DNA of 64,000 nt from a virus (taxonomy: Duplodnaviria > Caudoviricetes). Positions 1 through 64,000 of the stretch are shown here, piece after piece. Location: the IMG/VR virus record IMGVR_UViG_3300027734_003164, positions 152,576-216,575 of that record. One strand, given 5' to 3'. The first letter of the stretch is position 1. Every line of letters starts with the position of its first letter. Position numbers and translations under genes: made by a program. The notes beneath the pieces are model-generated. The model saw nothing but the letters and a program-made list of their open reading frames with translations. It did no database searches and had not been told where the DNA came from.

Positions 1-345
1 TCCAACATATTTACCTGGTTTAACTTCAGGAGTTCTTACAATTGCTAAAAAAGGTAATGATATATTTTTATCTAAATCTTGAAAATTCCACGTTTGTGTA
101 AATTGCATCCAATTTTGATTGGTTATAATTCTATCAATCAAAGGTACTTTTTTTTCATCAACAACTAATTCCAATTTGTCTTTAACAAAATCTAAAAACC
201 CCCTGTCCAAATCGGCATGTAATACCCCTTTTGGTAAAAACGTTCCATGTCTTGTTATGTCTTCGAGCATTTCTTCTCTTCTTTCCACACCAAACTTTTG
301 TGGAATCAAAGGTAAATGTTTTTTTACTTGTTTTGGAAAAGTCAT
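1..345 (-). CDS. Truncated CDS running off the left edge; probable tail-completion/terminator-type virion protein
   Basis: Not in the ORF track. ATG at 345-343 opens 115 stop-free codons to base 1 (MTFPKQVKKHLPLIPQKFGVERREEMLED...SLPFLAIVRTPEVKPGKYVG). It follows the 353..868 gene on the same strand. Function inferred from context only. Confidence 0.6.
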   Translation of the reverse strand, partial: MTFPKQVKKHLPLIPQKFGVERREEMLEDITRHGTFLPKGVLHADLDRGFLDFVKDKLELVVDEKKVPLIDRIITNQNWMQFTQTWNFQDLDKNISLPFLAIVRTPEVKPGKYVG

Positions 346-352
346 AATTTAA

Positions 353-868
353 TTAAATTCCTTCAAATTCATTATTGGTAACAGGGGTTGCAACAATTGT
401 TCTATAAAATCTTTTATAACCACCATAGGTATGTTTATTGTCAGTAAACACCCTACCATCATTTACCACACTATAATATCTAACTCTACTTTCTGTTTCA
501 TAGTATCCAATATAATCACCATATTCTATATCAATTTCTAAGTCGTCTAAATAATCTTGATAAACACTAACAGTTAAATTACCCGGTTCTAACTGTTCTA
601 ATTTTGTTGAGCCGTAGTCTTGGTTTGCAGGAGCCTCTATTTTAACCAAACCTTTAAATTCTATTGGTGGTAAAAATTGTATCCCACCTTTTAAGGCTTC
701 ACCATACACATCGTCGTTATTTGTTTTTTGCCTATCGACTTTATATAAAACTAAAGTGAAGTTCATATCTCCCTCTAACCATTCTCTTCCCATTTTTATA
801 TCCAAATTAAAGTCTTCTTCTGCAAAAAACTTATTTAATCTTGTTATTGGAACTTTAGGTTGTGTCAT
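353..868 (-). CDS. Probable neck/head-tail connector protein (T4 gp14-like)
   Basis: 171-aa ORF with late motif TATTTATA 3 nt upstream. Weak resemblance to head-closure proteins (LYKVD..DDVYGE..GDYIGYY..RYYSV). Structural context. Confidence 0.45.
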   Translation of the reverse strand: MTQPKVPITRLNKFFAEEDFNLDIKMGREWLEGDMNFTLVLYKVDRQKTNNDDVYGEALKGGIQFLPPIEFKGLVKIEAPANQDYGSTKLEQLEPGNLTVSVYQDYLDDLEIDIEYGDYIGYYETESRVRYYSVVNDGRVFTDNKHTYGGYKRFYRTIVATPVTNNEFEGI

Positions 869-871
869 ACC

Positions 872-879
872 TATAAATA
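872..879 (-). promoter_or_regulatory. Late-gene motif TATTTATA (example of about 17 copies upstream of structural/late genes)
   Basis: Plus-strand TATAAATA at 872-879; on the coding strand TATTTATA-GGT-ATG. Full list in findings. Confidence 0.65.
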
Positions 880-885
880 CTTTGA

Positions 886-915
886 TTGATTTTTTCTTGA
901 ATTTTATTATATTTT
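886..915 (+). promoter_or_regulatory. Bacteroidota-type housekeeping promoter for the helicase gene
   Basis: TTG (886-888) - 19 nt - TATATTTT (908-915), matching -33 TTTG / -7 TAnnTTTG with one mismatch. Confidence 0.45.
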
Positions 916-924
916 ATATATACT

Positions 925-2688
925 ATGGAAGATTTTGTGCCTAAAACACCCGAATCAAAAGCCCTTTTAATATTAGATGATTACGAAGGGTCAAATAACT
1001 ATATCCTTAATTTAAAACACAAAAAAGAGAACAGTAAGTCTTTCGTACCTACAAGACCGCAGTCGGATTATATCAATAATTATAACACAACACAACCAAA
1101 AGTTGCAAAAAAATGGGTCAAACTTGATTCATATTTTGGTAAAAAACTGATGGAAGATAAGATGTATACTAAGGAACCTTCTGAAATATATGTTGAAAAG
1201 TTGTTGGTTGAAAAAGACAAGGCATATCATATTTGGGGTAAAATCTTTTCAGGTGAAACTTTACATGACTTTTGGATGCCAAAATCGGCATTACTAAAAG
1301 ATAATGAAGTTAAAAACATTTCTATTGATTATGGTAAGTACACTCATAGACCTCCTATGGAACATCAAAAAGAAGCAATTGAAAAATTAGTAAGAAATAA
1401 AAAGTTTATTCTGGCCGATGACATGGGTCTTGGTAAAACAACATCAACTATCATTGCTGCGTTAGAAACGGGAGCTAAAAAAGTTTTAATTGTGTGTCCC
1501 GCATCATTAAAAATAAACTGGCAAAGAGAAATTGCAAATTATTCAGATAGGTCTGTTTATATTGCGGAAGGTAAGAAATTTTCAGATGAACATGATTTTG
1601 TTATTGTGAACTACGACATCTTAAAAAATTTCCACGACATTAAAGAAAAGGATAAGTCAGAAATTATGAAAATTAATTTTGATTTAGTAATCATGGATGA
1701 AGCACATATGATTTCTAATCCACAAGCGCAAAGAACAAAAATTGCCAACGACATTGCAAGTAAATCAAATAGAGTTTGGTTATTATCAGGAACACCTATG
1801 ACCTCTAGACCTATGAATTATTATAATTTATTAAACCTTGTTGATAGTCCTGTGGCAATGAATTGGATGGCTTATGCTAAAAGATATTGTAATGGATTTC
1901 AATTTAGTGTTGGAAAAAGAAAAGTGTGGAATGTTACAGGGGCATCTAATCTTGACGAATTAAGAGAAAGAACCTCAACACACATTCTAAGAAGATTAAA
2001 AGAAGAAGTTTTAGATTTACCTGAAAAAATTATTACACCTGTTTATTTAAGGCTAAAATCAAAAGACTACGAAGAATTAATGGGTGAATATTTTGATTGG
2101 TATGACCAAAACCCTGAAGAGTCATCTTCACTTACAATTCAGTTTGGTAAACTAATGAAAGTAAGAAAAGTAATCGCACAAGAAAAAATTAATAACACAA
2201 TAGAGTTAGCGGAAAACATTATAGAACAAGGTAAAAAGGTTATTATATTTACAAATTTTACAGATACATTAAATCAAATCTATAATCACTTTGGTAAATC
2301 TGCGGTTTATTTAGATGGTAGTTGTTCCAAGTTTCACAGACAAAATGCGGTTGATGAGTTTCAAACAAATGATAAAATCAAAGTATTTGTTGGAAACTTG
2401 AAAGCCGCAGGTGTTGGTATTACTTTAACATCTGCCGAAGCCGTTATTATGAATGATTTATCTTTTGTTCCTGCTGAACATTCACAAGCAGAAGATAGGT
2501 CACATAGAATTGGTCAAAAAAATTCAACATCAGTTTATTACCCTCTTTTTGAAAATACAATAGAAGGTGCAATTTACGACATCTTAAATAGAAAAAAGAA
2601 AATTATTTCAACAGTAATGGGTGACGATATGTTTGATGATGCATCCACAATTGAAGAAATGTTAAATTTAATTTCTGGTAATCGATGA
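925..2688 (+). CDS. SNF2-family (SMARCAL1/HARP-like) helicase/translocase
   Basis: Motif I LADDMGLGKT, motif II DEAH, LSGTP, motif VI QAEDRSHRIGQ. Confidence 0.9.
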   Translation: MEDFVPKTPESKALLILDDYEGSNNYILNLKHKKENSKSFVPTRPQSDYINNYNTTQPKVAKKWVKLDSYFGKKLMEDKMYTKEPSEIYVEKLLVEKDKAYHIWGKIFSGETLHDFWMPKSALLKDNEVKNISIDYGKYTHRPPMEHQKEAIEKLVRNKKFILADDMGLGKTTSTIIAALETGAKKVLIVCPASLKINWQREIANYSDRSVYIAEGKKFSDEHDFVIVNYDILKNFHDIKEKDKSEIMKINFDLVIMDEAHMISNPQAQRTKIANDIASKSNRVWLLSGTPMTSRPMNYYNLLNLVDSPVAMNWMAYAKRYCNGFQFSVGKRKVWNVTGASNLDELRERTSTHILRRLKEEVLDLPEKIITPVYLRLKSKDYEELMGEYFDWYDQNPEESSSLTIQFGKLMKVRKVIAQEKINNTIELAENIIEQGKKVIIFTNFTDTLNQIYNHFGKSAVYLDGSCSKFHRQNAVDEFQTNDKIKVFVGNLKAAGVGITLTSAEAVIMNDLSFVPAEHSQAEDRSHRIGQKNSTSVYYPLFENTIEGAIYDILNRKKKIISTVMGDDMFDDASTIEEMLNLISGNR

Positions 2689-2700
2689 TATTTATATATC

Positions 2701-3420
2701 ATGGGGAATAATATTTTTGAAAGTTATCTACAGAAAATTTACAAAATAGAACAGTTGTTAGAAATTGATTCAGCACAAAAAACTAATCTAATTAATGAAA
2801 TAAAAAAAATAAGTATAGATAAACTACCTTACGAATATGATTCTTTAGAAGTTTTTATTGATAGTGAAACAATGAAAACTCACTACAACAAACATTACAA
2901 AGGTTATGTTGATAAATTGAATAAAGAATTAGAAAAAATAAGTGGTAAAGATTTAGACTTAGAACAAATTATATCTGACATTTCAAGTTTTAATACAATA
3001 GTTAGAAATAATGGTGGTGGCGCATTTAATCATGCGTTGTTTTGGAAAATGATGTCGCCTAAAAAACAAAAGTTAGACGACCCCATCAAAAGTAAAATAG
3101 AAAAGACTTTCGGTTCATTTGAAAAATTTAAAACAGAATTTGAAGACGCCGCCAAATCTTGTTTTGGTTCAGGTTGGGTTTGGTTGATTCTTACAGATAA
3201 AAATAGATTGAAAATTGTAACCACCGCAAATCAAGACAATCCCCTAATGGATAATCAAGAAGAAAGAGGTTACCCCTTGTTAGGTCTTGACGTTTGGGAA
3301 CACGCTTATTATTTAAAATACAAAAATCTAAGAGACAAGTACGTATCTAATTTTTGGAAAGTGGTTAATTGGGGATTTGTTAATGATTTGTATTCTACTC
3401 AGTCTAAACTTAACAACTAA
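2701..3420 (+). CDS. sodA: Fe/Mn superoxide dismutase (Mn-type signature) with N-terminal extension
   Basis: KLPY..LE, THYNKH, NNGGGAFNH, FGSGWVWL, ANQDNP, LDVWEHAYY. All four metal ligands present; GGG and NQD indicate Mn or cambialistic type. Confidence 0.95.
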   Translation: MGNNIFESYLQKIYKIEQLLEIDSAQKTNLINEIKKISIDKLPYEYDSLEVFIDSETMKTHYNKHYKGYVDKLNKELEKISGKDLDLEQIISDISSFNTIVRNNGGGAFNHALFWKMMSPKKQKLDDPIKSKIEKTFGSFEKFKTEFEDAAKSCFGSGWVWLILTDKNRLKIVTTANQDNPLMDNQEERGYPLLGLDVWEHAYYLKYKNLRDKYVSNFWKVVNWGFVNDLYSTQSKLNN

Positions 3421-3444
3421 ATTATATTTATATAATAAAAACTT

Positions 3445-4566
3445 ATGGCAACTACTGTAATTATCACCGAACCTGAAAGAAGTAAATTATATAAAAGAAT
3501 AAAAAATCTTTTAGGTGCCCCTATTCGTAGTGTTGAATTAGAAGATGAAATGATGGATTCATTATTAGAATTATCTATTCAGGATTACGCACAACATGTA
3601 AACGATTGGTTGATTGAGGCTCAATGGTCTTCTTTGAATGGTTTGAATTTAGATGAGCAATCACTAACAAGAGCCTTTACTACAAGAAGTATGGATTGGG
3701 AAACACAATATACTTACGCGTATTCAAAAATTGTGGGATTACAAGCTGGTGGTGATTATGTATTGAAAAAAGATTATATCGATTTAGTTTCTAATCAACA
3801 AATATATGAAATACCTGCAGGTCGCGAAGTTAATGAAATATTATGGTTTTCTCGTTCTGAATTAGACGCAGCATATTTTGACCCGTTTATGGGTGGATTT
3901 GGTGGATTTGGCGGTATTGGTTTAGGCGGTGGGGCAGGATTTTCTCAAATGGGGACAACAGGAAATTATTTTATTACACCAGCCTTTGATATTTTACTTA
4001 GAATGGCTGACATTCAAATGAAAAGAAGAATCATAACAGGAGATTTGACTTATAGAATAACAGCACTTCCTGAAGGAAAAAAAGCATTACATTTAATGAA
4101 TGTACCTGGTGGAAAATTTGATTTTGGAAATATTGCTTATCAAAAATACAAAGTATGGTATTGGTATTATGATACTTTTGATAGAGATGATTGTTTAGCG
4201 AAAAATCCTGACGTTGTTAGACTTCCTTCTGACGTTCCAATTGATGAAATGAGATGGGATGAATTAAATTCACCAGCAAAAACTTGGGTTAGAAGATGGT
4301 TTACTGCGTATTGTAAAGAAACTTTGGCAAAAGTAAGAGGTAAGTATAGTGGTAGTTTGAAGACCCCTGATAGTGAATTAACCTTAGAGTGGCAAAGTTT
4401 AAACACTGAAGCTAAAGATGAAAAGACAATGTTGTGGGAAGAATTGAAAGCAAGACTTGAAAGATTAAGACCTGAAAAACAAATGGAGCAAAAAGCCTTA
4501 CAGGCCGAAAACTTGAACAAAGCCTTGAAATTTAGAGCATTTACAAGTCCTTATAATATCATATAA
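3445..4566 (+). CDS. Probable neck protein (T4 gp13-like)
   Basis: N-terminus RIKNLLGAPIRSVELEDEMMD resembles the gp13-family LG.P...VE motif. C-terminal WVRRW..A..KETL.KVRGKY. Late motif upstream. Confidence 0.6.
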   Translation: MATTVIITEPERSKLYKRIKNLLGAPIRSVELEDEMMDSLLELSIQDYAQHVNDWLIEAQWSSLNGLNLDEQSLTRAFTTRSMDWETQYTYAYSKIVGLQAGGDYVLKKDYIDLVSNQQIYEIPAGREVNEILWFSRSELDAAYFDPFMGGFGGFGGIGLGGGAGFSQMGTTGNYFITPAFDILLRMADIQMKRRIITGDLTYRITALPEGKKALHLMNVPGGKFDFGNIAYQKYKVWYWYYDTFDRDDCLAKNPDVVRLPSDVPIDEMRWDELNSPAKTWVRRWFTAYCKETLAKVRGKYSGSLKTPDSELTLEWQSLNTEAKDEKTMLWEELKARLERLRPEKQMEQKALQAENLNKALKFRAFTSPYNII

Positions 4567-4573
4567 TTTTTTT

Positions 4574-4906
4574 ATGTCAGTATTTAAATCTATTCCTTCA
4601 ATTAGAATAATTAATGGTAATAGCGTTGAAACATCAGATTCTGCAATAGTTTCAAACTCTTATTATGAAACCAATGGTGAATACGTCATTATTGTTTCGG
4701 GAGTTGAAAATTGTGAACTTTTGTTAAATTCATCAAATACCGACCACGTTGTTGTAAAATCTATGACGAATGTTTTAGTAAAGGGAGACTCATTAATTGA
4801 TGAGCAATATGAAGAAGTTGAATTAACTAAAGGCTCGTGCGTTGAGTTTAAAAAAGTCGGAAATTACTGGTATATATTATCTTCAGACGGATTAAAAAAC
4901 TCTTAG
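4574..4906 (+). CDS. Small beta-rich hypothetical protein, probably virion-associated
   Basis: 110-aa ORF co-oriented behind the neck gene; ends in a IDE..EVEL..GSCVEF..VGNYWYI pattern like small tail/head appendage domains. Confidence 0.5.
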   Translation: MSVFKSIPSIRIINGNSVETSDSAIVSNSYYETNGEYVIIVSGVENCELLLNSSNTDHVVVKSMTNVLVKGDSLIDEQYEEVELTKGSCVEFKKVGNYWYILSSDGLKNS

Positions 4907-7731
4907 TCGAAACTAAGAGCCATTAAATCCCCATCCACATCAAATTCAAAGTATTCATCAATATCCACCTTTTTTTGTTGTACGACAAACTCTTCCATTA
5001 ACTTTTTGTTGTTTTCAACCCAATCAACATCCACTAAATCAACAGTACCATCTAAATACATATAGTAAGGGTCAATACCTACGTTTTTCCAAAACGTTAA
5101 TTCCATGTCAGATAAAGTTAATACTTCCTCTAATGTATCTTGATGAGCCTCTTTCATTGGGTAACCGCGTACTAATTCAGTTTGAGACTTAGTAAAGATA
5201 GGTCTATCTTTTGGGTCTTCAATTAAAATGTCTTCTCTGATTTCAGGTCTATAAACAACAAGTAATGGTTCGATTCTTTTGTTAAATGCTGCCAAATATC
5301 TTGGAACATTATACTCACCCAATAAATCAGGATTCATTTCAATATCACGTTCATCAATCATATAACAATTCAAAACCAATTCATCTTTTTTCTTTTGAAC
5401 GTCTCCATGTGATTTTTTCTCACCATTATTAACATAGAAGATAGTATCACCAAGACCTGGATTTTTACCTTCTTTAATCAAAAGTTCCATATGCGCCTGA
5501 CGGGACATCATATTTCCTGCCTTTGTAGTTTTAGTAATGTGAACTTTGTAATCGTCTATTGATTGTTTTACCCGAGCTTTGTTTGCAATTTTTGCCAAAG
5601 GGATTTGTCTATTATAAAGTTTGTCCACATATTCATAGTAAAAATCTAAAAACTCACCACCCTTACCGTCTAACAACATTCTAAGCCCCTTATCCAAAAA
5701 TTCAGCAACATATGTTTGAAGTTTTTTAGATTTAATACTATTTCCTGTAAGTTTTACTTTACCCTTATCTGTAAGAAGTGCATAGTTTTTACGAGCCACA
5801 TTAATTGTTGATGGCCAAACACCGTCAATATCCAATCCCATTTCACCTCGTAAAAATAAATCATTGTATTCTGCAACATCCGCTTCTGCTCCAATATATT
5901 CCTTACCTTCTTTAACCAATCCGTTCAACCCCTTTCCAATATACTTATACTCTTCTCTATCTTGTGGTGTTTCGAAGTTTACACCATCCGTATCCATTAC
6001 GAGAGGAACATAACCTCTTTTCATAAAGAACATAATCATTTGACGTAGGTATTGTCTACCTGTACAAGTAATCTGTTCACCCATATCAATATCACCCCAC
6101 GGAAAAACTTGTGGTGCTGATAATGAACCAAAGAATGCGTTGATAAAGATTTTAATTGGTAATTGTTTTCTGTCGTAAGAAATCGCAAGTTTTGGGTCAA
6201 TAGATTTATATTCACTTGATAAGTTCTTGTATTTAATACGAGTATCACGGAAATACTTTAACATACTTTTCATTGCTCCTGTTACGTCACATTTAGGGAA
6301 TACGTCGTGAACCAACTGAATAGATGGGTATAGTGAAGAGTAGTCAAGTTTCAATACGTTTTTAGAGAACCCAACCTGTACTAAACGAGAAAGACCTCCT
6401 GTAAATTTTCTTTTTTCTAATTTTCTTGGTAATGCTAAGTTATGTTTATATGACCATGCTGCCATAATCATTTTCCATAATGTTGCAGTTCCCATAGTTG
6501 AAAGTCTTTCATATGTTGTTGGTACAAGTTTAGACAATAAGAAGTTTGCTTGATTAAACTGTTCATCAACTATCATCGTTTCATAAAGGTCATCGTCCAA
6601 GTAGTCCTCAATAATTTTTGAACCTGTAACTAATTTATAAACATCATCTCTTCTTTTACATATTTCATCTATTTTTGAATCAAATCCAACTTTCTTATAT
6701 GCTCCGTTTTCTTTGTTCATCCAATATTCAAGATTATCAAAATAAATTTTACCAATCTTATCCCCTTCAACATAAACACGATTTGGTTTTTCTGCTTCAA
6801 TAAACTTGGTAATATACTTCAAAGACCAACTTTTAATGTCTGAGTTGATTGCTTGAGCTCTACGAACCGCATGAGCAATATCAACAATATTATATCCCCA
6901 CATTTGAGTTTGAACGTATGGTTCCATTTCGTTCGCCAACTTTAGAATACCATCTTTTTGTTTTAGTGTATAATCAGGATGTAAGGTCTTGCAGATTTTT
7001 TTGATATTAACTTTTAATATTTCAGCTCTTTTTAGAATAAATGGGAAGTCAAAGAATGCTGAGTTGTAACCCCCAATCAAAGATGGTTTTAACTCATCAA
7101 TAGTCTTAAAGAAGTCGACAATCATTTGTCGTTCTTCATCTTCATTTTGTGCAGATAATAATTTTAGAAAACCACGATTGTCTTTCATCCCAATCAAGAA
7201 TATCTTACTTGTTTTAGGGTCAAGACCTGTGGTCTCAATATCGAATACAAACCTGTGGATTTCATCGTATTCGTCAAAACCTTTGAATAGTCTTTTACTT
7301 TTTTGAATTAAGTATTGTTCTACGGGTGATAATATTTGAATTGAATCTGTGTTGTCTCTACCCCATGGGTCTAATCCTCCACCTTTAAAGAAGTTTACAA
7401 GATTGGAGTATGACTTTGTTGTTTTAACCAAATACCTCAATCCGTTCTCTAAACGTTCATCATCGTGAGTATCAAGTTTTTCTATGATAATACCATTTTC
7501 ACTCATCGCACGTTTTTGTGCGTGTTTGTCGTTCTTGTAAAAGTTTTTACCTTTCAAGTCGCCAACCCAAGCAAATGGAATAAATGTGTCGGGGCGTAAT
7601 AATTTACCCTTAACAGGGTCTTGGATTACTTTATAAATTTTAGATGATTTGTAATCGTATTCGAGTGATACGATATATTTTTCGTCGTCTTCGCCTAATA
7701 AAAAGCGTTCAATTTCTTCTTGTGGAACCAT
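4903..7731 (-). CDS. polB: Family B DNA polymerase
   Basis: ExoI FDIET, region II DYSSLYPS, region III KIFINAFFG, region I MDTDG. 942 aa, no intein motifs seen. Confidence 0.95.
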   Translation of the reverse strand: MVPQEEIERFLLGEDDEKYIVSLEYDYKSSKIYKVIQDPVKGKLLRPDTFIPFAWVGDLKGKNFYKNDKHAQKRAMSENGIIIEKLDTHDDERLENGLRYLVKTTKSYSNLVNFFKGGGLDPWGRDNTDSIQILSPVEQYLIQKSKRLFKGFDEYDEIHRFVFDIETTGLDPKTSKIFLIGMKDNRGFLKLLSAQNEDEERQMIVDFFKTIDELKPSLIGGYNSAFFDFPFILKRAEILKVNIKKICKTLHPDYTLKQKDGILKLANEMEPYVQTQMWGYNIVDIAHAVRRAQAINSDIKSWSLKYITKFIEAEKPNRVYVEGDKIGKIYFDNLEYWMNKENGAYKKVGFDSKIDEICKRRDDVYKLVTGSKIIEDYLDDDLYETMIVDEQFNQANFLLSKLVPTTYERLSTMGTATLWKMIMAAWSYKHNLALPRKLEKRKFTGGLSRLVQVGFSKNVLKLDYSSLYPSIQLVHDVFPKCDVTGAMKSMLKYFRDTRIKYKNLSSEYKSIDPKLAISYDRKQLPIKIFINAFFGSLSAPQVFPWGDIDMGEQITCTGRQYLRQMIMFFMKRGYVPLVMDTDGVNFETPQDREEYKYIGKGLNGLVKEGKEYIGAEADVAEYNDLFLRGEMGLDIDGVWPSTINVARKNYALLTDKGKVKLTGNSIKSKKLQTYVAEFLDKGLRMLLDGKGGEFLDFYYEYVDKLYNRQIPLAKIANKARVKQSIDDYKVHITKTTKAGNMMSRQAHMELLIKEGKNPGLGDTIFYVNNGEKKSHGDVQKKKDELVLNCYMIDERDIEMNPDLLGEYNVPRYLAAFNKRIEPLLVVYRPEIREDILIEDPKDRPIFTKSQTELVRGYPMKEAHQDTLEEVLTLSDMELTFWKNVGIDPYYMYLDGTVDLVDVDWVENNKKLMEEFVVQQKKVDIDEYFEFDVDGDLMALSFD

Positions 7732-7794
7732 ATTTTATATTATTAATTTTGGGTTATTATTCTCACAAACTATGTTGTGGTTTCCCTTTTTTAA

Positions 7795-7826
7795 TAAATA
7801 TAAAAATGTCTTGTCTTAATGTCAAA
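7795..7826 (-). promoter_or_regulatory. Housekeeping-sigma promoter for polB
   Basis: Minus strand TTTGACA-N17-TATATTTA, also readable as TTTG-N20-TAnnTTTA. Confidence 0.6.
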
Positions 7827-8175
7827 CGATGTTTATATAAAGATTTTCTCTAATTGGTGAAATCAATTCTCCATTTTGTAAAACTATGGAAAATTCACCT
7901 ATAAACCTACCTTTTATTTTTGTATCATTCGCAGTCCATTTGTAGTATAAATAATATTCAGTTGGACTATCAGGGTTATTTTTTAATTTCTCGACAATAT
8001 AAGCTTGGTTCATAAATATTTTTTGTATTCCATTCTTTTCGTCTTTCATTGAAAAACGAATAATTGCATTATCTAAAATTTCTATAATATTTTTATAAGA
8101 GTCACTTCTACCGTCCACGACTGGTTCCATTTTCAAAATTGGTAATGTAGAGTTTTGATTTATAAAAAATTCCAT
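7822..8175 (-). CDS. Hypothetical virion protein, BppU-N-like
   Basis: 117 aa, FFINQNSTLPILK...YKWTANDT...GRFIGEFSI pattern typical of baseplate/upper-baseplate N-terminal domains. Judged by eye. Confidence 0.45.
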   Translation of the reverse strand: MEFFINQNSTLPILKMEPVVDGRSDSYKNIIEILDNAIIRFSMKDEKNGIQKIFMNQAYIVEKLKNNPDSPTEYYLYYKWTANDTKIKGRFIGEFSIVLQNGELISPIRENLYINIV

Positions 8176-8193
8176 TTTTTCTTCTTATGTGGT

Positions 8194-10890
8194 TTATGAA
8201 CAATTATTTAATACTTGAGTAACAATTCCATTCGAAATACTTATTAATACGTAGTTTGCTCCGTTTTGTGCGATATAAAATCCTGTCATACCATAGTAAT
8301 TACATGTCGTAGGTCCACTATAGAACACCGTACCAACTTGAATTTGTGGAGTATCAATGTGCATAGGATTAATTGCTCCATTGGTGTTACATGTTCCGGC
8401 AGATAAACACAACAACGAACTACAAGCCAACGAATAATTATTTGAAAAATTACCGTATTGATTGGTAGAAAAACTTAAATATGAAGATAAGTACGGGTGT
8501 GTTGTTAAGCAAGGTATTGGTGTCGGAGCAGGAGGACATAACGAGCAATCTGCGTTTTGACCATAAACTTGACCGTTCCATGTCACGGTTTGAGGCCCTG
8601 CAGATGGACCTGTAACAATATAACATTGACCATTTGTTCCACCAACAACATAATAGATGTCAAGATTTTGATATTGTGGAGGTATTGAAATAACTTCCGC
8701 TTCAGATTCACCTAAACACGGTATTGCCACTGCAAGTATATTTGCGGGCGTAGGGGTTGGTGTAGGTGTAGGAGTTGGGGTCGGTGTCGGAGTTGGTGTA
8801 GGTGTAGGAGTTGGAGTCGGTGTCGGTGCAGGCGCCAAACAATTAGGACACCAATAATCAAACAAATTAAATTTATCTTTTAAAATTCTAAAGTTGTGTT
8901 GTACTTGAGGACTTGCAAAAGGTTCAGTATACATTCTAAACTGTGATATACCACCCATAAATGAACCCCCAAAATTTTGTTCAACTAAAATATTTGTCGA
9001 TAAAGAATTTAAAGAAGTTGCTGATAAAATTTCATCTGGAAATAATTCAGGGTCTTGTATGTAAGGACCACTCAAAGGTATATAATCACCAATAAAGGTT
9101 AAAGTACTAGCAGTTGATGCCGATGTAAAGTAAGGTATTGAACCATATTCTACAGTAATTGTATTTGATTGTCCTGTCAAACCTGATAATGTTATTATAC
9201 TCCCGCTACAATTTGTATAAATTAAATTTGTGCCAATATTACCAACAGACCAAGACCATTGTTGACAAGAATCAAATATTAAATTGTCGTGTAATCCTTG
9301 ACTACCTCCACCCCAAGAAATATTAAACGGTACACCGATTTGTTTTTCTTTTTCACAATTTAATTCTCTTGGGATTATTTCTTCAAAGTTTTCAATTATG
9401 GTGAATAAGTAACCGTTAATATATAATTTGAGTCTTCCTAATCTATACCAAGTATCATCAAACCATTTATGGTCAAAAACAATTCTATAAACTTTATTTT
9501 CTTTTGTGTCACCAGAATGTGTTTCAGGTGGCATAATCAAATTATATGCAGTCCCGTTTAAAATAGATTGGTAAGTTACCTCTCTTATATCCCCTAAACC
9601 ACCAAGATTTAATAAATCACACTCTTCCATTGTTGTATATCTTTCAAAAACTGCCGTAACCATTACCCATCTGTCTTCAGTTATTGTACCACAAATGTAA
9701 TCACAAATTTCATAAATTGGGGGAGTACATACTTCTGTAATTGTATATCCTGTTTGAAAAGTAACACCAGTAGTTTCACAAACACCTGTTGTAACACAAT
9801 CTCCTGTAATTTTTATGTATTTTACACATAAACTTGGATTTAAAGGGCAACCACTAAATCTCATTGATAATCCATTTGATAATACATCAAACTTGGGGTC
9901 TAAAGGAGGGTTTGGAATTTGTTCTGTACATCCTCCGCAATTACACCCAATATTATGATACGCTGTAGTTGAACTTGTGGGGTATAATTTTACACAATTT
10001 GCATTTGTGTATCCCGTTTGATAACAAGTACAACTACTTAAACTACCTAAACCTATTGTACTTCTAGTATATCCCGAATCAGATTCAGGACTACCGCTTG
10101 CGTAATGATAAAATTTGTTTTCGGCTCTTGTCCCAAAATAGAAAAAAGTGCCGGAATTACTTGGGTATTTTGTATTTAAGTATTCTTGTGTTAAAGTATT
10201 AATTCCGTATTCTTCTATGTTTCTTGGTTTTATAACCGTCTCCATAGTCCAACCTTTATTTACTCGTTCAGGAAAAACTTCATAGTCATAACCAAAAAGT
10301 TTATAAAATCCTTGATAAAACCCACCATATAGTTCTTGATAATAACCGACCTTTTGGTTAAATTTTGACACAATATTATACATAGATTGCTTAGGTCTTC
10401 CTGAAAAAACCACATTTGGTGGATTAGTATAACCCGTAACCATATGCATCTTCATACGTCTATCATAATAATAGGGATTAAATTTAAAATCGTTTCTAAT
10501 CCCCATGGTGTAGTACAAAGTTTGACCAGTTAAAGATGTAAACAATCCATTATCAGTACCCACTAATCCCACGTCACAAGTTCCTGTAAATGCTGATATA
10601 CAATTTAAATCAACATTATTAGGGTTGTAATAATTTTTACTAACTAATGTGGCGTTGATATAAAAGTTATTAAATAACATAGGTATTTGAGGACAAGTAT
10701 TGGAATTTCCTAAATCAAATAAAATTGGAAGTCTATTTCCGTCATTGTATGCGATGAGTTCGTTAGAGAATACCACTTCTTCATCGTAGTCTTTTTCGTC
10801 TCCGACAAGTGTAAAATCAAAATAGTCCGCAAAATTTAATTTTTGGGAATATTTTGGTGTAAAATATGAATTAATACTTTGACTTGGCAT
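8194..10890 (-). CDS. Large modular virion protein (probable ConA/LamG-like region, Pro-Thr linker, Cys-rich C-terminal modules)
   Basis: 898 aa; RLKLYING and GGISQFRMY..P motifs typical of LamG-like folds; (TP)n linker; late motif 7 nt upstream. Confidence 0.55.
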   Translation of the reverse strand: MPSQSINSYFTPKYSQKLNFADYFDFTLVGDEKDYDEEVVFSNELIAYNDGNRLPILFDLGNSNTCPQIPMLFNNFYINATLVSKNYYNPNNVDLNCISAFTGTCDVGLVGTDNGLFTSLTGQTLYYTMGIRNDFKFNPYYYDRRMKMHMVTGYTNPPNVVFSGRPKQSMYNIVSKFNQKVGYYQELYGGFYQGFYKLFGYDYEVFPERVNKGWTMETVIKPRNIEEYGINTLTQEYLNTKYPSNSGTFFYFGTRAENKFYHYASGSPESDSGYTRSTIGLGSLSSCTCYQTGYTNANCVKLYPTSSTTAYHNIGCNCGGCTEQIPNPPLDPKFDVLSNGLSMRFSGCPLNPSLCVKYIKITGDCVTTGVCETTGVTFQTGYTITEVCTPPIYEICDYICGTITEDRWVMVTAVFERYTTMEECDLLNLGGLGDIREVTYQSILNGTAYNLIMPPETHSGDTKENKVYRIVFDHKWFDDTWYRLGRLKLYINGYLFTIIENFEEIIPRELNCEKEKQIGVPFNISWGGGSQGLHDNLIFDSCQQWSWSVGNIGTNLIYTNCSGSIITLSGLTGQSNTITVEYGSIPYFTSASTASTLTFIGDYIPLSGPYIQDPELFPDEILSATSLNSLSTNILVEQNFGGSFMGGISQFRMYTEPFASPQVQHNFRILKDKFNLFDYWCPNCLAPAPTPTPTPTPTPTPTPTPTPTPTPTPTPANILAVAIPCLGESEAEVISIPPQYQNLDIYYVVGGTNGQCYIVTGPSAGPQTVTWNGQVYGQNADCSLCPPAPTPIPCLTTHPYLSSYLSFSTNQYGNFSNNYSLACSSLLCLSAGTCNTNGAINPMHIDTPQIQVGTVFYSGPTTCNYYGMTGFYIAQNGANYVLISISNGIVTQVLNNCS
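8746..8831 (-). repeat. 6-bp degenerate tandem repeat encoding a (Thr-Pro)n linker
   Basis: PAPTPTPTPTPTPTPTPTPTPTPTPTPTPA in the translation; ggtgtaggtgtaggagttgg-type repeats in the DNA. Confidence 0.9.
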
Positions 10891-10939
10891 TTTTATTAAT
10901 AAATACTTTAACAGAAGATATTTATATAAAAAGTATTAA

Positions 10940-11656
10940 ATGAAAACTTATAAATATTCTACAAAAGAAAGAGCAGAAAGAGTTGCTAAGACTTTAGGAT
11001 GTACAGGTTCACACCAACATACAGAAAAAGGTAAGAAGATTTTTATGCCTTGTAAGAGTCATGAAATTTTCACAAAAAAAACAAAAAACTCAGATGGTGA
11101 GGTTACAGAATTGGTAGATGATGATGGAACTTGGAAATCATCTTCTATACCTATTTTGAATCCTGCAACGACAGGAACAAAAAACAACCCGACAACTACA
11201 GATAAAATTGTTTCTATGAGTAAAAACCCAAGAGACCCACTTTTAAGGGGTTGGTATGGTTATTATGGTGAAGGTCACGTAAAAGAAATTGACATGTCGA
11301 AGGCTTTTGGTTTCGAAGACACAAAATTTATGGATGCAGAAGAAACTGAGAAATTTTTCAAAAAAGAATTAAAGTTAAAACCACAAAACGCAAAAGTAAG
11401 AACATTAGACCAAGGAAAGAAAAAAGGGTTAGATAAAAAAACACCCCCACAAATAAAAAAGAAAAAAGGGTTTATAGATAGAGAAATACTAAAAGAGTTG
11501 GAATTAGATGAGGAAATTTTATTAGACAAATCAAGAAAATCAGACGATGGTGTTATTGGTGATTTAATTAAAAAAAATGTAAGAGCCCTTAAAAAAATGG
11601 CAAATGACAACAACATTTCTCTTCAAGAATTAATTTATATGTTAAAAGATGAATAG
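10940..11656 (+). CDS. Hypothetical late protein with N-terminal Cys/His mini-domain
   Basis: 238-aa ORF, GCTGSHQH...FMPCKSH; late motif 13 nt upstream. Confidence 0.7.
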   Translation: MKTYKYSTKERAERVAKTLGCTGSHQHTEKGKKIFMPCKSHEIFTKKTKNSDGEVTELVDDDGTWKSSSIPILNPATTGTKNNPTTTDKIVSMSKNPRDPLLRGWYGYYGEGHVKEIDMSKAFGFEDTKFMDAEETEKFFKKELKLKPQNAKVRTLDQGKKKGLDKKTPPQIKKKKGFIDREILKELELDEEILLDKSRKSDDGVIGDLIKKNVRALKKMANDNNISLQELIYMLKDE

Positions 11657-12113
11657 TTCATTATACGATAGAAAGGCGGTTGTGCCCGATACATTGTTAA
11701 AACATTTAGAACAATGTTTTAGTTCGACAGATGGTGACGAAGGAACTGAAGGGTATAATAGAAATAAAGAATTGCGTGAAAAAAAAGTTGCAACCTACCA
11801 ACAAATAAAAAGAATAAAAAATTGGTTTGATGGTTACAACGGAAATAAAAAGGACGCTCCTTTTATTTTAAACGGTGGAGACAGAATGAAATCTTGGTGT
11901 GATGAGGTTTTAAAAACTTGGAGAAACAGTGTCGAGGGTGGAAAAAAAGTTAAAAGTGATACGGGAATGCAAAACCAGTTTAACGACACTCATGAAAAAA
12001 ATGGCATTAATTTAATACCAAGTAAAAGACATGAAAAGGGGGGAAATAAATTTGATACGTCAATAAAAGAAGAAGTTAAAAAAATAAACTATTTAATTAA
12101 AAAAATATTGTAA
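11649..12113 (+). CDS. Hypothetical protein
   Basis: 154-aa ORF overlapping its neighbours in an operon. Confidence 0.7.
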   Translation: MNSSLYDRKAVVPDTLLKHLEQCFSSTDGDEGTEGYNRNKELREKKVATYQQIKRIKNWFDGYNGNKKDAPFILNGGDRMKSWCDEVLKTWRNSVEGGKKVKSDTGMQNQFNDTHEKNGINLIPSKRHEKGGNKFDTSIKEEVKKINYLIKKIL

Positions 12114-12406
12114 TGGCAGTTCAATCAGATAAATTAGATTTTTCGCAACCTGACAACACGTTGTCAAAAATTGCCGAAGAACAAAGAAGAAAAATGTTCG
12201 CTCGTAATGATTTCAAGGAAGTTAATCCCTATTCAAGTGTTAATCCCGCAGCATTAGCAGATGGTGATGGTAAAGGTAGAGGTACTGGTGGTGATTTAGA
12301 TATATACAATCAAAATGCAGGAACAGCACTTGATAGATTTGAAAGAAAAGACGATTTGAAAAGTAATAAATTTTCAGAAAAAAATCCTTATTACGTTCCA
12401 CAATGA
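12113..12406 (+). CDS. Hypothetical protein
   Basis: 97-aa ORF coupled by a TAATG overlap upstream and overlapping the downstream start. Confidence 0.7.
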   Translation: MAVQSDKLDFSQPDNTLSKIAEEQRRKMFARNDFKEVNPYSSVNPAALADGDGKGRGTGGDLDIYNQNAGTALDRFERKDDLKSNKFSEKNPYYVPQ

Positions 12407-12792
12407 AATTAGTCAGCAATCTTAGTGAATTGATTACAGAAATTGCCGCAATTTCTGACATGACGGATTCTATTAAAAAAAGAAACGTGGTAACAATTTA
12501 CTATGATGGTAATGATAATGGTGGTAAAGGATATAGAACAATAGAGCCTGTGTGTTTAGGATTTTCAAAAAGAGATAATATGGTTTTAAGAGCGTGGGAA
12601 AGAGAAGGTGCTTCCTACAGTGCACAAAATAAAGGTAATGTTTTACCAGGTTGGAGATTATTTAGAGTAGATAAAATCTTTACATATAAACCCTCCTTTG
12701 ATAAGTTTGATGAAGTTAGACCTAACTATAATCCACAAGGTGATAAATCAATGATTAGAGTTTTACTTAACGCTAAATTTGATAATGAATAA
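12403..12792 (+). CDS. Stand-alone WYL-domain protein
   Basis: IYY..G.RTIEPVCLG...LRAW...GWRLFRVDKI...RPNYNP is the WYL pattern; no HTH domain. Confidence 0.75.
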   Translation: MKLVSNLSELITEIAAISDMTDSIKKRNVVTIYYDGNDNGGKGYRTIEPVCLGFSKRDNMVLRAWEREGASYSAQNKGNVLPGWRLFRVDKIFTYKPSFDKFDEVRPNYNPQGDKSMIRVLLNAKFDNE

Positions 12793-12805
12793 AAAATAAA
12801 AAAAT

Positions 12806-13441
12806 ATGTCATCAGCAGAAGAATTAATGCAAAGATTGGCCGTGTCCAAAAAAATTATGGACAGACAGAGCACAATAAAAAGAGGTGAAATTCCACAAAA
12901 TATTAATGCGGCACCAATGTTAGAGAGTTTTAACACTCCTCAGGCTACGTATAACATACCACAAGAATTTTTATCTGAAACCCCAACACAGAGTCAAAAA
13001 CCAAACTTTGACCCAACAAAACCAATTGAAGAATCAAAAATTTTAAATTCAAAATTACCAGAGGAAATTAAAAAATTAATGATTGAAAAACCAATAATAC
13101 AACCCAATACTATGTCAAGTGCATCAATATCGGATGATATTATTGAAGGGGCACAAAGACTAATGAAAATGGAAAGTAAAAATTTACAACCATCCGATTC
13201 ATTACCAAAATCAAATATCAAAACAACAACTCAAAACGTACAATCACAATTTAATATAAATGAAATGAGAACAATGATTAGAGATGTTGTAAGAGATGTG
13301 GTTAGAGATGTTATTAGAGAAGAATTGCAAGACGCTGGTGTCATCAGCGAATCATCTGAAGATGCCAACGAATCAATCCAATTTAAAGTTGGTAAACACA
13401 TATTTTTAGGTAGAGTTACAAAAATTCAAAAAGTAAAATAA
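12806..13441 (+). CDS. Hypothetical protein
   Basis: 211-aa ORF, last in its operon before a hairpin terminator; contains an RDVV x3 repeat. Confidence 0.7.
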   Translation: MSSAEELMQRLAVSKKIMDRQSTIKRGEIPQNINAAPMLESFNTPQATYNIPQEFLSETPTQSQKPNFDPTKPIEESKILNSKLPEEIKKLMIEKPIIQPNTMSSASISDDIIEGAQRLMKMESKNLQPSDSLPKSNIKTTTQNVQSQFNINEMRTMIRDVVRDVVRDVIREELQDAGVISESSEDANESIQFKVGKHIFLGRVTKIQKVK

Positions 13442-13459
13442 CTTTAAATAAAATTAAAA

Positions 13460-13490
13460 AAAAATCCACCTATTTTAGGTGGATTTTTTT
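13460..13490 (+). terminator. Intrinsic terminator, potentially bidirectional
   Basis: AAAAATCCACCTA-TTT-TAGGTGGATTTTT followed by a T-run. Confidence 0.9.
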
Positions 13491-13509
13491 TTAATGAATA
13501 TTTTGAGGA

Positions 13510-13540
13510 TTGATTTAATTGTAAATTAGTTTTATATTTT
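13510..13540 (+). promoter_or_regulatory. Putative Bacteroidota-type promoter for the glycan operon
   Basis: TTG (13510-13512) - 20 nt - TATATTTT (13533-13540), just after the terminator. Confidence 0.4.
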
Positions 13541-13590
13541 CATTATAGTTGGTTAATACGCCCTCTATATTTAAAAAATCAATTACACAC

Positions 13591-14805
13591 ATGAAAAAAA
13601 TTAAAGTACTTGTTCTAGCTAGTGACCGCACAGGAGTTGGAAAATTTAGGTCTATAGACCCTCACGTAATGTTACAAAATAATCACTCAGATGAATTTCA
13701 CGTAGATATAGATTACGACCCAAAAATTAATGATTATAACTATTGGAAACAATATGACATTGTTCACTTCCATAGGTCAATTGGTCAAGATTTTGACCAA
13801 GCTAATGATTTAATCAAAAGGTTAAACTCTATTGGAGTAATTACAATTATGGATTTAGACGACTATTGGTTGCCGACTAAAGAACACCCAATTCATCAAC
13901 TAATCATACAGAACAAAATAAATGAAAAGATAGTTGCAAATTTAAAAGTAGCAGCACATGTTACAACAACAACTTCTTTATTCGCTTCAGAAATATCTAA
14001 AATTAATAAAAACGTATACGTTCTTCCAAACGCCATTAATCCAAAAGAACCTCAATTTAAATATGAAACAAAACCGTCAGATAAACTTCGTTTTGGATGG
14101 TTGGGCGGTTCTTCTCACTTACATGATTTAAAATTATTAAACGGTGTTACAAATAAATTAAAAGATAGTCATGACAAATTTTCATTGTATCTATGTGGTT
14201 TCGATACAAGAGGAAGTGTTACTGAAATTAATAAAGAAACAGGTGAACAAAAACAAAGACCGATACGACCAGAAGAAACCGTATGGGCACGTTATGAAGA
14301 AATTTTTACTGACAATTATAAGTTAGTTTCTCCCCAACATCTTGAATACCTGAAAAAATTTGAGGATTCTGAATATATTATGGAGTCTGAACCTTTTTAC
14401 AATCGAGTTTGGACAAAACCTGTTACAAGTTACGCTTCAAATTATAGATTATTTGACGTTTCATTAGCTCCGATTGTAAATCATATTTTTAACCGAGTTA
14501 AGTCGCAATTAAAAGTTATTGAAGCTGGTTTTTACAAAAAAGCAATTATTGCTTCAAATGTTGGTCCCTACACTATTGATTTAAAACACGCATTAAAAAA
14601 TGGTCAATTCTCTGACGGAAATGCACTTTTAGTTGATGAAGTAAAAAATCATAGTGATTGGGCTAAAAACATGAAAAAATTAATTGATAATCCTAACTTT
14701 GCTTATGACTTGGGACAACGATTGTATGAAACGGTTAAAGACACATATGATTTGAATGTGGTCACAAAAAATAGAGCGGAACTTTATAAATCTTTAATAA
14801 AATGA
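13591..14805 (+). CDS. Glycosyltransferase, GT-B fold (GT4-like)
   Basis: MDLDDYW, LRFGWLGGSSH, FDVSLAPI...KSQLKVIEAG. Start placed at ATG 13591 (the track uses a TTG at 13549). Confidence 0.8.
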   Translation: MKKIKVLVLASDRTGVGKFRSIDPHVMLQNNHSDEFHVDIDYDPKINDYNYWKQYDIVHFHRSIGQDFDQANDLIKRLNSIGVITIMDLDDYWLPTKEHPIHQLIIQNKINEKIVANLKVAAHVTTTTSLFASEISKINKNVYVLPNAINPKEPQFKYETKPSDKLRFGWLGGSSHLHDLKLLNGVTNKLKDSHDKFSLYLCGFDTRGSVTEINKETGEQKQRPIRPEETVWARYEEIFTDNYKLVSPQHLEYLKKFEDSEYIMESEPFYNRVWTKPVTSYASNYRLFDVSLAPIVNHIFNRVKSQLKVIEAGFYKKAIIASNVGPYTIDLKHALKNGQFSDGNALLVDEVKNHSDWAKNMKKLIDNPNFAYDLGQRLYETVKDTYDLNVVTKNRAELYKSLIK

Positions 14806-15530
14806 TAAACATACCTATTAACAAAATTTTATTTATCGACATTGAAACTGTTGGTATATGTAAGGATTGGCGGACTTGTCAAGAAAATCACCCCAAAATT
14901 GCAGAACAATTTGTTAAATACTTTGATTGGTTTTTAAAACGATTTCCTGAAGATGACGTTGAGACGAATGGTCTTGAAGAAGAACTTCAAAAAATGAATG
15001 ATGTTTATTCTTCAAGAGCGGCACTTGTTCCAGAGTTTGCTAAAATTGTTTGTGTATCAATGGCATTTGTTTTAGAAAACGGTGAAGTAAAAAAACAAAC
15101 TTTTAAAAATGACAGCGAAGAGGATTTATTGTTGGAAGTTAGAAATTTATTAGACCGTTGTCACAAATTAGATTTTTATTTGTGTGGGCATAATTTAAAA
15201 AACTTTGACATACCTATGTTGGCAAAACGTATGATTATTAACAACATTATGCCATCAAAAATACTTCCATCATACGACACTAAACCATGGGAAGTAAAAG
15301 CAATTGACACTAAAGAAATTTGGCAATACGGTTCGTATAGTTCAATTGGTTCTTTAGATTTAATGTGTTCTTGTTTAGATATTCCAACACCAAAAGATGG
15401 TGAAATAAATGGGGGTATGGTTCATCAGGCATATTGGAATCAGAATAGACTTGATGAAATTGCAAAATATTGTGAAAAAGATGTTGATGTTTTGATTGAA
15501 TCAATAAAAAAATTAAAAAGTTTAAAATAA
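14802..15530 (+). CDS. PolB-like 3'-5' exonuclease (DEDD)
   Basis: FIDIETV, HNLKNFDIPML, YCEKDV motifs. Confidence 0.85.
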   Translation: MINIPINKILFIDIETVGICKDWRTCQENHPKIAEQFVKYFDWFLKRFPEDDVETNGLEEELQKMNDVYSSRAALVPEFAKIVCVSMAFVLENGEVKKQTFKNDSEEDLLLEVRNLLDRCHKLDFYLCGHNLKNFDIPMLAKRMIINNIMPSKILPSYDTKPWEVKAIDTKEIWQYGSYSSIGSLDLMCSCLDIPTPKDGEINGGMVHQAYWNQNRLDEIAKYCEKDVDVLIESIKKLKSLK

Positions 15531-16132
15531 TGTTTGAAAATATAAAAGATTTAAAAAATAGCATGAAAGCTTTAAAGGAGCTTCAATCTCAATTTGGTAA
15601 TGTTGACATGACAAATCCTGAAAGTATGTTAAAATCCATGGGACTTAATGTTGATGAAATCAATCAACATTTTGAAGGTCAATTTACATCAGAAGTTAAT
15701 TTAAATTTTGTGAATAGTAGTGACAATCAAAACCCTGAATACGCTTATAAAGGTGATTCGGGGTTTGATTTAAGAGCTTCGGAAGAAAAATGGGTTTTTC
15801 CAAACTCAAGAGTTTTAATACCTACAGGTTTAAAATTTGACATTCCTGATGGTTATGAAATACAAGTAAGGTCTAAAAGTGGTTTAGCATTAAATCAAGG
15901 ATTATTTGTTTTAAATTCACCTGGCACGGTTGATAGTGGATACTTAGGTGAAATACAAGTTATTTTATTTAACACAACAACAGAAAAAGTTAAAATTGAA
16001 AAGGGTCAAAAAATTGCCCAAGCGGTTCTTTGTCCTGTTGTTAATGGCAAATGGGTTAATTTAACACAAATTTCAAATTTAGGTTCAAAAGACCGAAATG
16101 ATAATGGATTTGGTTCAACAGGTTTAGTATGA
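15530..16132 (+). CDS. dut: Trimeric dUTPase with N-terminal extension
   Basis: All five motifs: SGFDL, RSKSGLA, GTVDSGYLGE, KIAQ, RNDNGFGSTG. Confidence 0.92.
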   Translation: MFENIKDLKNSMKALKELQSQFGNVDMTNPESMLKSMGLNVDEINQHFEGQFTSEVNLNFVNSSDNQNPEYAYKGDSGFDLRASEEKWVFPNSRVLIPTGLKFDIPDGYEIQVRSKSGLALNQGLFVLNSPGTVDSGYLGEIQVILFNTTTEKVKIEKGQKIAQAVLCPVVNGKWVNLTQISNLGSKDRNDNGFGSTGLV

Positions 16133-17769
16133 TTACAGTAGGATTTTCAACAAGAAAAATAGATGACAATTTTGTCTCGATGTTAAAAAAAACGTCAGGA
16201 GTAAGTAAATTGGAAATAATACCAATCGAAAACAATGGTGTATTTTCTCTTAGTGAAGCTTATAATAAAATTTTAAACGATTCCACTAATGACATTGTTG
16301 TATTGATGCATGACGACATTTATTTTGATAGCAAGAATTGGGCATCAAAAGTTTTAAATTATTTTAAAAGAAATCCTGACTATGGTATTCTTGGTGTTGC
16401 CGGCTCAACTTCGTTACCTTCTTCTGGTAAATGGTGGGAAGATTTTTCAAAACTTAAAGGAATTGTTAATCATGAACATGAAGGAAAAAAATGGGAGTCA
16501 AAATATTCAACAAGTAAGGGTAATCAGTTAGATGACGTATTGTTGGTAGATGGATTATTTATAGCAATTAATAAAAAAAATATTAAACACAACTTTAACG
16601 AAGAAGTTAAAGGGTTTCACTTTTACGATGTAGATTTTTCTTTTAGAAATTATTTAGAAGATGTTAAAATTGGGGTTATGTATGATGTAAGAGTTACACA
16701 TAAATCAATTGGTATGACTAATGAACAATGGGAAAAAAATAGAGAAGAGTTTGCAGAAAAATTCAAAGATGTTTTACCCGTTAAAATCAAACGAAATCTT
16801 ACAATCGATTCACCTTTAAAAGTTTTATTATCTTGTTTATTTTTTAAATCTTTTACAGGTTCAGAAATGTATGTTTATGAATTAGCAAGAGGATTAAAAA
16901 AATTAAATTGTGACGTTACGGTACTATCAGACATTAATGGACCCTTATCTCAATTAGCAAAACAACAAGGAATCAAAGTCGTTTCATTTCAAGATGCTCC
17001 TGGTTACAAAATGGGAGATGGAAAGTGGGGATTTAACACACCACAAGGGTTTCAACCGACACAACAAAATGTAATGTACAAAATTGGTGATGTTAATTAT
17101 GATATAATTCATACTCAACACACACCCGTTTCAAATCAAATGTGTCAGATGTATCCTAATATTTCAAAAATATCAACAATACATTCTGAAGTCATAGAAT
17201 TAGAAAATCCAATTATTCACAATTCAATTAAAAAATATATTTGCATTCGTCCTGAAATACAAAACCATATTGTTGAAAAATTTAATATTGATAAGGATAA
17301 TACTAAAGTAATTTATAACCCAATCGACACAAAAAGATTCAATTCAAATAACATTAAAGATGATAATTACGTTTTGTTTGTTGGGACAATTGATTATTTA
17401 AGAGAAAATACAATAAGAGATTTAGTTACATACTCCTCTGAAATTAATAAAGAATTATGGTTAGTTGGTGAAAATAAATCAAATTACTTGGATGATTTAT
17501 TAAAAAATCCACACGTAAAACATTTTAACGCAACAAGTAAAGTTGAACAGTATGTTAAAAACTGTTCTGAAACCGCAGGTATTCTTTTGGGAAGAACAAC
17601 TATTGAAGGTTGGATGTGTAATAAACCCGGATGGATTTACAATGTTGAAAGTAGTGGTTATATTTTAGATAAAAAATTACATATGCCGCCGACAGATGTT
17701 AGTAAATTTGATTCTATTGAGGTTGCAAAAAAAATAAAAGAAGAATATATTAAAGTTATAAATCAATGA
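16129..17769 (+). CDS. Two-domain glycosyltransferase (GT-A/GT2-like fused to GT-B/GT4-like)
   Basis: N-part VLMHDDI and FHFYDVD; C-part FTGSEMYVYELA, IYNPID, LGRTTIEG. Confidence 0.8.
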   Translation: MITVGFSTRKIDDNFVSMLKKTSGVSKLEIIPIENNGVFSLSEAYNKILNDSTNDIVVLMHDDIYFDSKNWASKVLNYFKRNPDYGILGVAGSTSLPSSGKWWEDFSKLKGIVNHEHEGKKWESKYSTSKGNQLDDVLLVDGLFIAINKKNIKHNFNEEVKGFHFYDVDFSFRNYLEDVKIGVMYDVRVTHKSIGMTNEQWEKNREEFAEKFKDVLPVKIKRNLTIDSPLKVLLSCLFFKSFTGSEMYVYELARGLKKLNCDVTVLSDINGPLSQLAKQQGIKVVSFQDAPGYKMGDGKWGFNTPQGFQPTQQNVMYKIGDVNYDIIHTQHTPVSNQMCQMYPNISKISTIHSEVIELENPIIHNSIKKYICIRPEIQNHIVEKFNIDKDNTKVIYNPIDTKRFNSNNIKDDNYVLFVGTIDYLRENTIRDLVTYSSEINKELWLVGENKSNYLDDLLKNPHVKHFNATSKVEQYVKNCSETAGILLGRTTIEGWMCNKPGWIYNVESSGYILDKKLHMPPTDVSKFDSIEVAKKIKEEYIKVINQ

Positions 17770-18434
17770 AATTATTAATAAAGTTTCCAACAAGAGGTAG
17801 AGTAGATAAATTTTTTTCAGTATTACAAATTTATCATGATTTATGTTTAGATATTGATAATACTGAATTTCTCATATCCATAGATGAAGATGATAATTCT
17901 ATGAACAACGATGAAGTTATAAATAAAATAAAGAGTTATAAAAATACAACTCTCAAAATTGGTCTTTCTAATTCTAAAATTCATGCCGTCAATAGGGATT
18001 TAAATGAACATAAAAATAAATGGGATATTCTTTTATTGGCCTCTGATGACATGATTCCGCAAATAAAAGGTTATGATAAGATTATAAAAGATAATATGTT
18101 GTTTAATTATCCAGATTTGGATGGTGTATTGTGGTTTAATGACGGTTATCAGGGAAACAAATTAAATACACTATGTATTTTAGGTTATAAATATTATAAA
18201 CGTTTTAATTATATATATCACCCCGATTATAAATCATGCTGGTCAGACAATGAATTTATGCTTGTTGGAAATTTGTTACGTAAACAATCATATATAGACC
18301 AAGTCATCATTAGACATGAACATCCGGACTGGGGGTATGGGAATATAGATTTTGTACATGATAATAATGTAAAAGACTTAAGTCATGACTACAACGTATT
18401 CCAATTAAGAAAATCAATAAATTTTGAAATATGA
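17766..18434 (+). CDS. GT-A fold glycosyltransferase (GT2-like)
   Basis: KFPTRGR, LLLASDDM, WSDNEF, IIRHEH motifs. Confidence 0.7.
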   Translation: MKLLIKFPTRGRVDKFFSVLQIYHDLCLDIDNTEFLISIDEDDNSMNNDEVINKIKSYKNTTLKIGLSNSKIHAVNRDLNEHKNKWDILLLASDDMIPQIKGYDKIIKDNMLFNYPDLDGVLWFNDGYQGNKLNTLCILGYKYYKRFNYIYHPDYKSCWSDNEFMLVGNLLRKQSYIDQVIIRHEHPDWGYGNIDFVHDNNVKDLSHDYNVFQLRKSINFEI

Positions 18435-19261
18435 AAATATCACTAAACACGATGGTAAAAAATGAAGCGGACACACTTCAAAACGTTTTACCGATATGGA
18501 ATAAATACAAGGTTGATTATTTTATTTTTTACAATGACAATTCAACTGACGAAACCGTAGACGTTATATATGATTTACTACCTGAAGAAAAAATTATTAT
18601 ATTAAATCATCACCTTGAATCTTTTAATGAAGGGTACCAAAGACAAACTATGATAGATAAAAGTAGAGAACTGGGAATTGATTATATTATATGTTTAGAT
18701 GCGGATGAACTGTTAAGTAGTAATATTACCAAAGACATAACTACTTTCATGAAAAACTATGAAGAATATGACATGAAATTGTTTTGGTATAATGTTGTGA
18801 ATGATGGACTTATTCTTTATAGAAACGACCCAATGTATTCAAATAATTACAGGACTTTTGTATTACCAGTAAAAAACATAGGAGATTTAAATAAAAATGA
18901 TTGGAAATATCACACACCTAGAACTCCCGAGGTAAATTTACCTAAAAAATTTACAAAAGATTATGGAATTATACATCTTCAAAGCGTAAATAGAAAATAT
19001 TATGCAATGAAACAATTATGGTATAAACATCATGAGTTTAAACATTATAACCACACAGTTGATTTTATTAATGGAAGATATGACTCAGTAGTGAATAATT
19101 TAAATTTTAACCCCCAATTTACACCTAAAGAAATTATAGATGGTATTGACATAGACTTATCGTTTTTTAATCTATTAGAAGTAAAAAAAGGATATTATGA
19201 TTTTATCATAAACAATAAAAACGAAGATTTAATAACATTTGGAAAGGAATATTTTATATGA
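18431..19261 (+). CDS. GT2-like glycosyltransferase
   Basis: MVKNEA, YNDNSTD, CLDADE (DxD) motifs. Confidence 0.8.
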   Translation: MKISLNTMVKNEADTLQNVLPIWNKYKVDYFIFYNDNSTDETVDVIYDLLPEEKIIILNHHLESFNEGYQRQTMIDKSRELGIDYIICLDADELLSSNITKDITTFMKNYEEYDMKLFWYNVVNDGLILYRNDPMYSNNYRTFVLPVKNIGDLNKNDWKYHTPRTPEVNLPKKFTKDYGIIHLQSVNRKYYAMKQLWYKHHEFKHYNHTVDFINGRYDSVVNNLNFNPQFTPKEIIDGIDIDLSFFNLLEVKKGYYDFIINNKNEDLITFGKEYFI

Positions 19262-19995
19262 ATTACACAATAGGAATAACAACATTTTCGGCTAGAATAG
19301 ATTTTTTAATCAAACTTTTAGAACAAATACGTTTTTTTACTGAAGTACCAATTATTGTAGTTATTAATGGTGAAAAGAATGGAAAATTATCTGACGATTA
19401 TTTACTAAAATTATATTCTCTTTTTTCTAGATACAATCAAATATATCCAATATTTTTTCAAGAAATTAGAGGACTATCAAAAATGTGGAATACGGCTATT
19501 ATTCATTCGTCTTCTGATAATATATTATTGTTGAATGATGATATTGAAATTCACAACAATGATATATTCAAAAAAGTAGAGGAGCTTTCAAATAATAATA
19601 GTTTTAACTCAATTTGTAAATTTAATGGGTCTTTTTCACATTTTTTTGTTAAGAAAGAATGTATTGAAAAAATTGGATTTTTTGATGAGAGGTTACTAGG
19701 ATTTGGAGAGGAAGATGGTGATATATCATATAGACTTATAAAGGATAGTATGGAACTCCGCTCATTAGGTGTTTCAGGTTTAATTAATATTGTTTCTGAT
19801 GTAAGGCATTCTGAAATTAAACCGGGTATTGGTAAATACTCTAAATTTAATAGGGATTTTATATATGGTCAAAAATATGTACCAACTAATCAAGGTATTA
19901 AAGGTATGTTTGACACTCCGATGATTGAAAACCTACAAAATGAAAATATTAATCCTTACGAAGTATTTTTTAGAGAGAATAAATCAAAATTATAG
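19258..19995 (+). CDS. GT2-like glycosyltransferase
   Basis: LSKMWN, LLLNDDI, FFDER..GFGEEDGD. Confidence 0.8.
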   Translation: MNYTIGITTFSARIDFLIKLLEQIRFFTEVPIIVVINGEKNGKLSDDYLLKLYSLFSRYNQIYPIFFQEIRGLSKMWNTAIIHSSSDNILLLNDDIEIHNNDIFKKVEELSNNNSFNSICKFNGSFSHFFVKKECIEKIGFFDERLLGFGEEDGDISYRLIKDSMELRSLGVSGLINIVSDVRHSEIKPGIGKYSKFNRDFIYGQKYVPTNQGIKGMFDTPMIENLQNENINPYEVFFRENKSKL

Positions 19996-20004
19996 AATAG
20001 AAAA

Positions 20005-21210
20005 ATGTTAGACTTGAATAATTTAATACCTTTTAAAACACTTTTTGAAAGTGATAATAACGGGAGAGAAATTAATATTTACAAATTACATAATGTGCAA
20101 TTTTATGAAAATAACATTTTTTATCCAAATGTGATATTAAAGTCTGAAAAAAACGACATAAAACCTATTAATGAAACGGTATTATCATTAAAGGAATTGG
20201 ATTTTTCATCACATAATAAATCAATGTTAGAAATAAAAGATAGAGATTCAAAACCTTATTTTTTCTTCATTTATAATACTGATAACTATTATCATTTTGT
20301 GTATGATACACTACCATATTTAATTACGTTTTTTGAACTTAAAAAAGAAATCCCCGATTTACAACTTTTGATGAATTACCCTAATTACCAAAAGTTTGAA
20401 CATTATAAATTTGTTATTGAATTTTTATATATTTTATCAATAAACAAAGATGATATTACAATTGTAAATCCATCTATCGCATATGATAATTTATACGTAT
20501 CTAATTCATACACTCACGATGGTAAATCAAATATTAAACCAAGAAATGAAGTTTACAAGTTTTACAATAATATGGTTAATTTTATAACTAATGATATTAA
20601 AAAAGAAAAATTACCGACAAAAATTTATATTTCCAGAAGAACATGGATTAATAAAGACACGTCAAATATAGGTACAAATTATACAACAAAAAGAAGATTA
20701 TTAAATGAAGATGAGATTGTTGAGTATTTAAAAACTAAAGGTTTTGTTGAAGTTTTTACTGAAAATCTTTCAACACCTGAGAAAATATTATTATTCAATA
20801 ATGCGGAACACATTATAGGGCCGATAGGTGGTGGGTTATGTAATGCACTATTTTCTAACAAAAAAACAAAATTAACAGTTTTAAATTCACCCACTTTTTT
20901 TGACATAAACTATCGGTTTTTATTTTCGTTTGAAAATGTTAATTATGAAATATTAGATATTTCTGAACATACAGAAAAAAGTAAAATAAAAAAATTCATG
21001 AGAGTTAAATTTGATAATAAAGTGGGTGAAGTGGTTGACATAGATGGTGATAATATTACTATTAATTATAGTGATATGGATGTTGCGGGGTGGAATAATC
21101 AAATTGAATTTAAACAAATTATTAAAAATATAATGGAACTAATCCCTTTAGATGACGGACTTAATTCTGAATGGATAATTGACATTAAAAAACTAAAAGA
21201 AATAATATGA
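20005..21210 (+). CDS. GT61-family glycosyltransferase (DUF563-like)
   Basis: NYYHF..D.LP, IYISRR, RRLLNEDE, FNNAEHIIGPIGGGLCN. Confidence 0.8.
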   Translation: MLDLNNLIPFKTLFESDNNGREINIYKLHNVQFYENNIFYPNVILKSEKNDIKPINETVLSLKELDFSSHNKSMLEIKDRDSKPYFFFIYNTDNYYHFVYDTLPYLITFFELKKEIPDLQLLMNYPNYQKFEHYKFVIEFLYILSINKDDITIVNPSIAYDNLYVSNSYTHDGKSNIKPRNEVYKFYNNMVNFITNDIKKEKLPTKIYISRRTWINKDTSNIGTNYTTKRRLLNEDEIVEYLKTKGFVEVFTENLSTPEKILLFNNAEHIIGPIGGGLCNALFSNKKTKLTVLNSPTFFDINYRFLFSFENVNYEILDISEHTEKSKIKKFMRVKFDNKVGEVVDIDGDNITINYSDMDVAGWNNQIEFKQIIKNIMELIPLDDGLNSEWIIDIKKLKEII

Positions 21211-22025
21211 TTAATTATGTAATTTATGGTCATACGGATTATTTAGACGTTTTAAATATCCAAACTGATTACTCACAAAATAAGGGACATTTGACTCTTT
21301 TTATAAATGAAAATAATTTAGAACTAACAGATTTATATGAAAAATATAATGAGGTTATTTTTTATGATGATAAGGGCACTTACGCAACGAGAGTTTTAAG
21401 TTGTTTAGAAAAAATAAAGTATGATTATATTTTATTTTTTCACGATATTGACATTATATTAAAAAGTGATGATAGGACTATTGAAAAATTGTTTGAGTTT
21501 TTAAGAACAAATAATTTTGATAGGGTCGATTTAAAATTTTCAGATAAGATTAACCCATCGACAAAATTAATTAAAATAAATAATTTAGATGATATATCAG
21601 AATGGGAACATATTAATATGAGTGAAATTGAGAAAAAAAATAATATTCCGTATTTAATTGAACAGGACGATGTGACTAATTACATATATAATGTAAACCC
21701 GTCTATATGGAAAAAAGAATCTTTTATTGATTTACTTAGTAATTTTAAACATAAAAATTATCGTACAATAGAAGACATTGATGTCCAAGAGTACTCAAAA
21801 AAATTCAAAATATTTAAAATGTTTTCAAACAAAAAACTAAATTGTGGGTATTTCCAATGCTTAGAAAGTTTTGTATACTTACATATAAGTCATAATGGTA
21901 AACTTTTACCATTAAATATGAATTTTGTTACAGTTTACGGTCAATCTTACCGTGATATAAGTAATGAATATATAAAAATTGTAGAAAAATATAATCTAAT
22001 AAATTCAAATAAATGGTATAAATAA
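21207..22025 (+). CDS. Putative glycosyltransferase-like protein (paralog of 22947..23756)
   Basis: FFHDID DxD-like motif; YNVNPSIWKKE shared with the paralog. Confidence 0.55.
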   Translation: MINYVIYGHTDYLDVLNIQTDYSQNKGHLTLFINENNLELTDLYEKYNEVIFYDDKGTYATRVLSCLEKIKYDYILFFHDIDIILKSDDRTIEKLFEFLRTNNFDRVDLKFSDKINPSTKLIKINNLDDISEWEHINMSEIEKKNNIPYLIEQDDVTNYIYNVNPSIWKKESFIDLLSNFKHKNYRTIEDIDVQEYSKKFKIFKMFSNKKLNCGYFQCLESFVYLHISHNGKLLPLNMNFVTVYGQSYRDISNEYIKIVEKYNLINSNKWYK

Positions 22026-22026
22026 T

Positions 22027-22950
22027 ATGAGCTTAGAACAATTAAAAGAATGTAAATACATTTCTAGTGTTGGAATGTTACTATCATTGGACGATAATAA
22101 CATCATAACCTATCAGAAAGAACCTCACAGAATAACTCATGATTTCGTAAAATTATTAAATGGTAAAGATGGTGATTGCATCTACATTAAATTTGCATTT
22201 TTTACCCAATTTATACATCAAATTTTACCACAATTAAATTATAAATTTATATTAATCACGGGAGACGGAGATGAAACTATGCCTGACGATATGATTAGTC
22301 CTGAAATATTTAATAATATTATTAATGACGCAAGACTAATACATTGGTATTCAGTAAACTGTAATGAACGTTATCATGAAAAATTTTCATTAATACCTAT
22401 TGGTGTAAATTTCCATTCTCTAACATTTGGTGAATTTTGCGGGTGGAGTAGTGGTGCGATGACACCAAAAGAACAAGAAGAAATGTTGGATTCCATAAAG
22501 AAAAAATCTGGAGAATTTTATCAAAGACAACCTAAATGTTACTCTAATTTTCATTTTGTAACATATTCGGAGTTTGGTAATCCGAGACAGGACGCCATTA
22601 ACAAAATACCAAAGGACCTAATTTATTATGAACCTTCATTAGTAGATAGAGAAACAACTTGGACAAAAAACGCAGAGTACGCATTTACCGTATCCCCAAT
22701 GGGACATGGTATGGATTGTCATAGAACATGGGAATCGTTAATGTTAGGTACAATTGTAATTGTAAAAAAATCTCAATTAGATAGTTTATATGAAGGGTTA
22801 CCTGTACTTATCGTGGATGATTGGAGTGAAATTACACAAGATTTATTAGATAAGACAATTGAAGAATTTAAAAATAAAGAATTTAACTATGAAAGAATCA
22901 CCCTAAAATATTGGGTAGATAAAATCCGTAATACCCCATACCAAAAATGA
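22027..22950 (+). CDS. Putative glycosyltransferase (exostosin/GT47-like C-terminus)
   Basis: FTVSPMGHGMDCHRTWESLMLGTIVIV...GLPVLIVDDW. Confidence 0.6.
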   Translation: MSLEQLKECKYISSVGMLLSLDDNNIITYQKEPHRITHDFVKLLNGKDGDCIYIKFAFFTQFIHQILPQLNYKFILITGDGDETMPDDMISPEIFNNIINDARLIHWYSVNCNERYHEKFSLIPIGVNFHSLTFGEFCGWSSGAMTPKEQEEMLDSIKKKSGEFYQRQPKCYSNFHFVTYSEFGNPRQDAINKIPKDLIYYEPSLVDRETTWTKNAEYAFTVSPMGHGMDCHRTWESLMLGTIVIVKKSQLDSLYEGLPVLIVDDWSEITQDLLDKTIEEFKNKEFNYERITLKYWVDKIRNTPYQK

Positions 22951-23756
22951 TATTTTTTGATGTAAAAAAATTTGAATTATCAGACAACACTCATATTGAT
23001 AAATTGAAATTTGTCGTTTATAGTCATTCTTCTTTCTTAGAGGTTTTAAAGATACAAATTGATTATTTAACCAATATTGGGGATATGATTTTAATCATAA
23101 ATAAAAATGATGAAGACCTTAATGAAATCTATAATAGTTTTGAAAAAGTTATTTTTTATGATGATTCACAACCATATGGTTACCGTTTATTAAGTACTAT
23201 TGAAGAAGTTCCCTATGATTATTTTATTTTCATACACGATAATGATATTGTATTTCATATTGATGTAGAAAAAGTAAAAAGTATGTTTACCTTTTTGCGT
23301 AAAAATAACTATGATAGAGTAGATTTTCAATTAGCATATGATTTTGATACTCTAAAAGGTCACGAAATAATGGATGACGAGTTATATTATATTAAATCGT
23401 CAAATACTGATACAGCAAATAAAGGTTATCCATATAATGTAAATCCATCAATATGGAAAAAAGAAACATTACTTGACATAATGAATAAATTTGGATTTAG
23501 GGATTATAGAACAATTGAACACCCTGAAACTCAAAACTACGCAGTTAATTTTAACATCTTTAAACTTTTTTCAAAAAACAAATATCAATGCGGATATTTT
23601 ATTTGTATGGAGCCGTTTAGATATATTCACATAACACATAGTCAGAAATATTTAAATATAAACTCATTACCTATTGGCTCTTGTGAAGACATTAAAGATG
23701 AATACGAAAAAATAGTAAATAAATATAATTTAAAAAATTCAAGTAAATGGATGTAA
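22947..23756 (+). CDS. Putative glycosyltransferase-like protein (paralog of 21207..22025)
   Basis: FIHDND, NYDRVD, YNVNPSIWKKE, YRTIE motifs. Confidence 0.55.
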   Translation: MIFFDVKKFELSDNTHIDKLKFVVYSHSSFLEVLKIQIDYLTNIGDMILIINKNDEDLNEIYNSFEKVIFYDDSQPYGYRLLSTIEEVPYDYFIFIHDNDIVFHIDVEKVKSMFTFLRKNNYDRVDFQLAYDFDTLKGHEIMDDELYYIKSSNTDTANKGYPYNVNPSIWKKETLLDIMNKFGFRDYRTIEHPETQNYAVNFNIFKLFSKNKYQCGYFICMEPFRYIHITHSQKYLNINSLPIGSCEDIKDEYEKIVNKYNLKNSSKWM

Positions 23757-24538
23757 TTAAAAATTTAAATAAACCAATTTTTATCATTGCTCATAAATAT
23801 TTTAGAGGTTATGAGTCATATAGTGAATATTATGTACAAACCATACAAAAATTTTATGAAGACTCTCTTATAATTTTTGTCGATAATAACTCAAACCACA
23901 AAGAAGACATTTTTGTAAATTTAAGAAAATATAAAAATGTGATATTATTAGATAATAATATAGAGTGTAAATTTGAAATTGGCGCATATCAAGTTGGTTT
24001 AAAATACCTTCTGGATAATTCATTAATTAATGATTATTCATACATTGTTTTAACACAAGACACGTTCATATTGAAAAATAAATTAGATTTCAAGGAACTC
24101 CATAATGAAAACGTTAAGGCCTGTACTATAAATTCATACTTCCAAGATGGTATGTTACAAGGTATATCAAATGAGGTACTATCAAAATTAGGATTACTAG
24201 ATAATTTAGACAAATGTACTTTTTGTTGGTGTTGTAGTTTTATTATATCATCCTCAAAAACTGAACAGTTATATGATTATTTTAAACAAATAGTAATAAC
24301 AAATAGAACTGAAAGTTGTGCTGCGGAAAGATATTTGGCTAGAATTTTATGGGAATTAAATGACCATAAAAATTATGATATTGATGGCGATATACGGCAC
24401 TTAGGGGACGTGTGGAATAATATACCGAATCCAAACCCTAAATATGATTGTCACTCAGTTAATCCTTTTGATGAAAATATAAAAACTTTTTTTGTTAAAA
24501 GAGCCCAACAAAAAACGGAACAAACAGTAGATAGATGA
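23747..24538 (+). CDS. Putative glycan-biosynthesis protein (GT-A-like)
   Basis: IIFVDNNS, FEIGAY, VLTQDTF, AAERY; position in the GT operon. Confidence 0.45.
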   Translation: MDVIKNLNKPIFIIAHKYFRGYESYSEYYVQTIQKFYEDSLIIFVDNNSNHKEDIFVNLRKYKNVILLDNNIECKFEIGAYQVGLKYLLDNSLINDYSYIVLTQDTFILKNKLDFKELHNENVKACTINSYFQDGMLQGISNEVLSKLGLLDNLDKCTFCWCCSFIISSSKTEQLYDYFKQIVITNRTESCAAERYLARILWELNDHKNYDIDGDIRHLGDVWNNIPNPNPKYDCHSVNPFDENIKTFFVKRAQQKTEQTVDR

Positions 24539-25422
24539 TTATTGAAAAAATTAATAACAGTTTTTTATATTACACAGATACTCAGGTTATACATACTAGA
24601 GAGTATTATAACTACATAGTTGGTTTGTTAAAAAATTGGTTAAATAGTAGTACTGAGGACATAAACATTATCTTTGGTGATTATTATTTTGACTTTAAAA
24701 ATAATAATAAAACAATAAAGATTGACATACAATGTGAACATACCTTAGTAAAAGAAGGGGGTAGGTCTGTTAATGATATAATATATGGTAATGTAAAAAA
24801 TTCAGATGGGGTTTATTTAGTACGTATTGATAAATTTAACTATCTTAATTCATTAGACTATATTATTGAGTATAGTTTGCCTAATGTTGAGAACATTAGG
24901 TCTTGCGGTAAATTCCAAAACTTTTTATCAAAAGTAATTTACGTACCTCCTATTTTATACCAACTCAATTTTAGTGGTGATAAAACTAAAGTAATTACAT
25001 TATTTGATTCAAAATCTAACTTTAGGAGAATAAGCACTTTAACACAAATGAGTAAGTTAGGTATTGATAATACCACGGTAGGTGACTGTTTTTCAAATGA
25101 ATGTTTATTAGACTTATATAATAAAACAAAAATAATGGTAAACGTACATCAGACAGACCACCATCATACTTTTGAAGAATTACGTGTTTTACCAGCATTA
25201 CTTAATGGTGTTATCATTGTTAGTGAAGATGTTCCATTAAAAGAAAAAATACCATACAATCAATATATCATTTGGGCCAATTACGACGATATACCAAGTA
25301 AAACTAAAGAAGTAATTGATAACTATGATTTTTATTATGATAAAATATTCAATGACCCAAAACTTTTAGATATATTAAATGATATGAAATATAAAAATAA
25401 AAATTTGTTTAAATCACTTTAA
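24535..25422 (+). CDS. Putative GT-B glycosyltransferase
   Basis: KIMVNVH...FEELRVLPALLNGVIIVSE, typical of Glyco_trans_1_2-like C-termini. Confidence 0.6.
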   Translation: MIIEKINNSFLYYTDTQVIHTREYYNYIVGLLKNWLNSSTEDINIIFGDYYFDFKNNNKTIKIDIQCEHTLVKEGGRSVNDIIYGNVKNSDGVYLVRIDKFNYLNSLDYIIEYSLPNVENIRSCGKFQNFLSKVIYVPPILYQLNFSGDKTKVITLFDSKSNFRRISTLTQMSKLGIDNTTVGDCFSNECLLDLYNKTKIMVNVHQTDHHHTFEELRVLPALLNGVIIVSEDVPLKEKIPYNQYIIWANYDDIPSKTKEVIDNYDFYYDKIFNDPKLLDILNDMKYKNKNLFKSL

Positions 25423-25425
25423 CAT

Positions 25426-26880
25426 ATGAAAGTTGCACTATTAATTGCCGGTTATATAAGAAATTATGAAACAAGTATTGAGTTTATACAGAATGAGATA
25501 ATTAAAAAATTTGACAATGTTGATGTATATTTACACATTACAAAAAGTGAAAATATTGAGGATAAATACCTAAATCAAATAGAGGATTCGGATATTCAAA
25601 AAATAGTGGAAGGGCTCAACCCAATAACCACTATTGTTGAAAATAACCAATTATATGTTGATGACAATAGAATTAATAATGTAATAAATCTTTGGGCTAA
25701 GTTGTATAAACTAAATGAAATAAAATCTATCCGAGAATCGGAATCAACCGATTATGATTTAGTAATACGTTACCGATTAGATTTAAACATTCTAACTAAG
25801 AATCTATTTGGCATCTTAATTGAGGATGATATTGTATATCTACCTTTAGATGCTAAAATGGATAAAACCAGACTTACTAATTCTGACGATGGATACCTTT
25901 GTGATGCTCTCGCATTTGGTAGGTCAAAAATAATGAATAAATATTTTGATATTTATGAATTTTATGGTAATAAATTTTTACCTGTATCTGAAACATCGTT
26001 ATTTGAATATTTAACAAATAATAATATTTGTTTCAAACAAATAGACATTAAATATAACTTCTTATTGTCTAAGTGTAATATTTTTGCAATTTGCGGCGAT
26101 TCAGGCTCAGGAAAATCTACATTAAGCACACTATTAAAAAATTGTTATAATAATTCTTTCACTTTAGAATGTGATAGGTATCATAAATGGGAGCGTCATA
26201 ATAAAAATTGGGAGCAAACAACTCATTTAAACCCAAAAGCAAATTACATCACCAAAATGGAAGAAGATATTTTTAATTTAAAATTAGGTAATGAAATTTA
26301 TCAAGTAGATTACGACCATCACAGTGGAAAGTTTACTGAAAAGCAATTAATTAACCCATCGGATAATCTCATAGTTTGTGGATTACATAGTTTGTATGGG
26401 GATAATAATCTTTATGATTTAAAAATTTTCATGGACACTGATAATGAGTTGAAAAAAAAATGGAAAGTTAAACGTGACGTATTAGAAAGAGGATATAGTA
26501 TCGATAAAGTATTGGAAAGTATCGAAAAAAGACAGAAAGACTTCAATATGTTTATAAAACCTCAAAGAGAAAATGCCGACCTTGTAGTACGTTTTTTTAG
26601 TAAAGATGAAATAGATTACACTAATTTAAATAATAAAGAATCCTTAAGTTTAGAAATTTCAATAGGAGAAAACTGTAAAAACCTAAAAACCGTTTTAAAA
26701 GACCTTGAAGATTTAAATATTGAGTATAGATTTAAAAAAAATAATAATTTTATAAGTATAATTTTTGACGAGTACACGGAACTAAACGTTAAAGACGGAG
26801 GTTTTTTAACTAATAACAAAACAAATAGTTTTTACGACATAATACTATATCTTATTTTTCATCTCAACTTTACTGTTTAA
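25426..26880 (+). CDS. Fusion: N-terminal glycan-associated domain plus phosphoribulokinase-like kinase
   Basis: P-loop GDSGSGKST, DRYH, LNPKAN, YDH.SG, GLH, WK.KRD..ERG, DF..FI.PQ, which parallel plant/cyanobacterial PRK motifs. N-terminus ALLIAGYIRNY...VIRYRLD...DALAFG. Confidence 0.75.
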   Translation: MKVALLIAGYIRNYETSIEFIQNEIIKKFDNVDVYLHITKSENIEDKYLNQIEDSDIQKIVEGLNPITTIVENNQLYVDDNRINNVINLWAKLYKLNEIKSIRESESTDYDLVIRYRLDLNILTKNLFGILIEDDIVYLPLDAKMDKTRLTNSDDGYLCDALAFGRSKIMNKYFDIYEFYGNKFLPVSETSLFEYLTNNNICFKQIDIKYNFLLSKCNIFAICGDSGSGKSTLSTLLKNCYNNSFTLECDRYHKWERHNKNWEQTTHLNPKANYITKMEEDIFNLKLGNEIYQVDYDHHSGKFTEKQLINPSDNLIVCGLHSLYGDNNLYDLKIFMDTDNELKKKWKVKRDVLERGYSIDKVLESIEKRQKDFNMFIKPQRENADLVVRFFSKDEIDYTNLNNKESLSLEISIGENCKNLKTVLKDLEDLNIEYRFKKNNNFISIIFDEYTELNVKDGGFLTNNKTNSFYDIILYLIFHLNFTV

Positions 26881-26904
26881 TTTTTTTATCTTATTTTTCT
26901 TAAA

Positions 26905-27576
26905 ATGAAGTTATTCAAAAATAATACTATTAAAAAACTTATCAACTTATCTAATCAAATAAGTAAGTATTGTGTTGGTATGGAGGGTAATGTGTCAGGA
27001 AAAGATGGTGATTTTTTCTACATAAAGGCAAGCGGTAGCCATCTTTATGAGTTAGGTTTAAATGATTTAGTAAAATATGACTTTAATGGTAATCAGTTAA
27101 ATAATTTTAAAAAAAAAGGTAGTATGGAGTTAGGATTTCATACCTTTTTACTTACTTATGAAAATATAAATTTTATTTCCCATACACACCCCAGTAAGAC
27201 AGTTTCAATACTATCAAGTGATAAAATTTTAGAATTTGCCAATGAACGCATATTTCCTGACCAAGTTATTTTTAATGGGGAAAAATCATGTATAGTTCCT
27301 TATGCAAAACCAGGGGATGAACTAACGAAATTTATTAAAAAATATGTCACAGAATTTATTAATGAAAATAATACATTTCCTAAATTAATTTTACTTCAAA
27401 ATCACGGCATTATCGCATGTGGTTCTACAATTGAAGAGTGTACGATAATTTCAGACATTTGTGAAAAGTCTGCAGAAATTTTTCTAAGTTCACCTAAAAT
27501 AAATTTTCTTAGAAAACAAGACATAAATAGTTTGTTAGATGACGAAAAAGAAAAATATAGAAAATCATTATTATGA
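26905..27576 (+). CDS. Class II aldolase/epimerase family protein (AraD/FucA/MtnB-like)
   Basis: EGNVS, KASG, SMELGFH, HTHP, LQNHG metal ligands. Confidence 0.88.
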   Translation: MKLFKNNTIKKLINLSNQISKYCVGMEGNVSGKDGDFFYIKASGSHLYELGLNDLVKYDFNGNQLNNFKKKGSMELGFHTFLLTYENINFISHTHPSKTVSILSSDKILEFANERIFPDQVIFNGEKSCIVPYAKPGDELTKFIKKYVTEFINENNTFPKLILLQNHGIIACGSTIEECTIISDICEKSAEIFLSSPKINFLRKQDINSLLDDEKEKYRKSLL

Positions 27577-28292
27577 ATAGAGAAGGAATAAGTTTAGGTT
27601 GGAATTGCTCCGCAGCCCAAGAAGCGTTGTCAATTGGATTACGAAAAAATAAATCTGATGGATATAACACTTGTCCATTTGATATGATGATATCAAATTA
27701 TGTAGGTCTTTGTGAATGTATTAAGGACGACTTTAAACATTTTTGTGACCCCAAATATATAGAACTACGTCCGGCGCCTAAAATGAACAAACATATACCA
27801 AATCAAAAAGATGATGAATTATGGGTTTATAATACATATTATAATTTTGTATTTAATCACGAATCTCCATATCATGGCAATCTTTATTTAAATGAAACTT
27901 GGTCTAGTCCTTATCATTTTGTTGAAAATGATTTTAAAAATTTTATAGAAAGATATAGTAAAAGAATAGAAAGTTTTAGAAACTATTTAAATGGTAATAA
28001 TTTTATTGATTTTGTTTTAGTTCGTTATAATTCAGTACCTTATGAATTAGAAAATATTATAAAAGAAAAATACCCAAACTTAAAATTTAAGATACATACA
28101 ATATCAAGATTTACAAATAATAATATTGGACATTTATATAATTGTACAATTGATGGAGGCGTTAGTTATGAAATGGATTATTTGGAATATATGGGCATAA
28201 ATCAAAATAATAACCCAATGGAAATAAAAAGATACCTTTCTGATTTTAATAATTTAATCGGAGATATAAATGAAAATATAACAATAATATGA
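27573..28292 (+). CDS. Hypothetical protein, DUF1796-like (putative papain-like fold)
   Basis: ISLGWNC...CPFD...FNHE...RY.KRIE.F pattern. Confidence 0.5.
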   Translation: MNREGISLGWNCSAAQEALSIGLRKNKSDGYNTCPFDMMISNYVGLCECIKDDFKHFCDPKYIELRPAPKMNKHIPNQKDDELWVYNTYYNFVFNHESPYHGNLYLNETWSSPYHFVENDFKNFIERYSKRIESFRNYLNGNNFIDFVLVRYNSVPYELENIIKEKYPNLKFKIHTISRFTNNNIGHLYNCTIDGGVSYEMDYLEYMGINQNNNPMEIKRYLSDFNNLIGDINENITII

Positions 28293-28588
28293 ATTTAAAA
28301 GTAATATATGTTGACATAGATGAGACTATTTGTAAAACGTCTGAGGATAGGAAGTATGAAAACTCAACTCCAATCTATGAAAATATTGAAAAAATAAATA
28401 ATCTATACGAACAGGGACATACTATAGTTTACTGGACCGCTAGAGGTAGTAGAAAACAATTAAACTGGTATGATTTAACATATAATCAATTAAATATGTG
28501 GGGTGCCAAGTTTCATGAATTAAGGGTCGATAAACCATATTATGATGTCTTTGTAGATGATAAAACACTAAGAATTGAAGAAATATGA
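28289..28588 (+). CDS. Small HAD-superfamily phosphatase (capsule-biosynthesis type)
   Basis: Motif I VDIDETI, II WTARG, III/IV KPYYDVFVDDK. Confidence 0.85.
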   Translation: MNLKVIYVDIDETICKTSEDRKYENSTPIYENIEKINNLYEQGHTIVYWTARGSRKQLNWYDLTYNQLNMWGAKFHELRVDKPYYDVFVDDKTLRIEEI

Positions 28589-29040
28589 AAATTATATCTC
28601 ACAGAGGAAACATAAACGGACCTATACCAAAAAAAGAAAATAGACCATCGTATATTGATTCGGCAATACAACTCGGATATGAGGTTGAAATTGACTTAAG
28701 GGTTATTAATAATGAGTTTTGGTTAGGTCATGACGAACCTCAATATAAAATTGAATTGTTATGGATGCGTTTAAGAAAAGAAAAATTATGGTTTCATTGT
28801 AAAGATATGGAATCCGCACTTATGTTAGCTTCATTAGATGATGATTTTAAATATTTTTGCCATTCATCTGAACCTTACGTTTGTACAAGTCATAAATATC
28901 TATGGATTCATGATTTAACATCAGGAATAAATGATAAATGCATAATTCCTCTTTTATCTAAAGATGATATTATGAACTATAAAAACAATAAACCTTACGC
29001 GATATGTACCGATTTTGTTAACACTATAACTTTAAAATGA
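28585..29040 (+). CDS. GDPD/PI-PLC-like phosphodiesterase-fold protein
   Basis: ISHRGN...EN...GYEVEID...LGHD...ICTDF. Confidence 0.7.
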   Translation: MKIISHRGNINGPIPKKENRPSYIDSAIQLGYEVEIDLRVINNEFWLGHDEPQYKIELLWMRLRKEKLWFHCKDMESALMLASLDDDFKYFCHSSEPYVCTSHKYLWIHDLTSGINDKCIIPLLSKDDIMNYKNNKPYAICTDFVNTITLK

Positions 29041-29242
29041 AAAAAATTTTAATAGTAGTTAGTGGTGAATGTTTTAAAAGTGGTGGTAGTAACAATAGAA
29101 ACAGGGGAGATAATGAGTTTTCAAATGAACAACAAAAAATAGCAATAGAATCACATATATAGTAGAAAATTGTAACTATTATGACGATTTAAGACTTAAT
29201 GAGTTTTTAGAAAATCCAGATTTATATAAATTTTACACATGA
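29037..29242 (+). pseudogene. Internally deleted or frameshifted gene remnant
   Basis: ATG 29037 (ATGA overlap with the upstream stop) gives MKKILIVVSGECFKSGG...AIESHI then TAG TAG. A different frame gives ENCNYYDDLRLNEFLENPDLYKFYT ending at TGA 29242, which overlaps the next ATG. Total 206 nt, not a multiple of 3. Confidence 0.65.
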
Positions 29243-30135
29243 GAAATAATGTTATTTTAATTCCCCCAAACCACGCTTTTGGTGATGTTTTGTCTGCAAT
29301 TAGTATGGTTTATTATCTATTATCGTATTATAAAAAAGTTTACTTTTACATTAAAGTTGAAAGAGAAAATTATGCGGTTCCTAACTACTATAATCATTAT
29401 TTTAGGTTTGACCCTTTGTTTAATCATAGAATTTTTATTACAGTTAATGCTGATGAATTAATAAATAATTCACAATATGGAGAATACGATATTATTAATA
29501 TGTCAACAGGAGATTGGCAATCAGCAAAAACTGATTTTTATAAAGAAACAAAAATAGATAAAAGTTTTTATTTTAATGATTTAAATCCGTTATATAACTC
29601 TTTAAATATTCCAGTTGAGCATCAAACAAACCCCAATACTCATTTACCAAATCAAAATGTTGAAGTAAATCATTTATTTTATTATAAATTAATTGGATTA
29701 AACAATAATGTAAGGATGAATTATTTTAATTATTATAGAAACATAGAACATGAAATGCAATTTTCTAAAATTGTATTGGAGAGACATGGTTTACAATTAG
29801 GGGATAAATATAATATTGTAAATAATCCAGTAGGGGGAGCACAGGTAGTTCAAAATAGAATTAATAACAATTACCCAATCATAAATATTAGTCACGCATC
29901 TCCTTGTATAGGTTATCTTATGTCATTAGTTGAAAACGCAGAAAGTATTCATTTTATAGAAGGTAATAATGTAAATTTTTTCTATCATTCACAATATAAA
30001 GGTATTTTTAAATACAATAAAATAATAAATTTTTATGTTTATCTTAGAAACAGAAATTGGGAAGGGTTTAATTTAGATTATGCATGGAAAATGATGGATG
30101 AACCGAGACTACAGAATTGGAACTTTTTATTTTAA
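29239..30135 (+). CDS. Hypothetical glycan-biosynthesis protein (putative glycosyltransferase)
   Basis: HAFGDVL N-terminal motif, LVENAESIHFIE C-terminal motif; operon context. Confidence 0.5.
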   Translation: MRNNVILIPPNHAFGDVLSAISMVYYLLSYYKKVYFYIKVERENYAVPNYYNHYFRFDPLFNHRIFITVNADELINNSQYGEYDIINMSTGDWQSAKTDFYKETKIDKSFYFNDLNPLYNSLNIPVEHQTNPNTHLPNQNVEVNHLFYYKLIGLNNNVRMNYFNYYRNIEHEMQFSKIVLERHGLQLGDKYNIVNNPVGGAQVVQNRINNNYPIINISHASPCIGYLMSLVENAESIHFIEGNNVNFFYHSQYKGIFKYNKIINFYVYLRNRNWEGFNLDYAWKMMDEPRLQNWNFLF

Positions 30136-30152
30136 AAAACAAAATTAAAAAA

Positions 30153-31703
30153 ATGAAAAATAATATACACCTAATTATCCCCATGTCGGGGATAGGAAAA
30201 AGATTTATCGATTATGGATATGACACACCCAAACCACTTATTGAAGTAGACGGTAAACCAATTATTGAACACGTAGTAGGATTATTTCCAGGTATTGAAA
30301 AACTTTCTTTTATATGCAATCAAACACATTTAAGGGACACAAATATGAGGAAAATTTTAAATAAAATAGCCCCTAATTCAAATATTATTGAAGTTCCTGA
30401 TAATATGAAAAAGGGACCAGTCTATGCAGTTTCAAAAGTATTTGACCATATTGATGATAATGAAGAAGTAATTTTTAGTTATTGTGACTATAGTAGTGTT
30501 TGGGATTTTAAAAAATTTTTAAAAGAAAAAGATAATTATGATGGGTTAATACCCTCATACATTGGATTTCATCCTCATATGTTAGGTTCAGATAATTACG
30601 CATTTTCAAAAATGGATGGTGACTACGTAAAAGAAATACGAGAAAAACGACCATTCACCGATAATAAAATGAATGAGTATGCATCAAATGGCACGTATTA
30701 TTTTAAATCAGGCTCAATGGTTAAAAAATACTTCAAAGATTTAATTGATTTAGATATAAATGTTAATGGTGAGTATTATATAAGTTTAGTATATAATTTA
30801 TTAATACAGGATGGTTTAAAAGTTGGTGTTTTTGAAATAGATAAAATGCTGCAGTGGGGAACTCCTTATGATTTAGAGGTTTATAAAAAATGGTCTAATT
30901 TTTTTAAAAAACCAAAAATGAAAACAGTTAACACCCCAAAAGACACAACACTGGTATTACCAATGGCCGGAGACGGTAGTAGATTCAAAGAAGAAAAATA
31001 CACATTACCAAAACCATTATTAGATGTTAATGGAGTTCCTATGGTGATTAATGCCGTCAACGATTTACCATTATGTAATGATAAAATCTTCATAGTAAAA
31101 AATGAACACATTAATGAATATGGTATAGATGAGGTTATAAAAAAACATTTTGACTCAAAAATTATTCGGATAGATACATTAACTGAAGGTCAAGCATGTA
31201 CCTGTGAAATAGGTCTAAAAGATTTTGATGAAAACAAACCGATACTCATTTCCGCATGTGATAATGGAATATACTACGACACCAAAATGTGTCAAGAATT
31301 ATTGATGGATGAATCAATAGATGTTTTAGTATGGTCATTTAGGAATAACCAAACAAGTAAGGTGAACCCTAATGCCTATGCGTGGTTAAAGGTTAATTCC
31401 GATAATAATATAGAACACGTATCTTGTAAAAAATTTATTTATGATGACCCACTAAAAACTCATGCGATAATAGGAACTATGTTTTTTAGAAAGGCGAAGT
31501 ATTTTTTAGAAGGATTACAAAAAAATATTAAAGAAAATATACGTACAAATAATGAGTTCTATGTTGATGACGTATTAAATCAAAACATTAAAGATGGTCT
31601 TACTGTTAAAGTTTTTGAAGTTGAGGATTATATATGTTGGGGAACACCTAACGACTATAAAACTTATAATTACTGGAAAGAGTATTTTGATAGGAGTAAA
31701 TAA
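30153..31703 (+). CDS. Tandem (two-domain) sugar-phosphate nucleotidyltransferase
   Basis: Two copies of the signature: PMSGIGKRF..TPKPL..WGTP and PMAGDGSRF..LPKPL..WGTP. Start placed at ATG 30153 (the track starts at 30117). Confidence 0.85.
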   Translation: MKNNIHLIIPMSGIGKRFIDYGYDTPKPLIEVDGKPIIEHVVGLFPGIEKLSFICNQTHLRDTNMRKILNKIAPNSNIIEVPDNMKKGPVYAVSKVFDHIDDNEEVIFSYCDYSSVWDFKKFLKEKDNYDGLIPSYIGFHPHMLGSDNYAFSKMDGDYVKEIREKRPFTDNKMNEYASNGTYYFKSGSMVKKYFKDLIDLDINVNGEYYISLVYNLLIQDGLKVGVFEIDKMLQWGTPYDLEVYKKWSNFFKKPKMKTVNTPKDTTLVLPMAGDGSRFKEEKYTLPKPLLDVNGVPMVINAVNDLPLCNDKIFIVKNEHINEYGIDEVIKKHFDSKIIRIDTLTEGQACTCEIGLKDFDENKPILISACDNGIYYDTKMCQELLMDESIDVLVWSFRNNQTSKVNPNAYAWLKVNSDNNIEHVSCKKFIYDDPLKTHAIIGTMFFRKAKYFLEGLQKNIKENIRTNNEFYVDDVLNQNIKDGLTVKVFEVEDYICWGTPNDYKTYNYWKEYFDRSK

Positions 31704-31709
31704 AATTAT

Positions 31710-32687
31710 ATGAAAAAAGCACTAATAACTGGCATAAATGGTCAGGACGGCTCTTACTTAGCCGAATTATTAATAAGTAAAAACTATGAGGTTTGGGGTA
31801 CAGTTAAACGTAACTCGGTTTCTGAAACACAATCCAGTAGAATTGAGCACTTACGGGAAAATAATTTAGTAAATTTAGAATATGCCGATTTAAGTGATAT
31901 GGCATCTTTAGTAAGAGTCATATCTAAAGTACAACCTGATGAGGTATATAATTTGGCAGCACAATCACACGTTAGAATAAGTTTTGACCAACCATTATAT
32001 ACTGCAAATGTGACAGGTATTGGTACTTTAAACTTATTGGAAGCGGTTAGATTAGTTTCCCCACATTCTAAAATATACCAAGCGTCCTCTTCGGAGATGT
32101 TTGGTAATACCATTGATGATGACGGGTTTCAAAGAGAGACGACCCCAATGAATCCAGTTTCACCATATGGTTGTGCTAAAGTTTTTTCATATAACATATG
32201 CAGAAATTATAGAAACTCATATGGTATGAAAATATGGAACGGAATTTTATTTAATCATGAATCACCTAGACGAGGGACCAATTTTGTTACTAATAAAGTC
32301 GTTAAAGCTGCTGTTAGAATAAGTCTTGGGTTGCAAGACAAATTGGAAATAGGTAATTTAGATGCGACTAGAGATTGGGGACATGCAAAAGATTACGTTT
32401 ACGCAATGTGGTTAATGTTGCAATCTGAAAAGCCAGATGATTATGTTTGCTCAACAGGTATTTCACATTCTGTTAGAGATTTATGTGGTTATGTTTTTAA
32501 TTCGCTTGGGTTAAATTTTTTAGACTATGTTTTAGTTGACGAAAAACATTTTAGACCTGAAGAGTTAGAAAACTTAAAAGGCGATTCTTCAAAACTTAGG
32601 TCGGAGTTATTTTGGGAACCAAAATACACGTTTGAGTCAATGTTAGATGAAATGATTAAATATTGGTTAGACTATTATGGAAAATAA
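31710..32687 (+). CDS. gmd: GDP-mannose 4,6-dehydratase
   Basis: ITGINGQDGSYLAE, NLAAQSHV, QASSSEMFG, SPYGCAK, FNHESPRRG, RDWGHAKDYV. Confidence 0.97.
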   Translation: MKKALITGINGQDGSYLAELLISKNYEVWGTVKRNSVSETQSSRIEHLRENNLVNLEYADLSDMASLVRVISKVQPDEVYNLAAQSHVRISFDQPLYTANVTGIGTLNLLEAVRLVSPHSKIYQASSSEMFGNTIDDDGFQRETTPMNPVSPYGCAKVFSYNICRNYRNSYGMKIWNGILFNHESPRRGTNFVTNKVVKAAVRISLGLQDKLEIGNLDATRDWGHAKDYVYAMWLMLQSEKPDDYVCSTGISHSVRDLCGYVFNSLGLNFLDYVLVDEKHFRPEELENLKGDSSKLRSELFWEPKYTFESMLDEMIKYWLDYYGK

Positions 32688-33588
32688 AATTTTAGTAACA
32701 GGAGGGAATGGTTTAGTTGGTCGGGAATTTGTGGGAGAACAATATTACAAACCAACATCAAAAGAATATAATCTAAAAAATACAGATGACGTAAATCGTT
32801 TAATGTTAAAAAGATTTGACAGTGTAATTCACACTGCAGGTAAAGTTGGTGGGTTAGGAGGGAATATGAATCACAAGGGAGATTTTTTTTATGATAATAT
32901 TATGATAAATACAAATGTGATTGAATCCTCTAGAATCTCCGGAGTAAAAAATTTAGTAGCCTTTTTATCTACATGTGTGTTTCCCGATAATTTAGATTAC
33001 CCATTAACTGAAAAAAAAATACACATGGGACCTCCTCATTTTTCAAATGATGCTTACGCATACGCAAAACGTATGGTTGATGTTCAAATACGGGCATATA
33101 AAGAACAATACGGTTTAAATTATAAATCAGTCATACCTACTAATATTTATGGTCCAAACGATAATTATGACATTAAAAATGGTCACGTAATTCCTTCACT
33201 AATACATAAATGTTATTTAGCGAGAGAACATAAAACACCACTAACTATTTGGGGTAGTGGGAATCCGCTAAGAGAGTTTATTTTTAGTAGAGATGTTGCT
33301 AAATTAACCGAGTGGGTTCTTTTTAACTATGACGAAAATGAACCAATAATACTTTCTACCTCGGAGGAGATTTCAATAAAAGAAGTTGTGGGTATAATAG
33401 TCGAAATTATGAATTTTAAAGGTGAAGTTAAGTTTGATACAACAAAACCTGACGGACAATATAGAAAACCTTCAGACAACTCCAAAATTAAAAGTTATTT
33501 ACCTGACTTTAATTTTACAAACCTTTTTGATGGATTAAAAGAAACTATTGAATATTTTGAAAAATACTATAATGTTGTAAGAAAATAA
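32677..33588 (+). CDS. fcl: GDP-L-fucose synthase
   Basis: TGGNGLVG, AGKVGG, LSTCVFP, YAYAKR, PTNIYGP, HVIPSL, WGSG..REF. Confidence 0.93.
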   Translation: MENKILVTGGNGLVGREFVGEQYYKPTSKEYNLKNTDDVNRLMLKRFDSVIHTAGKVGGLGGNMNHKGDFFYDNIMINTNVIESSRISGVKNLVAFLSTCVFPDNLDYPLTEKKIHMGPPHFSNDAYAYAKRMVDVQIRAYKEQYGLNYKSVIPTNIYGPNDNYDIKNGHVIPSLIHKCYLAREHKTPLTIWGSGNPLREFIFSRDVAKLTEWVLFNYDENEPIILSTSEEISIKEVVGIIVEIMNFKGEVKFDTTKPDGQYRKPSDNSKIKSYLPDFNFTNLFDGLKETIEYFEKYYNVVRK

Positions 33589-33592
33589 CCAA

Positions 33593-34327
33593 ATGACAAG
33601 AAAAAAAATAACAACAGAAGAACCTGTAATTCCACAAACATTTTCAAAAAAAGATTTCATAAATGCAACAATCAAAAGAAAACAAAAAAGTAAATTTTTA
33701 TCTGACAACCAAAAAGACTACTACGATATTTTATTAAGTAATCAAATTACAATCTGTTCAGGACCTGCGGGTGTTGGTAAAAGTTACATTTCTATGAAAG
33801 CGGCTGTCGATTTATTAATTGACCCATCGAACTCATATGAAAAAATAATTATTGTAAGACCTGCGGTTGAGGCTGAAGAAAAATTGGGTTCCTTACCGGG
33901 TAATTTAGAAGAGAAATTAGACCCTTATATTTTTCCATCTTATTATTTATTAAACAAAATTATTGGTAAGGATGTCAGAGAAAAACTAAAAGAGGCTGAA
34001 ATAATTGAAGTTTTTGCTTTAGCTTATATGAGGGGTATGAATATTGATAATTCTATTTTAATATTTGAGGAAGCTCAAAACGCAACACCAAATCAAATTA
34101 AATTACTATTGACAAGAATCGGTTTTAATAGTAAATTTTTCATATCTGGCGATTTGGAACAAACTGATAGATATAAAGATAAAAAACAATCAGGACTATA
34201 CGACGCCCTTCAAAGATTTCAAAATGTAAACGATATTGGAATTTATGATTTTAGAAATGCAAAAAACGTAAGAAACCCATTAATTGGTAAAATTTTAGAA
34301 AGATACGATGAAGAAAATAGGAATTGA
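33593..34327 (+). CDS. phoH: PhoH-family protein
   Basis: GPAGVGKS, RPAVE, LGSLPG, YMRG, EEAQN, GDLEQTD. Confidence 0.93.
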   Translation: MTRKKITTEEPVIPQTFSKKDFINATIKRKQKSKFLSDNQKDYYDILLSNQITICSGPAGVGKSYISMKAAVDLLIDPSNSYEKIIIVRPAVEAEEKLGSLPGNLEEKLDPYIFPSYYLLNKIIGKDVREKLKEAEIIEVFALAYMRGMNIDNSILIFEEAQNATPNQIKLLLTRIGFNSKFFISGDLEQTDRYKDKKQSGLYDALQRFQNVNDIGIYDFRNAKNVRNPLIGKILERYDEENRN

Positions 34328-34955
34328 GGTTAATGGTGTATTAAGAAATACCTTGGGTAAAATTCAACAAACTTATGAAAAGTTTTTGATTGAAAACAAC
34401 TCAACAGAAAAAACTTATGTTTTGGACGAATCAGGTAATACTGAATCAATTATACAGAAAGAAGAGTTTGAATACGAGGTGTTAGGTAATATTGACAGCC
34501 TTAATTTATTAAACCATTTTAAGTTTAAGTCTGACGATGAACTTTATGAGTTTTTATATCAAGAATTTTCGATGCAAATATTTGGTCATGCCGAATCTTC
34601 AGAGATGCACACATTTTATACCTTAAATGACATTTATTTAAAATATCGAAGTACAAATGATATTGTAATTGTCTCTGATGAAATTGGTAAATCTAAACCG
34701 GCCACATTATTTTTTTTATCAAAGTTTGGTTGTCAAATTGAAAAAATTAAATTTTATTCAGACACCACTAAAAACTCAATTTGGGATGAGGTTGATGTTT
34801 TAGTTAGTTCAAATCCAAGTTTAATTGAAGACCATCCAGAAAACAAAGTTGTTATAAAGTTCAATACTCAATACAACAAAACAAATAAATCTGAACACGA
34901 AATCAGTTCACTTAAAGAATTAGATGAATGTTTACAAAAATTAGGAATATGTTAG
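34308..34955 (+). CDS. HAD-like (5'-nucleotidase-like) protein with degenerate motif I
   Basis: KKIGIEVNGVLRN in place of IGIDxDGVL; C-terminal VIKFNTQYN. Confidence 0.5.
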   Translation: MKKIGIEVNGVLRNTLGKIQQTYEKFLIENNSTEKTYVLDESGNTESIIQKEEFEYEVLGNIDSLNLLNHFKFKSDDELYEFLYQEFSMQIFGHAESSEMHTFYTLNDIYLKYRSTNDIVIVSDEIGKSKPATLFFLSKFGCQIEKIKFYSDTTKNSIWDEVDVLVSSNPSLIEDHPENKVVIKFNTQYNKTNKSEHEISSLKELDECLQKLGIC

Positions 34956-35233
34956 AATTTTTAGGTGAGAGATATTATATCGACGTACAGGAAATAGAAA
35001 ATAAAATTGCAATGTCTGTCCCCACTTTGGAATCAACTGAAGTTGAGGGTCAAAACGAACCACATATAAGTGTTTCAAAATGGGAAGTATATAAAAATTT
35101 AGTAGATGTTATATTATCCGAAAGAGAAGAACTTGATGAAAATTTAGGTATACATAGTGCCAAAAATTTATCAATCCCTTTTAAATTCGCATTCAATACT
35201 TTACTAATAAACAACATAATAAAAAAGTTATAA
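34949..35233 (+). CDS. Hypothetical protein
   Basis: ORF; ATG 34949 preferred over the track start at 34928. Confidence 0.65.
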   Translation: MLEFLGERYYIDVQEIENKIAMSVPTLESTEVEGQNEPHISVSKWEVYKNLVDVILSEREELDENLGIHSAKNLSIPFKFAFNTLLINNIIKKL

Positions 35234-35237
35234 TAAA

Positions 35238-36302
35238 ATGGAATTAGACAAAATTAAAAAAATTGAAACTTCAGTTGAAAAACTTGGAAATAAAACCGCA
35301 AGAATTTATTTTTTAGTTCAAGACACAAAAGGAAACCCGAAGGCGGGTGTTTCTTACATTTATCAAATGGCTATGTCATTGTTAAAGAAAGGATTTAACG
35401 TGAAAATGATTCACGAAACAAAAGATTACCAAGGTGTTGGTGATTGGTTAGGAAAAGAATACATGGAAATGGAGCATATCGCAATTGAGGGTCAGAATCT
35501 TCCTATTTCACCTGAAGATTTTGTTGTTATTCCTGAATTGTACGCGCACGTTATGGAGCAACTTAAAAATTATCCATGTGGTAAATTGGTGTTGTGTCAA
35601 GCATATGATTACATGTTAGAAACTTTACCTCCAGGTATTTCATGGGCCAATTATGGGTTTTTAAAAAGTATTAGTACTTCTGAATTTCAAAAAGAATATA
35701 TCAAATCAGTTTTTAAAAATGTAAGTGTTGACGTTGTTGAACCTCTTATTTCTGAAGTATTCAGTAAAAAAGACAAACCATCAAAACCAATTGTTTCTAT
35801 TCACTGTAGAGAACCAAGAGACACTGCTAAAATTATCAAAAGTTTTTATTTAAAATATCCTCAGTATCGTTGGTTTACTTTTAGAGACATGAAAAACATT
35901 AGTCAAACAGACTTTTCAAAGTTTTTAAAAGAATCTTTTGTTTCGGTTTGGGTCGATAGAGAGTCAGGGTTTGGTACATTCCCAATCGAAAGCATGATTT
36001 CAAATACACCAGTAATTGGTGTGGTTCCTAATTTGAAACCTGATTGGATGAATGAAAATAACGGTATTTGGACATATTCTTTTAACGAAATTATCGACGT
36101 TTTAGCAAATTTTGCACAAAATTGGTTAGAAGACAACATCAACGAAGAGTTGTATACTAAAATGTCCGAAACTGGTGAAAAATATCAAAATAAAGAATCA
36201 TTTGAAAATAAAATTGAATCTTTGTTTACTGGATATTTTAACGTAAGAAAAGAAATGTTTAGTCAACAATTAGAAAAATTAAAAATAACTGAAGAAAAAT
36301 AA
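35238..36302 (+). CDS. GT-B glycosyltransferase-like protein
   Basis: DFVVIPE, ESGFGTFPIESM..TPVIG (ExFGxxxxE motif). Confidence 0.75.
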   Translation: MELDKIKKIETSVEKLGNKTARIYFLVQDTKGNPKAGVSYIYQMAMSLLKKGFNVKMIHETKDYQGVGDWLGKEYMEMEHIAIEGQNLPISPEDFVVIPELYAHVMEQLKNYPCGKLVLCQAYDYMLETLPPGISWANYGFLKSISTSEFQKEYIKSVFKNVSVDVVEPLISEVFSKKDKPSKPIVSIHCREPRDTAKIIKSFYLKYPQYRWFTFRDMKNISQTDFSKFLKESFVSVWVDRESGFGTFPIESMISNTPVIGVVPNLKPDWMNENNGIWTYSFNEIIDVLANFAQNWLEDNINEELYTKMSETGEKYQNKESFENKIESLFTGYFNVRKEMFSQQLEKLKITEEK

Positions 36303-36306
36303 TATT

Positions 36307-37119
36307 ATGGAAAACTTAGAAAAATTAGATGTATCGGTAATTCTACCAATTGATTCGGCAAATAATATCATGTTTGAAGATTTATTCAACAGAGCCATTA
36401 CATCCATTCAAACACAAACAAAACCTATTAATGAATTAGTAATTGTTCATTCGGGTGAAGAGTTATTAAAAAATAAATTAGATAATTACAACTTTAGTGG
36501 TCTAACAGTTACTATGGTAGAAAATCAAAATGAATTTGATTTTTGTTCTCAAGTAAATATTGGTGTAAAACACGCTAAAAGTACTTGGATTTCTATTTTA
36601 GAATTTGATGATGAATATTCTACAATTTGGTTTAAAAATTTCGATAGATATAGTAAATCATATTCTGAAGTTGATGCATTTTTACCTATTGTTGTTGATA
36701 CTGACGAAAAAGGAGTTTTTGTTGGGTTTACTAATGAAGCCACATTTGCAGTTAGTATGAACTCAGAAATTGGTTACTTAAATAATGATACACTTTTGAA
36801 TTATCAAAACTTTCAATCAAGTGGAATTGTTATTAAAAAGTCAGTTTATGAAGAAAACGGCGGGTTTAAATCAAGTATGAAATTAACTTTTGTGTATGAG
36901 TTCTTATTAAGATTAACTTATAATTCTGTTAAAATTATGACAATTCCAAGAATTGGTTACAAACACATGAATTTAAGACCAGGTTCTATATTTTGGAATT
37001 ATAAAAATGGGGAAAGTAAAATTACAGATGATGAGGTTTCGTTTTGGATTGAGTCGGCAAAAAAAGAACATTTTTTCACAACCGATAGGAACATAAAATA
37101 CGAACCACAAAATGTATAA
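36307..37119 (+). CDS. GT2-like glycosyltransferase
   Basis: VSVILPI, SQVNIGV, ILEFDDEY, VYEFLLR. Confidence 0.75.
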   Translation: MENLEKLDVSVILPIDSANNIMFEDLFNRAITSIQTQTKPINELVIVHSGEELLKNKLDNYNFSGLTVTMVENQNEFDFCSQVNIGVKHAKSTWISILEFDDEYSTIWFKNFDRYSKSYSEVDAFLPIVVDTDEKGVFVGFTNEATFAVSMNSEIGYLNNDTLLNYQNFQSSGIVIKKSVYEENGGFKSSMKLTFVYEFLLRLTYNSVKIMTIPRIGYKHMNLRPGSIFWNYKNGESKITDDEVSFWIESAKKEHFFTTDRNIKYEPQNV

Positions 37120-37862
37120 TGTTTTTAGAGGAGTCAAACCCTGAACATTTAGACGAAAAGAAAAAGACAGAAAAAAAAAGTAAAAATTATTTTGATGTGA
37201 GAGAGGAAGAGGCGGTGAAAGATTATATCACCGCCGAAACTCAAATAGAAAAAGAAGAGATTTATAATAAATTTCTTAAAGAACCGTTAGATAAGATGAT
37301 TGAATCAATCATAAGACGCTACAAACTTTATAGAAAAGATATGGAGTATCGAGATTTACATACTGATACACATTCTTTTTTAATGACAAAAGTTGATAAA
37401 TTTAAACCAGCTAAAAACAAAAAAGCGTATTCTTACTTTGGTACTATTTGTAAGAACTATTTAATGGGTCAAATACAAAAAGACCAAAAAGAAACAAATA
37501 GAAAAGTGTCTTATGAAGATATTTCACAAGCATTGGAGAACAGACCTGACATGGTTTATTATTTAGAGTTTGAAAAAATTGATGCTGAAAAAATAATAGA
37601 TATATTTTTAAAAGACTTAAAAGACCACGTTAAAAATACATCAATGGCAGATGGAGAATTTAAACTTGGAAACGCCTTGATTGAATTATTTGAAAATTAT
37701 GGTAATATTTTTATTGGAAATGACAACAATAAGTTTAATAAAAATATAGTTTTACTTTCGCTTCGAGAAATGACAAATTTATCAACAAAAGAAATAAGAA
37801 CATATCTAAAAAAATATAAAATTCTTTATTTGAATACTATTAGAAGAATAAATAATAATTAA
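37119..37862 (+). CDS. Phage sigma factor, T4 gp55-like (late transcription)
   Basis: NYF N-terminus; DKFKP...KAYSYFGTICKNYL resembles the gp55 region-2 motif (F.P....NPFAYFTQI..NAF). Confidence 0.7.
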   Translation: MFLEESNPEHLDEKKKTEKKSKNYFDVREEEAVKDYITAETQIEKEEIYNKFLKEPLDKMIESIIRRYKLYRKDMEYRDLHTDTHSFLMTKVDKFKPAKNKKAYSYFGTICKNYLMGQIQKDQKETNRKVSYEDISQALENRPDMVYYLEFEKIDAEKIIDIFLKDLKDHVKNTSMADGEFKLGNALIELFENYGNIFIGNDNNKFNKNIVLLSLREMTNLSTKEIRTYLKKYKILYLNTIRRINNN

Positions 37863-37882
37863 AATTTATCTATTTATTGAGT

Positions 37883-38257
37883 ATGGATAGAAAGAGAAAA
37901 AAAGAAATCGCATTAAACAAAGATTCAGTATTAGGTTTAATGCAAGAGATATACAACGAATTAGTTGAACAAAGGTCAACAGCCATTAGGATTCAAAATA
38001 AAATGTTAGGACTTCTTAAAGATGCTGAAGATATGACTGTTATTGGTCCCGTTATAAAAGAACAACAAAAAATTATCAACGACACAATTGAAAAGAAGTT
38101 AAGTCTTTCCAAACTTCAATCTACAATTTGGGAAAAATCTAACAGTTCTAAAGAAGAAAATTTTTCATTGTCTGATATGGATGAAACTGTCCTTCAAAGT
38201 TTAATTCAAAAAGACATTAGTCAAAATAATGATAATAATTTTACACTTGAAAAATAA
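37883..38257 (+). CDS. Hypothetical coiled-coil late protein
   Basis: ATG 37883 lies 4 nt after TATTTATT (the track uses a TTG at 37877). Confidence 0.65.
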   Translation: MDRKRKKEIALNKDSVLGLMQEIYNELVEQRSTAIRIQNKMLGLLKDAEDMTVIGPVIKEQQKIINDTIEKKLSLSKLQSTIWEKSNSSKEENFSLSDMDETVLQSLIQKDISQNNDNNFTLEK

Positions 38258-40245
38258 TGGCAAATCTAGACATCAATCAAGGTTATTCACAAGCTAAAAG
38301 TAAAATTAGTGCTTACCAAACTGTAAAACAAAGTAAGGAAGACGACAAAAAACAACAAAAAGAAAAAACAAGGGCTAGTACTGATAAGAAAAAAAGCGAA
38401 GTTCAAAAATCAATCAATGATTTAAAAAAAGGTGGTCAAGACAAAAAAAATCAAATAAAAAATGAAATAAAAAGTCAGTTAGAACAACTTTTAGAGTTAT
38501 TCAAATCAACTTTACCAAGTGGTGGTGGGTCATCTTTAAAACTTTTAACTAACGTTTTTTTACAAGCGGCAACAAATACAAAATCAAAAATACAAGAAAC
38601 GTTAGTAAGTGAAATAGTTTCAACTATTGGGTGTTCTGAAGAACAATCATATGGTAGTGTTGCTAACCAACCAATTTATATAAAAGTTAATCAAGTGGAT
38701 TTATTTAAAATATTAAAAAATTCACCTGATGACGAAAATTTCAAATATCAATACGAAAAAAATACTACAAATAATGGTTCGTTTCCATATGCAATGAATC
38801 AACAACTTTATAAAAGATTACAAAACCCATCACAATCCTTTTCACAAGATAATACGGGAGGTAATGGTCAAACATATCAAGGAGCATCACAATCACAAAT
38901 TTTTGATATACAATACGTACAAAATTATTTAGGTCCAAACAACTTACAAGTTACTGGTGATTTTTTCAAAGTAACCTTAAATAATCAAGCCAATAATAGA
39001 ACGTCAGTTACTGATTTTTTACAAGATTATTATAGTAGTATAGACATTATGCCTTTTGATAATTTATCAGTAAACTTAAAAAATTTACTTACAGGTTCTT
39101 TTGATTTTTCTGCTGGTTTAAGTAGTGATGAATTAAAAGAGCAGAGCAAATTCATGACCGTTTTAAAAAGAATAATGGGGATTTGTGAAGACCCAAACAA
39201 AAAAATTGATGTTGCAGGAACATCAAAACTTAGTGACATAGATGAAATTGACGATTCTTTTTTTGATGTTACAAATCAAGAATTAATGGTTATTGAGCAA
39301 GAAATTAATAATACCATTGATGGGGTTGTTGAATTTGAAGGTTGTGAAGGAATTAAATTACCAATAGATGTTTTAGCTGATAGGAAATCTCAAGATGAAA
39401 TTATTAATGAAAACTCAAATAATTCTAAAATAGAAAAATTTGAAAAGTCATTAGATGACATTGCAAATGACCCAAAATGGAAATCTTTAGTTCCCGGTCT
39501 TGGTTTAGATTTAAACTTATTGGCATCACTTCAAAGTAATATCATTTTAGGTCTTCCAAGAATGATTTTAAAAACAATATTATCACCTAAAGTCATGTTA
39601 GGTTTTTTAATAATGGTTAAAGGAATAAAAAATGAAATATCAGAAAAATTAGACGACTTATTTGATGATTTAACAAACTTCATGAAAACATTCAAAAAGT
39701 TTATTTTAAATTTTATGAAAAAAATTACAGCAATTTTTGTTGAAGAATTATTTAAAATTCTAAAAAAACAAATTAAAACGCTGGTCGAAACAATTTTATT
39801 GGAGGTTGTTAAGGAAGCAAAAAATAAACAAATTAGTATGTATGCATCAATAGTATACATTTTATTAGTCGTTGGTCAGGCCGTTGTGGATTTTAGAAAT
39901 TGTAAAAGTGTTATAGACGAAATATTGAAACTTTTAAATTTAGGTCTTTCACAATTAAGTTTAGGACTACCTCAGTTTATATTGGCGGGGTCATCACTAC
40001 TAGGTGGGGTTTCTGATACTAGGGCTTTTTCTAATGTAATTGAGAACCTACAAAAACAAGGTCTACCCACAGGTGGTGCTCCTGATGGCGGACCTAACTT
40101 TATGAATATGTCCATGATGTCTATGGTCAAGGGTATGAATCAAGAACAAGCGGAAAATGGTAAAACGGAAATTTTTATTCCGCCATTGACTATGACACCG
40201 GCAGGTATTACATTACCATCAAAAGGAGTTGGAAAATCATATTAA
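38257..40245 (+). CDS. Hypothetical virion (tail/baseplate-region) protein
   Basis: 662 aa, directly upstream of the gp5-like gene; hydrophobic C-terminal segments. Confidence 0.55.
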   Translation: MANLDINQGYSQAKSKISAYQTVKQSKEDDKKQQKEKTRASTDKKKSEVQKSINDLKKGGQDKKNQIKNEIKSQLEQLLELFKSTLPSGGGSSLKLLTNVFLQAATNTKSKIQETLVSEIVSTIGCSEEQSYGSVANQPIYIKVNQVDLFKILKNSPDDENFKYQYEKNTTNNGSFPYAMNQQLYKRLQNPSQSFSQDNTGGNGQTYQGASQSQIFDIQYVQNYLGPNNLQVTGDFFKVTLNNQANNRTSVTDFLQDYYSSIDIMPFDNLSVNLKNLLTGSFDFSAGLSSDELKEQSKFMTVLKRIMGICEDPNKKIDVAGTSKLSDIDEIDDSFFDVTNQELMVIEQEINNTIDGVVEFEGCEGIKLPIDVLADRKSQDEIINENSNNSKIEKFEKSLDDIANDPKWKSLVPGLGLDLNLLASLQSNIILGLPRMILKTILSPKVMLGFLIMVKGIKNEISEKLDDLFDDLTNFMKTFKKFILNFMKKITAIFVEELFKILKKQIKTLVETILLEVVKEAKNKQISMYASIVYILLVVGQAVVDFRNCKSVIDEILKLLNLGLSQLSLGLPQFILAGSSLLGGVSDTRAFSNVIENLQKQGLPTGGAPDGGPNFMNMSMMSMVKGMNQEQAENGKTEIFIPPLTMTPAGITLPSKGVGKSY

Positions 40246-40450
40246 AATATCATCCGAAAAAGTTTTGGAAGTTTTATCTGAGTATAAAAAAAGACCCAAT
40301 AAAGAACTAATTGAGGTATTAGGATTTTTATATCAAGATTTTGAAAAAACAAAGGATTTAATACTCAAATTAACTCACCATTTGGACACCACTGAAGATA
40401 GTTATAACAAAATTTTAGAAGAAATAAATAAGAGAACAAATAATATATAA
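40229..40450 (+). CDS. Small hypothetical protein (start uncertain)
   Basis: 73-aa ORF with TTG start filling the gap; its stop overlaps the next ATG. Confidence 0.55.
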   Translation: MENHIKISSEKVLEVLSEYKKRPNKELIEVLGFLYQDFEKTKDLILKLTHHLDTTEDSYNKILEEINKRTNNI

Positions 40451-42039
40451 TGCCTGAAAACGACCCTCTACAGGATAGTCAGATAATATTTTTTGGTGTC
40501 TGTGTTGACAATCAAGACCCATTAATGCTTGGAAGAATACGATGTAAACCTATACAAGAAAATATTCAAGCAATGGAAGGGACAAAGCAAGGGTTTGACG
40601 AAAACAGTAAAAATACGTTGAACGGTCCTTGGGGTGAAAAAGACCCTTTTATATTTTTACCTTTTTTACCTTATTTTGTTAATCAAGTTCCAAAAGTAGA
40701 TGAGACAGTTATGATTATTTATTTTAATAATAAATTAACTAAAGGTAGAAATAGATTTTATTTAGTCGGGCCATACTCATCACCAACCACAATTTTTAAA
40801 GAAGACTATAGGTCCTCAAGAACCCATACTGATATGGGTAATTCTAACTCAAGGGCGAGTTTACCAAATATCAAAGACCCATACTCTAAAAATTATCCGA
40901 ATAATAATAATGTAGGTGTGTTTCCTGAACCTGAAGATATATCAATTAGAGGTAGAGGAACTTCTGATATGATAATAAAAAATAACGATTTATTATTAAG
41001 AGCAGGAAAACATAAACCATTTAAAACGGGTGAAATACCTGATTATGATGATAATAGAGCGTTTGTTCAATTATCAAAATTTACAAATAAATTAAAATAT
41101 GGTACACCTAAGTCTTATATTAGATTACAAAGAAATGAACAACAAATAAAATATCTTTTAGAGTATGATGTTTATAACCCTGAAAGTGCACCACAAGTTT
41201 TTCAAGGAGATGTAACAATTTATCAACTACCTGATAAAGAATCTAAAGCAACAAAAACAAACCAATTTGAGTGGGACACTGAAATAACAGGAACAACTTT
41301 ATCTAAAGTAAGAATTATAAAAATTGATTCACCATTAGGTATTGATGATTTTGCAAAGTTTATTTCAGACCAAGTTGTTGCACTAAAAGATAATCCAAGT
41401 ATTTTAATATCAAATATACCAACTAATGCCAATGTAGGTTCAAATAATAATTCAAGTAACGAACTACAATTTCCTTTTTATTATAGACCCTCAAAAAGAA
41501 TTAGAAATATTATAAAATCACTACCCGACCAAAATAACATAACCGATTTTACAAATATGAATCAGTTATTATCAAAAGTATTAATAACTACAACAGATAT
41601 TAGTCCTGGATATGGGTTGGTATTAGATAGAAAGGTTAGTCCTGAATTACCATTTTTGCCATCAAGAGAAGTTTTCACACCAATCGATACTGAAGAAATA
41701 GATAATACTGTGGGGTTGATTGGCGCATCTCAGTTATATTTACTTTCACATGATTCAGAAAATTCACAGGGTAAAATTACTTTATCAGGTTCTGTTGGAG
41801 GAATAAGTCCTGAACAAGTTTTTGATGAAATAGAACCTAAAACCTCATCGATGGTTAGAGGAGAAGAATTGTTAGAACTTTTAGAATCAATTGTTGGATT
41901 TTTAGTTAGTCACGTACACCCGTACCCGTTATTACCCCCATCAGGAGTTTCGTATGATGGCACAAGTATAGATGAATTGACCAAAAAAATGTTAGAAGCA
42001 TATCAAAAAGTTTTAAACAGTAATATTCGGATTAACTAA
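40450..42039 (+). CDS. Baseplate hub/spike protein, gp5/VgrG-like OB-fold
   Basis: FFGVCVDNQDPLMLGRIRC matches the gp5 N-terminal motif; VPKVDETVMI; C-terminal HVHP. Confidence 0.7.
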   Translation: MPENDPLQDSQIIFFGVCVDNQDPLMLGRIRCKPIQENIQAMEGTKQGFDENSKNTLNGPWGEKDPFIFLPFLPYFVNQVPKVDETVMIIYFNNKLTKGRNRFYLVGPYSSPTTIFKEDYRSSRTHTDMGNSNSRASLPNIKDPYSKNYPNNNNVGVFPEPEDISIRGRGTSDMIIKNNDLLLRAGKHKPFKTGEIPDYDDNRAFVQLSKFTNKLKYGTPKSYIRLQRNEQQIKYLLEYDVYNPESAPQVFQGDVTIYQLPDKESKATKTNQFEWDTEITGTTLSKVRIIKIDSPLGIDDFAKFISDQVVALKDNPSILISNIPTNANVGSNNNSSNELQFPFYYRPSKRIRNIIKSLPDQNNITDFTNMNQLLSKVLITTTDISPGYGLVLDRKVSPELPFLPSREVFTPIDTEEIDNTVGLIGASQLYLLSHDSENSQGKITLSGSVGGISPEQVFDEIEPKTSSMVRGEELLELLESIVGFLVSHVHPYPLLPPSGVSYDGTSIDELTKKMLEAYQKVLNSNIRIN

Positions 42040-42062
42040 CTATTTATATATAAAATAGTTTA

Positions 42063-43544
42063 ATGTCAATTTACAGGTCATATTTCGATAAAAGTAATAC
42101 TCTAATACAAAATAGTTACACCAACACAGGTAGAAACCCTATTGTTGAGTTGTTCTACGGTCGTGTTGATAATTTGAATGCCCCAACAGGATTTAGTAGA
42201 TATATTTTTGATTTAGATTTTACAGATTTACAGTCAAGAATTTCAGATAAAATTATCACTTCAGGATGTGGAACAAACTTTACCCACACTTTAAGAATGA
42301 CAAATACGTCATATTTTGATGAAAATCTTTTAAATTCAACTACATCACAAGGAAGAAGAAGAGCAACATCTTTTGACTTAGTTCTATTTAGAATACCAAA
42401 AACTTTAGGAAACTCAGGTGTTCCTCAAAATTGGGACAGCGGTGTTGGATATGATTACTACGATTATCAAGTAACAAACTTAAATGATAGGTCATATTCA
42501 CAAAGACCTTCCAATTGGTTTGAAACAACAACGATAAGTGGTTGGAGTGTTAGTGGTATATATGATAATACCAACTCAAAAACTGGTTCATTATCGGGAT
42601 TAAATTATTCGGCATTAACAATCGTAGCAACACAACATTTTGAATTTGGTAATGAAGATATTGAATTTAACATGACAAATGAAATAAATAACATTTTAAA
42701 TGGTACATTAACTGGTGTCACAGGATGGGGAATCGCATTCTATCCTGATGTTGAAAATATTAATGGATTGACTGAAAATTATTCAGTAGGGTTTTTCTCC
42801 CCTCACACTCAAACTTTTTATGAACCATTTTTAGAAACTAATTATAACGATTTAATTATTGATGATAGAAACAAATTTTATTCAGGTAATAATAATGAAT
42901 TGTATTTGTATGTGTATGAAAATGGAAATGCTGTTAATTTAGATAATTTACCAACGGTTGATATATTTGACTTGAATGGTGTTGCAGTACCAGGGTTTAC
43001 GGGATTATCCACTTGCCAAGTAACTAAAGGAGTTTACAAGTGTTCGGTAAACAATCTAACAGCATCGACAATACCTTGTTTATATTATGATGTTTGGAAG
43101 GGGTTGTCAGTAAGTTCTACGTCAATTTCTAACGTGACTTTAGAATTTGCATTATTAGCTAAAAATGGAAACTTCCAAATAGGTTCTGTTACTCAACAAC
43201 CAAAAATTTATGGTTTCGAATTTAATGGGATTAGACAAAACGAAAAAGTATTAAATACTGATATAAGAAAAGTCAACGTAATTATAAAACAAGCATATTC
43301 AACAAACACACCACTAACAACAGTAGAGGCATATTATAGAATTTATGTAAGGGAAGGCGCAAGTACTGAAGTTCAAGTACAAGATTGGACAAGAGTTAAT
43401 GAAGTTCCTGATGGATTTTATTTTATTTTTGACACTACAGACAAAATACCAAATGAATATTTTGTTGATATTAAAGTTGTAAGTGATAGGAATGTAGAAA
43501 CTTATAAAAGAGAATTACAGTTTCAAATTGTAAATAAAAAATAA
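42063..43544 (+). CDS. Hypothetical virion structural protein
   Basis: 493 aa; late motif 14 nt upstream; YFDKSNTL...WDSGVG...YEPFLETNYND pattern. Confidence 0.6.
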   Translation: MSIYRSYFDKSNTLIQNSYTNTGRNPIVELFYGRVDNLNAPTGFSRYIFDLDFTDLQSRISDKIITSGCGTNFTHTLRMTNTSYFDENLLNSTTSQGRRRATSFDLVLFRIPKTLGNSGVPQNWDSGVGYDYYDYQVTNLNDRSYSQRPSNWFETTTISGWSVSGIYDNTNSKTGSLSGLNYSALTIVATQHFEFGNEDIEFNMTNEINNILNGTLTGVTGWGIAFYPDVENINGLTENYSVGFFSPHTQTFYEPFLETNYNDLIIDDRNKFYSGNNNELYLYVYENGNAVNLDNLPTVDIFDLNGVAVPGFTGLSTCQVTKGVYKCSVNNLTASTIPCLYYDVWKGLSVSSTSISNVTLEFALLAKNGNFQIGSVTQQPKIYGFEFNGIRQNEKVLNTDIRKVNVIIKQAYSTNTPLTTVEAYYRIYVREGASTEVQVQDWTRVNEVPDGFYFIFDTTDKIPNEYFVDIKVVSDRNVETYKRELQFQIVNKK

Positions 43545-43569
43545 ACGTATATTTATAAAATAAAATATT

Positions 43570-43761
43570 ATGCCAACAACAGCTTGTACTTCATATTATA
43601 ACACTGTACTAATAGGTTACGTACCTGGTTCAGGTAATACCGTGGGAAACGTAGTTACGTTTAATACACCTAAACCTGATTACGGCACCGTAACTAATGA
43701 CAGTACTAATTTACAATGTAATGCCGTCACATTGGGTGGATTTAATGGTCTAAATAACTAG
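43570..43761 (+). CDS. Small hypothetical late protein
   Basis: 63 aa; late motif 12 nt upstream. Confidence 0.55.
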   Translation: MPTTACTSYYNTVLIGYVPGSGNTVGNVVTFNTPKPDYGTVTNDSTNLQCNAVTLGGFNGLNN

Positions 43762-43763
43762 AT

Positions 43764-44231
43764 ATGAAAAATTTAAACTATATAATAAAAAAAGTAATAA
43801 GAGAGACTCAAGAAGAAAAATCTTCAAGATATATGTTTTTTTCTAATTTACAACAAATGAGAAGACAATGTGATATGTTATTAGAGATGGACCATTCTAT
43901 GATAGAAAACATTTTAGAAAATGGTCACGATTGGGCTCAAGACCATATTGCTGAAGCAAAAAATAACATGGACCAAGTATTTGACTTTTTAATGAATGAA
44001 ACTAAAAAAGATAATATGAACATGTCTATGAATTTTGACGACGAAGATATTATGATGTCGGAAGGTAGAAAAAAAACAGGAACTAAATTATGTGCCCGTG
44101 GTAAGGCATCTGCAAAGGCGAAGTATGACGTGTACCCAAGTGCTTACGCAAATGGCCACGCAATACAAGTATGTAAAGGTAAAGTAAAAGGATTAGACGG
44201 CAAAAAAAGGTGTTCACCACCTTATTGTTAA
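43764..44231 (+). CDS. Hypothetical probable internal head protein
   Basis: N-terminal IIKKVIRE; C-terminal CARGK...YPSAYANG..C motif. Confidence 0.6.
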   Translation: MKNLNYIIKKVIRETQEEKSSRYMFFSNLQQMRRQCDMLLEMDHSMIENILENGHDWAQDHIAEAKNNMDQVFDFLMNETKKDNMNMSMNFDDEDIMMSEGRKKTGTKLCARGKASAKAKYDVYPSAYANGHAIQVCKGKVKGLDGKKRCSPPYC

Positions 44232-45181
44232 ATACTATTTAAAATACGATTAATAATAATATCTAAGGACTCATTTTGGGTCCTTTTCTTTTTTGGTTTG
44301 TATGAAGTCATAATAGGTTTTTGGCCTTTACCTGTTTGTGTGTCTTTGGACTCCGCCTTTCTTTTTTGTTGACAAGCCGCTTTTTTTTCTGAATCAGTCA
44401 TTTTACCCGCAACTCCCGCCGCCCTACATTTTGGGTATGCCCCTTTATTTGTATCGGGTCTACCACAAGGGGGGTGTTTACCGTCGACTTTTCTACAAAT
44501 ATTTACCCATGGACCTTTTGGATGGGATGAACCTTTTGGTTTTTTCTTTTTACCAAACCATACGGCCAAATCTTCATTAATTGCGTGGGCATCATGGATG
44601 TCCAAATCATAAGAACCATCTTTATTTTTTTCCCAATGACCAATATATGATTTAATGTTATTCTTTAGTGTTTTTTGTTTTTTTTGGTGGTTAAATTCAG
44701 TATCCGCAAATTCATAAAAGGGTCCTAATTCGGATTTTTTCCATTTTTTTAAACCTATACCTATTGGACCATTGTATCCACCAGCGCTTACAGCGGTAGA
44801 AATTTCATTTAAATTAAGATTATCTAAATCAACCCATTCTTTAATTGGTACAATCGTTTTATTTTTACCCGGATATTGATTAATTATATTACCGTCTTCA
44901 TCACTAAATGTTGCGTTAGGATGATTTTTAATATAATTATATATTTTATTCGCGATTTTTTCTTCTTTATCTATTTGTTTTTTAGTCCTTTCCATTTTAC
45001 CATCATATGAATCATAAGATAAATCAGGACTTTTGTATTTTGAGTCAGCAACCGTAAATGGGGCTAATACATTTTTTTTAAAGTATCTTTCACCAGGTAT
45101 TAAAGGTGTAATATAACTACCTCTAGAACCACCGGAGGATGTTGCTTCATTTAAAATCTTTTTAATTATATAATCAATCAT
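44228..45181 (-). CDS. Hypothetical probable internal head protein
   Basis: IIKKILNE N-terminus, further LNE and INE sites, Cys/Lys-rich WF..WVNIC..CGR..YPKC domain. Confidence 0.6.
   Translation of the reverse strand: MIDYIIKKILNEATSSGGSRGSYITPLIPGERYFKKNVLAPFTVADSKYKSPDLSYDSYDGKMERTKKQIDKEEKIANKIYNYIKNHPNATFSDEDGNIINQYPGKNKTIVPIKEWVDLDNLNLNEISTAVSAGGYNGPIGIGLKKWKKSELGPFYEFADTEFNHQKKQKTLKNNIKSYIGHWEKNKDGSYDLDIHDAHAINEDLAVWFGKKKKPKGSSHPKGPWVNICRKVDGKHPPCGRPDTNKGAYPKCRAAGVAGKMTDSEKKAACQQKRKAESKDTQTGKGQKPIMTSYKPKKKRTQNESLDIIINRILNSI
44265..44294 (+). terminator. Possible intrinsic terminator for the 42063-44231 unit
   Basis: AAGGACTC-ATTTT-GGGTCCTT followed by a T-rich run; lies inside the opposite-strand CDS. 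Confidence 0.4.
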
Positions 45182-45203
45182 ACTAATAAATATTTGTTTA
45201 ATA

Positions 45204-45232
45204 AAAAAAGGTCAGAATAATCTGACCTTTTT
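45204..45232 (-). terminator. Intrinsic terminator after the major capsid gene
   Basis: AAAAAGGTCAGA-TTAT-TCTGACCTTTTT followed by further Ts on the minus strand. Confidence 0.88.
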
Positions 45233-45254
45233 CTTATATTAACCTTTAAATTGA

Positions 45255-47072
45255 TTATCTCAATTCTCTCAAGTCAAATGTTCTAACTCCATCAACTGTG
45301 ATACGTCCGTAGAAACGGTTATTAACCATTTTCTTAGCGTAACGTGTCATAATACCTTTAATAGGTGTAAAGTTGAATGGGTTGTACATTGTAGGAGTTA
45401 ATTGTAGAGGTACATATGGTGCGTAAACGTACCCTGTATCAAGAAGTGATGTTCCTTTGTGTCCAATTAACACTTGGTTAGCTGGGAAGTAAGGGTCACG
45501 ATATACTTGGTAACGTCCTGCCAATGTTCCAACTCTTTCAATACCCATGTTGTATTGGTCTTGGTCAGGAGATGCGTTAGATACGTGGAAGTATTCTAAG
45601 TCATCAAAGATTGCAGAAACCTCAGAAGATACAACAATCCAGTTTGCCCCACCTCTTAAAGTAGATTTGTGGATTTGTGCTGACAATTGATTAATCGCTG
45701 TAACCAATGTTTGGTTCCAATCTTTTTGTGTGTATTGAGTTAATGGGTTTGCAGTTGTTCCTCGTTTCCATCCATTATAATCCCAACGTAATTGCCAAGC
45801 CGCACCTTTTCTCAAGTCACGTAAAATTTCACGGTCGATTTCTGCCGCTACTTGCTCAGATAATAAAGCCGTTAATTCGGCCTCAGCGTCGATATTGTGG
45901 AATGCAGAAACGTCTTGTGCCAATTCTGGAGACCATTGTGCTCTTAGTTTTCTTTCTGTAACAGATACAGTAACTGACTCAAGGTCAAAAGAAACTTCAC
46001 CAATTTTGTCTTCAAATTCCAATTCTTCATATACTCTAAAAGTACTTGTAAATTGTGAACCTGCAGTTGCTAAACCTGCAATAGTCGTAGTAAATCCTGT
46101 ATAACCATCTAACGAATCTGCAGTGATTGAAGCTGGTGTCGAAATATCAATTTCTAAATAGATAGTTCCTGTTACATCACAAATATTATCGTAGTAACCG
46201 TTATTACCACCGTAAGAACCTGCAGAACCAGGGAATGATGATTGTGTAGAAGAACCGTAAGCAACAATACCTTTTCCATATTTTTGAGTTACAACTCTGA
46301 AAAGTAGGTCAGAAGAACCTAAACCTGAGAATGCTCCACCTGCTGTAGTAACAGCGTTTACTGATAAATCCGCCAAGAATGATTCATTATCCATGATTTG
46401 ACCATCAGGTCCAATAAGTTTTCCAGCACCAGCACTAGTAAATCCTGTAACAGCCAACAATACTTTTCTGTATGTACCTGCAGTGTATCCTGAATTTACT
46501 AAAGAACCACTTGACCATACCACAGTAGTAGGGTTAACAGTAACCGCACTAAATCTACCTTTAGAATAGTCAAATAACCCTGGAGGGTCTAGTGTTGGTT
46601 CATTACCTTCGTAGAATCTATCGTAAAGGTTTTTATCATTTGTTGAGTATCCAACTTGTGGGTTTGCAGGACCGTTAGGTGCCCCAAAAGGTGCATAGTG
46701 AGTACCACCTGCAGTTGGGTCTTGACCTTGGTCATAAGCTTGGATTTTAGGGATAAAGTAGAACAATTTACCGATAGGTAAGTTCATTGCTTGTACCGAT
46801 ACTAAATCATTAGCCAATAATTTAGAGAATACACGTCTAACGATAGGGAAAACTACAGTTTCGAAAGAACCTGAACTATCTGAAGACGCTGCTTCGTTAA
46901 TTAGGTGAGACGCTTGGTTTTCATATAACTGTGCCATGTTCTCTTTGACGTGTCCTTTAAGACCGTCTAGGAATCCTAATCTATCCCATTTGTTAATTGT
47001 ATCTTCTTTGATAACTTTAAGGTGTTTTAACCCGATGTTACCAACAAGACCTGATTCTAATAATGCTCCCAT
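45255..47072 (-). CDS. Major capsid protein (T4 gp23-like)
   Basis: LVSVQAMNLPIG, RKLRAQWSPELAQD, EIDREI, GYVYAPYVPL, GIMTRY; predicted maturation site LINE60. Confidence 0.95.
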   Translation of the reverse strand: MGALLESGLVGNIGLKHLKVIKEDTINKWDRLGFLDGLKGHVKENMAQLYENQASHLINEAASSDSSGSFETVVFPIVRRVFSKLLANDLVSVQAMNLPIGKLFYFIPKIQAYDQGQDPTAGGTHYAPFGAPNGPANPQVGYSTNDKNLYDRFYEGNEPTLDPPGLFDYSKGRFSAVTVNPTTVVWSSGSLVNSGYTAGTYRKVLLAVTGFTSAGAGKLIGPDGQIMDNESFLADLSVNAVTTAGGAFSGLGSSDLLFRVVTQKYGKGIVAYGSSTQSSFPGSAGSYGGNNGYYDNICDVTGTIYLEIDISTPASITADSLDGYTGFTTTIAGLATAGSQFTSTFRVYEELEFEDKIGEVSFDLESVTVSVTERKLRAQWSPELAQDVSAFHNIDAEAELTALLSEQVAAEIDREILRDLRKGAAWQLRWDYNGWKRGTTANPLTQYTQKDWNQTLVTAINQLSAQIHKSTLRGGANWIVVSSEVSAIFDDLEYFHVSNASPDQDQYNMGIERVGTLAGRYQVYRDPYFPANQVLIGHKGTSLLDTGYVYAPYVPLQLTPTMYNPFNFTPIKGIMTRYAKKMVNNRFYGRITVDGVRTFDLRELR

Positions 47073-47098
47073 TTTTTAATTTTTTTTAGAGTTTATTT

Positions 47099-48463
47099 TT
47101 ATTTTATTTTGTTCATTAAATCCTTCATTCTCATAAATTGAGGATTTTCGTAAGCTTTAGATTCAATCAAGTTTGATGATGAACCATTACTTGGAGTTTT
47201 AACAACTTTTTGTGCAATAGATTCGTTCATCATAGAGTTTGGTGATTCACCAATTTCTTCTTTGATTGTTCTGTAAAGTGATTTTGATTCTTTCAAAGAT
47301 TCAACAGTGTCAAATCTTCTTAAGATGTTGATTTTTTCTTGTTTTGTTGTTGAGTGTTCTGTAAACAATCTAGTAGCGTAAGCCAAATTAGAATTGAAAA
47401 TTGCAACTTCATTTAATTTATTTCTAAAAAAGTCTAATGCTTTTCTATACTCTTCATTTTTTTCTTTTAAAGTTTCCAATTCACGAGATTCAAACGTTAA
47501 ATTTCTGTTTGGAGTGATTGCTTGTCTTAAACCTCTACCTTTTTTAGAACCATTTCCATAAGTTCTAGAAGCTTCAGTTGCTTCAACTTCATCATCTTCC
47601 TCTTCGTCCATCCATCCGTCTGAAATTTCATCTTCGTCTGTTTCAGTAACACCGTGTTTTAATTTTGAAGGATAAATTTTGGTTTTAAGTTTTCCAATTT
47701 TACCTTTCGCTTTAAACGCCTCAACAACATTTTCAAGTGATTCTTGGTCGATTTCATAAACTTCTTCATCCATGCCCATTTCTTCGTTATAGTCCATTTC
47801 ATCCATATACATTTCATTCATGCCCATATCTTCGTTATAGTCCATTTCATCCATATACATTTCATCCATGTTCATGTCTTCGTTATAGTCCATTTCATTC
47901 GCCATCGAATCGTCTTCAAAAACCAACTCATATGTTGTATTTTCAGCCATGTTTTCGACAGGTTGTTCTGCAGGCATTTCAGGTTCGTCAACTTCCATAC
48001 TGATTAGATATTCGGTATTTGCTTTACCGTCTTTCAAGTGAACATAATTACCATCTTTTTGAATGATAAAACCATCTTCATCTCCCATCGCTTTGAAAAC
48101 TTTCATAACGTCGGACATTGGTGATTTTGTCATATCAAGTGGAGGTAGTTCTTCAGTTGGGCCTTCAGGAGCTCCTTCCATACCATTATCAGTACTTGGT
48201 GCCGGTAGTGCTTCCACTTCCTCTTCACCCGATACTTCTACTTCTTCTCCTTCTTCTTCTGAACCTTGTGGTTGTTCACCACCTTGTGCCTGTTCTTTTA
48301 AGGATTTTTTAGAACCCATTATAGATTCTCTTACTAATTCGCCGATTTCTTGTTTCATGGTTGAAGCAAGTATTCCTTTTGCATTTTCACTAATCGCCTC
48401 TTCGATGGTCTTCATTTGTAATAAAGCCTCCTCTACTAACGATTCTGATTTTCTGTTACTCAT
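47099..48463 (-). CDS. Prohead scaffolding/core protein (gp22-like)
   Basis: Very acidic, many xxE cleavage-type sites, coiled-coil C-terminus, directly upstream of the MCP. Confidence 0.75.
   Translation of the reverse strand: MSNRKSESLVEEALLQMKTIEEAISENAKGILASTMKQEIGELVRESIMGSKKSLKEQAQGGEQPQGSEEEGEEVEVSGEEEVEALPAPSTDNGMEGAPEGPTEELPPLDMTKSPMSDVMKVFKAMGDEDGFIIQKDGNYVHLKDGKANTEYLISMEVDEPEMPAEQPVENMAENTTYELVFEDDSMANEMDYNEDMNMDEMYMDEMDYNEDMGMNEMYMDEMDYNEEMGMDEEVYEIDQESLENVVEAFKAKGKIGKLKTKIYPSKLKHGVTETDEDEISDGWMDEEEDDEVEATEASRTYGNGSKKGRGLRQAITPNRNLTFESRELETLKEKNEEYRKALDFFRNKLNEVAIFNSNLAYATRLFTEHSTTKQEKINILRRFDTVESLKESKSLYRTIKEEIGESPNSMMNESIAQKVVKTPSNGSSSNLIESKAYENPQFMRMKDLMNKIK
47766..47897 (-). 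repeat. 48-bp tandem repeat (about 2.7 copies) encoding a Met/acidic 16-mer
   Basis: EMDYNEDMNMDEMYMD / EMDYNEDMGMNEMYMD / EMDYNEEMGMDE. Confidence 0.85.
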
Positions 48464-48558
48464 TTAAAAAAGCATATAATTTTGCGTTTATTTTTATAAT
48501 AAATATATCTATATTCCAAAAAGTTTGTTTTTTATATGAAAAACCGTTAAAAAATAAA

Positions 48559-48581
48559 AAAGGTCCCTTTTGGGGACCTTT
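48559..48581 (-). terminator. Intrinsic terminator
   Basis: AAAGGTCCC stem with short loop, followed by TTTTTATTTTT on the minus strand. Confidence 0.85.
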
Positions 48582-48602
48582 ATAAAAATGTTAAGAATTT
48601 TC

Positions 48603-48812
48603 TTATTCAATAACCTCGTCAATTTTACTTTCAACGATTGCAGTGATTCTCCAATCCATTGAGTAACTTTCATAAGCTTTAGTTACTTTAGCTTCAACGT
48701 CTGTTGGTGAAAAACCTTTAACCAATTTTTCTTCTCTAATTTTTTTGATTTTACCTGTGTTATCATCAACCATATCAGTTGTGATTTTTGCTACAAAATA
48801 CTTTTCGTCCAT
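48603..48812 (-). CDS. DUF4494-like small protein
   Basis: YFVAKI...GKIKKIREEKLVKGFSPTDVEAKV resembles the Bacteroidota DUF4494 pattern (WFECK...KKV.E.YLV.A.SFTEAE). Confidence 0.6.
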   Translation of the reverse strand: MDEKYFVAKITTDMVDDNTGKIKKIREEKLVKGFSPTDVEAKVTKAYESYSMDWRITAIVESKIDEVIE

Positions 48813-48824
48813 AATTTAATTTTT

Positions 48825-49535
48825 TTACTTTCCTAAATAATCGGACAATCTTTTCATTAAGTCAACAGATTTTTCTAATCCACTATCACTAACTGAAGCA
48901 TTATCATGTTCCGCCAATTTTTCTTCATATCTTGGTCTATCTTCAGCATTCAAATAAAGATAAGCTCCTGGTGTAGATGGTGACGATACAAGGTCAAAAC
49001 AAATTAATTCAAAATCCTCCTGTACCTCATTTTGGTCTCCTTTTTTTACTAAAGACCCGACCCCACGAGAAGATACTCCCATAGTGACTCCTTGTCTCAT
49101 AAGATTCGCAGCAACATCACCCTTAGATGTTACAATTCCTCTTTCGTGAAAACCGGGACTTGTTAATAATTTAATTTTCCCCATCAATATATTTCCTTCC
49201 CACCATGTTTCAGTTATAATATGAGAAACCCTATCTAAATCTACTAAAGAAGATTCAGGGTGGTTTAATTCAGAAATTGACATTCCTTTTTTAATAACAT
49301 CTTGATATTTTTCAGCTTCTCTTTTTAATATTTTTTCAGGATATACTCTACCGTTTCTATTTGGAACTCCCCATTTTTGAAGTGTTGCGTAAAAAACAAA
49401 CGGTTTAGAATGGTCTAACTGACCATAAGATTCTCTAATCAAATTTTGGTTTCTTGGTTCATTTGGATTTATAATACCAGCATCCCATTCAACTAGAATC
49501 CCTTTACCCGTGTCTTTTGGTCCTAAAATTTTCAT
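48825..49535 (-). CDS. Prohead core protease (T4 gp21-like)
   Basis: NRNGRVYP, ELNHP, LDRVSH, GVSSRGVGS (catalytic Ser), DLVSSPSTPGA. Confidence 0.93.
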   Translation of the reverse strand: MKILGPKDTGKGILVEWDAGIINPNEPRNQNLIRESYGQLDHSKPFVFYATLQKWGVPNRNGRVYPEKILKREAEKYQDVIKKGMSISELNHPESSLVDLDRVSHIITETWWEGNILMGKIKLLTSPGFHERGIVTSKGDVAANLMRQGVTMGVSSRGVGSLVKKGDQNEVQEDFELICFDLVSSPSTPGAYLYLNAEDRPRYEEKLAEHDNASVSDSGLEKSVDLMKRLSDYLGK

Positions 49536-49555
49536 AATATTTTTATTAATAAATA

Positions 49556-50005
49556 TTATATTTCTTCTATTTGTTCTGATTTAGTTTTACTTAATGTGAA
49601 ATAAAGTGAATTTTTTAAATCATCCACATATATTGATTGAAAAATATTTTTTATTTTTGACCTTAAAAGAATTGATTTAAAATCATATGATTGGTTGTGA
49701 ATGAACAATGTAATTTCTAAATTCAAAAAACTTTTTTTATTTTTTTGTAACCCACTTGTTCTTAAATCTAAGTCAACTATACACTTTTTTTCAAAAATTT
49801 TGTGGTCAACAACTTCTAATAGTGTGTGTAGAATTTGTCTTTTTATGCTACCTGTAATTGATGTCCAATTACTGTAATCATCTTTTGGTTCGACCCATGT
49901 TTGTAAAATTAAATAAATTGATTTGAAATTTTTGGAATCGACTGTTCCGTACTGACATTTTGCATCATCAAAAATGTTTAATTTTGATGTTTTTCCTTTC
50001 TTCAT
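49556..50005 (-). CDS. Hypothetical protein
   Basis: 149-aa ORF with its own consensus sigma70 promoter. Confidence 0.7.
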   Translation of the reverse strand: MKKGKTSKLNIFDDAKCQYGTVDSKNFKSIYLILQTWVEPKDDYSNWTSITGSIKRQILHTLLEVVDHKIFEKKCIVDLDLRTSGLQKNKKSFLNLEITLFIHNQSYDFKSILLRSKIKNIFQSIYVDDLKNSLYFTLSKTKSEQIEEI

Positions 50006-50035
50006 TTTTTATATGTAAGAGGTTTATTTTTTTTA

Positions 50036-50064
50036 ATTATAACAATTATAAAAGAATTTGTCAA
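50036..50064 (-). promoter_or_regulatory. Perfect TTGACA-N17-TATAAT promoter
   Basis: Plus-strand TGTCAA 50059-50064 and ATTATA 50036-50041, 17-nt spacer. Confidence 0.7.
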
Positions 50065-50109
50065 AACATAAAAAAATTATTATATTTATATTAAAAAAAG
50101 GAAAAAAAT

Positions 50110-50301
50110 ATGATTATTATCGAAGTTAAAAAAAATAATATTGAGCAAGCATTAAAACAATACAAACTCAAGGTATACAAAACAAAACAACTTGAACATT
50201 TAAGAGACAGACAAGAATTTGAGAAAAAGTCCGTTAAGTCGAGAAAGAAAAAAATAAAGGCGGTTTATATACAAAAAATTAAAAATCAACTTTCTTCTTG
50301 A
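50110..50301 (+). CDS. rpsU: Phage-encoded ribosomal protein bS21
   Basis: MIIIEVK.NNIEQALKQYK.K...LR.RQEFEKKSV..R...KAVYIQ aligns by eye with Flavobacterium-type bS21. Confidence 0.9.
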   Translation: MIIIEVKKNNIEQALKQYKLKVYKTKQLEHLRDRQEFEKKSVKSRKKKIKAVYIQKIKNQLSS

Positions 50302-50534
50302 TTTTTATTATCCTTTTTTTTGTTGGTAAAAAAATCTACGGATGTCAATCCTAAAGTCCCAAACGCTAATAATCCAATTGTTTCTATTAAAATTTCAGGA
50401 GCCTCATATCTTCCACAACTAAATAAAGAAACAAATAAAGATATTATTAAAGAAAAAGTACATAATAGACCAATAAATCTTTTAGAGGATATGCCGCCGT
50501 TTGCCCCCTCCATCATGTTTTTAAAAAATTTCAT
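50286..50534 (-). CDS. Small two-TM membrane protein (holin-like?)
   Basis: Two hydrophobic segments (FIGLLCTFSLIISLFVSLF; IETIGLLAFGTLGL) and a basic C-terminus. Confidence 0.55.
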   Translation of the reverse strand: MKFFKNMMEGANGGISSKRFIGLLCTFSLIISLFVSLFSCGRYEAPEILIETIGLLAFGTLGLTSVDFFTNKKKDNKNQEES

Positions 50535-51271
50535 TATAAACCTTCTTGGAGTTGTCTTAACTTATAGTAATTGTAAAAATCAACAGGTGAGTTTTGTATT
50601 TTGGTTACAGTTTTTTCAATTGTATTTTTTAAATCACTTTCAGTAGACTCGTTTATTTTTACTTTTAAGTTTTCAATAATACATTCCTTTAAATTTTCCA
50701 TTCTATTTTCTAACTCAGTTTTAGATAAAGAAACTATTTCTTTAATATCATTTTTTTCACTTTCTGACAAATTAGTAATTTCATCATTAAGTTTTGAGTT
50801 TGCAACTTTCAACATAGTCTCTAAAGGTAAGTTGATAGATTCTTTGATGGTTACTTCTTTTTTAGATGTAGATAAAGTTTTAGATATTTGTTTTTTTGAT
50901 TCTAAAATATTTTCAAGATTTTTAATAGAATTGTTATAAATCACACTATCAATTGTTTCGTAAATATTTTTTACATCCCCATGTAAATCGATACTATTAA
51001 TCCATGAATTAATTCTACTTAATTCTTTATTATTATTTTCAACTAAAATTTGTGAGTATTCTACAGACTCATTAATATAGTCATTAACTAAGTCTACAGG
51101 TATACCTTTATTTTCTGTCAAATCATTATAGATATAATAAAGCTCCGCAATGTCTTTATTTTCCAAAACAATCTTTTTGAATTGATTGCTGAAAAATTTA
51201 AACTCATCCTTACCATATAAGTTAATGAAAGTTTCGTCTATTTTAGTTTTTATTTCACCAAAAGTTGCCAT
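50534..51271 (-). CDS. Hypothetical head-module protein (possible prohead core)
   Basis: 245-aa helical ORF between portal and protease; late motif 13 nt upstream. Confidence 0.6.
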   Translation of the reverse strand: MATFGEIKTKIDETFINLYGKDEFKFFSNQFKKIVLENKDIAELYYIYNDLTENKGIPVDLVNDYINESVEYSQILVENNNKELSRINSWINSIDLHGDVKNIYETIDSVIYNNSIKNLENILESKKQISKTLSTSKKEVTIKESINLPLETMLKVANSKLNDEITNLSESEKNDIKEIVSLSKTELENRMENLKECIIENLKVKINESTESDLKNTIEKTVTKIQNSPVDFYNYYKLRQLQEGL

Positions 51272-51293
51272 ATCTATTTTTTTAGATAAATAC

Positions 51294-53120
51294 TTACTTG
51301 TTTAATAATTTATTTATTTTGTCATCAATTTCATTGATAGATAATCTACCTTTTGATAAATCTAATGTATTATCTCTATCAAAAAGCGTGTTTTCCAAAA
51401 TTAAATTTAAATCATTTCTATTAAAATTTTCAGGAGTTACTCCCCCACCTTCTGCGGGTGGTGGTGGCGGTGGTGTCCCACCTCCATCTTCAGGAGGCAT
51501 TCCTCCTTCTTCAGGTGATGCTCCACCTTCAGGTGCCGCTCCTCCTTCAGCAGGCGCTCCACCTGCGGCGGCGTCTTTTTTACCATAAAGTGAATCAAGA
51601 GTATCAAATAATCCCGTTTTAGTAATAACTTCTGCCGTTTTACCAAGTTCTGCAGATACTGCTCTTTCAATTCTTTGTTGTTGTAAATCAAGTCTAATTT
51701 CATCATCAGAAAATCCAAGAATATGTTTTTTGGCCCATGATGCCGATACAGGGGCAACACTATCTTGAATTGGTGCAACCGCATCTTTAAATAATGTTAT
51801 TTTTTCTTTCCATAATTCTATACCTAATAAATCAGATTGTTTTGATGGGTTGGTTAATCCAAGTGTGAAATTGGTTAATTCATCTTCGAACCCTAAAAGA
51901 AACAAATGAATGATTGCAATTTTATTTAGTTCTGCAATCATAGATTTTTGAATCCTATTAATTGTTCTAGCAAATCTAATATCTAATAGTGATAAATTTT
52001 TACCATCACCGACTGCCTCTTCAAATCCTAAATACGCTTTAGGGATTCTTAATGCTGTAACAAGTTTCTTTTGGATATATTCAATATCCGCGATTTCTGC
52101 TAAGTTTTTAGCCCCATCTAATGTTTCAATAGGATTAGTTGCTGCTGGGTCTCTAACAGGGATAAAATAATCTTGGTCTACTGCCATTTGATTAAATCTC
52201 ATGTCAACATTTCCTGTTTTTTGGTCTACAATTTGGTCTCTTTTGAATTTATTAGCAACTCTTTGTACGTAAGCATCCACATCTTTGTCATCCATATTAC
52301 CCACAAATACTTTAAACACCCGTCTTTCAGGTGCTCTTGATACGCGGTAAATTAACATCGCATCTTCAGATAAAAGTAATTGTTTCCAAATACGACGAGC
52401 CTTTTCTAACATTGATGTTCCATATGGTAATTTTCTATCATCTCCTAATATTCTAAAGTGACCTATCTCCCATGTGTTAAATTCCATGTTTTTTTCTTTC
52501 CATGTGAATTTAAGAGCGTCATTTTCAATTTCTGATGAATATTTTTCAGGTTGGAATTTCATTCCTTTTTCTAATCTTTCTATTTGGATATTAGGTAATT
52601 GTTGACAACCTACAACTCCTCTTTCAGGGTCTAATTTTAAATAAACAAAATTATCACCAAACTTACAAGTGTTTCTAATCCACATTGGTAAGTTTGTATT
52701 AATATCCAATTTGTTATTAAATAAATCGGTCAAAACTGATTTAATTCTTTTTGATTCAGAATAAATTTGTAAAATGTGCCCGTCTTTATCAGGTGTTGTC
52801 GACTCTTCAGCATAAATGTCTAATGCTGCTGAAATTTCGGGAGTATATTCCATGGATTCATAATCATAATATGATGCCATTCTTGTTGGTTCATAATAAA
52901 CCGCCTGTTGATAAAGATTACTTTCTACTTTTTGCCATTGCTGACCAATATACATGGTCTGCTGAGCTTGAAGTTTTTCTTTTTCAAATTCTTGTTTGTT
53001 TGGTGTTTTTAATAATTCTTTTTTATCGAATTTAAAAACCGGTGATTGTTGGTCAATTGTTGAATTAGGTCCAAAAACTCTACCTAATCTTTGCCAAACT
53101 GTATATTTTTCTTCTGCCAT
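51294..53120 (-). CDS. Portal protein (T4 gp20-like)
   Basis: YESMEYTPEISAALDIYAEE, YRVSRAPERRVF, QDYFIPVR, IETLDGAKNL, ALRIPKAYL. Confidence 0.93.
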   Translation of the reverse strand: MAEEKYTVWQRLGRVFGPNSTIDQQSPVFKFDKKELLKTPNKQEFEKEKLQAQQTMYIGQQWQKVESNLYQQAVYYEPTRMASYYDYESMEYTPEISAALDIYAEESTTPDKDGHILQIYSESKRIKSVLTDLFNNKLDINTNLPMWIRNTCKFGDNFVYLKLDPERGVVGCQQLPNIQIERLEKGMKFQPEKYSSEIENDALKFTWKEKNMEFNTWEIGHFRILGDDRKLPYGTSMLEKARRIWKQLLLSEDAMLIYRVSRAPERRVFKVFVGNMDDKDVDAYVQRVANKFKRDQIVDQKTGNVDMRFNQMAVDQDYFIPVRDPAATNPIETLDGAKNLAEIADIEYIQKKLVTALRIPKAYLGFEEAVGDGKNLSLLDIRFARTINRIQKSMIAELNKIAIIHLFLLGFEDELTNFTLGLTNPSKQSDLLGIELWKEKITLFKDAVAPIQDSVAPVSASWAKKHILGFSDDEIRLDLQQQRIERAVSAELGKTAEVITKTGLFDTLDSLYGKKDAAAGGAPAEGGAAPEGGASPEEGGMPPEDGGGTPPPPPPAEGGGVTPENFNRNDLNLILENTLFDRDNTLDLSKGRLSINEIDDKINKLLNK

Positions 53121-53153
53121 TTTATTTTTTAAAATAGTTCATTTTATAATATT

Positions 53154-54929
53154 CTAAACTCTTCTTCCTCCAAATAACCAAGAATAATTTTCATAGTCAC
53201 TTTTAGTTGGTCCAGTATATGGTCTATTATTATACATATCATTTTGAACCGGAATTGAAGGATTAAAATTTTGTGACGAATCTTTGAACATAGTTTTGTC
53301 TGTTGTCCAAGATTCTATCATTGCTTTTGCTTGTTCTGTCGCTTTTTCCAATTTAGAAAAAGATGACTCCCCTACATAAATCGCCATAGCCATTGCCATA
53401 ATTAAATCGTCGTGTTGGCCTTTTTGGTGGTCAGGTCTTCCGTTCACATAAACAAAAGTATTTAATTCGTTAAAAAGTCTTTGGGACTTAACTGCGAACC
53501 CAAACCTTAAAGCTTCTTCAAACGCTTGGACAATTAAAACTCGTTTTGAGTTAAAATTTATTCCTGGTATTTTATCTTCTTGTTTTGGGTCCCATTTCCA
53601 TTTGTCCGCGGGATTTACACCATCAACATACAAATTTTTATATCCAAGTTCTTGAAGTTTTCTGGAAGTTGCAACACCCATACCACCTGTAATATCGGTT
53701 ACAATAAATGCGTTATACATTATTGCCCACTTATATGCTATTTCCGCTACAATATCAGGTGGAACTTTTGCAATATATTCTAAGACTTGTTCTCTTTCAT
53801 CAAAATCAATTATAATAAAAGTTGTAAAATCTTCACTGTCCCCTCTCGAAACGTCCATTCCCATAATATATCTGTGACCAACAATCGGTTCTTTCCATTG
53901 CCAAAGAACACCACCCATAAATTTGTTTTCAGGTTCTCTAATATGGTTTTCTTTTATTTTTTTCATAGTTTCAGGAGGAATAACATTATCCCCTGACCCT
54001 AAAAAGTTACATTCTAACTCTTGTGATATTTTACGTTTATCAAATTTCAATTTTTTTGACATCGATTCAAACCACGACGAGTATGGTTTGTAACCGTTTT
54101 CAATTTTTTGTTTAATATCCTCAAAATCTCTGTCTGATACTTTTATATTTGAATAATCGATAGTTATTTCATCATCCTTATAGTCAGTTCTATTTAACAT
54201 GTAATGTATTATATCATCAACCTTTATTAGTTTTAAGTCTTTGGAATATCTAGGGTCTCTAAACCAAAACATCTCAGTAATTTTGAAGTCATTCATTCCT
54301 TTTATCGCCTGAGCATAAATTGAGTAGTAAATTGGGTCAAATCCGTTGGGTGTTGAAATAACAATTACTTTACCCCCTGTTGAAAGGGATGCCATACACG
54401 CTGACCAAAAATCTTCATCAGCATCAATGTATGCCGCCTCATCAAAAATAAGAATAGTTGGTGTATACCCACGAAGAGCATCTTTTGAAGTTGCAACCGC
54501 CTTAACTTCACAACCGTTTGTTAATTTAAAATGTCTTGCTGCATTTTTTTCAGAAGAAAATCCAACACCCAACCAGTTAGGCCATTGCTCAACAAATGAA
54601 CGAACTTTGTTTGCCATTTCAACGGCAGTATCAAGTTTGTTTGCAATAATTAGAATTTTTTCAGGTTTTGATTTTTTTGCAAAAACTAATCTTTTTGATG
54701 CCCATGCAGATGTTACTGTTGATACACCAGCTTGTCGATATTTGAGTGCTATATTTTCTTCAGCAGTATCGTAGTCTTTTACCAAAGTGACTTGGTCATT
54801 AAATAGTTCTAGCGGTACGTATTTTGATTGTGTGTTGTCGTAAGTTTGCAAATATGTTTTTAGAGCGTATGGTGTATCATTTACACATTTAGCATATTCT
54901 AATAATATTTGTTCTTTTGAAAGTGACAT
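53154..54929 (-). CDS. terL: Terminase large subunit (T4 gp17-like)
   Basis: KYRQAGVST, Walker B IFDEAAY, ISTPNG, nuclease GMDVSRG and HDDLIMA. Confidence 0.95.
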   Translation of the reverse strand: MSLSKEQILLEYAKCVNDTPYALKTYLQTYDNTQSKYVPLELFNDQVTLVKDYDTAEENIALKYRQAGVSTVTSAWASKRLVFAKKSKPEKILIIANKLDTAVEMANKVRSFVEQWPNWLGVGFSSEKNAARHFKLTNGCEVKAVATSKDALRGYTPTILIFDEAAYIDADEDFWSACMASLSTGGKVIVISTPNGFDPIYYSIYAQAIKGMNDFKITEMFWFRDPRYSKDLKLIKVDDIIHYMLNRTDYKDDEITIDYSNIKVSDRDFEDIKQKIENGYKPYSSWFESMSKKLKFDKRKISQELECNFLGSGDNVIPPETMKKIKENHIREPENKFMGGVLWQWKEPIVGHRYIMGMDVSRGDSEDFTTFIIIDFDEREQVLEYIAKVPPDIVAEIAYKWAIMYNAFIVTDITGGMGVATSRKLQELGYKNLYVDGVNPADKWKWDPKQEDKIPGINFNSKRVLIVQAFEEALRFGFAVKSQRLFNELNTFVYVNGRPDHQKGQHDDLIMAMAMAIYVGESSFSKLEKATEQAKAMIESWTTDKTMFKDSSQNFNPSIPVQNDMYNNRPYTGPTKSDYENYSWLFGGRRV

Positions 54930-54935
54930 TCATTT

Positions 54936-55571
54936 TTAAATTCTACTTCTAAAATTTCTTAAAAGTTCTCCTTTTGTAAAGTGAGTTGGTATATGTTTTT
55001 GTACTATTGATAAAATACTTTCTTCTAAGTTTTTTACCTCATCATCTTCTTCAACTCTTTTTGGTAAACCTTTGTGTTTTGTGGATGCAAAATCTTCTAA
55101 ATCTTTTTTAGACATTTCTTTTGCCATGTTTTGAACTTTTTTAGAAACTTTGGATTTTGGAGTATCTCCTTTTTTAACAGAAAGAGCCAATCCCATAATT
55201 TTTTGTTGTTGTCTAGAAACCGATTTTTCTTCAAGTTCTCCTTCGTTCGACATTCCGTCATATTCATCACCAAATCCATCATCTGAGCCAGGACCAGAAT
55301 AATTATCACCTGTTTCATATGGGTCGTTTCCTGCCATTCTATTTAATGCGAAGTCATCTTCTTCAAGTTCTTCTTCATAAGTAACAAATGATTTACCGGT
55401 AGATTTAGCTTTAGCTTCTTCAGGGGAACCTTTTTTAACATTAAGTGTCCCTTCTTGCTCTATAATTCTACGGTATAAAGAAGATAGTTGTTTTTCTGAA
55501 AGATTTTCTAATGTTTTAATAGAAAACCCTTCATGAAGTAATTTTTGAAGTTTATAATTCATGTGTTTCAT
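54936..55571 (-). CDS. Probable head protein containing a DUF3008-like domain
   Basis: KSVSRQQQKIMGLAL..KKG...MSKKDLEDFASTKHKGLP matches the DUF3008 pattern; xxE sites present. Confidence 0.65.
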   Translation of the reverse strand: MKHMNYKLQKLLHEGFSIKTLENLSEKQLSSLYRRIIEQEGTLNVKKGSPEEAKAKSTGKSFVTYEEELEEDDFALNRMAGNDPYETGDNYSGPGSDDGFGDEYDGMSNEGELEEKSVSRQQQKIMGLALSVKKGDTPKSKVSKKVQNMAKEMSKKDLEDFASTKHKGLPKRVEEDDEVKNLEESILSIVQKHIPTHFTKGELLRNFRSRI

Positions 55572-55971
55572 TTAGCATCAAATTTTTTTCCCAATTTAAT
55601 ACGACATCTCTTTCGTATAATTTACTTTCAACATTTTCAATACTTTCTCCGTATTGAAAAACTAATCGTTTCTTTTTATATACAATTATTTCATCCGAAT
55701 CCGACTTTTCCCATCCTAATGAAATAACACCATCAACGGCATCATAAACACAAAAAAAGTCTGAATTTTGAACTAATTCTAATTCTATATCTGAGTTTTT
55801 TAAAATACCAACTTTTTTAATAAATTCAATTTTTGGTGGTTGTGGTCGTCCAGATGCTGGCTCAATATCCCAATCTTCACCATATGCGTCATCAATATCT
55901 GAAAAAATAAATTCATAGATATTGTCTCCTCTAAAGTTTGGACCTAACTCATTTATATAAATCAAATTCAT
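55552..55971 (-). CDS. Hypothetical protein
   Basis: 139-aa ORF in the late operon. Confidence 0.7.
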   Translation of the reverse strand: MNLIYINELGPNFRGDNIYEFIFSDIDDAYGEDWDIEPASGRPQPPKIEFIKKVGILKNSDIELELVQNSDFFCVYDAVDGVISLGWEKSDSDEIIVYKKKRLVFQYGESIENVESKLYERDVVLNWEKNLMLNETHEL

Positions 55972-57311
55972 ATAATGTTTCCTCTTGTGTCTATTTTAAT
56001 TTGTTTACCTTTTTTATTAAAAATTAAATTATCTAAATTTGTTTTACCTACAAATTGTGCTCCTTCAGATAAAAGTCTATTTGCTCTTTCCAACTGACGA
56101 CTAGTTTCTGATAAATTTTGTAACTCTTGTTTTACTTTTATCTGTGTTAATTTGTTTTTAATATAATCTTTTTGTTTTTTTTCTTCTAAAATTGGAGCTT
56201 CTTCTTTTGTTACTACAAAATATTTTTTCAAAACATTTTCAACTCTTGATTCTCCAAAAACATTTTCTGTTGGTTCTTGTGGTGTTGGTTCTTCACCACC
56301 CATAGGTGCTCCTCCCATTGGTTCTGCTCCAAATTCCTCACCTCCAAACTCATCACCACCAAAATTGACATCTTCTTCACCACTAAAATCTAAACTTTCA
56401 GGACCTTCATCACCGTACATATCAATTTCTTCAAATTTAGATAAAATGTCTTCTTTATCATCCTCGTCCAACTTTTCTAAATCTAAAGCCGATAAAACCA
56501 TGTTTATAACATATTTAATATCCTGTGAATCCAATCCGTCTTCATCTTGATTGTTATATGCTCTTAATTTTTGTGATAATTTACCTGTAAGTCTTTGGAT
56601 AGTTTTGAAACCACCGCCTTCTTCAGACTCTCCTCCCATTGGTTCTCCGCCCATTGGTTCTCCTCCCATTGGTTCTCCACCCATAGGCTCACCACCCATT
56701 GGTTCACCTCCCATTGGTTCTCCACCCATCATTTCACCTCCCATTGGTTCTCCACCCATCATTTCATCACCCATAGGCTCACCACCCATTGGTTCTCCAC
56801 CCATCATTTCTCCACCTTCTTCAGGTGCTGGTGGTGCAGGAGTTTCTTCAGGAGCAGGTGATGCTTCAGGTGCGGGTGCAGGAGCGGGTGCCGCGTCAGG
56901 TGTTGGTTCCGTTGCGGGTTTAGGCGTTTTTAAAACGAATTTTTTTTTTGAAGCGGTTTGCTCGCCAATTAAAGGAATCTCCTCGTCATTCTCATGAATG
57001 CGATTTAATTCTTTAGCGTGAAGATTCAACTTTTTCATCGCCTGAGAATACGAATCAAAATATTTTCTTTGTCTAATTGGGTCTGAATAATCTAAAACAG
57101 ATTCATTAATCCCTTTTTTAATTATATAACCTAACTTTTCTTTAACAATACCGTAAGTGTAACCATCAGCTAATTGAATGGTATAGTTCAAAGTTTCGTT
57201 TTCGTTAAGTTGTGATTTTGGTTTTTCATTATAATGCGCAATTTCTAAGATACGTCTAATTTTGTCCATACCTTCTAATTTTTCACTTCCAAGTGGTTTC
57301 AAATCTGCCAT
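55968..57311 (-). CDS. Acidic Pro/Gly/Met-rich probable head/core protein
   Basis: 447 aa, GGEPM repeats, several xxE sites, late motif upstream. Confidence 0.65.
   Translation of the reverse strand: MADLKPLGSEKLEGMDKIRRILEIAHYNEKPKSQLNENETLNYTIQLADGYTYGIVKEKLGYIIKKGINESVLDYSDPIRQRKYFDSYSQAMKKLNLHAKELNRIHENDEEIPLIGEQTASKKKFVLKTPKPATEPTPDAAPAPAPAPEASPAPEETPAPPAPEEGGEMMGGEPMGGEPMGDEMMGGEPMGGEMMGGEPMGGEPMGGEPMGGEPMGGEPMGGEPMGGESEEGGGFKTIQRLTGKLSQKLRAYNNQDEDGLDSQDIKYVINMVLSALDLEKLDEDDKEDILSKFEEIDMYGDEGPESLDFSGEEDVNFGGDEFGGEEFGAEPMGGAPMGGEEPTPQEPTENVFGESRVENVLKKYFVVTKEEAPILEEKKQKDYIKNKLTQIKVKQELQNLSETSRQLERANRLLSEGAQFVGKTNLDNLIFNKKGKQIKIDTRGNII
56628..56816 (-). repeat. 15-bp tandem repeat encoding GGEPM/GGEMM (about 12 copies)
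   Basis: ccacccattggttct-type units in the DNA; GGEPM runs in the translation. Confidence 0.9.
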
Positions 57312-57404
57312 TTTGTTTTTTCTTTATATGTTATTTTAGTATAAATATCCAAAAAGATAGTTTAACTCAATAATAAATATATTGTTAATAGATAAATTGA
57401 CTAA

Positions 57405-58178
57405 TTATTCAATATTTAAGTTTTCTAATGATAATTTTTTATCAGTAATCTTGTTTTTGAAGTCTTCAAGTTTTTTTATATATCCCGTTCTTCTTAAAAA
57501 CTTAAACACCAAATTTTCATATGAATACTCACCTTCTTTTGTTAATCCACAAGTTCTGTATTTTCTTAACTTTTCTTTGTATTTCTTAACAAGGTCAATG
57601 GCGTCTTTTAAATCTTCATCTTCTGCGTTTTCCAAAACACCATCTATTATATCCATCCATTGTTGGGCTTTTTCTTTAATTTTTTTCTCATCAACTTCAA
57701 AATTTTCTTTTTCTGGTTTTCTAATCCATGTATCAGAAACCAAAGAATAAGACCCCATACTTTTCTCTTTTTCGTTTGAGTCTTGAATAAAAACCTCAAC
57801 TTCATAACCTTTAATTCTAATGTCATGAGATGCGTTAAACAATGTTTTTTTTAGGTGAAAAAGTTCTTCATATAATTCTTTATTTTCACCAGCCTCATTA
57901 AAATCATATAATAAATGAACGTCAAAGTCAGAAAACTCAGACCAATTATAACCAGTTAAAGAACCAATTAGTATAATGTCTTGAATAAAAATGTCTTGGT
58001 CGATTGTTTTTAAAAAAACGTCAGCAACTTGTAAAAGTTTTTTTCTAATTTCAGGTTTTAATTTATAGAATTGGGCGTCTTTGTCACCCATATATTTTTC
58101 ATTGGGTAATTCCCAAACTTCGGGATTAAGTTTGTCTTGTAAATAAAAGCTATTTATAACTTTTTTAAATTCCTTCAT
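57405..58178 (-). CDS. Pol-beta superfamily nucleotidyltransferase
   Basis: IILIGSLTGYNWSEFSDFDVH (GS..DxD) and a third acidic residue in YEVEVF. Start placed at ATG 58178, 3 nt after TATTTATT, which avoids overlap with KTSC. Confidence 0.8.
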   Translation of the reverse strand: MKEFKKVINSFYLQDKLNPEVWELPNEKYMGDKDAQFYKLKPEIRKKLLQVADVFLKTIDQDIFIQDIILIGSLTGYNWSEFSDFDVHLLYDFNEAGENKELYEELFHLKKTLFNASHDIRIKGYEVEVFIQDSNEKEKSMGSYSLVSDTWIRKPEKENFEVDEKKIKEKAQQWMDIIDGVLENAEDEDLKDAIDLVKKYKEKLRKYRTCGLTKEGEYSYENLVFKFLRRTGYIKKLEDFKNKITDKKLSLENLNIE

Positions 58179-58206
58179 ATTAATAAATACATTATCAATA
58201 TGATTT

Positions 58207-58449
58207 TCAAAGTTTTTTGTATTTGAATTTTTTTGATATGTTTTGATTGAAATATTTTCCTTGAGAATCTGATAATCTAAATTGAGAATATATTGAATGG
58301 GGGACTTCTTCATATTCATATAACATTTCATTGTTGAAAGTTATTTTTAATGTTTTATTTTCAATATCATACTCACTTCTTTTTAAATTAGAAGATGTTA
58401 TTTCACAAATAATTTTGTTTCCTTCTATGTCTGTTCTAGTTATTGCCAT
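58207..58449 (-). CDS. KTSC-domain protein
   Basis: SSNL...YD...L.ITF....YEY..VP...Y..F..S.S.GKYFNQNI. Confidence 0.9.
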   Translation of the reverse strand: MAITRTDIEGNKIICEITSSNLKRSEYDIENKTLKITFNNEMLYEYEEVPHSIYSQFRLSDSQGKYFNQNISKKFKYKKL

Positions 58450-58744
58450 TTGGTTTTCTTAATGGGGTTATGTCATCTATATGACGAAGTTTATCCATAA
58501 TATAATAACCAACTTCGTCTCCGTCAACATCAAAACCATAATCTCTAATTGTTTGGTCTATTTCTCGAATCAATGGTTGCATACTTCTGTGTAAAAACAT
58601 TAATTCTTCATGATAATATGGTGGTTTTTCAATGTCTTTTTGTGTCCACCCTTCTTTTTGAAAAAATCTTCTAATATTATAATAAATTTCTTCTAACTCT
58701 TTTGTTAGTTCCAAAGACTCAGCAAATTTTATCCATCCTTCCAT
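58436..58744 (-). CDS. Hypothetical late protein
   Basis: ATG 58744 (MEGWIKFAE) lies 3 nt after TATTTATA; the track start is 58774. Confidence 0.65.
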   Translation of the reverse strand: MEGWIKFAESLELTKELEEIYYNIRRFFQKEGWTQKDIEKPPYYHEELMFLHRSMQPLIREIDQTIRDYGFDVDGDEVGYYIMDKLRHIDDITPLRKPNGNN

Positions 58745-58764
58745 AACTATAAATATACGAAACA

Positions 58765-58788
58765 AAAAATCCACCCGAAGGTGGATTT
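58765..58788 (-). terminator. Intrinsic terminator after the UVR gene
   Basis: AAATCCACC-TTCG-GGTGGATTT followed by Ts on the minus strand (cUUCGg tetraloop). Confidence 0.9.
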
Positions 58789-58790
58789 AA

Positions 58791-59153
58791 TTATTTGAGA
58801 GAATTAATCTTATCACGATATTGTATCGCCCTTTCAAAGTCTTGGTTTCGAATACATTCGCCCAACTTAAACTTTAACTTTGATAGCTCTTCTTTGTTCT
58901 TTTCTAACTTTTTAATTTCATCTCTTAAATTTACTGCTTCTTCAAAATTTTCTTCTTTAATTGCCAAGCTTAATTTTTCTTTCAATACATATAATTCATC
59001 TGACGGACTTGTATTGTTAAAATTTCTTGTCATATAAGACATAGAATACAAACCATCTGGCGAACTATAAGTATTTTTAGTCCAGTTTTTATCATCAAAT
59101 GATGAAGAAAAAAATTCATTAAATAATTTATCAAATTCGTTCCAATTAAACAT
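58791..59153 (-). CDS. Double UVR (UvrB/C coiled-coil) motif protein
   Basis: LKEKLSLAIKEENFEEAVNLRDEI and LKFKLGECIRNQDFERAIQYRDKI. Confidence 0.85.
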   Translation of the reverse strand: MFNWNEFDKLFNEFFSSSFDDKNWTKNTYSSPDGLYSMSYMTRNFNNTSPSDELYVLKEKLSLAIKEENFEEAVNLRDEIKKLEKNKEELSKLKFKLGECIRNQDFERAIQYRDKINSLK

Positions 59154-59219
59154 TTTTTATTATTTTATAGGTTTATTTTGGTTTTTCTTATATGAAAAAT
59201 TATACCAATTAATATTATA

Positions 59220-59274
59220 TGACAAAATGTCAGTATAATCAAAATATTTAATAAATCAAACTGACAATATGACA
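59220..59274. promoter_or_regulatory. Pair of putative operator/UAS sites
   Basis: Palindrome TGACA-AAA-TGTCA (59220-59232) and near-copy TGACA-ATA-TGACA (59262-59274), 42 bp apart. Confidence 0.55.
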
Positions 59275-59322
59275 ATTATGGACTTTTTAAAATAAAGTTA
59301 TTATTATTAAGAAAAAAACAAT

Positions 59323-61359
59323 ATGATTGAATCAGCAGACAACAACGAAAAAGACAAAGGAAAAAAAACTGAAACCGCGGGTAAAACACCCGTGTTGGAT
59401 AATTTTTCAAGAGACTTAATAAAAGCCGCGGAAGAGGGTAAGTTGGACCCTATTATTGGAAGAGAACAAGAAATTAATAGGATTGCACAAATTCTATCAA
59501 GAAGGAAAAAAAATAACCCAATTATTATTGGTGAACCAGGTTGTGGAAAAACTGCAATTGTAGAAGGATTGGCCAAAAAAATATTTGAGGGTGATTGTCC
59601 TCAGAATTTAGTTAGTAAAAGAATAGTTTCTTTAGATTTAAATTCTGTGGTTGCAGGAACAAAGTATAGAGGTCAGTTTGAAGAAAGAATGAAAGTTATA
59701 ATTGAAGAATTATATGCAAATCCTGACATAATTATTTTTATAGATGAAATCCATACTATGATTGGTGCTGGAAACGCATCGGGTTCCATGGATGCGTCAA
59801 ATATATTTAAACCCGCATTGTCAAGAGGAGAAATTCAATGTATTGGGGCAACAACATTAGAAGAATATAGAAAAAATATTGAAAAAGATGGGGCACTTGA
59901 AAGAAGGTTTCAAAAAATTGTTGTAGACCCATCAACTAAAGAAGAAACTTTAGAAATACTAAAACAATCCAAAGACCGTTACGAAAAACACCATAAAGTT
60001 AGATATAGTGAAGATATTTTAAAACTATGTGTTGAATTGGCCGATAGATATATTACCGACAGAGAATTTCCCGACAAGGCGTTTGATATACTTGATGAGG
60101 TTGGGGCAAGAAGTCAGGTGGAAATCAAATTACCTGAATCTATTGAAAAATTAAAAAAAGAAGCTCAAGAAATAAAAGAACAAAAAATAGAAGTTATTAA
60201 TAAACAAAAGTATGAAGAGGCTGCAAATTTAAGAGATAGAGAAAGAAAAGTTTTATCAGAACTTCAAAAAGAAAAGGAAGATTTTGAAAAAAACAGAGAC
60301 CTTTACCGAAAAGAAGTTACAGAAGAAATTGTTTATGATGTTACTTCTTTGATGACAAAAATTCCTATTAATAAAATTACCACCGATGAATCAATTCAAT
60401 TAGCATCATTAAATGAAGTATTAAATACAAGAGTAATTGGTCAAAATGAAGCGGTTTCCAAAATTGCAAGAGCAATACAAAGAAATAAAGTTGGTTTAAA
60501 TGACCCAAAAAAACCAATATTTAGTGGATTATTAATTGGTAATTCAGGTGTTGGTAAAACTGAATTGGCAAAACAGTTGGCAAAACATATGTTTAATAGT
60601 GAAGACGCACTTATTAGATTGGATATGAGTGAATTTTCAGATAAAATAGCAACATCAAAATTAACAGGGACATCACCAGGATATGTTGGGTATGAAGACG
60701 GTTCACCATTTTTGAACAAAATTAAAAACAAACCTTATTCTGTTATTTTATTGGATGAAATAGAAAAGGCTCACCCAGAAATTTTTAATGTATTTTTACA
60801 AATGTTAGATGAAGGGTTTTTAACAGATGGTCACGGTAGAAAAATTAACTTTAAAAATTGTATTATTCTTATGACATCAAATGTTGGAACAAGAGTGGTT
60901 CAACAATTTGGTACAGGTGTTGGGTTCTCAACATCACATAAAGAAGAAACAAAAGATGAAGAAATAAAATCTTTATTGGAAAAAGAACTTTTCAAAAAGT
61001 TTGCACCTGAGTTTATCAACAGATTTGATGATATTGTATACTTTAAAGACTTGAATGACAATGATTTGATGAAAATTTTGAATTTAGAACTTGAAAAATT
61101 ATATACAAGAGTTTCTAACCTTGAATTTAATGTTGAAGTTGATGAATCACTAAAAAATCACTTAATTAAAGTGGGTACTGATACTAGATTTGGAGCTCGT
61201 ATTTTGAAAAGAACGGTTCAAAAGTGGGTAGATGATGCAATTACGGAAAAAATACTTTCAGACAAACCAGAAAAAAACTCCACATTCTTACTGTCGTATG
61301 ATGAAAAAAATAATAAAACAGAAGTTAAAATAAAAAAACCAACAAAACGAAAGAAATAA
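59323..61359 (+). CDS. clpC: ClpC-type AAA+ unfoldase lacking the N-terminal domain
   Basis: Walker A GEPGCGKT and GNSGVGKT, Walker B FIDEIH and LLDEIEK, pore loops KYRG and GYVG, UVR middle domain, ClpP-docking VGF loop. Confidence 0.92.
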   Translation: MIESADNNEKDKGKKTETAGKTPVLDNFSRDLIKAAEEGKLDPIIGREQEINRIAQILSRRKKNNPIIIGEPGCGKTAIVEGLAKKIFEGDCPQNLVSKRIVSLDLNSVVAGTKYRGQFEERMKVIIEELYANPDIIIFIDEIHTMIGAGNASGSMDASNIFKPALSRGEIQCIGATTLEEYRKNIEKDGALERRFQKIVVDPSTKEETLEILKQSKDRYEKHHKVRYSEDILKLCVELADRYITDREFPDKAFDILDEVGARSQVEIKLPESIEKLKKEAQEIKEQKIEVINKQKYEEAANLRDRERKVLSELQKEKEDFEKNRDLYRKEVTEEIVYDVTSLMTKIPINKITTDESIQLASLNEVLNTRVIGQNEAVSKIARAIQRNKVGLNDPKKPIFSGLLIGNSGVGKTELAKQLAKHMFNSEDALIRLDMSEFSDKIATSKLTGTSPGYVGYEDGSPFLNKIKNKPYSVILLDEIEKAHPEIFNVFLQMLDEGFLTDGHGRKINFKNCIILMTSNVGTRVVQQFGTGVGFSTSHKEETKDEEIKSLLEKELFKKFAPEFINRFDDIVYFKDLNDNDLMKILNLELEKLYTRVSNLEFNVEVDESLKNHLIKVGTDTRFGARILKRTVQKWVDDAITEKILSDKPEKNSTFLLSYDEKNNKTEVKIKKPTKRKK

Positions 61360-61360
61360 T

Positions 61361-61391
61361 TTTGCAAATGTTGAAAACTTTTGTACATTTG
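61361..61391 (+). promoter_or_regulatory. Canonical Bacteroidota sigma70 promoter for the peptidase
   Basis: TTTG (61361-61364) - 19 nt - TACATTTG (61384-61391). Confidence 0.8.
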
Positions 61392-61405
61392 TAAAAAACA
61401 AAATA

Positions 61406-62467
61406 ATGAACCTACAAAAATTCAAAGAACTCCTTTCAGTACCATCGAAAACATATCAAGAAGAAGATATGGTAGAACATATTTGTGATGAGTTGGAAAA
61501 AATTCATGGAGTTACGTTTTATCGTGACAATATGATGAACATATATGCAACAAAGGGGATATTAGAAGAAGGTGAATTTTATCCCATGTTTATTGCTCAC
61601 ACTGATACGGTTCACAACAAAATAGATAAGATTATTGTTAAAGAAGAAAAATTAAAACGACCACACACTTTTGGTAAAAATTTTGACGATACTCTTGTTG
61701 ACGTATTAAAAGCATACGACGTTAATAATTTACCAACAGGTATTGGGGGTGATGACAAATGTGGCATTTTTATTTGTTTAGAATTACTTAAACAATTAGA
61801 CAAAGTAAAAATTGGTTTATTTGTGAGTGAAGAAACAGGTTGTCACGGTTCATCAAAATGTGATGAAACTTTTTTGCAAGATGTAGGTTATATCACACAA
61901 TACGATGCTCCTGGCAACCATTTAATTACCGAGATTTGCTCAGGTGTTCGTTTATTTGAACGGGATAGTGAATTTTTTACAAAAACATCAAAAGTTATTA
62001 CCGAATCTTTTGGAAATGAAATGTTAGTTCAATCACACCCTTATACTGATATTTCACAGTTAAAGAAAAAAATTGATGTATCTTGCATCAACATGTCTTG
62101 TGGTTATTACAATATGCATTCACCACAAGAGTTCATTTCGATTGAAGATGTGAAATGTGCAATTGAAGCAGGAAAAAATATGGTTAAAGAGTTGGGTCAT
62201 AAAAAATATGAATATCAATATAAACCAATAGTTTATACACCAACAACAATCATGAACTCATTTGCGGAAGGGTTTGATGATGATTTAGATTTTTTTGAAG
62301 TACAAGAAATAGAAAGTCATCATCGTTTACAAACTATTGACGTATATGAGGAAAAAGACGGAATCACACTAACCGATGTTTATGATGATGGGTTTATGTT
62401 TATCCCTGATGAGGATTTAGAAAATTTGTATGAAATTATTAAAGAAAGATTAATTAAAAAATATTAA
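61406..62467 (+). CDS. Zn-dependent peptidase, M20/M28/M42 clan
   Basis: AHTDTV, GGDDKCG, SEETG, QYDAP, GYYNMHS ligand set. Confidence 0.85.
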   Translation: MNLQKFKELLSVPSKTYQEEDMVEHICDELEKIHGVTFYRDNMMNIYATKGILEEGEFYPMFIAHTDTVHNKIDKIIVKEEKLKRPHTFGKNFDDTLVDVLKAYDVNNLPTGIGGDDKCGIFICLELLKQLDKVKIGLFVSEETGCHGSSKCDETFLQDVGYITQYDAPGNHLITEICSGVRLFERDSEFFTKTSKVITESFGNEMLVQSHPYTDISQLKKKIDVSCINMSCGYYNMHSPQEFISIEDVKCAIEAGKNMVKELGHKKYEYQYKPIVYTPTTIMNSFAEGFDDDLDFFEVQEIESHHRLQTIDVYEEKDGITLTDVYDDGFMFIPDEDLENLYEIIKERLIKKY

Positions 62468-63609
62468 TCAACATAAGGTATTAAAGGTTCGGTATTCAAC
62501 ATATTTAAAATATATTTTAATGGTGCCGAACCTTTTTTGAGTGGATTCCACGAACTTCTTTTACGTATACCATAATTAACCATCAAACTATCTTTATCGA
62601 CATTTAATATTCTAATTTCATAGTCTCCTGGTATTTGTTTAAATGTGTTAAATCCAATTTTATCATTTATAATATTAATTATTTGAAAGTATTTTTTCGT
62701 TTTTTCTTTTCCACCTTCTTCAATCATATTTTCCAATTCTTCTTCTAATCCTTCCAAAACTCTTACACTTCTTTTATTAAATTCGTTATAAAAAACATCA
62801 GCATCCCAAGCCTCATATTGAATTTCATAATATTCAGGAACGTGTGTTCTAACTTCTTTTTCTATCGCCTTAAATAATATATCCATCAAGCAATCGTCAG
62901 GTGTTCCATATCTTACAAATAACATAATTGCATCCCCCCAATTTAAAAAATACTTCCAATAACAATTACTTGATTGGTTTTCGATTCCAACAACAGATAA
63001 ACAATTACAATATATATCATCAATATATTTAGGTACTGCTGCATCTGTTGCCATTTCACTTGCGTATGCATACGCCTCAATTAAATCATCTTTTGTTCTA
63101 TTACTTACAGATTCAATAAAGTCTAATATCTTTTCTGACTCTTTACCTTGTTTCCATTTGATTTGGTCATTAACCACTTCAAATTCTTTTAATAAGTTTG
63201 GTTGATATATTTTTAATATGTTATATAAAACTTTTAATGATTCACCCTTCAAATTTTCTAACACATATCCTTCGTCCCAATCTTCACTAGCTCTATCCCA
63301 ATAATCCCATTCCCATGAACCTCTACGCATAGAATCTAAGTATCCTGCTTCATACCAACCGTCACTACCTTCATCACCATAAGTTTCTTTGAAAAAAAAT
63401 CTTAAATAGTCTTCTAATCCTTCATGGAAAGTAAAAGTTATACCATCATAACTTACTTCATAAAAGTCTGAATAATCTTCACCATCACATTCATCAAAAT
63501 CAGTATAATAAGGGTCAATCTTTTTTTTGTTAATAGCAAGAATTTTTTGATAGTCAGTTAATTCAACATCATCTTCCTCTTCTTCAAAAATTTTTGAAAA
63601 TTTATTCAT
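62464..63609 (-). CDS. Acidic hypothetical late protein
   Basis: 381-aa ORF; late motif 5 nt upstream; N-terminal KIFE followed by an acidic run. Confidence 0.7.
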   Translation of the reverse strand: MNKFSKIFEEEEDDVELTDYQKILAINKKKIDPYYTDFDECDGEDYSDFYEVSYDGITFTFHEGLEDYLRFFFKETYGDEGSDGWYEAGYLDSMRRGSWEWDYWDRASEDWDEGYVLENLKGESLKVLYNILKIYQPNLLKEFEVVNDQIKWKQGKESEKILDFIESVSNRTKDDLIEAYAYASEMATDAAVPKYIDDIYCNCLSVVGIENQSSNCYWKYFLNWGDAIMLFVRYGTPDDCLMDILFKAIEKEVRTHVPEYYEIQYEAWDADVFYNEFNKRSVRVLEGLEEELENMIEEGGKEKTKKYFQIINIINDKIGFNTFKQIPGDYEIRILNVDKDSLMVNYGIRKRSSWNPLKKGSAPLKYILNMLNTEPLIPYVD

Positions 63610-63624
63610 ATATTTATAAATATA

Positions 63625-63655
63625 TTGTGAAGTACAAATATTTGTATTATATTTG
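63625..63655 (+). promoter_or_regulatory. Bacteroidota sigma70 promoter for tmRNA
   Basis: TTG (63625-63627) - 20 nt - TATATTTG (63648-63655). Confidence 0.75.
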
Positions 63656-63661
63656 TTTTAT

Positions 63662-63673
63662 AGTTCTTTGAAA
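63662..63673 (+). promoter_or_regulatory. boxA antitermination element
   Basis: AGTTCTTTGAAA directly downstream of the promoter and upstream of the tmRNA, matching the rRNA-operon boxA of many bacteria. Confidence 0.65.
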
Positions 63674-63692
63674 ATAGTCATTTAAGATATAT

Positions 63693-64000
63693 GGGCCTAT
63701 ATTGGAATTGACGGGCGTTGGTTGAATAAAAGAAGCATGTCGGGACTGAATTAATCTCGTTAAAAACTGATTCAAAAAACAACTGGCAATGTGCTAAACA
63801 ACCTTGAGACTTTGGGACTTATCTCAACTCAAGAAGTTACTGTAGCTTAATTAAGATACGGAAACGGGGGGTCGGCAGACATATAACCTAGCAACAGAAG
63901 TCGTAGTTGTGGTGGATTACTATTGAACCCTAAATCGAATGGTAACCATTGGTTGTTGATTTACGATGGTGAAGAACAAATCAACTATTTTGGAATATTA
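63693..64000 (+). ncRNA. ssrA: tmRNA (3' end beyond the window)
   Basis: 5' GGGCCTA..TTGGAATTGACGGG; conserved GCATGTCGGG; pseudoknot PK1 (CGGGA/TCTCG, TGAATTA/TGATTCA); resume context ACAACT-GGC; tag ORF 63785-63850. Confidence 0.92.

Follow-up and report, generated by a model that had tools for sequence, protein, structure and literature searches.

The window analysed here, a 64,000-nt stretch of a Caudoviricetes genome, carries genes for a DNA polymerase, a phage sigma factor, the ribosomal protein bS21, the prohead protease, the portal and the major capsid protein, together with a glycan operon (11649-37119). Seventeen copies of the octamer TATTTATH (H is A, C or T) lie on the coding strand upstream of ATG codons (Table 1). 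The initial annotation had listed these copies, and their coordinates, strands and distances to the ATG all agree with the sequence, the open reading frame (ORF) table and the upstream regions; inspection of the sequences ahead of the glycan-operon genes likewise bears out its statement that the motif is absent there. Three copies that it did not list are included in Table 1. The consensus is RTATTTATW with the core TATTTAT, lacks a −35 partner, and is followed directly 3' of the heptamer by G in 0–1% of cases. The papers searched contained no earlier description of the motif.

Table 1. Motif copies and associated genes in the window. Distances are counted from the 8-mer to the ATG.
Feature	Coordinates	Strand	Context
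Motif, short class	872..879	-	3 nt to ATG 868, gene 353-868
Motif, short class	2689..2696	+	4 nt to ATG 2701; motif and spacer form the entire 12-nt intergenic gap
Motif	3425..3432	+	12 nt to ATG 3445; protein with head-tail adaptor-like PHROG match
Motif, additional copy	7793..7800	-	61 nt 5' of DNA polymerase ATG 7731
Motif	10898..10905	-	7 nt to ATG 10890, 898-aa gene
Motif	10919..10926	+	13 nt to ATG 10940
Phage sigma factor gene, 247 aa	37119..37862	+	Candidate motif reader
Motif, short class	37871..37878	+	4 nt to ATG 37883
Motif	42041..42048	+	14 nt to ATG 42063; in 6/6 orthologues
Motif	43550..43557	+	12 nt to ATG 43570; in 14/14 orthologues
Motif, short class	45185..45192	-	3 nt to ATG 45181
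Motif	48498..48505	-	34 nt to ATG 48463; terminator 48559-48581 upstream
Motif	49548..49555	-	12 nt to ATG 49535, prohead protease; in 44/44 orthologues
Motif	50083..50090	+	19 nt to ATG 50110, phage bS21; in 36/39 orthologues
Phage ribosomal protein bS21 gene	50110..50301	+	Pfam PF01165, E 9e-12; in motif-driven gene set
Motif	51285..51292	-	13 nt to ATG 51271 (50534 family); in 50/50 orthologues
Motif	57340..57347	-	28 nt to ATG 57311, gene 55968-57311
Motif, additional copy	57372..57379	-	Second copy before 55968-57311
Motif, short class	58182..58189	-	3 nt to ATG 58178 of 57405 gene
Motif, short class	58748..58755	-	3 nt to ATG 58744 (58436 family)
Motif, additional copy	63611..63618	+	Palindromic overlap with 63615-63622(-)
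Motif, short class	63615..63622	-	5 nt to ATG 63609

The copies at 10898 and 10919 face outward from a single shared 49-bp divergent gap, and the copy at 51285 begins, in the orthologues, 1–3 nt past the stop codon of the portal gene. The site at 45185 directly follows a terminator hairpin (45205-45232) located behind the major capsid gene, and the site at 58748 directly follows another (58767-58788). The copy at 48498 heads a unit composed of 47099-48463 and the major capsid gene (45255-47072), the latter having no motif of its own. The sigma factor gene also starts without an upstream motif, and the next gene downstream has one; for that gene, the ORF list offers an alternative TTG start at 37877. 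For the 57405 gene, ATG 58178 is taken as the true start, since residue 52 of the longer ORF is where the orthologues begin.

Across the window, TATTTATH occurs 43 times against an expected 48.6±7.7, and TATTTAT (52 copies) is the rarest among 21 heptamers of the same composition. Upstream of start codons, however, the sense-strand heptamer is found 17 times within 45 nt 5' of 67 ATGs, compared with 2.4±1.5 when the same segments are dinucleotide-shuffled (maximum 8; 0 of 2000 shuffles reach 17). The excess over shuffled sequence therefore holds ahead of ATGs and not window-wide, and the enrichment is positional only, not global. These upstream sense positions hold 33% of the TATTTAT copies in the window, against 0–13% for the 20 other heptamers, and nearly all intergenic copies point toward the downstream gene, the two exceptions being at 40424 and 63611. 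The T4 word TATAAAT shows no enrichment on the sense strand (before 7 genes in sense, with 12 antisense copies).

The heptamer is invariant before the same gene families in 80 related contigs, while the flanks and the encoded proteins diverge to 30–50% identity. In addition to the families in Table 1, it precedes the 47099 family in 23 of 23 cases. Its absence from a family in the window is mirrored in the relatives: it stands before 1 of 38 terminase genes and none of the 54936 (0/32) or 59323 (0/14) families. In a 219-kb relative, 61 of 213 genes are preceded by the motif, the upstream regions contain 62 copies against 8.8±3.1 expected, and TATTTAT ranks first among upstream 7-mers (p 5e-55). 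Positional enrichment and family-specific conservation thus mark it as a genuine, class-specific signal of late and structural genes, as initially proposed. Published RNA maps for the phage clade show no single operon across the structural region; the capsid gene shares a transcript with the gene upstream of it, and the protease gene with the one downstream of it (PMC9723584). The motif positions predict exactly this grouping, which supports a promoter function.

The distance between heptamer and ATG spans 4 to >40 nt. A short class, defined by 4–6 nt between heptamer and ATG (3–5 nt from the 8-mer), accounts for 7 of the 17 window sites and 22 of the 61 sites in the 219-kb relative (4 nt, n=11; 5 nt, n=9; 6 nt, n=2); spacing is rigid only in this class and flexible elsewhere. 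The divide between short and long class is not absolute, since spacings of 8–11 nt are present at 6 of the 61 sites. The short-class ATG is kept at exactly 4 nt across orthologues with differing flanks (11/11 and about 25/29); the first figure is that of the 58436 family, in which 11 of 13 orthologues carry the motif. Protein similarity begins at residues 1–5 counted from this ATG. A pyrimidine directly precedes the ATG in 22 of 22 short-class genes versus 95 of 191 others (Fisher 7e-7), and the pyrimidine-purine step follows the ATG equally in the 4-, 5- and 6-nt classes. Bacterial RNA polymerase has an established Y(−1)R(+1) preference at start sites, which this signature matches, fitting a transcription start at the A of the ATG. 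In every spacing class, positions 12–15 after the first T of the motif are 59–79% A. The predicted start regions of the long class are A runs.

An intrinsic terminator lies directly upstream of 5 of 22 short-class genes, compared with 1 of 39 in the long class and 4 of 152 genes without the motif, and the sites behind terminators leave ∼25 nt or less for any promoter. In a contig-level metatranscriptome (run X3), RNA depth on the contig drops ∼37-fold across the terminator that follows the capsid gene. An SD-like core precedes 4–6% of genes, which we read as a host that does not use Shine-Dalgarno (SD) sequences.

The candidate reader of the motif is the product of 37119-37862, initially noted as a gp55-like sigma factor; profile and fold comparisons place it in the sigma-70 family. 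The Pfam family Sigma70_r2 (PF04542) is matched by 33 of 81 relatives (best E 4e-7), although the window protein itself has no Pfam match, and profiles align with region 2 of SigA (E 0.0065) and with 7d7c_F (E 0.25). Residues 24–128 superpose on sigma region 2 at 2.5–3.1 Å (Z 9–9.5), the superpositions on sigma-E and RpoS falling at 2.5–2.7 Å. Similarity to T4 gp55 is weak but specific: the hhalign match (E 1.7e-4) covers 114 columns at a probability of 49.5%, and within this weak match the gp55 pocket residues Phe86 and Tyr97 align with conserved Phe95 and Tyr106. At 247 aa, the protein is about 60 residues longer than gp55 (185 aa) and has an additional helical domain at its C-terminus.

Three relatives each encode a single member of the sigma family, which also occurs in two phages of other lineages, the cultured Flavobacterium phage immuto (E 3.7e-37) and the Microcystis phage Mel-JY01 (E 1.9e-31). 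The motif is enriched in both (33 vs 6.7±2.5 and 22 vs 6.5±2.5, respectively). In Mel-JY01 it sits 17–44 nt 5' of ATGs whose leaders carry GGAG-type sequences, and this position upstream of SD leaders favors a transcription signal over a translation signal. The motif is kept in Mel-JY01 although the primary sigma factor of its listed host, a cyanobacterium, is a different one. A more distant relative, LR756508, encodes a 25%-identical sigma factor and has no sense copy of the motif in 41.5 kb around its capsid gene; the sigma-motif link is thus correlative and holds in three lineages only.

Several features are observed directly: the reality of the motif, its orientation, gene-class specificity and conservation, the spacing classes, and the co-occurrence with the sigma family. 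To account for them, we propose that TATTTAT is the −10-type core of the clade's late promoters; host RNA polymerase with the phage sigma factor bound probably recognizes it on the non-template strand. Transcription would start ∼5 nt (range 5–7) past the heptamer, most often at an A. With the ATG at least 12 nt downstream, this would yield short A-rich leaders of at least 8 nt, suited to a Bacteroidota host without SD use; with the ATG 4–6 nt downstream, the transcript would begin at or within 1–2 nt of the A of the ATG, giving a leaderless mRNA. We regard it as very likely that the motif is a promoter element and as rather likely that short-class mRNAs are truly leaderless; the account as a whole, phage sigma factor included, appears likely. 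The heptamer is most likely the late promoter of the phage itself, a widespread freshwater giant phage. If the model is correct, the mRNA probably begins at the start codon itself in about one third of motif-bearing genes.

The geometry of T4 promoters counts against the leaderless part of this model. At T4 P23, the box occupies −13 to −6, with transcription starting at the sixth nucleotide after it (PMC7892883). Transposed to the commonest spacing class here, that arrangement (flipped A at −12) would place the start on the G of the ATG, and the initial annotation was right that T4-type geometry 3 nt from an ATG implies initiation inside the codon; a start at the A would need the flipped A at −10, two nucleotides closer than in T4 and one closer than for sigma-70. 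The short class could accordingly be served by a late promoter that initiates inside or after the ATG. Its proteins would then be made from read-through RNA or by starting at a later codon, and genome compaction would suffice to explain the tight spacing. The alignment with the gp55 recognition pocket is in keeping with this possibility, as is the rarity of leaderless mRNAs in F. johnsoniae, where 87% of leaders are longer than 10 nt (PMC6847099). In Bacteroidota, such mRNAs are not known to be common. We nevertheless consider it unlikely. The exact 4-nt spacing is preserved among orthologues with differing flanks, protein similarity starts at the short-class ATG, and the pyrimidine-purine step tracks that ATG through all three spacings. 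Read-through cannot be the main source of these messages because 5 of 22 short-class sites directly follow terminators, and the fall in RNA depth past the capsid-gene terminator argues in the same direction.

The motif might instead bind a phage late activator that works with the host primary sigma factor and not serve as the −10 element of a phage sigma factor. The sigma-motif link is one of co-occurrence, LR756508 has a related sigma factor and no motif, and TTT is common to the motif and the host −7 element. This reading is very unlikely, given that the sites have neither a host-type −7 nor −33 element, that G is nearly absent after the heptamer and the candidate G−5 position is always A, in contrast to the invariant G of the host element, that no separate core promoter would fit downstream of a site 4 nt from the ATG, and that the motif is retained in a phage whose listed cyanobacterial host has a different primary sigma factor.

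Of the two readings offered at the outset for the 3–5 nt sites, predicted leaderless or near-leaderless mRNAs stand as the better one and action on the mRNA is disfavored. An RNA-level signal would be either a site where long late transcripts are processed into gene-sized mRNAs or an AU-rich element that recruits ribosomes, possibly those containing phage bS21; it would explain the sense-strand position 5' of genes in a host without SD use and the co-regulation of bS21 with motif-bearing genes. A range of 4 to >40 nt to the ATG is unlike a ribosome-positioning signal, though, and seven invariant bases are unlike loose RNase E-type sites. Sites behind terminators or in 49–56-bp divergent gaps would seldom be transcribed from upstream, the Mel-JY01 copies lie 5' of ordinary SD leaders, and the motif co-occurs with a dedicated sigma factor and resembles the T4 late box, which together render an RNA-level role highly improbable. 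Chance matches in AT-rich DNA, consistent as they are with the window-wide count, have a negligible probability and are refuted by the shuffles and by a heptamer that stays invariant between orthologues in as many as 50 diverged contigs.

Under the late-promoter model, a further and quite unlikely extension is a private late-expression channel in which late mRNAs made with the phage sigma factor have no leader or a very short A leader, host bS21 is displaced by the co-regulated phage bS21, and the resulting ribosomes favor these mRNAs over leadered host messages. If so, one promoter motif would couple transcription and translation specificity.

In T4, late promoters are recognized by gp55 acting together with gp33 and the gp45 clamp. 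The initial description of the motif as the reverse complement of the T4 late promoter TATAAATA is formally correct but misleading: with both in the same orientation and the motif facing the downstream gene, it is the T4 box with the central AA changed to TT, identical at 6 of 8 positions. Both systems have an 8-bp AT-rich −10-type box without a −35 element that heads late and structural genes in a T4-like myovirus, and a phage sigma factor with a region 2 fold, conserved Phe95 and Tyr106 aligning with the gp55 pocket residues in the weak hhalign match. They differ in that the box here is TATTTATW and not TATAAATA, the sigma factor is longer and only weakly homologous, the host is a Bacteroidota member without SD use, and a third of the boxes lie 3–5 nt from the ATG, which the T4 start 6 nt after the box and its SD leader disallow.

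Bacteroidota primary-sigma promoters consist of −33 TTTG and −7 TAnnTTTG elements in F. johnsoniae, with T−12, A−11, T−8, T−7, T−6 and G−5 of the latter nearly invariant (PMC6847099). The motif resembles them as an AT-rich element with a TTT core ahead of A-rich leaders without SD sequences, and their element-to-start distance of 4–5 nt would put the short-class start at or beside the A of the ATG. It lacks the invariant G−5, however, its sixth heptamer base being always A, its T−12 is not conserved, and it has an extra invariant AT at the 3' side. Identity with a Bacteroidota sigma-A promoter was rejected on the 0–1% G after the heptamer and on the base before TA, which is not T. The window also has host-type promoters proper elsewhere, upstream of 49556-50005 and 61406.

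Leaderless genes are known in Mycobacterium and Streptomyces, in Deinococcus, and for lambda cI transcribed from PRM. As in these, the short class has a −10-type promoter element with short, fixed spacing to the start codon, no SD sequence, and the ATG at the predicted +1; here, in contrast, the arrangement is tied to one temporal class of phage genes and a phage-specific promoter, in a host phylum with few leaderless mRNAs, with start positions that are predicted. Poxvirus late promoters have a TAAATG initiator and slippage-made poly(A) heads. Their polymerase and sequence are unrelated, and the 4–5 nt before the ATG here offer no A or T run for slippage; in both, a viral late element abuts or overlaps the start codon, with almost no templated leader in poxviruses and, as predicted, in the short class here.

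All 17 copies of TATTTATH that the initial annotation had listed shortly upstream of start codons were recovered in the window, on the strands and at the ATG distances reported. Window-wide, the motif is not enriched (43 copies of TATTTATH observed vs 48.6 ± 7.7 expected), and TATTTAT is the rarest of the 21 heptamers that share its composition. In the 45 nt preceding each of 67 ATGs, sense-strand TATTTAT occurs 17 times vs 2.4 ± 1.5 in dinucleotide shuffles of the same segments (maximum 8 in 2000), and so stands above the AT background there. These upstream segments hold one third of the window's TATTTAT copies, compared with 0-13% for the 20 other heptamers. Intergenic copies nearly all aim at the downstream gene, the sole exceptions being a minus-strand copy at 40424 and a palindrome partner at 63611, and the short divergent gaps 869-924 and 10891-10939 contain one or two outward-facing copies. 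A search for the 9-mer in three large relatives likewise gave no genome-wide enrichment over a reversed control; only the position of the motif, not its overall abundance, is what matters. One further copy, at 7793-7800 (-), lies 61 nt upstream of the DNA polymerase gene. Expression of a DNA polymerase is expected to be early or middle, and in T4 a late promoter can feed a replication gene; this copy may be such a promoter, or a site serving nothing.

The window (GC ~30%) gave no match in a megablast search of the phage collection. Portal genes 69-99% identical are found on hundreds of IMG/VR contigs of up to 219 kb, and the closest annotated capsid relatives (41-45% identity) belong to an uncultured 484-kb phage, Microcystis phage Mel-JY01 and the cultured Flavobacterium phage vB_FspM_immuto (immuto). 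The bS21 gene is located on the opposite strand within the terminase-portal-protease-capsid block, the gene order of freshwater Bacteroidetes bS21 phages (Chen et al. 2022, PMC9723584), which are abundant in lakes and have Bacteroidota as hosts (PMC9723584). A Shine-Dalgarno-like core precedes only 4-6% of genes and the leaders are A-rich, which fits a Bacteroidota host (PMC6847099). Gene regulation in this clade is undescribed, and the words promoter, motif, sigma and leaderless are absent from the clade paper (PMC9723584).

Features of the window referred to in the text
Feature	Coordinates	Strand	Remark
DNA polymerase	4903-7731
Major capsid	45255-47072	minus	T4-like structural module
Prohead protease	48825-49535	minus	T4-like structural module
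Ribosomal protein bS21 gene	50110-50301		Pfam PF01165, E 9e-12
Portal	51294-53120	minus	T4-like structural module
Large terminase	53154-54929	minus	T4-like structural module
Terminator	45205-45232		directly ahead of short-class site
Terminator	58767-58788		directly ahead of short-class site
Host-type -7 box TATATTTG	63648-63655		upstream of tmRNA-like stretch

Across 80 related loci, 388 of 953 motif copies have the sense orientation and lie no more than 60 nt ahead of an ATG, and in orthologue alignments the heptamer is invariant while the intergenic flanks and the proteins (down to 30-50% identity) vary. The motif precedes the protease gene in 44 of 44 cases, bS21 in 36 of 39, and members of the 50534 (50/50), 47099 (23/23), 43570 (14/14) and 58436 (11/13) families, named by the coordinate of the window gene; it is missing before the terminase (1/38) and the 54936 (0/32), 50286 (0/19) and 59323 (0/14) families. 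Judged from these alignments, whether the motif is present depends on the gene family. In G002, a relative of 219.5 kb, a sense copy is found upstream of 61 of 213 genes (62 copies vs 8.8 ± 3.1 in shuffles), TATTTAT is the top enriched upstream 7-mer (p 5e-55), and the motif-bearing genes take in most of the very large, presumably structural, genes. Enrichment extends to immuto (33 vs 6.7 ± 2.5) and Mel-JY01 (22 vs 6.5 ± 2.5). The extended consensus consists of a purine, TATTTAT, A/T (never G) and, starting near position 12, a run of A; a search of 61 largely independent sites gave no -35-like partner. Weak periodic A/T tracts near the motif proved to be an artefact of redundant orthologues. 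In relatives, G002 included, the portal gene has a copy 62-66 nt upstream, within the end of the terminase gene (39/43), that is absent in the window.

The motif could be a promoter or, as the initial annotation had also proposed, a signal acting on mRNA. The distance from heptamer to ATG ranges from 4 to >40 nt and is rigid in the shortest class only. An intrinsic terminator lies immediately upstream at 5 of 22 short-class genes (4-6 nt from heptamer to ATG), 1 of 39 long-class genes (ATG farther downstream) and 4 of 152 genes lacking the motif; at the terminators of this kind in the window, incoming transcripts stop and only ~25 nt are left for a new promoter. Mel-JY01, for which the listed host is cyanobacterial, shares the sigma family, the motif and the placement of bS21 within the structural block, yet its leaders are of Shine-Dalgarno type: SD-like cores occur in 29% of its genes, and the motif is found 17-44 nt ahead of the ATG, before GGAG-type leaders. 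Because the motif persists across a change in how translation is initiated, it is not a ribosome-binding signal. In RNA read maps of the clade the structural block is not one operon: the capsid gene shares a transcript with the gene upstream of it, and the protease with the one downstream (PMC9723584). The motif stands before 47099-48463 and not the capsid gene, and before the protease and not 48603-48812, so that the transcription units it predicts are exactly those of the published maps. The variable distance, the terminators, the other lineages and the RNA maps favour a promoter over a translation signal. A host -7 element is ruled out, as the motif has no G and no T-12. The motif had also been described as the reverse complement of the T4 late promoter; an antisense T4 box is ruled out by the copies facing the downstream gene, even in immuto and Mel-JY01, where the structural genes form one-stranded arrays, and what stands is a resemblance to the T4 late box in the same orientation. 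The motif is a real, conserved promoter-type element of late genes in a large phage clade.

The short class accounts for 7 of 17 sites in the window and 22 of 61 in G002 (4 nt, 11; 5 nt, 9; 6 nt, 2), where the next peak is at 12-14 nt and just 6 sites fall at 7-11. Its spacing is kept in orthologues despite differing spacers, and protein similarity begins at residues 1-5, so the short-class ATG is the real start. The longest ORF of gene 57405-58331 (-) is overcalled by 51 codons; its orthologues begin at ATG 58178, directly behind the motif. A pyrimidine precedes the ATG in all 22 short-class genes vs 95 of 191 others (Fisher 7e-7), and since this is true at spacings of 4, 5 and 6 nt, the pyrimidine tracks the ATG and not the motif. 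Bacterial RNA polymerase has an established preference for start sites with pyrimidine at -1 followed by purine at +1. The pyrimidine-purine step, together with the long-class A run at positions 12-15, points to initiation ~5 nt after the heptamer, in which case transcription of the short class would start at the A of the ATG itself. In F. johnsoniae 4-5 nt separate the end of the -7 element from the start site (PMC6847099), a spacing that would be compatible with this start. Strict T4 geometry, with the start 6 nt after the 8-mer (PMC7892883), would place it on the G of the ATG; either the geometry here is 1-2 nt tighter than in T4, or the model errs on the start site. Short-class sites are rarer in immuto (4/36; 4-5-nt sites precede, for example, the genes at 35555 and 4144 of locus L093) and absent in Mel-JY01 (0/22), and hence seem to be peculiar to the bS21 clade.

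A gp55-like sigma factor had been proposed at 37119-37862 (+; 247 aa), and both the sigma region 2 fold and membership of the sigma-70 family hold, with weak similarity to gp55. For the window protein alone, Pfam and PHROGs gave no match and phmmer against the PDB nothing meaningful; Foldseek E-values were all >0.001, yet almost every row was a sigma factor. An exhaustive search yielded 1145 relatives, and Sigma70_r2 was matched by 33 of 81 aligned ones. Against solved structures, the family profile matched SigA region 2 (E 0.0065) and, weakly, T4 gp55 (E 0.25). In the AlphaFold model (mean pLDDT 90.9), an overlay of residues 24-128 on sigma region 2 structures gives 2.5-3.1 Å (Z 9-9.5). An hhalign comparison with T4 gp55 (E 1.7e-4, probability 49.5%, 114 columns) sets gp55 F86 and Y97, pocket residues that hold flipped non-template bases (PMC7892883), opposite F95 and the nearly invariant Y106. 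The combined evidence identifies the protein as a sigma factor. Its gene is single-copy in three large relatives, has homologues in immuto (NC_055915 78174-78842; E 3.7e-37) and Mel-JY01 (E 1.9e-31), and is without a motif of its own; the gene immediately downstream has one. The more distant LR756508 encodes a 25%-identical sigma but has no sense motif copy in 41.5 kb around its capsid gene, and the RM378 neighbourhood contains no motif. The link between sigma and motif is correlative; the sigma factor is the likely reader of the motif.

Some other promoters in the window are of host type. A perfect TTGACA-N17-TATAAT before 49556-50005 (-), within 50006-50109, is ruled out as an E. coli-type promoter by the orthologues, which keep upstream only TTTGACA, TAnnTTT ~20 nt later and an AATAAAC box; on this comparison the promoter is of the host -33/-7 type. 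With bS21 motif-driven, these divergent neighbours would use different promoter classes. A textbook Bacteroidota promoter at 61357-61391 (+) (TTTG, 19 nt, TACATTTG) lies 14 nt before ATG 61406; it is unlike the late motif and speaks for a Bacteroidota host. The stretch 63693-64000 (+) is ORF-free and GC-richer, with a tmRNA-like start; Rfam and ARAGORN gave no matches on the window, as the tmRNA is cut by the window end.

Five lake metatranscriptome runs match parts of the window, as contigs whose ends (e.g. 48474) are not readable as RNA ends; no start or end pile-ups are listed in the contigs covering it (four runs). Representation is strong for the capsid gene and the tmRNA region, the latter (63693-64000) being among the deepest-covered parts in four runs (contig depth 1237 in one, X3), and depth falls after the capsid terminator. 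At 46019-46740 in the major capsid gene, contigs of two runs skip 38-440 nt (e.g. from 46298 to 46739, depth 375 in X3), and tblastn capsid matches split into two pieces. An intron is possible; the stretch is probably a variable insertion domain differing among co-occurring relatives.

The papers searched held nothing relevant on an earlier description of the motif, on late promoters of Flavobacterium phages or on leaderless late genes in Bacteroidetes phages. With a defined late promoter, temporal class and transcription units can be read from the bare sequence of uncultured contigs by the thousand. Should the short-class mRNAs indeed lack leaders, roughly one in three late genes with the motif would bypass 30S-type initiation in an SD-less phylum, and such genes would give the puzzling phage bS21, itself encoded within the motif regulon, a concrete and testable job. 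As motif and sigma also occur in the cultured pair vB_FspM_immuto and Flavobacterium sp. LMO8, these predictions are testable at the bench. The motif equals the T4 late box TATAAATA with the central AA replaced by TT, and on that ground we interpret the whole as a gp55-type late system that has diverged. Promoter and sigma together are best placed as a variant of the T4-type late pair, unusual in the many late genes predicted to be leaderless; two changed bases in the box and divergence of the sigma factor may be how such a T4-type system was re-tuned.

Follow-up and report, generated by a model that had tools for sequence, protein, structure and literature searches.

A cassette of phage genes encoding a phosphoribulokinase (PRK) domain, a class II aldolase, a HAD phosphatase, a GDPD-like protein and a tandem nucleotidyltransferase (NTase) may, in the reading that we hold with moderate confidence, make an activated five-carbon sugar from ribulose 5-phosphate (Ru5P) for a virus-made glycan. 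The cassette lies in a 22 kb island of soluble glycan enzymes of a large, uncultured, T4-like low-GC phage, within a window (the whole stretch of DNA that was analysed) of 64,000 nucleotides.

A co-inherited gene set in phage glycan islands

The five genes named in a preliminary description of the window were recovered as open frames at the coordinates and with the families given there, by profile matches and, for the GDPD-like protein, by structure and motifs. They are listed here with their neighbours:

20005-21210, plus strand: GT61-family glycosyltransferase (PF04577, 3.7e-20)
25426-26070, plus strand: N-terminal GT-A-fold domain (DUF7796-like) of the fusion protein (model and Foldseek)
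26071-26880, plus strand: phosphoribulokinase domain of the fusion protein (PF00485, 2.5e-34)
26905-27576, plus strand: class II (Zn) enzyme, apparently of the ketose-1-phosphate aldolase type (PF00596, 9e-25)
27573-28292, plus strand: DUF1796 protein, accessory and outside the core (PF08795, 3.3e-9)
28289-28588, plus strand: small capless HAD phosphatase, AfhF/GmhB-like, 99 aa (phrog_1238, 1.5e-29)
28585-29040, plus strand: mini-GDPD, a truncated GDPD/PI-PLC-like phosphodiesterase, 151 aa (structure and motifs)
29037-29162, plus strand: 41-codon remnant of a longer gene (alignment to related loci)
29239-30135, plus strand: 298-aa accessory protein without family assignment (open frame)
30117-31703, plus strand: tandem NTase with two full NTase domains (phrog_3980, 1e-114)
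31710-33588, plus strand: Gmd and Fcl (TIGR01472, 6e-119; NF047922, 2.5e-66)

The genes for the DUF1796 protein and the 298-aa protein lie inside the interval and were absent from the earlier gene list; among 83 aldolase loci the former occurs in only 13 and the latter, for which profile searches returned no family match, in 25 at variable positions. Translational coupling, which had been proposed for the whole set, holds at the aldolase/DUF1796, DUF1796/HAD and HAD/GDPD junctions, each a 4-nt ATGA overlap, but not between PRK and aldolase, which are separated by a 24-nt gap, nor after the GDPD gene, where 198 nt intervene. The 41-codon remnant, whose start overlaps the mini-GDPD stop (ATGA), resembles the beginning of 270-290-aa proteins of related loci, with a 44% alignment to their first 40 residues. 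The true start of the tandem NTase is probably the ATG at 30153. Gmd and Fcl, whose matches to TIGR01472 and NF047922 score just under or under the cut-offs, constitute an adjacent, separate GDP-L-fucose pathway; they are found near only 31-36 of the 83 aldolase loci and are absent from the syntenic locus L002. No membrane segments were predicted in any island protein, and glycan assembly is therefore placed in the cytoplasm.

The gene set recurs far beyond chance and is no chance neighbourhood. The HAD and GDPD genes each accompany the aldolase at 81 of the 83 loci, the NTase at 80, GT61 at 73 and the PRK fusion at 53, and a reverse scan with the PRK fusion recovered 51 viral loci with GC contents from 17 to 57%, in nearly all of which PRK adjoins the aldolase, the tandem NTase and GT61; HAD and GDPD were not detectable in the high-GC lineages. 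The outcome that would have spoken against the preliminary description, namely that the genes do not co-occur as a set, is thus contradicted by both scans. The module always lies within glycan islands, and its steps are tied together by fusions found elsewhere: the aldolase is fused to PRK at two loci (L214 and L216), and at L216 a single PRK and Aldolase_II ORF is followed by an HAD_2 and NTP_transferase ORF, a GDPD gene and a GT-A gene, while NTase-NTase-GDPD, GDPD-HAD and GDPD-GT61 (P0365) fusions occur in addition. Two lineages, represented by contigs of 82-90 kb, keep PRK, HAD, GDPD and NTase and lack any aldolase.

The PRK fusion protein and its probable substrate

The N-terminal domain of the fusion protein was modelled with a pLDDT of 90.8; its best Foldseek matches in the PDB are GT-A transferases (BoGT6a, 4ayl, 1.5e-6, followed by LgtC and B3GalT5) and its neighbours in the structural atlas are DUF7796 proteins, which bears out the glycan association first ascribed to it. 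In cyanophage versions of the module this domain is a stand-alone gene, and GT61 lies directly beside the aldolase.

The kinase has the complete PRK fold and retains all catalytic and Ru5P-binding residues. Against NCBIfam the domain scores 182 bits with PRK07429 and 81 bits with the uridine kinase model; the PRK score is below the NF005655 cut-off of 236 and the match ends at profile position 205 of 326. Cyanobacterial PRK 6hzk is matched by phmmer at 2e-32. That the kinase is an ordinary uridine/cytidine kinase of nucleotide salvage with unrelated neighbours, an alternative raised at the outset, appears very improbable indeed. PF00485 does span both enzymes, and automatic JGI names of homologues read 'uridine kinase'; however, PRK models and structures outscore those of uridine kinases by wide margins. 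The curated uridine/cytidine kinase scores of 81 and 75 bits face cut-offs of 180 (NF004018) and 220 (TIGR00235), and in the structure comparison the best Foldseek match is PRK 9qko at 1.6e-17, with 246-342 aligned columns to PRKs (E 1e-17 to 1e-15) versus about 185 to uridine kinases (about 1e-10). Moreover, the PRK-type C-terminal sheet that extends past the uridine-kinase core is present (model confidence 51-69 at residues 250-330), the domain has a GT-A domain or an aldolase as its fusion partner, and it co-occurs strictly with the module.

All 67 PRK sequences compared, from phages and plasmids, share residues D250, H253, R257, Y296, H298, K347, R350, D351 and R355, and D42, H45, R49, Y88, H90, R144, D145 and R149 of Syn. 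PRK, with known catalytic and Ru5P-binding roles (10.1101/422709), correspond to D250, H253, R257, Y296, H298, R350, D351 and R355. The lack of a second Arg in the WERHNK motif (residues 255-260) had been taken as a hint at a different substrate. This argument finds no support, since the equivalent Arg67 of the Cr enzyme is the one phosphate ligand that is not conserved among PRKs (10.1101/422709); the position is E, K, T, D or S in the phage PRK family. Because this site is variable and the remaining PRK residues are invariant, Ru5P itself, rather than a different sugar, is the likeliest substrate.

Like the type II PRKs of cyanobacteria, plants and archaea (6hzk, 9qko, 5b3f), the phage domain has the fold including the C-terminal sheet, the P-loop and the catalytic Asp, as well as equivalents of the Ru5P-phosphate ligands Arg64, Tyr103, His105 and Arg159/Asp160/Arg164. 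Unlike these, it lacks the regulatory Cys16, is fused to a GT-A domain, has no RuBisCO partner and is proposed to serve a glycan pathway instead of carbon fixation. The absence of RuBisCO initially reported for the window extends to related records with PRK: none was found in the 19 surveyed, of which 3 are at least 95% complete.

The distribution of the kinase suggests that PRK supplies ribulose 1,5-bisphosphate (RuBP) where the host does not. PF00485 is present in all 18 type A records and in none of the 28 type B records, and psbA/psbD occur in 0 of 37 PRK-bearing module records versus 14 of 28 PRK-less, cyanophage-type records; among 50,697 phage records the aldolase was found in only three Synechococcus phages and the PRK fusion in none. 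The cyanophage versions encode no conserved kinase of any kind, and their lack of PRK is interpreted as dependence on RuBP of the host. It is hard to square with such dependence that CP12, an inhibitor of host PRK, is encoded in 8 of 12 PRK-less cyanophage records including both complete genomes, and the split between PRK and psbA, which separates two phage clades, could reflect descent and not need.

Aldolase, phosphatase, phosphodiesterase and nucleotidyltransferase

The aldolase matches PF00596 with 88 bits (cut-off 22). Across 81 phage and 10 cellular relatives its invariant residues comprise the Zn-binding triad H93, H95 and H167, the acidic fourth ligand E75, the phosphate pocket formed by N29, S43-G44 and S73, and Y133, E216 and R219. 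The corresponding metal ligand of AraD is Asp76; here it is Glu75, as in FucA and MtnB. L-ribulose-5-phosphate 4-epimerase (AraD) was rejected as an identity on this residue and on scores of 26.6 for TIGR00760 (cut-off 389) and 44.5 for NF005123 (cut-off 251). Other curated models also stay under their cut-offs (FucA_Meth, the best, 51 bits versus 250; RU1PAldHalo 38.5 versus 300; RhaD 31.6 versus 170), and by sequence the enzyme is placed in a subfamily of its own. Its nearest cellular relatives, with 30-36% identity, adjoin rhamnose isomerase (RhaA) or FGGY kinase; since they share the invariant residues, a ketose-1-phosphate site is predicted, which would need the phosphate installed by PRK. 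The enzyme thus resembles a ketose-1-phosphate aldolase whose step follows that of the kinase, and not the AraD-type epimerase before the kinase that had been envisaged.

Such an enzyme would also suit a carbon shunt from Ru5P via RuBP and ribulose 1-phosphate to DHAP and glycolaldehyde, with the NTase and transferases as unrelated neighbours. Haloarchaea possess a non-carboxylating pentose-bisphosphate pathway with a ribulose-1-phosphate aldolase, of which the shunt would be a phage copy, and PRK, HAD and aldolase are the same three enzyme classes. The active-site residues are identical to those of relatives in catabolic contexts, and the ribulose-1-phosphate aldolase model NF053831 is matched at 7.9e-10, far below its cut-off. 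The complete 244 kb phage S-SCSM2R carries the aldolase without GDPD and without tandem NTase, and as it is alone there among metabolic genes, the aldolase seems able to work outside the module; at L079 it lies beside psbA, and it has been annotated as ald2 (PMC12801897). We nevertheless regard the shunt as quite improbable: PRK and a glycosyltransferase domain form one protein in phages as well as in bacteria, the HAD-NTase, NTase-GDPD and GDPD-GT61 fusions and the invariable location in glycan islands speak for a glycan precursor, and the two lineages on 82-90 kb contigs retain the remaining four enzymes without the aldolase.

The HAD protein shows the DxDxT motif (D9, D11, T13) and conserved T50, K82 and D86/D91, and matches PDB 9iqw at 7e-13; its score of 32 with TIGR01689 is below the cut-off of 162. 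Phage mogra has an AfhF-like protein, encoded beside an arabinose-5-P isomerase and an NTase-kinase, with which the HAD protein shares 35% identity (E 6e-19); on this evidence the HAD protein is a homologue of AfhF-type phosphatases and falls into the small capless AfhF/EcbF-BcbF type. AfhF is the pentose-1,5-bisphosphate 5-phosphatase of the phage NDP-arabinose pathway, with reported activity (PMC13326640). Cyanophage S-CAM1, too, has a member of the HAD family, in an ADP-heptose-like cluster.

In the mini-GDPD the motifs H6-R7, E18-N19, E35-x-D37 and H49-D50 are invariant (71 sequences); H-R, E-N, E-x-D and H are the catalytic motifs of GDPDs. Its structure matches a GDPD cluster with a TM score of 0.80 by query and 0.56 by the 225-aa GDPD target. 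Pfam searches, PF03009 included, gave no match to a full-length GDPD barrel in its 151 residues, and phmmer found nothing in the PDB. The family comprises 2289 clusters, including fusions to NTase, HAD and GT61. Each domain of the tandem NTase, matched in Pfam by NTP_transf_3 and NTP_transferase, bears a P-M-x-G-x-x-x-R-F motif, and both have the same invariant set.

The proposed route and its relatives

PRKs phosphorylate the C1 hydroxymethyl group of a ketose. In the proposed route the PRK domain, assigned by family, fold and residues, would phosphorylate host D-ribulose 5-phosphate at C1 to RuBP. The aldolase-type enzyme would take a 1-phosphorylated pentulose and most likely reset the C4 configuration by reversible retro-aldol cleavage, a step that is apparently optional, since two lineages lack the enzyme. 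The HAD phosphatase, by homology, would remove the distal 5-phosphate as AfhF does for arabinose 1,5-bisphosphate, and the tandem NTase would then, with the aid of the GDPD-like enzyme, yield an NDP-activated five-carbon sugar, for which a ribulose- or xylulose-type ketopentose is favoured. The GT61 enzyme, the likely user of the activated sugar, and the PRK-fused GT-A domain would then attach it to a glycan, probably carried by a virion protein, that the other soluble transferases and methyltransferases of the island may assemble in the cytoplasm. It counts against this route that a ketose 1-phosphate is non-anomeric, which leaves a true glycosyl donor made by the NTase unexplained unless the phosphate moves. 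The HAD and GDPD that are undetectable in the high-GC lineages, the aldolase of S-SCSM2R outside the module and the PRK score under its cut-off weigh against it as well.

The NTase might instead make an NDP-pentulose or NDP-pentitol via a non-anomeric phosphate, comparable to CDP-ribitol or CDP-6-fructose, for a decoration of the teichoic-acid type, in which a phosphotransferase adds the pentulose phosphate as a phosphodiester and the GDPD-like enzyme trims or edits diesters. In Campylobacter jejuni HS:5, NTase activation of a ketose via its non-anomeric phosphate is established by the CDP-6-D-fructose/CDP-6-D-glucitol pathway, which has a single NTase and an SDR reductase and lacks kinase, aldolase, HAD and GDPD (PMC10918830). 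Faint IspD-type matches in the NTase, the GDPD-family phosphodiesterase as a core member and SDR genes often nearby point the same way. We consider this reading rather unlikely, as the core has neither a conserved reductase nor a TagF/LicD-type phosphotransferase, and the transferases that are conserved belong to the GT61 and GT-A glycosyltransferases, with a GtrB-like GT2 in the bacterial cassette.

An aldopentofuranose donor (NDP-arabinofuranose, -ribofuranose or -xylofuranose), formed in just the manner of the AfhE/AfhF pathway, is unlikely as well. Here the aldolase-fold enzyme would convert a host pentulose 5-phosphate, the PRK-like enzyme would phosphorylate an aldopentose 5-phosphate at its anomeric carbon (C1), and HAD and NTase would follow, the former removing the 5-phosphate and the latter activating the 1-phosphate. 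Characterised plant enzymes of CAZy family GT61 use the pentose donors UDP-Xyl and UDP-Araf, which would suit such a product, as would the homology of the HAD to AfhF and the GtrB-type GT2 of the bacterial cassette, which needs an anomeric NDP-sugar. The published phage pathway, too, begins at Ru5P (PMC13326640). However, the module has no conserved aldose-ketose isomerase, neither SIS nor RpiB, the latter occurring in Bellamy only; class II aldolase chemistry is at C3-C4 and not at C1-C2; the residues that position Ru5P for C1-OH transfer are all invariant; the kinase is of the PRK type rather than anomeric; and the cyanophage versions lack any conserved kinase.

The proposed route via RuBP nevertheless has much in common with that NDP-D-arabinofuranose pathway of DNA arabinosylation (HY126, RB69, DLP3), which uses an arabinose-5-P isomerase, the kinase/pyrophosphorylase AfhE and the phosphatase AfhF (PMC13326640): both start at Ru5P, pass through a pentose 1,5-bisphosphate, employ a homologous small HAD for the 5-phosphate, end with an NTase and are carried by T4-like phages. 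The cassette differs in that it lacks a SIS isomerase, has a PRK and not an APH/choline-kinase-like kinase, adds the class II aldolase and the GDPD-like enzyme, and lies in a multi-transferase glycan island, whereas the arabinosylation genes belong to a DNA-modification cluster that includes a thymidylate-synthase-like enzyme; between the NTases there is no close homology (BLASTP E 0.72). The order of kinase, distal-phosphate HAD phosphatase and NTase is shared with NDP-heptose synthesis (GmhA, HldE/HddA, GmhB, HldE/HddC), from which the proposed route differs in its C5 ketose substrate, its kinase family and pre-step enzyme, and the non-anomeric 1-phosphate made by PRK. The heptose-like logic of the preliminary description is therefore supported and, as the HAD is an AfhF homologue, has a published pentose precedent, by which the logic itself is not new (PMC13326640). 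Of its interpretation overall, the co-inherited set, the activation logic and the glycan-associated N-domain are retained, and the argument from the missing Arg and the epimerase role are not.

A bacterial cassette, carried on plasmids such as NZ_CP145712.1 of E. coli and pHbal01 of Hirschia baltica, encodes a tandem NTase, GtrA, GT2, PI-PLC/GDPD, a membrane-domain::PRK protein, HAD and a class II aldolase. Phage and bacterial/archaeal cassettes share the same five enzyme families; each domain of the phage tandem NTase has its orthologue in that of the E. coli plasmid (46% and 39% identity), and identity between the PRK domains of the phage and bacterial cassettes is 30-34%. The bacterial form adds GtrA and the GtrB-like GT2 and its kinase ORFs (683-714 aa) have a long additional N-terminal part, in keeping with a lipid carrier and periplasmic transfer, whereas the phage form is entirely soluble, with GT-A and GT61 transferases, a truncated GDPD and a much smaller HAD of another subfamily. 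On balance, we lean towards regarding the phage cassette as the soluble form of a widespread, uncharacterised sugar-activation cassette of PRK, class II aldolase, HAD, GDPD-like enzyme and double NTase, and the PRK-led conversion of ribulose 5-phosphate into an activated five-carbon sugar would be a route without earlier characterisation.

The gene set in the window and in related loci

The window derives from a large tailed phage with a GC content of about 30%, and its products include the major head protein (HK97-type), portal protein, large terminase, family-B DNA polymerase, helicase and PhoH; identical copies of the kinase gene are found on contigs of up to 216 kb. From 16129 to 38257, the plus strand carries a dense series of GT2, GT4 and GT61 glycosyltransferases, unknown proteins and sugar-nucleotide enzymes. 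No membrane segment is predicted in any protein of this island, nor was it seen to encode a flippase, a polymerase or a lipid-carrier transferase, for which reason assembly of the glycan is probably cytoplasmic; its acceptor is plausibly a virion protein. Five successive proteins without a Pfam family (21207-25422; 272, 307, 269, 263 and 295 aa), the order of which is kept in related phages, may be unrecognised transferases; the two encoded at 21207 and 22947 match the same places in other loci and are thus apparent paralogues. A scan for sigma-70 promoters returned 77 compared with 72.9 in the shuffled expectation, i.e., no excess.

The five genes of the cassette (25426-31703), encoding the phosphoribulokinase (PRK) fusion, class II aldolase, small HAD phosphatase, mini-GDPD and tandem nucleotidyltransferase (NTase), were confirmed in family and coordinates. 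Their translational coupling, asserted in the preliminary description, holds at three junctions with an ATGA overlap, but not between the PRK and aldolase genes, which are 24 nt apart, nor across the 198 nt following the GDPD gene. The interval contains two further, previously unlisted genes, encoding a DUF1796 protein and a 298-aa unknown protein, which are accessories present in 13/83 and 25/83 of the loci analysed below, respectively. Two details of the interval concern gene boundaries:

29037-29162, plus strand: 41-codon ORF within the 198-nt stretch, its start overlapping the mini-GDPD stop (ATGA)
30117, plus strand: listed start (TTG) of the tandem NTase ORF, with a 19-nt overlap with the upstream gene; alternative ATG at 30153, twelve codons downstream

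The 41-codon ORF gives a 44% alignment to the N-terminal ends of proteins of 270-290 aa from related loci and is therefore probably the remnant of a truncated longer gene. For the tandem NTase, the more probable start is the ATG at 30153, directly before a conserved P-M-S-G motif.

Scanning IMG/VR with an aldolase alignment yielded 80 loci, and with three others added 83 were compared, of which 81 contain the HAD, 81 the mini-GDPD, 80 the tandem NTase, 73 GT61 and 53 the PRK fusion. The reverse scan with the PRK fusion identified 51 loci with GC contents from 17 to 57%, nearly all of which have aldolase, tandem NTase and GT61 as neighbours, as judged by family HMMs built from the loci; in the high-GC lineages neither HAD nor GDPD was detectable. 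Both scans bear out that the genes occur as a set, which is represented in over a thousand metagenomic protein clusters. Two lineages without aldolase retain PRK-HAD-GDPD-NTase on contigs of 82-90 kb. In L216, a locus with fused core genes, a single PRK+Aldolase_II protein is followed by a single HAD_2+NTP_transferase protein, the mini-GDPD and a GT-A gene, and among the 2289 clusters of the mini-GDPD family (50% identity) are proteins of the types NTase-NTase-GDPD, GDPD-HAD and GDPD-GT61. Read from these sequences, the fusions fix the order of the pathway steps. The contexts of three mini-GDPD fusion proteins were viewed, and their contigs were too short to inform. Genes intercalated between the core genes of other loci were considered as missing pathway steps and rejected, being TylF/FkbM methyltransferases and fringe-like transferases.

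Several contigs carrying the module are labelled GVMAG in IMG/VR (L004, L062, L180, L189, L191-L193, L202 and L204). The gene order of L004 is that of the window and its aldolase is 89% identical; at least some of these contigs resemble DNA of large phages that was assigned to giant-virus bins. Literature searches found no paper describing the module.

The kinase and its partner enzymes

The N-terminal domain of the kinase gene product, previously described as glycan-associated, is predicted to adopt a GT-A glycosyltransferase fold (model pLDDT 90.8) and groups with DUF7796 proteins, which are stand-alone genes in cyanophage loci. For the kinase domain, a plain uridine kinase was weighed as an alternative to PRK and is clearly outscored: the NCBIfam PRK model scores 182 bits vs. 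81 for uridine kinase, and phmmer gives 2e-32 for cyanobacterial PRK vs. 5e-10 for uridine kinase. Structures of PRK are the best matches to the AlphaFold model; the alignments span 246-342 columns and extend to the C-terminal sheet. Aligned to Synechococcus PRK, the catalytic Asp, His45 and Arg49 (Chlamydomonas Arg64) are all kept, as are the equivalents of Tyr88/His90 (Tyr103/His105) and Arg144-Asp145-Arg149 (Arg159/Asp160/Arg164), and the catalytic and ribulose 5-phosphate (Ru5P)-site equivalents are invariant across 67 phage and plasmid sequences. By sequence and predicted fold, the kinase is a PRK, and Ru5P would be its substrate. A different substrate had been suspected from a missing second Arg (WERHNK), which was not borne out: the corresponding Arg67 is the only sulfate ligand not conserved among PRKs (10.1101/422709), and this position, being E, K, T, D or S in the phage kinase family, varies even in PRKs and is uninformative on the substrate.

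The small HAD has matches in 387 phage records. Its homologue in Mosigvirus phage mogra (35% identity, E 6e-19) adjoins an arabinose-5-phosphate isomerase and an NTase-kinase and occupies, by homology, the position of AfhF in the UDP-arabinose pathway; AfhF was reported to dephosphorylate arabinose 1,5-bisphosphate (PMC13326640). These homologies lend good support to the view that the small HAD removes the distal phosphate of a sugar bisphosphate. In cyanophage S-CAM1 (L221, 4901-7424), a small HAD of the same family lies in an ADP-heptose-like cluster, with a carbohydrate kinase, two small NTases and an ADP-heptose 6-epimerase around it. The latter HAD is most likely a GmhB-type phosphatase, and its PHROG/GenBank name 'phosphoheptose isomerase' would therefore be a misannotation.

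The aldolase is equally distant from all curated subfamilies. Its closest cellular relatives (30-36% identity) adjoin rhamnose isomerase or FGGY kinase and have every invariant residue in common with it, and from this context and these residues a ketose-1-phosphate aldolase site is predicted, which fits a substrate bearing the phosphate added by PRK. The order and type of step assumed in the preliminary description, an AraD-like epimerase, are probably wrong; the enzyme looks like an aldolase that would act after the kinase. The aldolase also occurs alone, e.g., in the complete 244-kb genome of S-SCSM2R (L168, 6998-7663), which is without GDPD or NTase and in which it was published as 'ald2' (PMC12801897), and in L079 (6283-6948), where psbA is found about 0.7 kb upstream of it. 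Candidate roles for the stand-alone aldolase are cleavage of ribulose 1,5-bisphosphate (RuBP) or ribulose-1-P and the published ald2 reading.

In the tandem NTase, both domains have the same invariant residues. An E. coli plasmid (NZ_CP145712.1) and Hirschia baltica pHbal01 encode a tandem NTase, GtrA, GT2, PI-PLC/GDPD, HAD and class II aldolase, together with a 683-714-aa ORF carrying a PRK domain at its end. The NTase domains of the window match those of the plasmids one-to-one (46% and 39% identity), with 30-34% for the PRK domain, which makes the phage module a soluble and pared-down variant of a cassette that is widespread. These plasmids were found by protein search; a pattern-based aldolase scan of 185,579 species genomes, too narrow to catch the bacterial cassette, gave the core on two contigs only (L084 and L085) and otherwise lone aldolases. 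L084 and L085 carry cyanophage-type modules on contigs binned to a Planctomycetaceae MAG and a 'Methanobacteriota' MAG, and are probably mis-binned phage DNA.

Distribution of PRK among the phage loci

Loci with the PRK fusion (type A) were compared with those having the order NTase-GT61-aldolase-HAD-GDPD and no PRK (type B). PF00485 was detected in 18/18 type A records vs. 0/28 type B records, the latter including two complete genomes. Conversely, psbA/psbD occur in half of the type B records (14/28, including all nine of at least 60 kb) and in 0/37 PRK-bearing records, of which three reach a completeness of at least 95%. A search of 50,697 phage records gave the aldolase only in S-SM2, Bellamy and S-SCSM2R, all Synechococcus phages, with no instance of the PRK fusion, and 19 PRK-bearing records examined for RuBisCO showed none. 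This distribution is most simply read as a requirement of the pathway for RuBP, which cyanobacterial hosts provide and other hosts do not. Two caveats apply: the PRK/psbA split coincides with two clades, and PRK-less cyanophages encode CP12, an inhibitor of host PRK and GAPDH. CP12 is present in the PRK-less cyanophages G005, G008, G011, G014, G016, G024, Bellamy and S-SCSM2R, which have the module or the aldolase.

Candidates for a PRK substitute in cyanophages were rejected. The NTase-RpiB fusion of Bellamy (gp206; L001, 8331-9488) has an RpiB/LacAB isomerase domain unique to that locus among the loci examined, and Bellamy's GHMP and PfkB kinases are not conserved either. When 22 cyanophage-type loci were clustered without bias, no conserved kinase or isomerase emerged.

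Proposed routes from RuBP to a glycan

What the analysis shows directly is which genes are present, their co-inheritance and fusions, and the conservation of folds and residues. In the favoured route, from Ru5P via RuBP to an NDP-C5 sugar for GT61/GT-A, the HAD step would follow from homology, and Ru5P as substrate, the role of the aldolase, the product sugar and the acceptor are deduced. The kinase/phosphatase/NTase logic was correctly recognised at the outset. This kind of pathway is already known, and the present enzyme combination is uncharacterised. A chemical obstacle lies in the phosphate of a ketose 1-phosphate, which is not at the anomeric position. Two NTase domains constantly accompany a PI-PLC/GDPD-type enzyme, which suggests that the phosphate moves, via a cyclic phosphate, between one nucleotidyl transfer and the next. 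In such a scheme, a building block for glycans would be made starting from RuBP, and the cassette would activate a ketopentose at the anomeric C2 by a 1-to-2 phosphate shift, a proposal which we consider rather improbable. PRK would place the 1-phosphate, the aldolase-type enzyme would set C4 (ribulo to xylulo), and HAD would free O5 for closure of the furanose ring. The first NTase domain would then form an NDP-1-pentulose, from which the PI-PLC/GDPD-like enzyme would eject NMP to give a 1,2-cyclic phosphate that is opened to the 2-phosphate, and the second NTase domain would produce the true NDP-pentulofuranose donor. If true, the scheme would account for two NTase domains and a phosphodiesterase always occurring together, and it could be the missing route to the xylulose/ribulose residues of microbial glycans; as a corollary, phages would bear PRK only when the host is without a Calvin cycle.

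Less probable alternatives to the favoured route include an aldopentofuranose donor synthesised by the logic of the Afh pathway, the pathway in which the mogra HAD homologue is placed. A phosphodiester-linked pentulose or pentitol is a further alternative, as is a purely catabolic RuBP shunt. Arabinose is present in the capsule of P. multocida type B.

PRK is regarded as a signature enzyme of CO2 fixation, and to our knowledge RuBP is known almost solely as the CO2 acceptor. Here, a PRK complete by fold and residues is fused to a glycosyltransferase in phages that have neither RuBisCO nor photosystem genes. The five enzymes are small and soluble and the substrates can be bought, so a direct test of the pathway is feasible. 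If true, it would be a new nucleotide-sugar pathway and a new metabolic fate for RuBP, it would provide a function for large unknown families (mini-GDPD with its 2289 clusters, phrog_3980, phrog_13212, phrog_34507 and DUF7796), and it would caution against counting viral 'PRK' or 'aldolase' genes as auxiliary genes of carbon fixation or a DHAP shunt. The PRK-less cyanophage versions would represent a clean case of a virus carrying just the step missing in its host.

Follow-up and report, generated by a model that had tools for sequence, protein, structure and literature searches.

Genes of the locus

The window analysed here is a 64,000-nucleotide stretch of DNA from a lake or freshwater jumbo phage of roughly 290 kb, whose host is probably a member of the Bacteroidota. 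The first-pass annotation had named four parts at its end, a double-UVR protein, a ClpC without its N-domain, a zinc peptidase and a tmRNA, and had proposed that they work together as one line of rescue, tagging, unfolding, degradation and recycling. All four are present, within 5.2 kb. Between the peptidase gene and the tmRNA is a fifth conserved gene, orf381, which that annotation had omitted.

The double-UVR protein (58,791–59,153, minus strand, 120 residues) begins with an aromatic segment, followed by a W..K.Y.S.DG..S.TY segment and two Pfam UVR motifs (E 2.8e-18), as had been described. The best PDB matches of its family profile are the M-domain of ClpC (6emw, E 5.6e-6) and McsA (8wtb, E 1.9e-5). 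At the 3' end of the gene, between it and orf112, the sequence reads as a terminator-like GC-rich hairpin with flanking A/T runs (58,766–58,788); an Rfam 'Phe_leader' match at this place, of which the hairpin is the terminator part, was rejected as a chance hit below threshold (28.8 bits against a cut-off of 55). The UVR gene is found in 42 of 75 related loci (56%), in 33 distinct variants, and wherever present it adjoins clpC and is divergent from it. The remaining 33 loci lack it, as do two near-complete related genomes. In 12 loci the slot is filled by a DnaK gene, with the divergent layout and the conserved palindrome unchanged. In the window two such palindromes, TGACA-N3-TG(T/A)CA, lie in the intergenic region between the UVR gene and clpC (59,220–59,274), and they are present in 37 of 60 distinct upstream regions. 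In those upstream regions that were compared by hand with the synteny tables, the palindromes accompany a UVR or DnaK gene and are missing when the slot is empty; they are a putative operator that goes with the divergent gene upstream.

The ClpC (59,323–61,359, plus strand, 678 residues), recognised also by Pfam, aligns to residues 149–805 of Staphylococcus aureus ClpC (E 1e-196) and matches PHROG 4871 from profile position 158. Since the alignment begins only at residue 149, the N-domain, which in ClpC carries the docking sites for MecA, McsB and phospho-arginine, is absent. Its nearest cellular relatives are Bacteroidota ClpC proteins of 854–872 residues, full-length and with the N-domain. 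The phage protein consists of D1, an M-domain with a UVR motif, D2 and a VGF loop, and its M-domain is of the short ClpC type rather than the long ClpB type. Alignment with bacterial ClpC bears out the earlier reading of intact ATPase sites and a ClpP-docking loop: both sets of Walker A and B motifs and the pore loops KYRG and GYVG are invariant, as are G534 and F535 of the VGF loop at about residues 533–535.

The next gene encodes a putative metallo-aminopeptidase of the MH clan, M20/M42-like (61,406–62,467, plus strand, 353 residues). By sequence it scores barely above the Pfam cut-off for M42 (23.7 against 23.2 bits) and barely below that for M20, has no match in the PDB, and matches PHROG 4191, 'peptidase', at E 1e-35. 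Its AF2 model (pLDDT 69.5) resembles PepT, TET/M42 and DapE (Foldseek E 3e-9, probability 1.00), and the residues H65-x-D67, D116-D117, E142-E143, D215 and H238 are invariant. Together these matches point to an M20/M42 fold and agree with the clan assigned before; a C-terminal extension of about 100 residues is poorly modelled. Upstream of the gene is a Bacteroidota-type promoter-like site, TTTG-N19-TACATTTG (61,361–61,391, plus strand), whose −7 box is kept in most relatives even where the sequence further upstream differs. This promoter had been thought to be the same as that of the tmRNA. What the two have in common is a conserved TAnnTTTG −7 box; their −33 elements differ (TTTG at the peptidase gene, ATTG at the tmRNA), and the full motif occurs six times in the window against 7.3 expected, which is not above chance.

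The product of orf381 (62,464–63,609, minus strand, divergent from the tmRNA) is conserved across relatives and fast-evolving, at 34–95% identity. It has no Pfam or PHROG match, and its confident AF2 model (pLDDT 90.6) found no clear structural relative.

The tmRNA and its tag

The tmRNA (ssrA) is represented in the window by its 5' 308 nucleotides (63,693–64,000, plus strand), and about 80 nucleotides of its 3' side lie past position 64,000. Because the window end cuts the RNA, neither ARAGORN nor Rfam at its gathering score detected it in the window, and a permissive Rfam search was needed (E 7.7e-10, model positions 1–264 of 374). A full-length copy at the related locus L005 (11,697–12,084), identical over the part that the window holds, reaches 75.7 bits against the Rfam cut-off of 47, and full-length relatives reach 74–107 bits. 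Their acceptor and T stems co-vary, G3:U70 is retained through compensatory changes, the encoded CCA is retained, and a terminator is present. The tmRNA is also covered by contigs in RNA libraries from four studies. Upstream of it, on the plus strand (63,648–63,674), the −7 box TATATTTG (63,648–63,655) and a boxA-like leader element GTTCTTTGAAAA (63,663–63,674) are conserved in place among 38 distinct upstream variants. In one genome, ClpC and the UVR protein are kept together with a 213-nucleotide form of the tmRNA, which still has the tRNA-like domain (TLD) and PK1 but carries a truncated tag without the conserved end.

The tag frame (63,785–63,850, plus strand), which encodes GNVLNNLETLGLISTQEVTVA, was read as in the first-pass annotation. 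It runs from the resume codon GGC, to which the Rfam consensus resume codon aligns, through 21 codons to a TAA stop, and no other frame is open in all variants. Variability by codon position is 13/6/16, six codons vary only synonymously, and among the dozens of tmRNA variants compared the length is fixed and the C-terminal V-T-V-A invariant. The tag is thus shown to be conserved as a peptide, with a coding pattern, and the invariant end and fixed length imply that something reads it. The candidate host lineages have tags of nine codons that end in AMAA or ALAA; the phage tag starts with Gly-Asn at nucleotide 93, similar to the tags of Chitinophagales and Saprospiraceae, which start at nucleotides 96–98. 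The tmRNA looks functional, with a tag unlike those of the candidate hosts, as had been claimed.

Neither ClpP nor SmpB was found by tblastn in the window. Ten related records, of which two are 96–99% complete, likewise gave no ClpP, and five records of the clade no SmpB, so host factors would be needed, as the earlier proposal had assumed.

Linkage of the genes

Within the clade, every contig of sufficient reach has the genes in the order clpC, peptidase gene, orf381, tmRNA, and loci retrieved by the tag sequence alone contain clpC wherever the flank is long enough. Both observations fit a functional link and plain shared ancestry equally. The genes belong to separate transcription units, on both strands, and do not form one operon; related loci carry 0 to about 5 kb of inserted sequence between clpC and the peptidase gene. 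On the ClpC tree there are at least 11 changes of tag class and at least nine in the presence of the UVR gene. Co-variation between the tag and the type of ClpC, which the first-pass annotation had suggested looking for, is not seen: loci L004 and L005 have near-identical ClpC proteins and different tag alleles.

Outside the clade the association is looser still. Only 6 of 49 other ClpC-bearing huge-phage records have a tmRNA; in five of the six it lies 52–212 kb from clpC, leaving one in which the two are near each other. In the unrelated lineage L287 a tmRNA lies 2.2 kb from a clpC. Five near-complete genomes have an N-less ClpC without a tmRNA; in phages of 634–642 kb, again without a tmRNA, the N-less ClpC adjoins glycosyltransferases. 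In other huge-phage lineages as a whole, whether or not ClpC has its N-domain, a tmRNA is in most cases lacking or distant from it. With the UVR gene at just over half of the loci, reshuffled tag alleles, separate units and variable insertions, the genes assort largely independently, and the view that the four form one line is not supported.

A proposed polymorphic island of proteostasis genes

We favour, at slightly better than an even chance, the reading of this region as a polymorphic accessory island whose genes serve to maintain translation and protein quality. The genes share a theme and, in the clade, a neighbourhood, and each may occur, give way to another gene or be exchanged independently of the rest. 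From its anatomy, the tmRNA, with its own host-type promoter, boxA-like leader and terminator, would be charged by the host AlaRS through G3:U70 and, together with host SmpB, would free stalled ribosomes during a long infection, adding a phage-specific tag of 22 residues (Ala plus the 21 encoded) that ends in VTVA. Having lost the domain that binds adaptors and phospho-arginine, ClpC may be an unfoldase free of N-domain adaptor control, and it most likely docks on host ClpP by way of the VGF loop. Upstream of clpC, the slot would take exchangeable helpers, the double-UVR protein, DnaK or none; by motif likeness and position, the UVR protein most likely touches the M-domain of ClpC, either the phage's or the host's. 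The aminopeptidase, to judge from its fold, would trim peptides. Several points count against this reading. The gene order is kept within the clade; the conserved tag would most simply be paired with a reader that the phage itself encodes; an N-less ClpC cannot use adaptors of the MecA or McsB type, which makes a degron recognised directly by the pore attractive; and tmRNA and clpC lie close together in L287 as well.

In the integrated pathway first proposed, a private degron tag would be recognised directly by the N-less ClpC, which would dock on host ClpP; with the UVR protein as its adaptor or activator, and with the aminopeptidase to recycle the products, this would be a parallel line. Every part of it exists within 5.2 kb, the VGF and pore loops are retained, the UVR motifs find their closest likeness in McsA and the M-domain of ClpC, the tag has a length and a C-terminus other than those of host-lineage tags and its peptide is conserved, the gene order is kept through the clade, and a second lineage has the tmRNA close to clpC. 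We nevertheless consider this pathway unlikely. The UVR protein is dispensable, tag alleles differ between near-identical ClpC proteins, promoters and strands differ among the genes, N-less ClpC is widespread without a tmRNA, the tmRNAs of other huge phages are far from clpC, and one genome with both ClpC and the UVR protein has a tmRNA whose tag is without the conserved end. There is no evidence for the tag as a degron read by the phage ClpC; as the genes are swapped, lost and scattered independently in related and unrelated phages, a dedicated tag-and-destroy machine is not established. An equally doubtful proposal is that ClpC is mainly a chaperone or disaggregase for the phage proteome, for example in virion assembly near the head module, working with exchangeable co-chaperones (DnaK or UVR) and with little or no ClpP, while the tmRNA serves ribosome rescue only, with a tag that is either recognised by host proteases or no degron at all. 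The long M-domain of ClpB binds DnaK, but the one here is of the short type; the ClpP-docking tripeptide, which ClpB-type disaggregases are not known to have, is conserved; and the invariant end of the tag argues for recognition. In favour of the proposal are the DnaK genes in the UVR slot, with palindrome and layout unchanged, the lack of a phage ClpP in the clade records searched, and the fact that huge phages commonly carry tmRNAs and other genes for translation (PMC7162821).

It is more improbable again that the tmRNA is a tool of takeover or counter-defence, which outcompetes the host tmRNA for SmpB and swaps the host ClpXP degron for a tag of different fate. Such a tag could spare the rescued products, or could blunt host systems for which a stalled ribosome, or a cleaved mRNA or tRNA, is something to sense or to exploit. 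A phage without its own SmpB must share that of the host, the tag is unlike the AMAA and ALAA ends of the host lineages, a phage tmRNA-like molecule consisting of the TLD only has been discussed as a titrator of SmpB (PMC4131195), and the natural 213-nucleotide variant keeps TLD and PK1 with a truncated tag. A pure decoy, however, would not need a full tag frame conserved as a peptide.

Comparison with known systems

The TET/M42 and PepT/M20 aminopeptidases trim oligopeptides, and the phage peptidase shares their fold, as modelled, and their motif set of H-x-D, D, E-E, D and H. It differs in being very divergent, with a borderline Pfam score and the long C-terminal extension, and in belonging to a phage family (PHROG 4191).

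Bacterial ClpC–ClpP with MecA or McsA/McsB, as known from Bacillus subtilis and S. aureus, shares with the phage ClpC the two AAA+ rings, the short M-domain with a UVR motif, the VGF loop and the pore loops. At the position of Phe436 of S. aureus ClpC, the M-domain of the phage protein likewise has an aromatic residue, Tyr. The phage ClpC differs from the bacterial systems (PDB 6em8, 3j3s) in that the whole N-domain is absent and no MecA, McsB or ClpP gene accompanies it.

The UVR protein is of the same UVR motif subtype as McsA, the activator of the protein-arginine kinase (PDB 8wtb), and its gene too adjoins clpC. Unlike McsA, it has no zinc-finger region, only one Cys, and a pair of UVR motifs where McsA has one, and it lacks a McsB partner. 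Members of its family, found only on viral-type contigs among the sequences searched, have already been named 'McsA' by automatic pipelines. A comparison by role, not by sequence, can be made with Gp53 of phage SPO1, an adaptor-like protein shown by experiment to modulate host ClpCP (PMC6873191). Both are small phage proteins proposed to act on a ClpC; the target of Gp53 is that of the host, whereas the partner of the UVR protein is putative.

The tmRNAs of the mycobacteriophage Bxz1 group, Bacillus phage G and other huge phages are, like this one, one-piece molecules carried among translation genes by large phages of lytic type without their own SmpB (PMC4131195, PMC7162821). The tmRNA described here differs from them in being of the Bacteroidota type, in its 21-codon tag, which is conserved in dozens of variants and has more than twice the length of the candidate-host tags, and in having its own promoter, boxA-like leader and terminator in a neighbourhood with clpC that is fixed in the clade.

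The clpC gene and its product

The ClpC-type ATPase of the region (678 aa; 59323-61359, plus strand), identified by Pfam and by alignment, aligns end to end with residues 149-805 of S. aureus ClpC (E 1e-196) and carries the Pfam domains AAA, AAA_lid_9, AAA_2 and ClpB_D2-small. D1, a short coiled-coil M-domain and D2 are all present, and the M-domain is gapless against S. aureus ClpC residues 405-470; in the relatives, the Pfam UVR model matches the ClpC frame through the UVR motif of this domain. When aligned with bacterial ClpC, both Walker A/B sets and the KYRG and GYVG pore loops are invariant, the invariant columns including G70-K76, D141-E142, K114-G117, G406-T413, D478-E479 and G453-G456. 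The protein has the two AAA+ modules with Walker A/B motifs, pore loops and arginine fingers by which class I Hsp100/Clp ATPases are recognized. A ClpP-docking loop, GVGF, lies at about residues 532-535, with G534 and F535 invariant in phage and bacterial ClpC, and the enzyme would probably dock on the ClpP of the host.

What the phage protein lacks is the N-terminal domain. Its first residue lies some 10 positions ahead of the one aligned with S. aureus residue 149, no Clp_N was present among 25 of the 38 Pfam families matched, and its closest Bacteroidota counterparts have 854-872 aa vs. the 678 aa of the phage protein. Because the Clp_N domain is missing, the protein is a truncated ClpC-type ATPase and not a canonical ClpC. 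The N-terminal Clp_N repeat domain is the part of ClpC that binds adaptors and phospho-arginine.

The closest cellular ClpC proteins are those of Bacteroidota (Chitinophagales, Saprospirales, Bacteroidales) at 50-59% identity, which together with promoter boxes of the TAnnTTTG type suggests that the host is a member of the Bacteroidota. A close relative of ClpC is encoded in 417 IMG/VR stretches, from which 80 loci were retained, mostly with a ClpC identity of 82-99%; the exact 26-mer that codes for part of the tag was found in 21 IMG/VR stretches. Two related records, of 292 kb and 281 kb, have a CheckV completeness of 99% and 96%. The DNA runs that contain the stretch are freshwater and lake metagenomes from many studies. 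The first-pass annotation had seen no ClpP or SmpB in the window, and neither was found here; when records of the clade were searched, ten gave no ClpP and five gave no SmpB, with the two near-complete ones included in both cases. Protease activity would therefore need the ClpP of the host, and trans-translation would need its SmpB, which is present in Chitinophagales genomes.

In six relatives, clpC is split within Walker A (GEPG, C...SHN, CGKT) by an intein-like insert (L073:10001-12496; also in loci L075, L081, L068, L070 and L072). The insert itself appears to be split: an N-intein of about 24 residues, CVLGDTWIEIEKVSD..., is followed by a stop, a short spacer and a new ATG, and the second part has about 130 residues ending in VVSHN, after which the frame continues with CGKT. 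Pfam reported no intein family in this second open reading frame. As judged from its sequence, the insert resembles the atypically split inteins that have a very short N-fragment.

The UVR protein and the exchangeable slot upstream of clpC

Directly upstream of clpC, and divergent from it, lies the gene of a double-UVR protein (120 aa; 58791-59153, minus strand), in which Pfam recognizes two UVR motifs (E 2.8e-18). All 33 distinct variants of this protein in the related loci are encoded in the same divergent position. The profile of the family finds its best solved structures in the ClpC M-domain (6emw, E 5.6e-6), followed by McsA (8wtb, E 1.9e-5) and UvrB (E 0.012), and in BLASTP of the UVR protein against the phage's own ClpC both motifs align to the M-domain (E 0.002 and 0.014). 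Applied to 80 bacterial clpC loci, the same profile matched the ClpC M-domain itself and one McsA-like ORF in a Firmicute, and nothing else. In the databases the family counts more than 1,300 members, and those named by the JGI pipeline are called McsA or UvrB. The UVR protein probably acts on a ClpC M-domain. A co-fold of ClpC residues 1-345 (D1 and the M-domain) with the UVR protein, run without controls, scored 0.16 against a mark of 0.32 and is counted neither way. An Rfam match to ‘Phe_leader’ at 58761-58885 was discarded, as it falls below the family cut-off and covers merely a terminator hairpin.

The UVR gene is a variable occupant of its position. It was present in 42 of the 75 loci in which the interval is covered, and a UVR-motif search found it in neither of the two near-complete genomes, where the matches were to the ClpC frame in both and, in the 292-kb genome, to a frame of 431 aa. 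A second UVR-motif protein, with open frames of 424-431 aa, is encoded in relatives at a distance from clpC (motif matches at G002:C1:209848-209946, G006:C1:95961-96050 and G004:C1:12962-13051). In 12 loci the slot is filled by a full-length Hsp70/DnaK of 618 aa, divergent to clpC (Pfam HSP70, E 1.9e-260; L005:4616-6472, minus strand, and likewise in L004, L006, L008-L011, L018, L019, L060, L062 and L079), and four of the 12 have a ClpC 97-99% identical to that of the window. DnaK and UVR never co-occur in the related loci, and the window has no DnaK.

The interval between the UVR gene and clpC has two copies of a palindrome, TGACAAAATGTCA (59220-59232 and 59262-59274), with a TGCCAA element before it. 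Of 60 distinct sequences upstream of clpC, 37 contain the palindrome, and a more distant locus (L083, 63% identity) has two copies. In those variants that were compared with the synteny tables, it occurs together with UVR or DnaK and is missing from loci with an empty slot, and it seems to be a candidate operator of a regulated chaperone slot.

The peptidase and orf381

Downstream of clpC, a 353-aa peptidase is encoded at 61406-62467 on the plus strand (Pfam; PHROG 4191). Its Pfam scores are marginal, with 23.7 bits for M42 against a cut-off of 23.2 and 23.5 bits for M20 against 24.6. At E<=1e-5 the family comprises 2,422 proteins in the database, members of which are named FrvX-like or tripeptide aminopeptidase by annotation pipelines. 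In the alignment, the invariant residues H65-x-D67, D116-D117, E142-E143, D215 and H238 have the expected order and motifs, and they are the putative five metal ligands and catalytic Glu, as assigned by motif. A PDB sequence search with the peptidase gave nothing meaningful, while the fold search succeeded: the AF2 model, of moderate quality (pLDDT 69.5), matched PepT, TET1-3, TmPep1050 and DapE in Foldseek with a probability of 1.00 (E 3e-9 to 1e-6). The predicted fold is that of an MH-clan (M20/M42) catalytic domain, and the enzyme presumably trims peptides.

The peptidase gene is separated from the tmRNA by an open reading frame that the first-pass annotation did not mention, orf381 (381 aa; 62464-63609, minus strand, from the ORF listing). 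It is present at this place in every relative, and its rate of change is well above that of the adjacent genes: identities are 34-95%, compared with 72-98% in the peptidase and 82-99% in ClpC. The AF2 model is confident (pLDDT 90.6). Pfam and PHROGs gave no match to orf381, Foldseek against the PDB, a search of AFDB clusters and the Atlas feature search gave no usable one, and a wide VIA-align search gave no clear relative, the best Z being 5.8 for a helical match.

The tmRNA and its tag

The tmRNA begins at 63693 and is cut by the end of the window at 64000. In a permissive Rfam search the fragment aligns to positions 1-264 of the 374 of RF00023, with 31.2 bits (E 7.7e-10) and a flag for the 3' truncation. 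ARAGORN, and Rfam at its gathering score, reported no tmRNA on the window; this is because the window ends within the gene, and not because the RNA is absent. The full-length tmRNAs of six relatives score 74-107 bits, compared with the RF00023 cut-off of 47. One of them, in the related locus L005 (11697-12084; 75.7 bits at full length), is identical to that of the window over the shared part, and the 3' end of the window's tmRNA, like the rest of the genome, was inferred from relatives. In the L005 copy, the 5' GGGCCTA pairs with TAGGTCC to form a 7-bp acceptor stem followed by ACCA, so that G3:U70 is present and CCA is encoded, and an intrinsic terminator follows immediately downstream. Across 13 variants, changes in the acceptor and T stems are compensatory, and G3:U is kept in every one. 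The tmRNA would most probably be charged by the host's AlaRS and work with the host's SmpB.

The clade has two classes of tmRNA (L005:12040-12084 vs. L023:14715-14752). The class that includes the window's type has the 5' end GGGCCUA and an atypical 8-nt T-loop, AGUCGGAG; in the other, GGGGGUG is at the 5' end and the T-loop is the canonical GUUCGAG. Tag alleles are found mixed between the two classes, so recombination has taken place even within the tmRNA gene. Conservation extends upstream of the tmRNA, where 38 distinct variants were compared: an ATATATTG element is followed about 20 nt further on by a TAT(A/C)TTTG -7 box and then by a leader element, GTTCTTTGAAAA (63663-63674 in the window), which is kept in 38 of 38 variants and lies about 5 or about 20 nt before the mature 5' end. 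This leader element resembles the boxA of rRNA operons. Contigs from the RNA libraries of four studies map to the tmRNA, which fits its expression as a hint and not as a proof, since contigs and their depths cannot rank genes and carry-over of DNA is possible.

The reading frame that the first-pass annotation had chosen for the tag, from GGC at 63785 through 21 codons to the TAA at 63848-63850, turned out to be the sole frame open in all variants, and the resume codon of the Rfam consensus aligns to the same GGC. All 16 distinct full tag sequences have 21 codons and a stop, which stands at a fixed place as TAA, TAG or TGA. Among the 16, the variable sites at codon positions 1, 2 and 3 number 13, 6 and 16, six codons show synonymous variation only, and G1, V3, L4, G11, L12 and the terminal V-T-V-A are invariant. 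The sole open frame, the codon-position pattern, the fixed length and the invariant end, all read from aligned variants, show that the tag is real and selected as a peptide. Shorter tags that ARAGORN proposed in relatives (ATEEVTVA and similar) were discarded, as the Rfam alignment and the open-frame and codon evidence favour the 21-codon frame. The tmRNAs of Bacteroidota genomes (Chitinophagales, Saprospiraceae and others) resume at nt 96-98 with tags such as GNTQFAMAA, GNYDYALAA and GESNYAMAA; the phage tmRNA resumes at nt 93 and starts with Gly-Asn as well, but its tag is more than twice as long as that of the candidate hosts and has a different C-terminus.

A 213-nt mini-tmRNA was found in one relative (L058:16307-16519; 93.9 bits). 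It keeps the tRNA-like domain and PK1 and is without PK2-PK4; its tag ends early, with GNVLDNLSVVGLN and then a stop, and does not reach VTVA. The same genome has an intact ClpC and UVR. The mini-tmRNA could be a natural deletion or an artefact of assembly.

Linked pathway or accessory island

The proposal of the first-pass annotation was that tmRNA, ClpC, UVR protein and peptidase form one line that rescues ribosomes, tags, unfolds and degrades the products and recycles the peptides. Gene order within the clade would seem to agree with it, as clpC, the peptidase gene, orf381 and the tmRNA keep their order wherever the contigs extend; the unrelated upstream orf447 and orf308 are kept equally well. 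The gap between clpC and the peptidase gene holds insertions of 0 to about 5 kb, with genes that have no Pfam match (an insertion of roughly 5 kb that occurs in some relatives, L056:11981-16967, has six ORFs of 150-594 aa). The promoters differ among the genes, a TAnnTTTG box being present before the peptidase gene and the tmRNA and missing before clpC. The full Bacteroidota promoter motif was not enriched in the window over shuffled sequences, and for this reason the two promoters are argued from position and conservation.

The alleles tell of exchange. The expected co-variation of tag sequence with type of ClpC was not seen: a tree of 65 ClpC sequences requires at least 11 changes of tag class, as alleles are reshuffled, and at least nine changes in the presence of UVR, the two characters being unrelated to each other. 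Two loci, L004 and L005, are near-identical in ClpC, peptidase and orf381, and their tmRNAs are only 86% alike, with different tag alleles; a third, L019, has the peptidase, orf381 and tmRNA of the L004 type, yet its ClpC is 85% identical. Outside the clade, two uncultured phages of 634 and 642 kb have an N-less ClpC (707 aa, 55% identity) with glycosyltransferases on both sides; they have their own ClpP genes, and no tmRNA was found in them. Among 80 further clpC loci of huge phages, half encode an N-less ClpC (40 loci, 644-736 aa) and half a full-length one (40 loci, 811-929 aa). Within 10 kb of these 80 genes there was no homologue of the UVR family or of orf381, one weak peptidase match and one tmRNA. 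This sole tmRNA-clpC neighbourhood among the 80, in an unrelated huge-phage lineage, has the tmRNA (L287:6993-7383, minus strand) at a distance of 2.2 kb from a clpC of full length; its tag, GNNSTHIFNQYPLVGNTQTQYAVAA, has 25 codons and ends in YAVAA. Of 49 whole records searched, six had a tmRNA above the Rfam cut-off (four among the 10 records with a completeness of at least 90%), and five of these six tmRNAs are 52-212 kb away from clpC; five near-complete genomes with an N-less ClpC gave no tmRNA. Since UVR is dispensable, alleles are reshuffled and ClpC elsewhere mostly has no tmRNA nearby, the genes assort largely independently, which is the pattern that the first-pass annotation itself had set against its proposal of one linked line.

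The best-supported reading is that the region is a polymorphic accessory island with a common theme of ribosome rescue and protein quality control, whose members are separately transcribed, exchangeable and dispensable. A more specific idea is that the conserved tag of 22 residues ending VTVA is a phage-private degron, which the pore of the N-less ClpC would read directly while seated on host ClpP, with UVR or DnaK tuning the enzyme through its M-domain. The idea survives on the invariant end of the tag and the adaptor-blind ClpC; it is disfavoured by the missing co-variation and by how widely and independently the genes are distributed, and we consider it improbable.

Significance and relation to known systems

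If the private degron is true after all, the phage would have a quality-control channel of its own, insulated from the ClpXP and SspB of the host; it would be the first viral channel of trans-translation and proteolysis, and a ready orthogonal pair of degron and unfoldase. If not, ribosome rescue would still be maintained with host SmpB, and jumbo phages are still seen to assemble exchangeable proteostasis cassettes, of ClpC with UVR, with DnaK or with neither. In this clade, which is common in lakes, a single tag is available in dozens of natural variants, all of them beside an unfoldase that is unable to use the known adaptors of ClpC. The independent assortment of the genes sets the prior for experiments on the tag and ClpC, and it is a caution against inferring pathways from the gene neighbourhood of one clade.

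Phage tmRNAs have been catalogued for some twenty years, and to our knowledge no one has shown the role of their odd tags. Full-text searches of the literature returned no paper tying a phage tmRNA to a phage ClpC. The UVR protein shares with McsA the UVR motif and differs from it at the N-terminal zinc-finger CXXC region, as there are no CXXC pairs in the phage UVR alignment; it falls outside McsA as defined by a CXXC zinc finger, a C-terminal UVR and a McsB partner. Phage tmRNAs are known from mycobacteriophages and from Bacillus phage G (PMC4131195), and in huge phages SmpB has been reported as well as tmRNAs (PMC7162821). In SPO1, an adaptor-like phage protein acts on the ClpCP of the host (PMC6873191).
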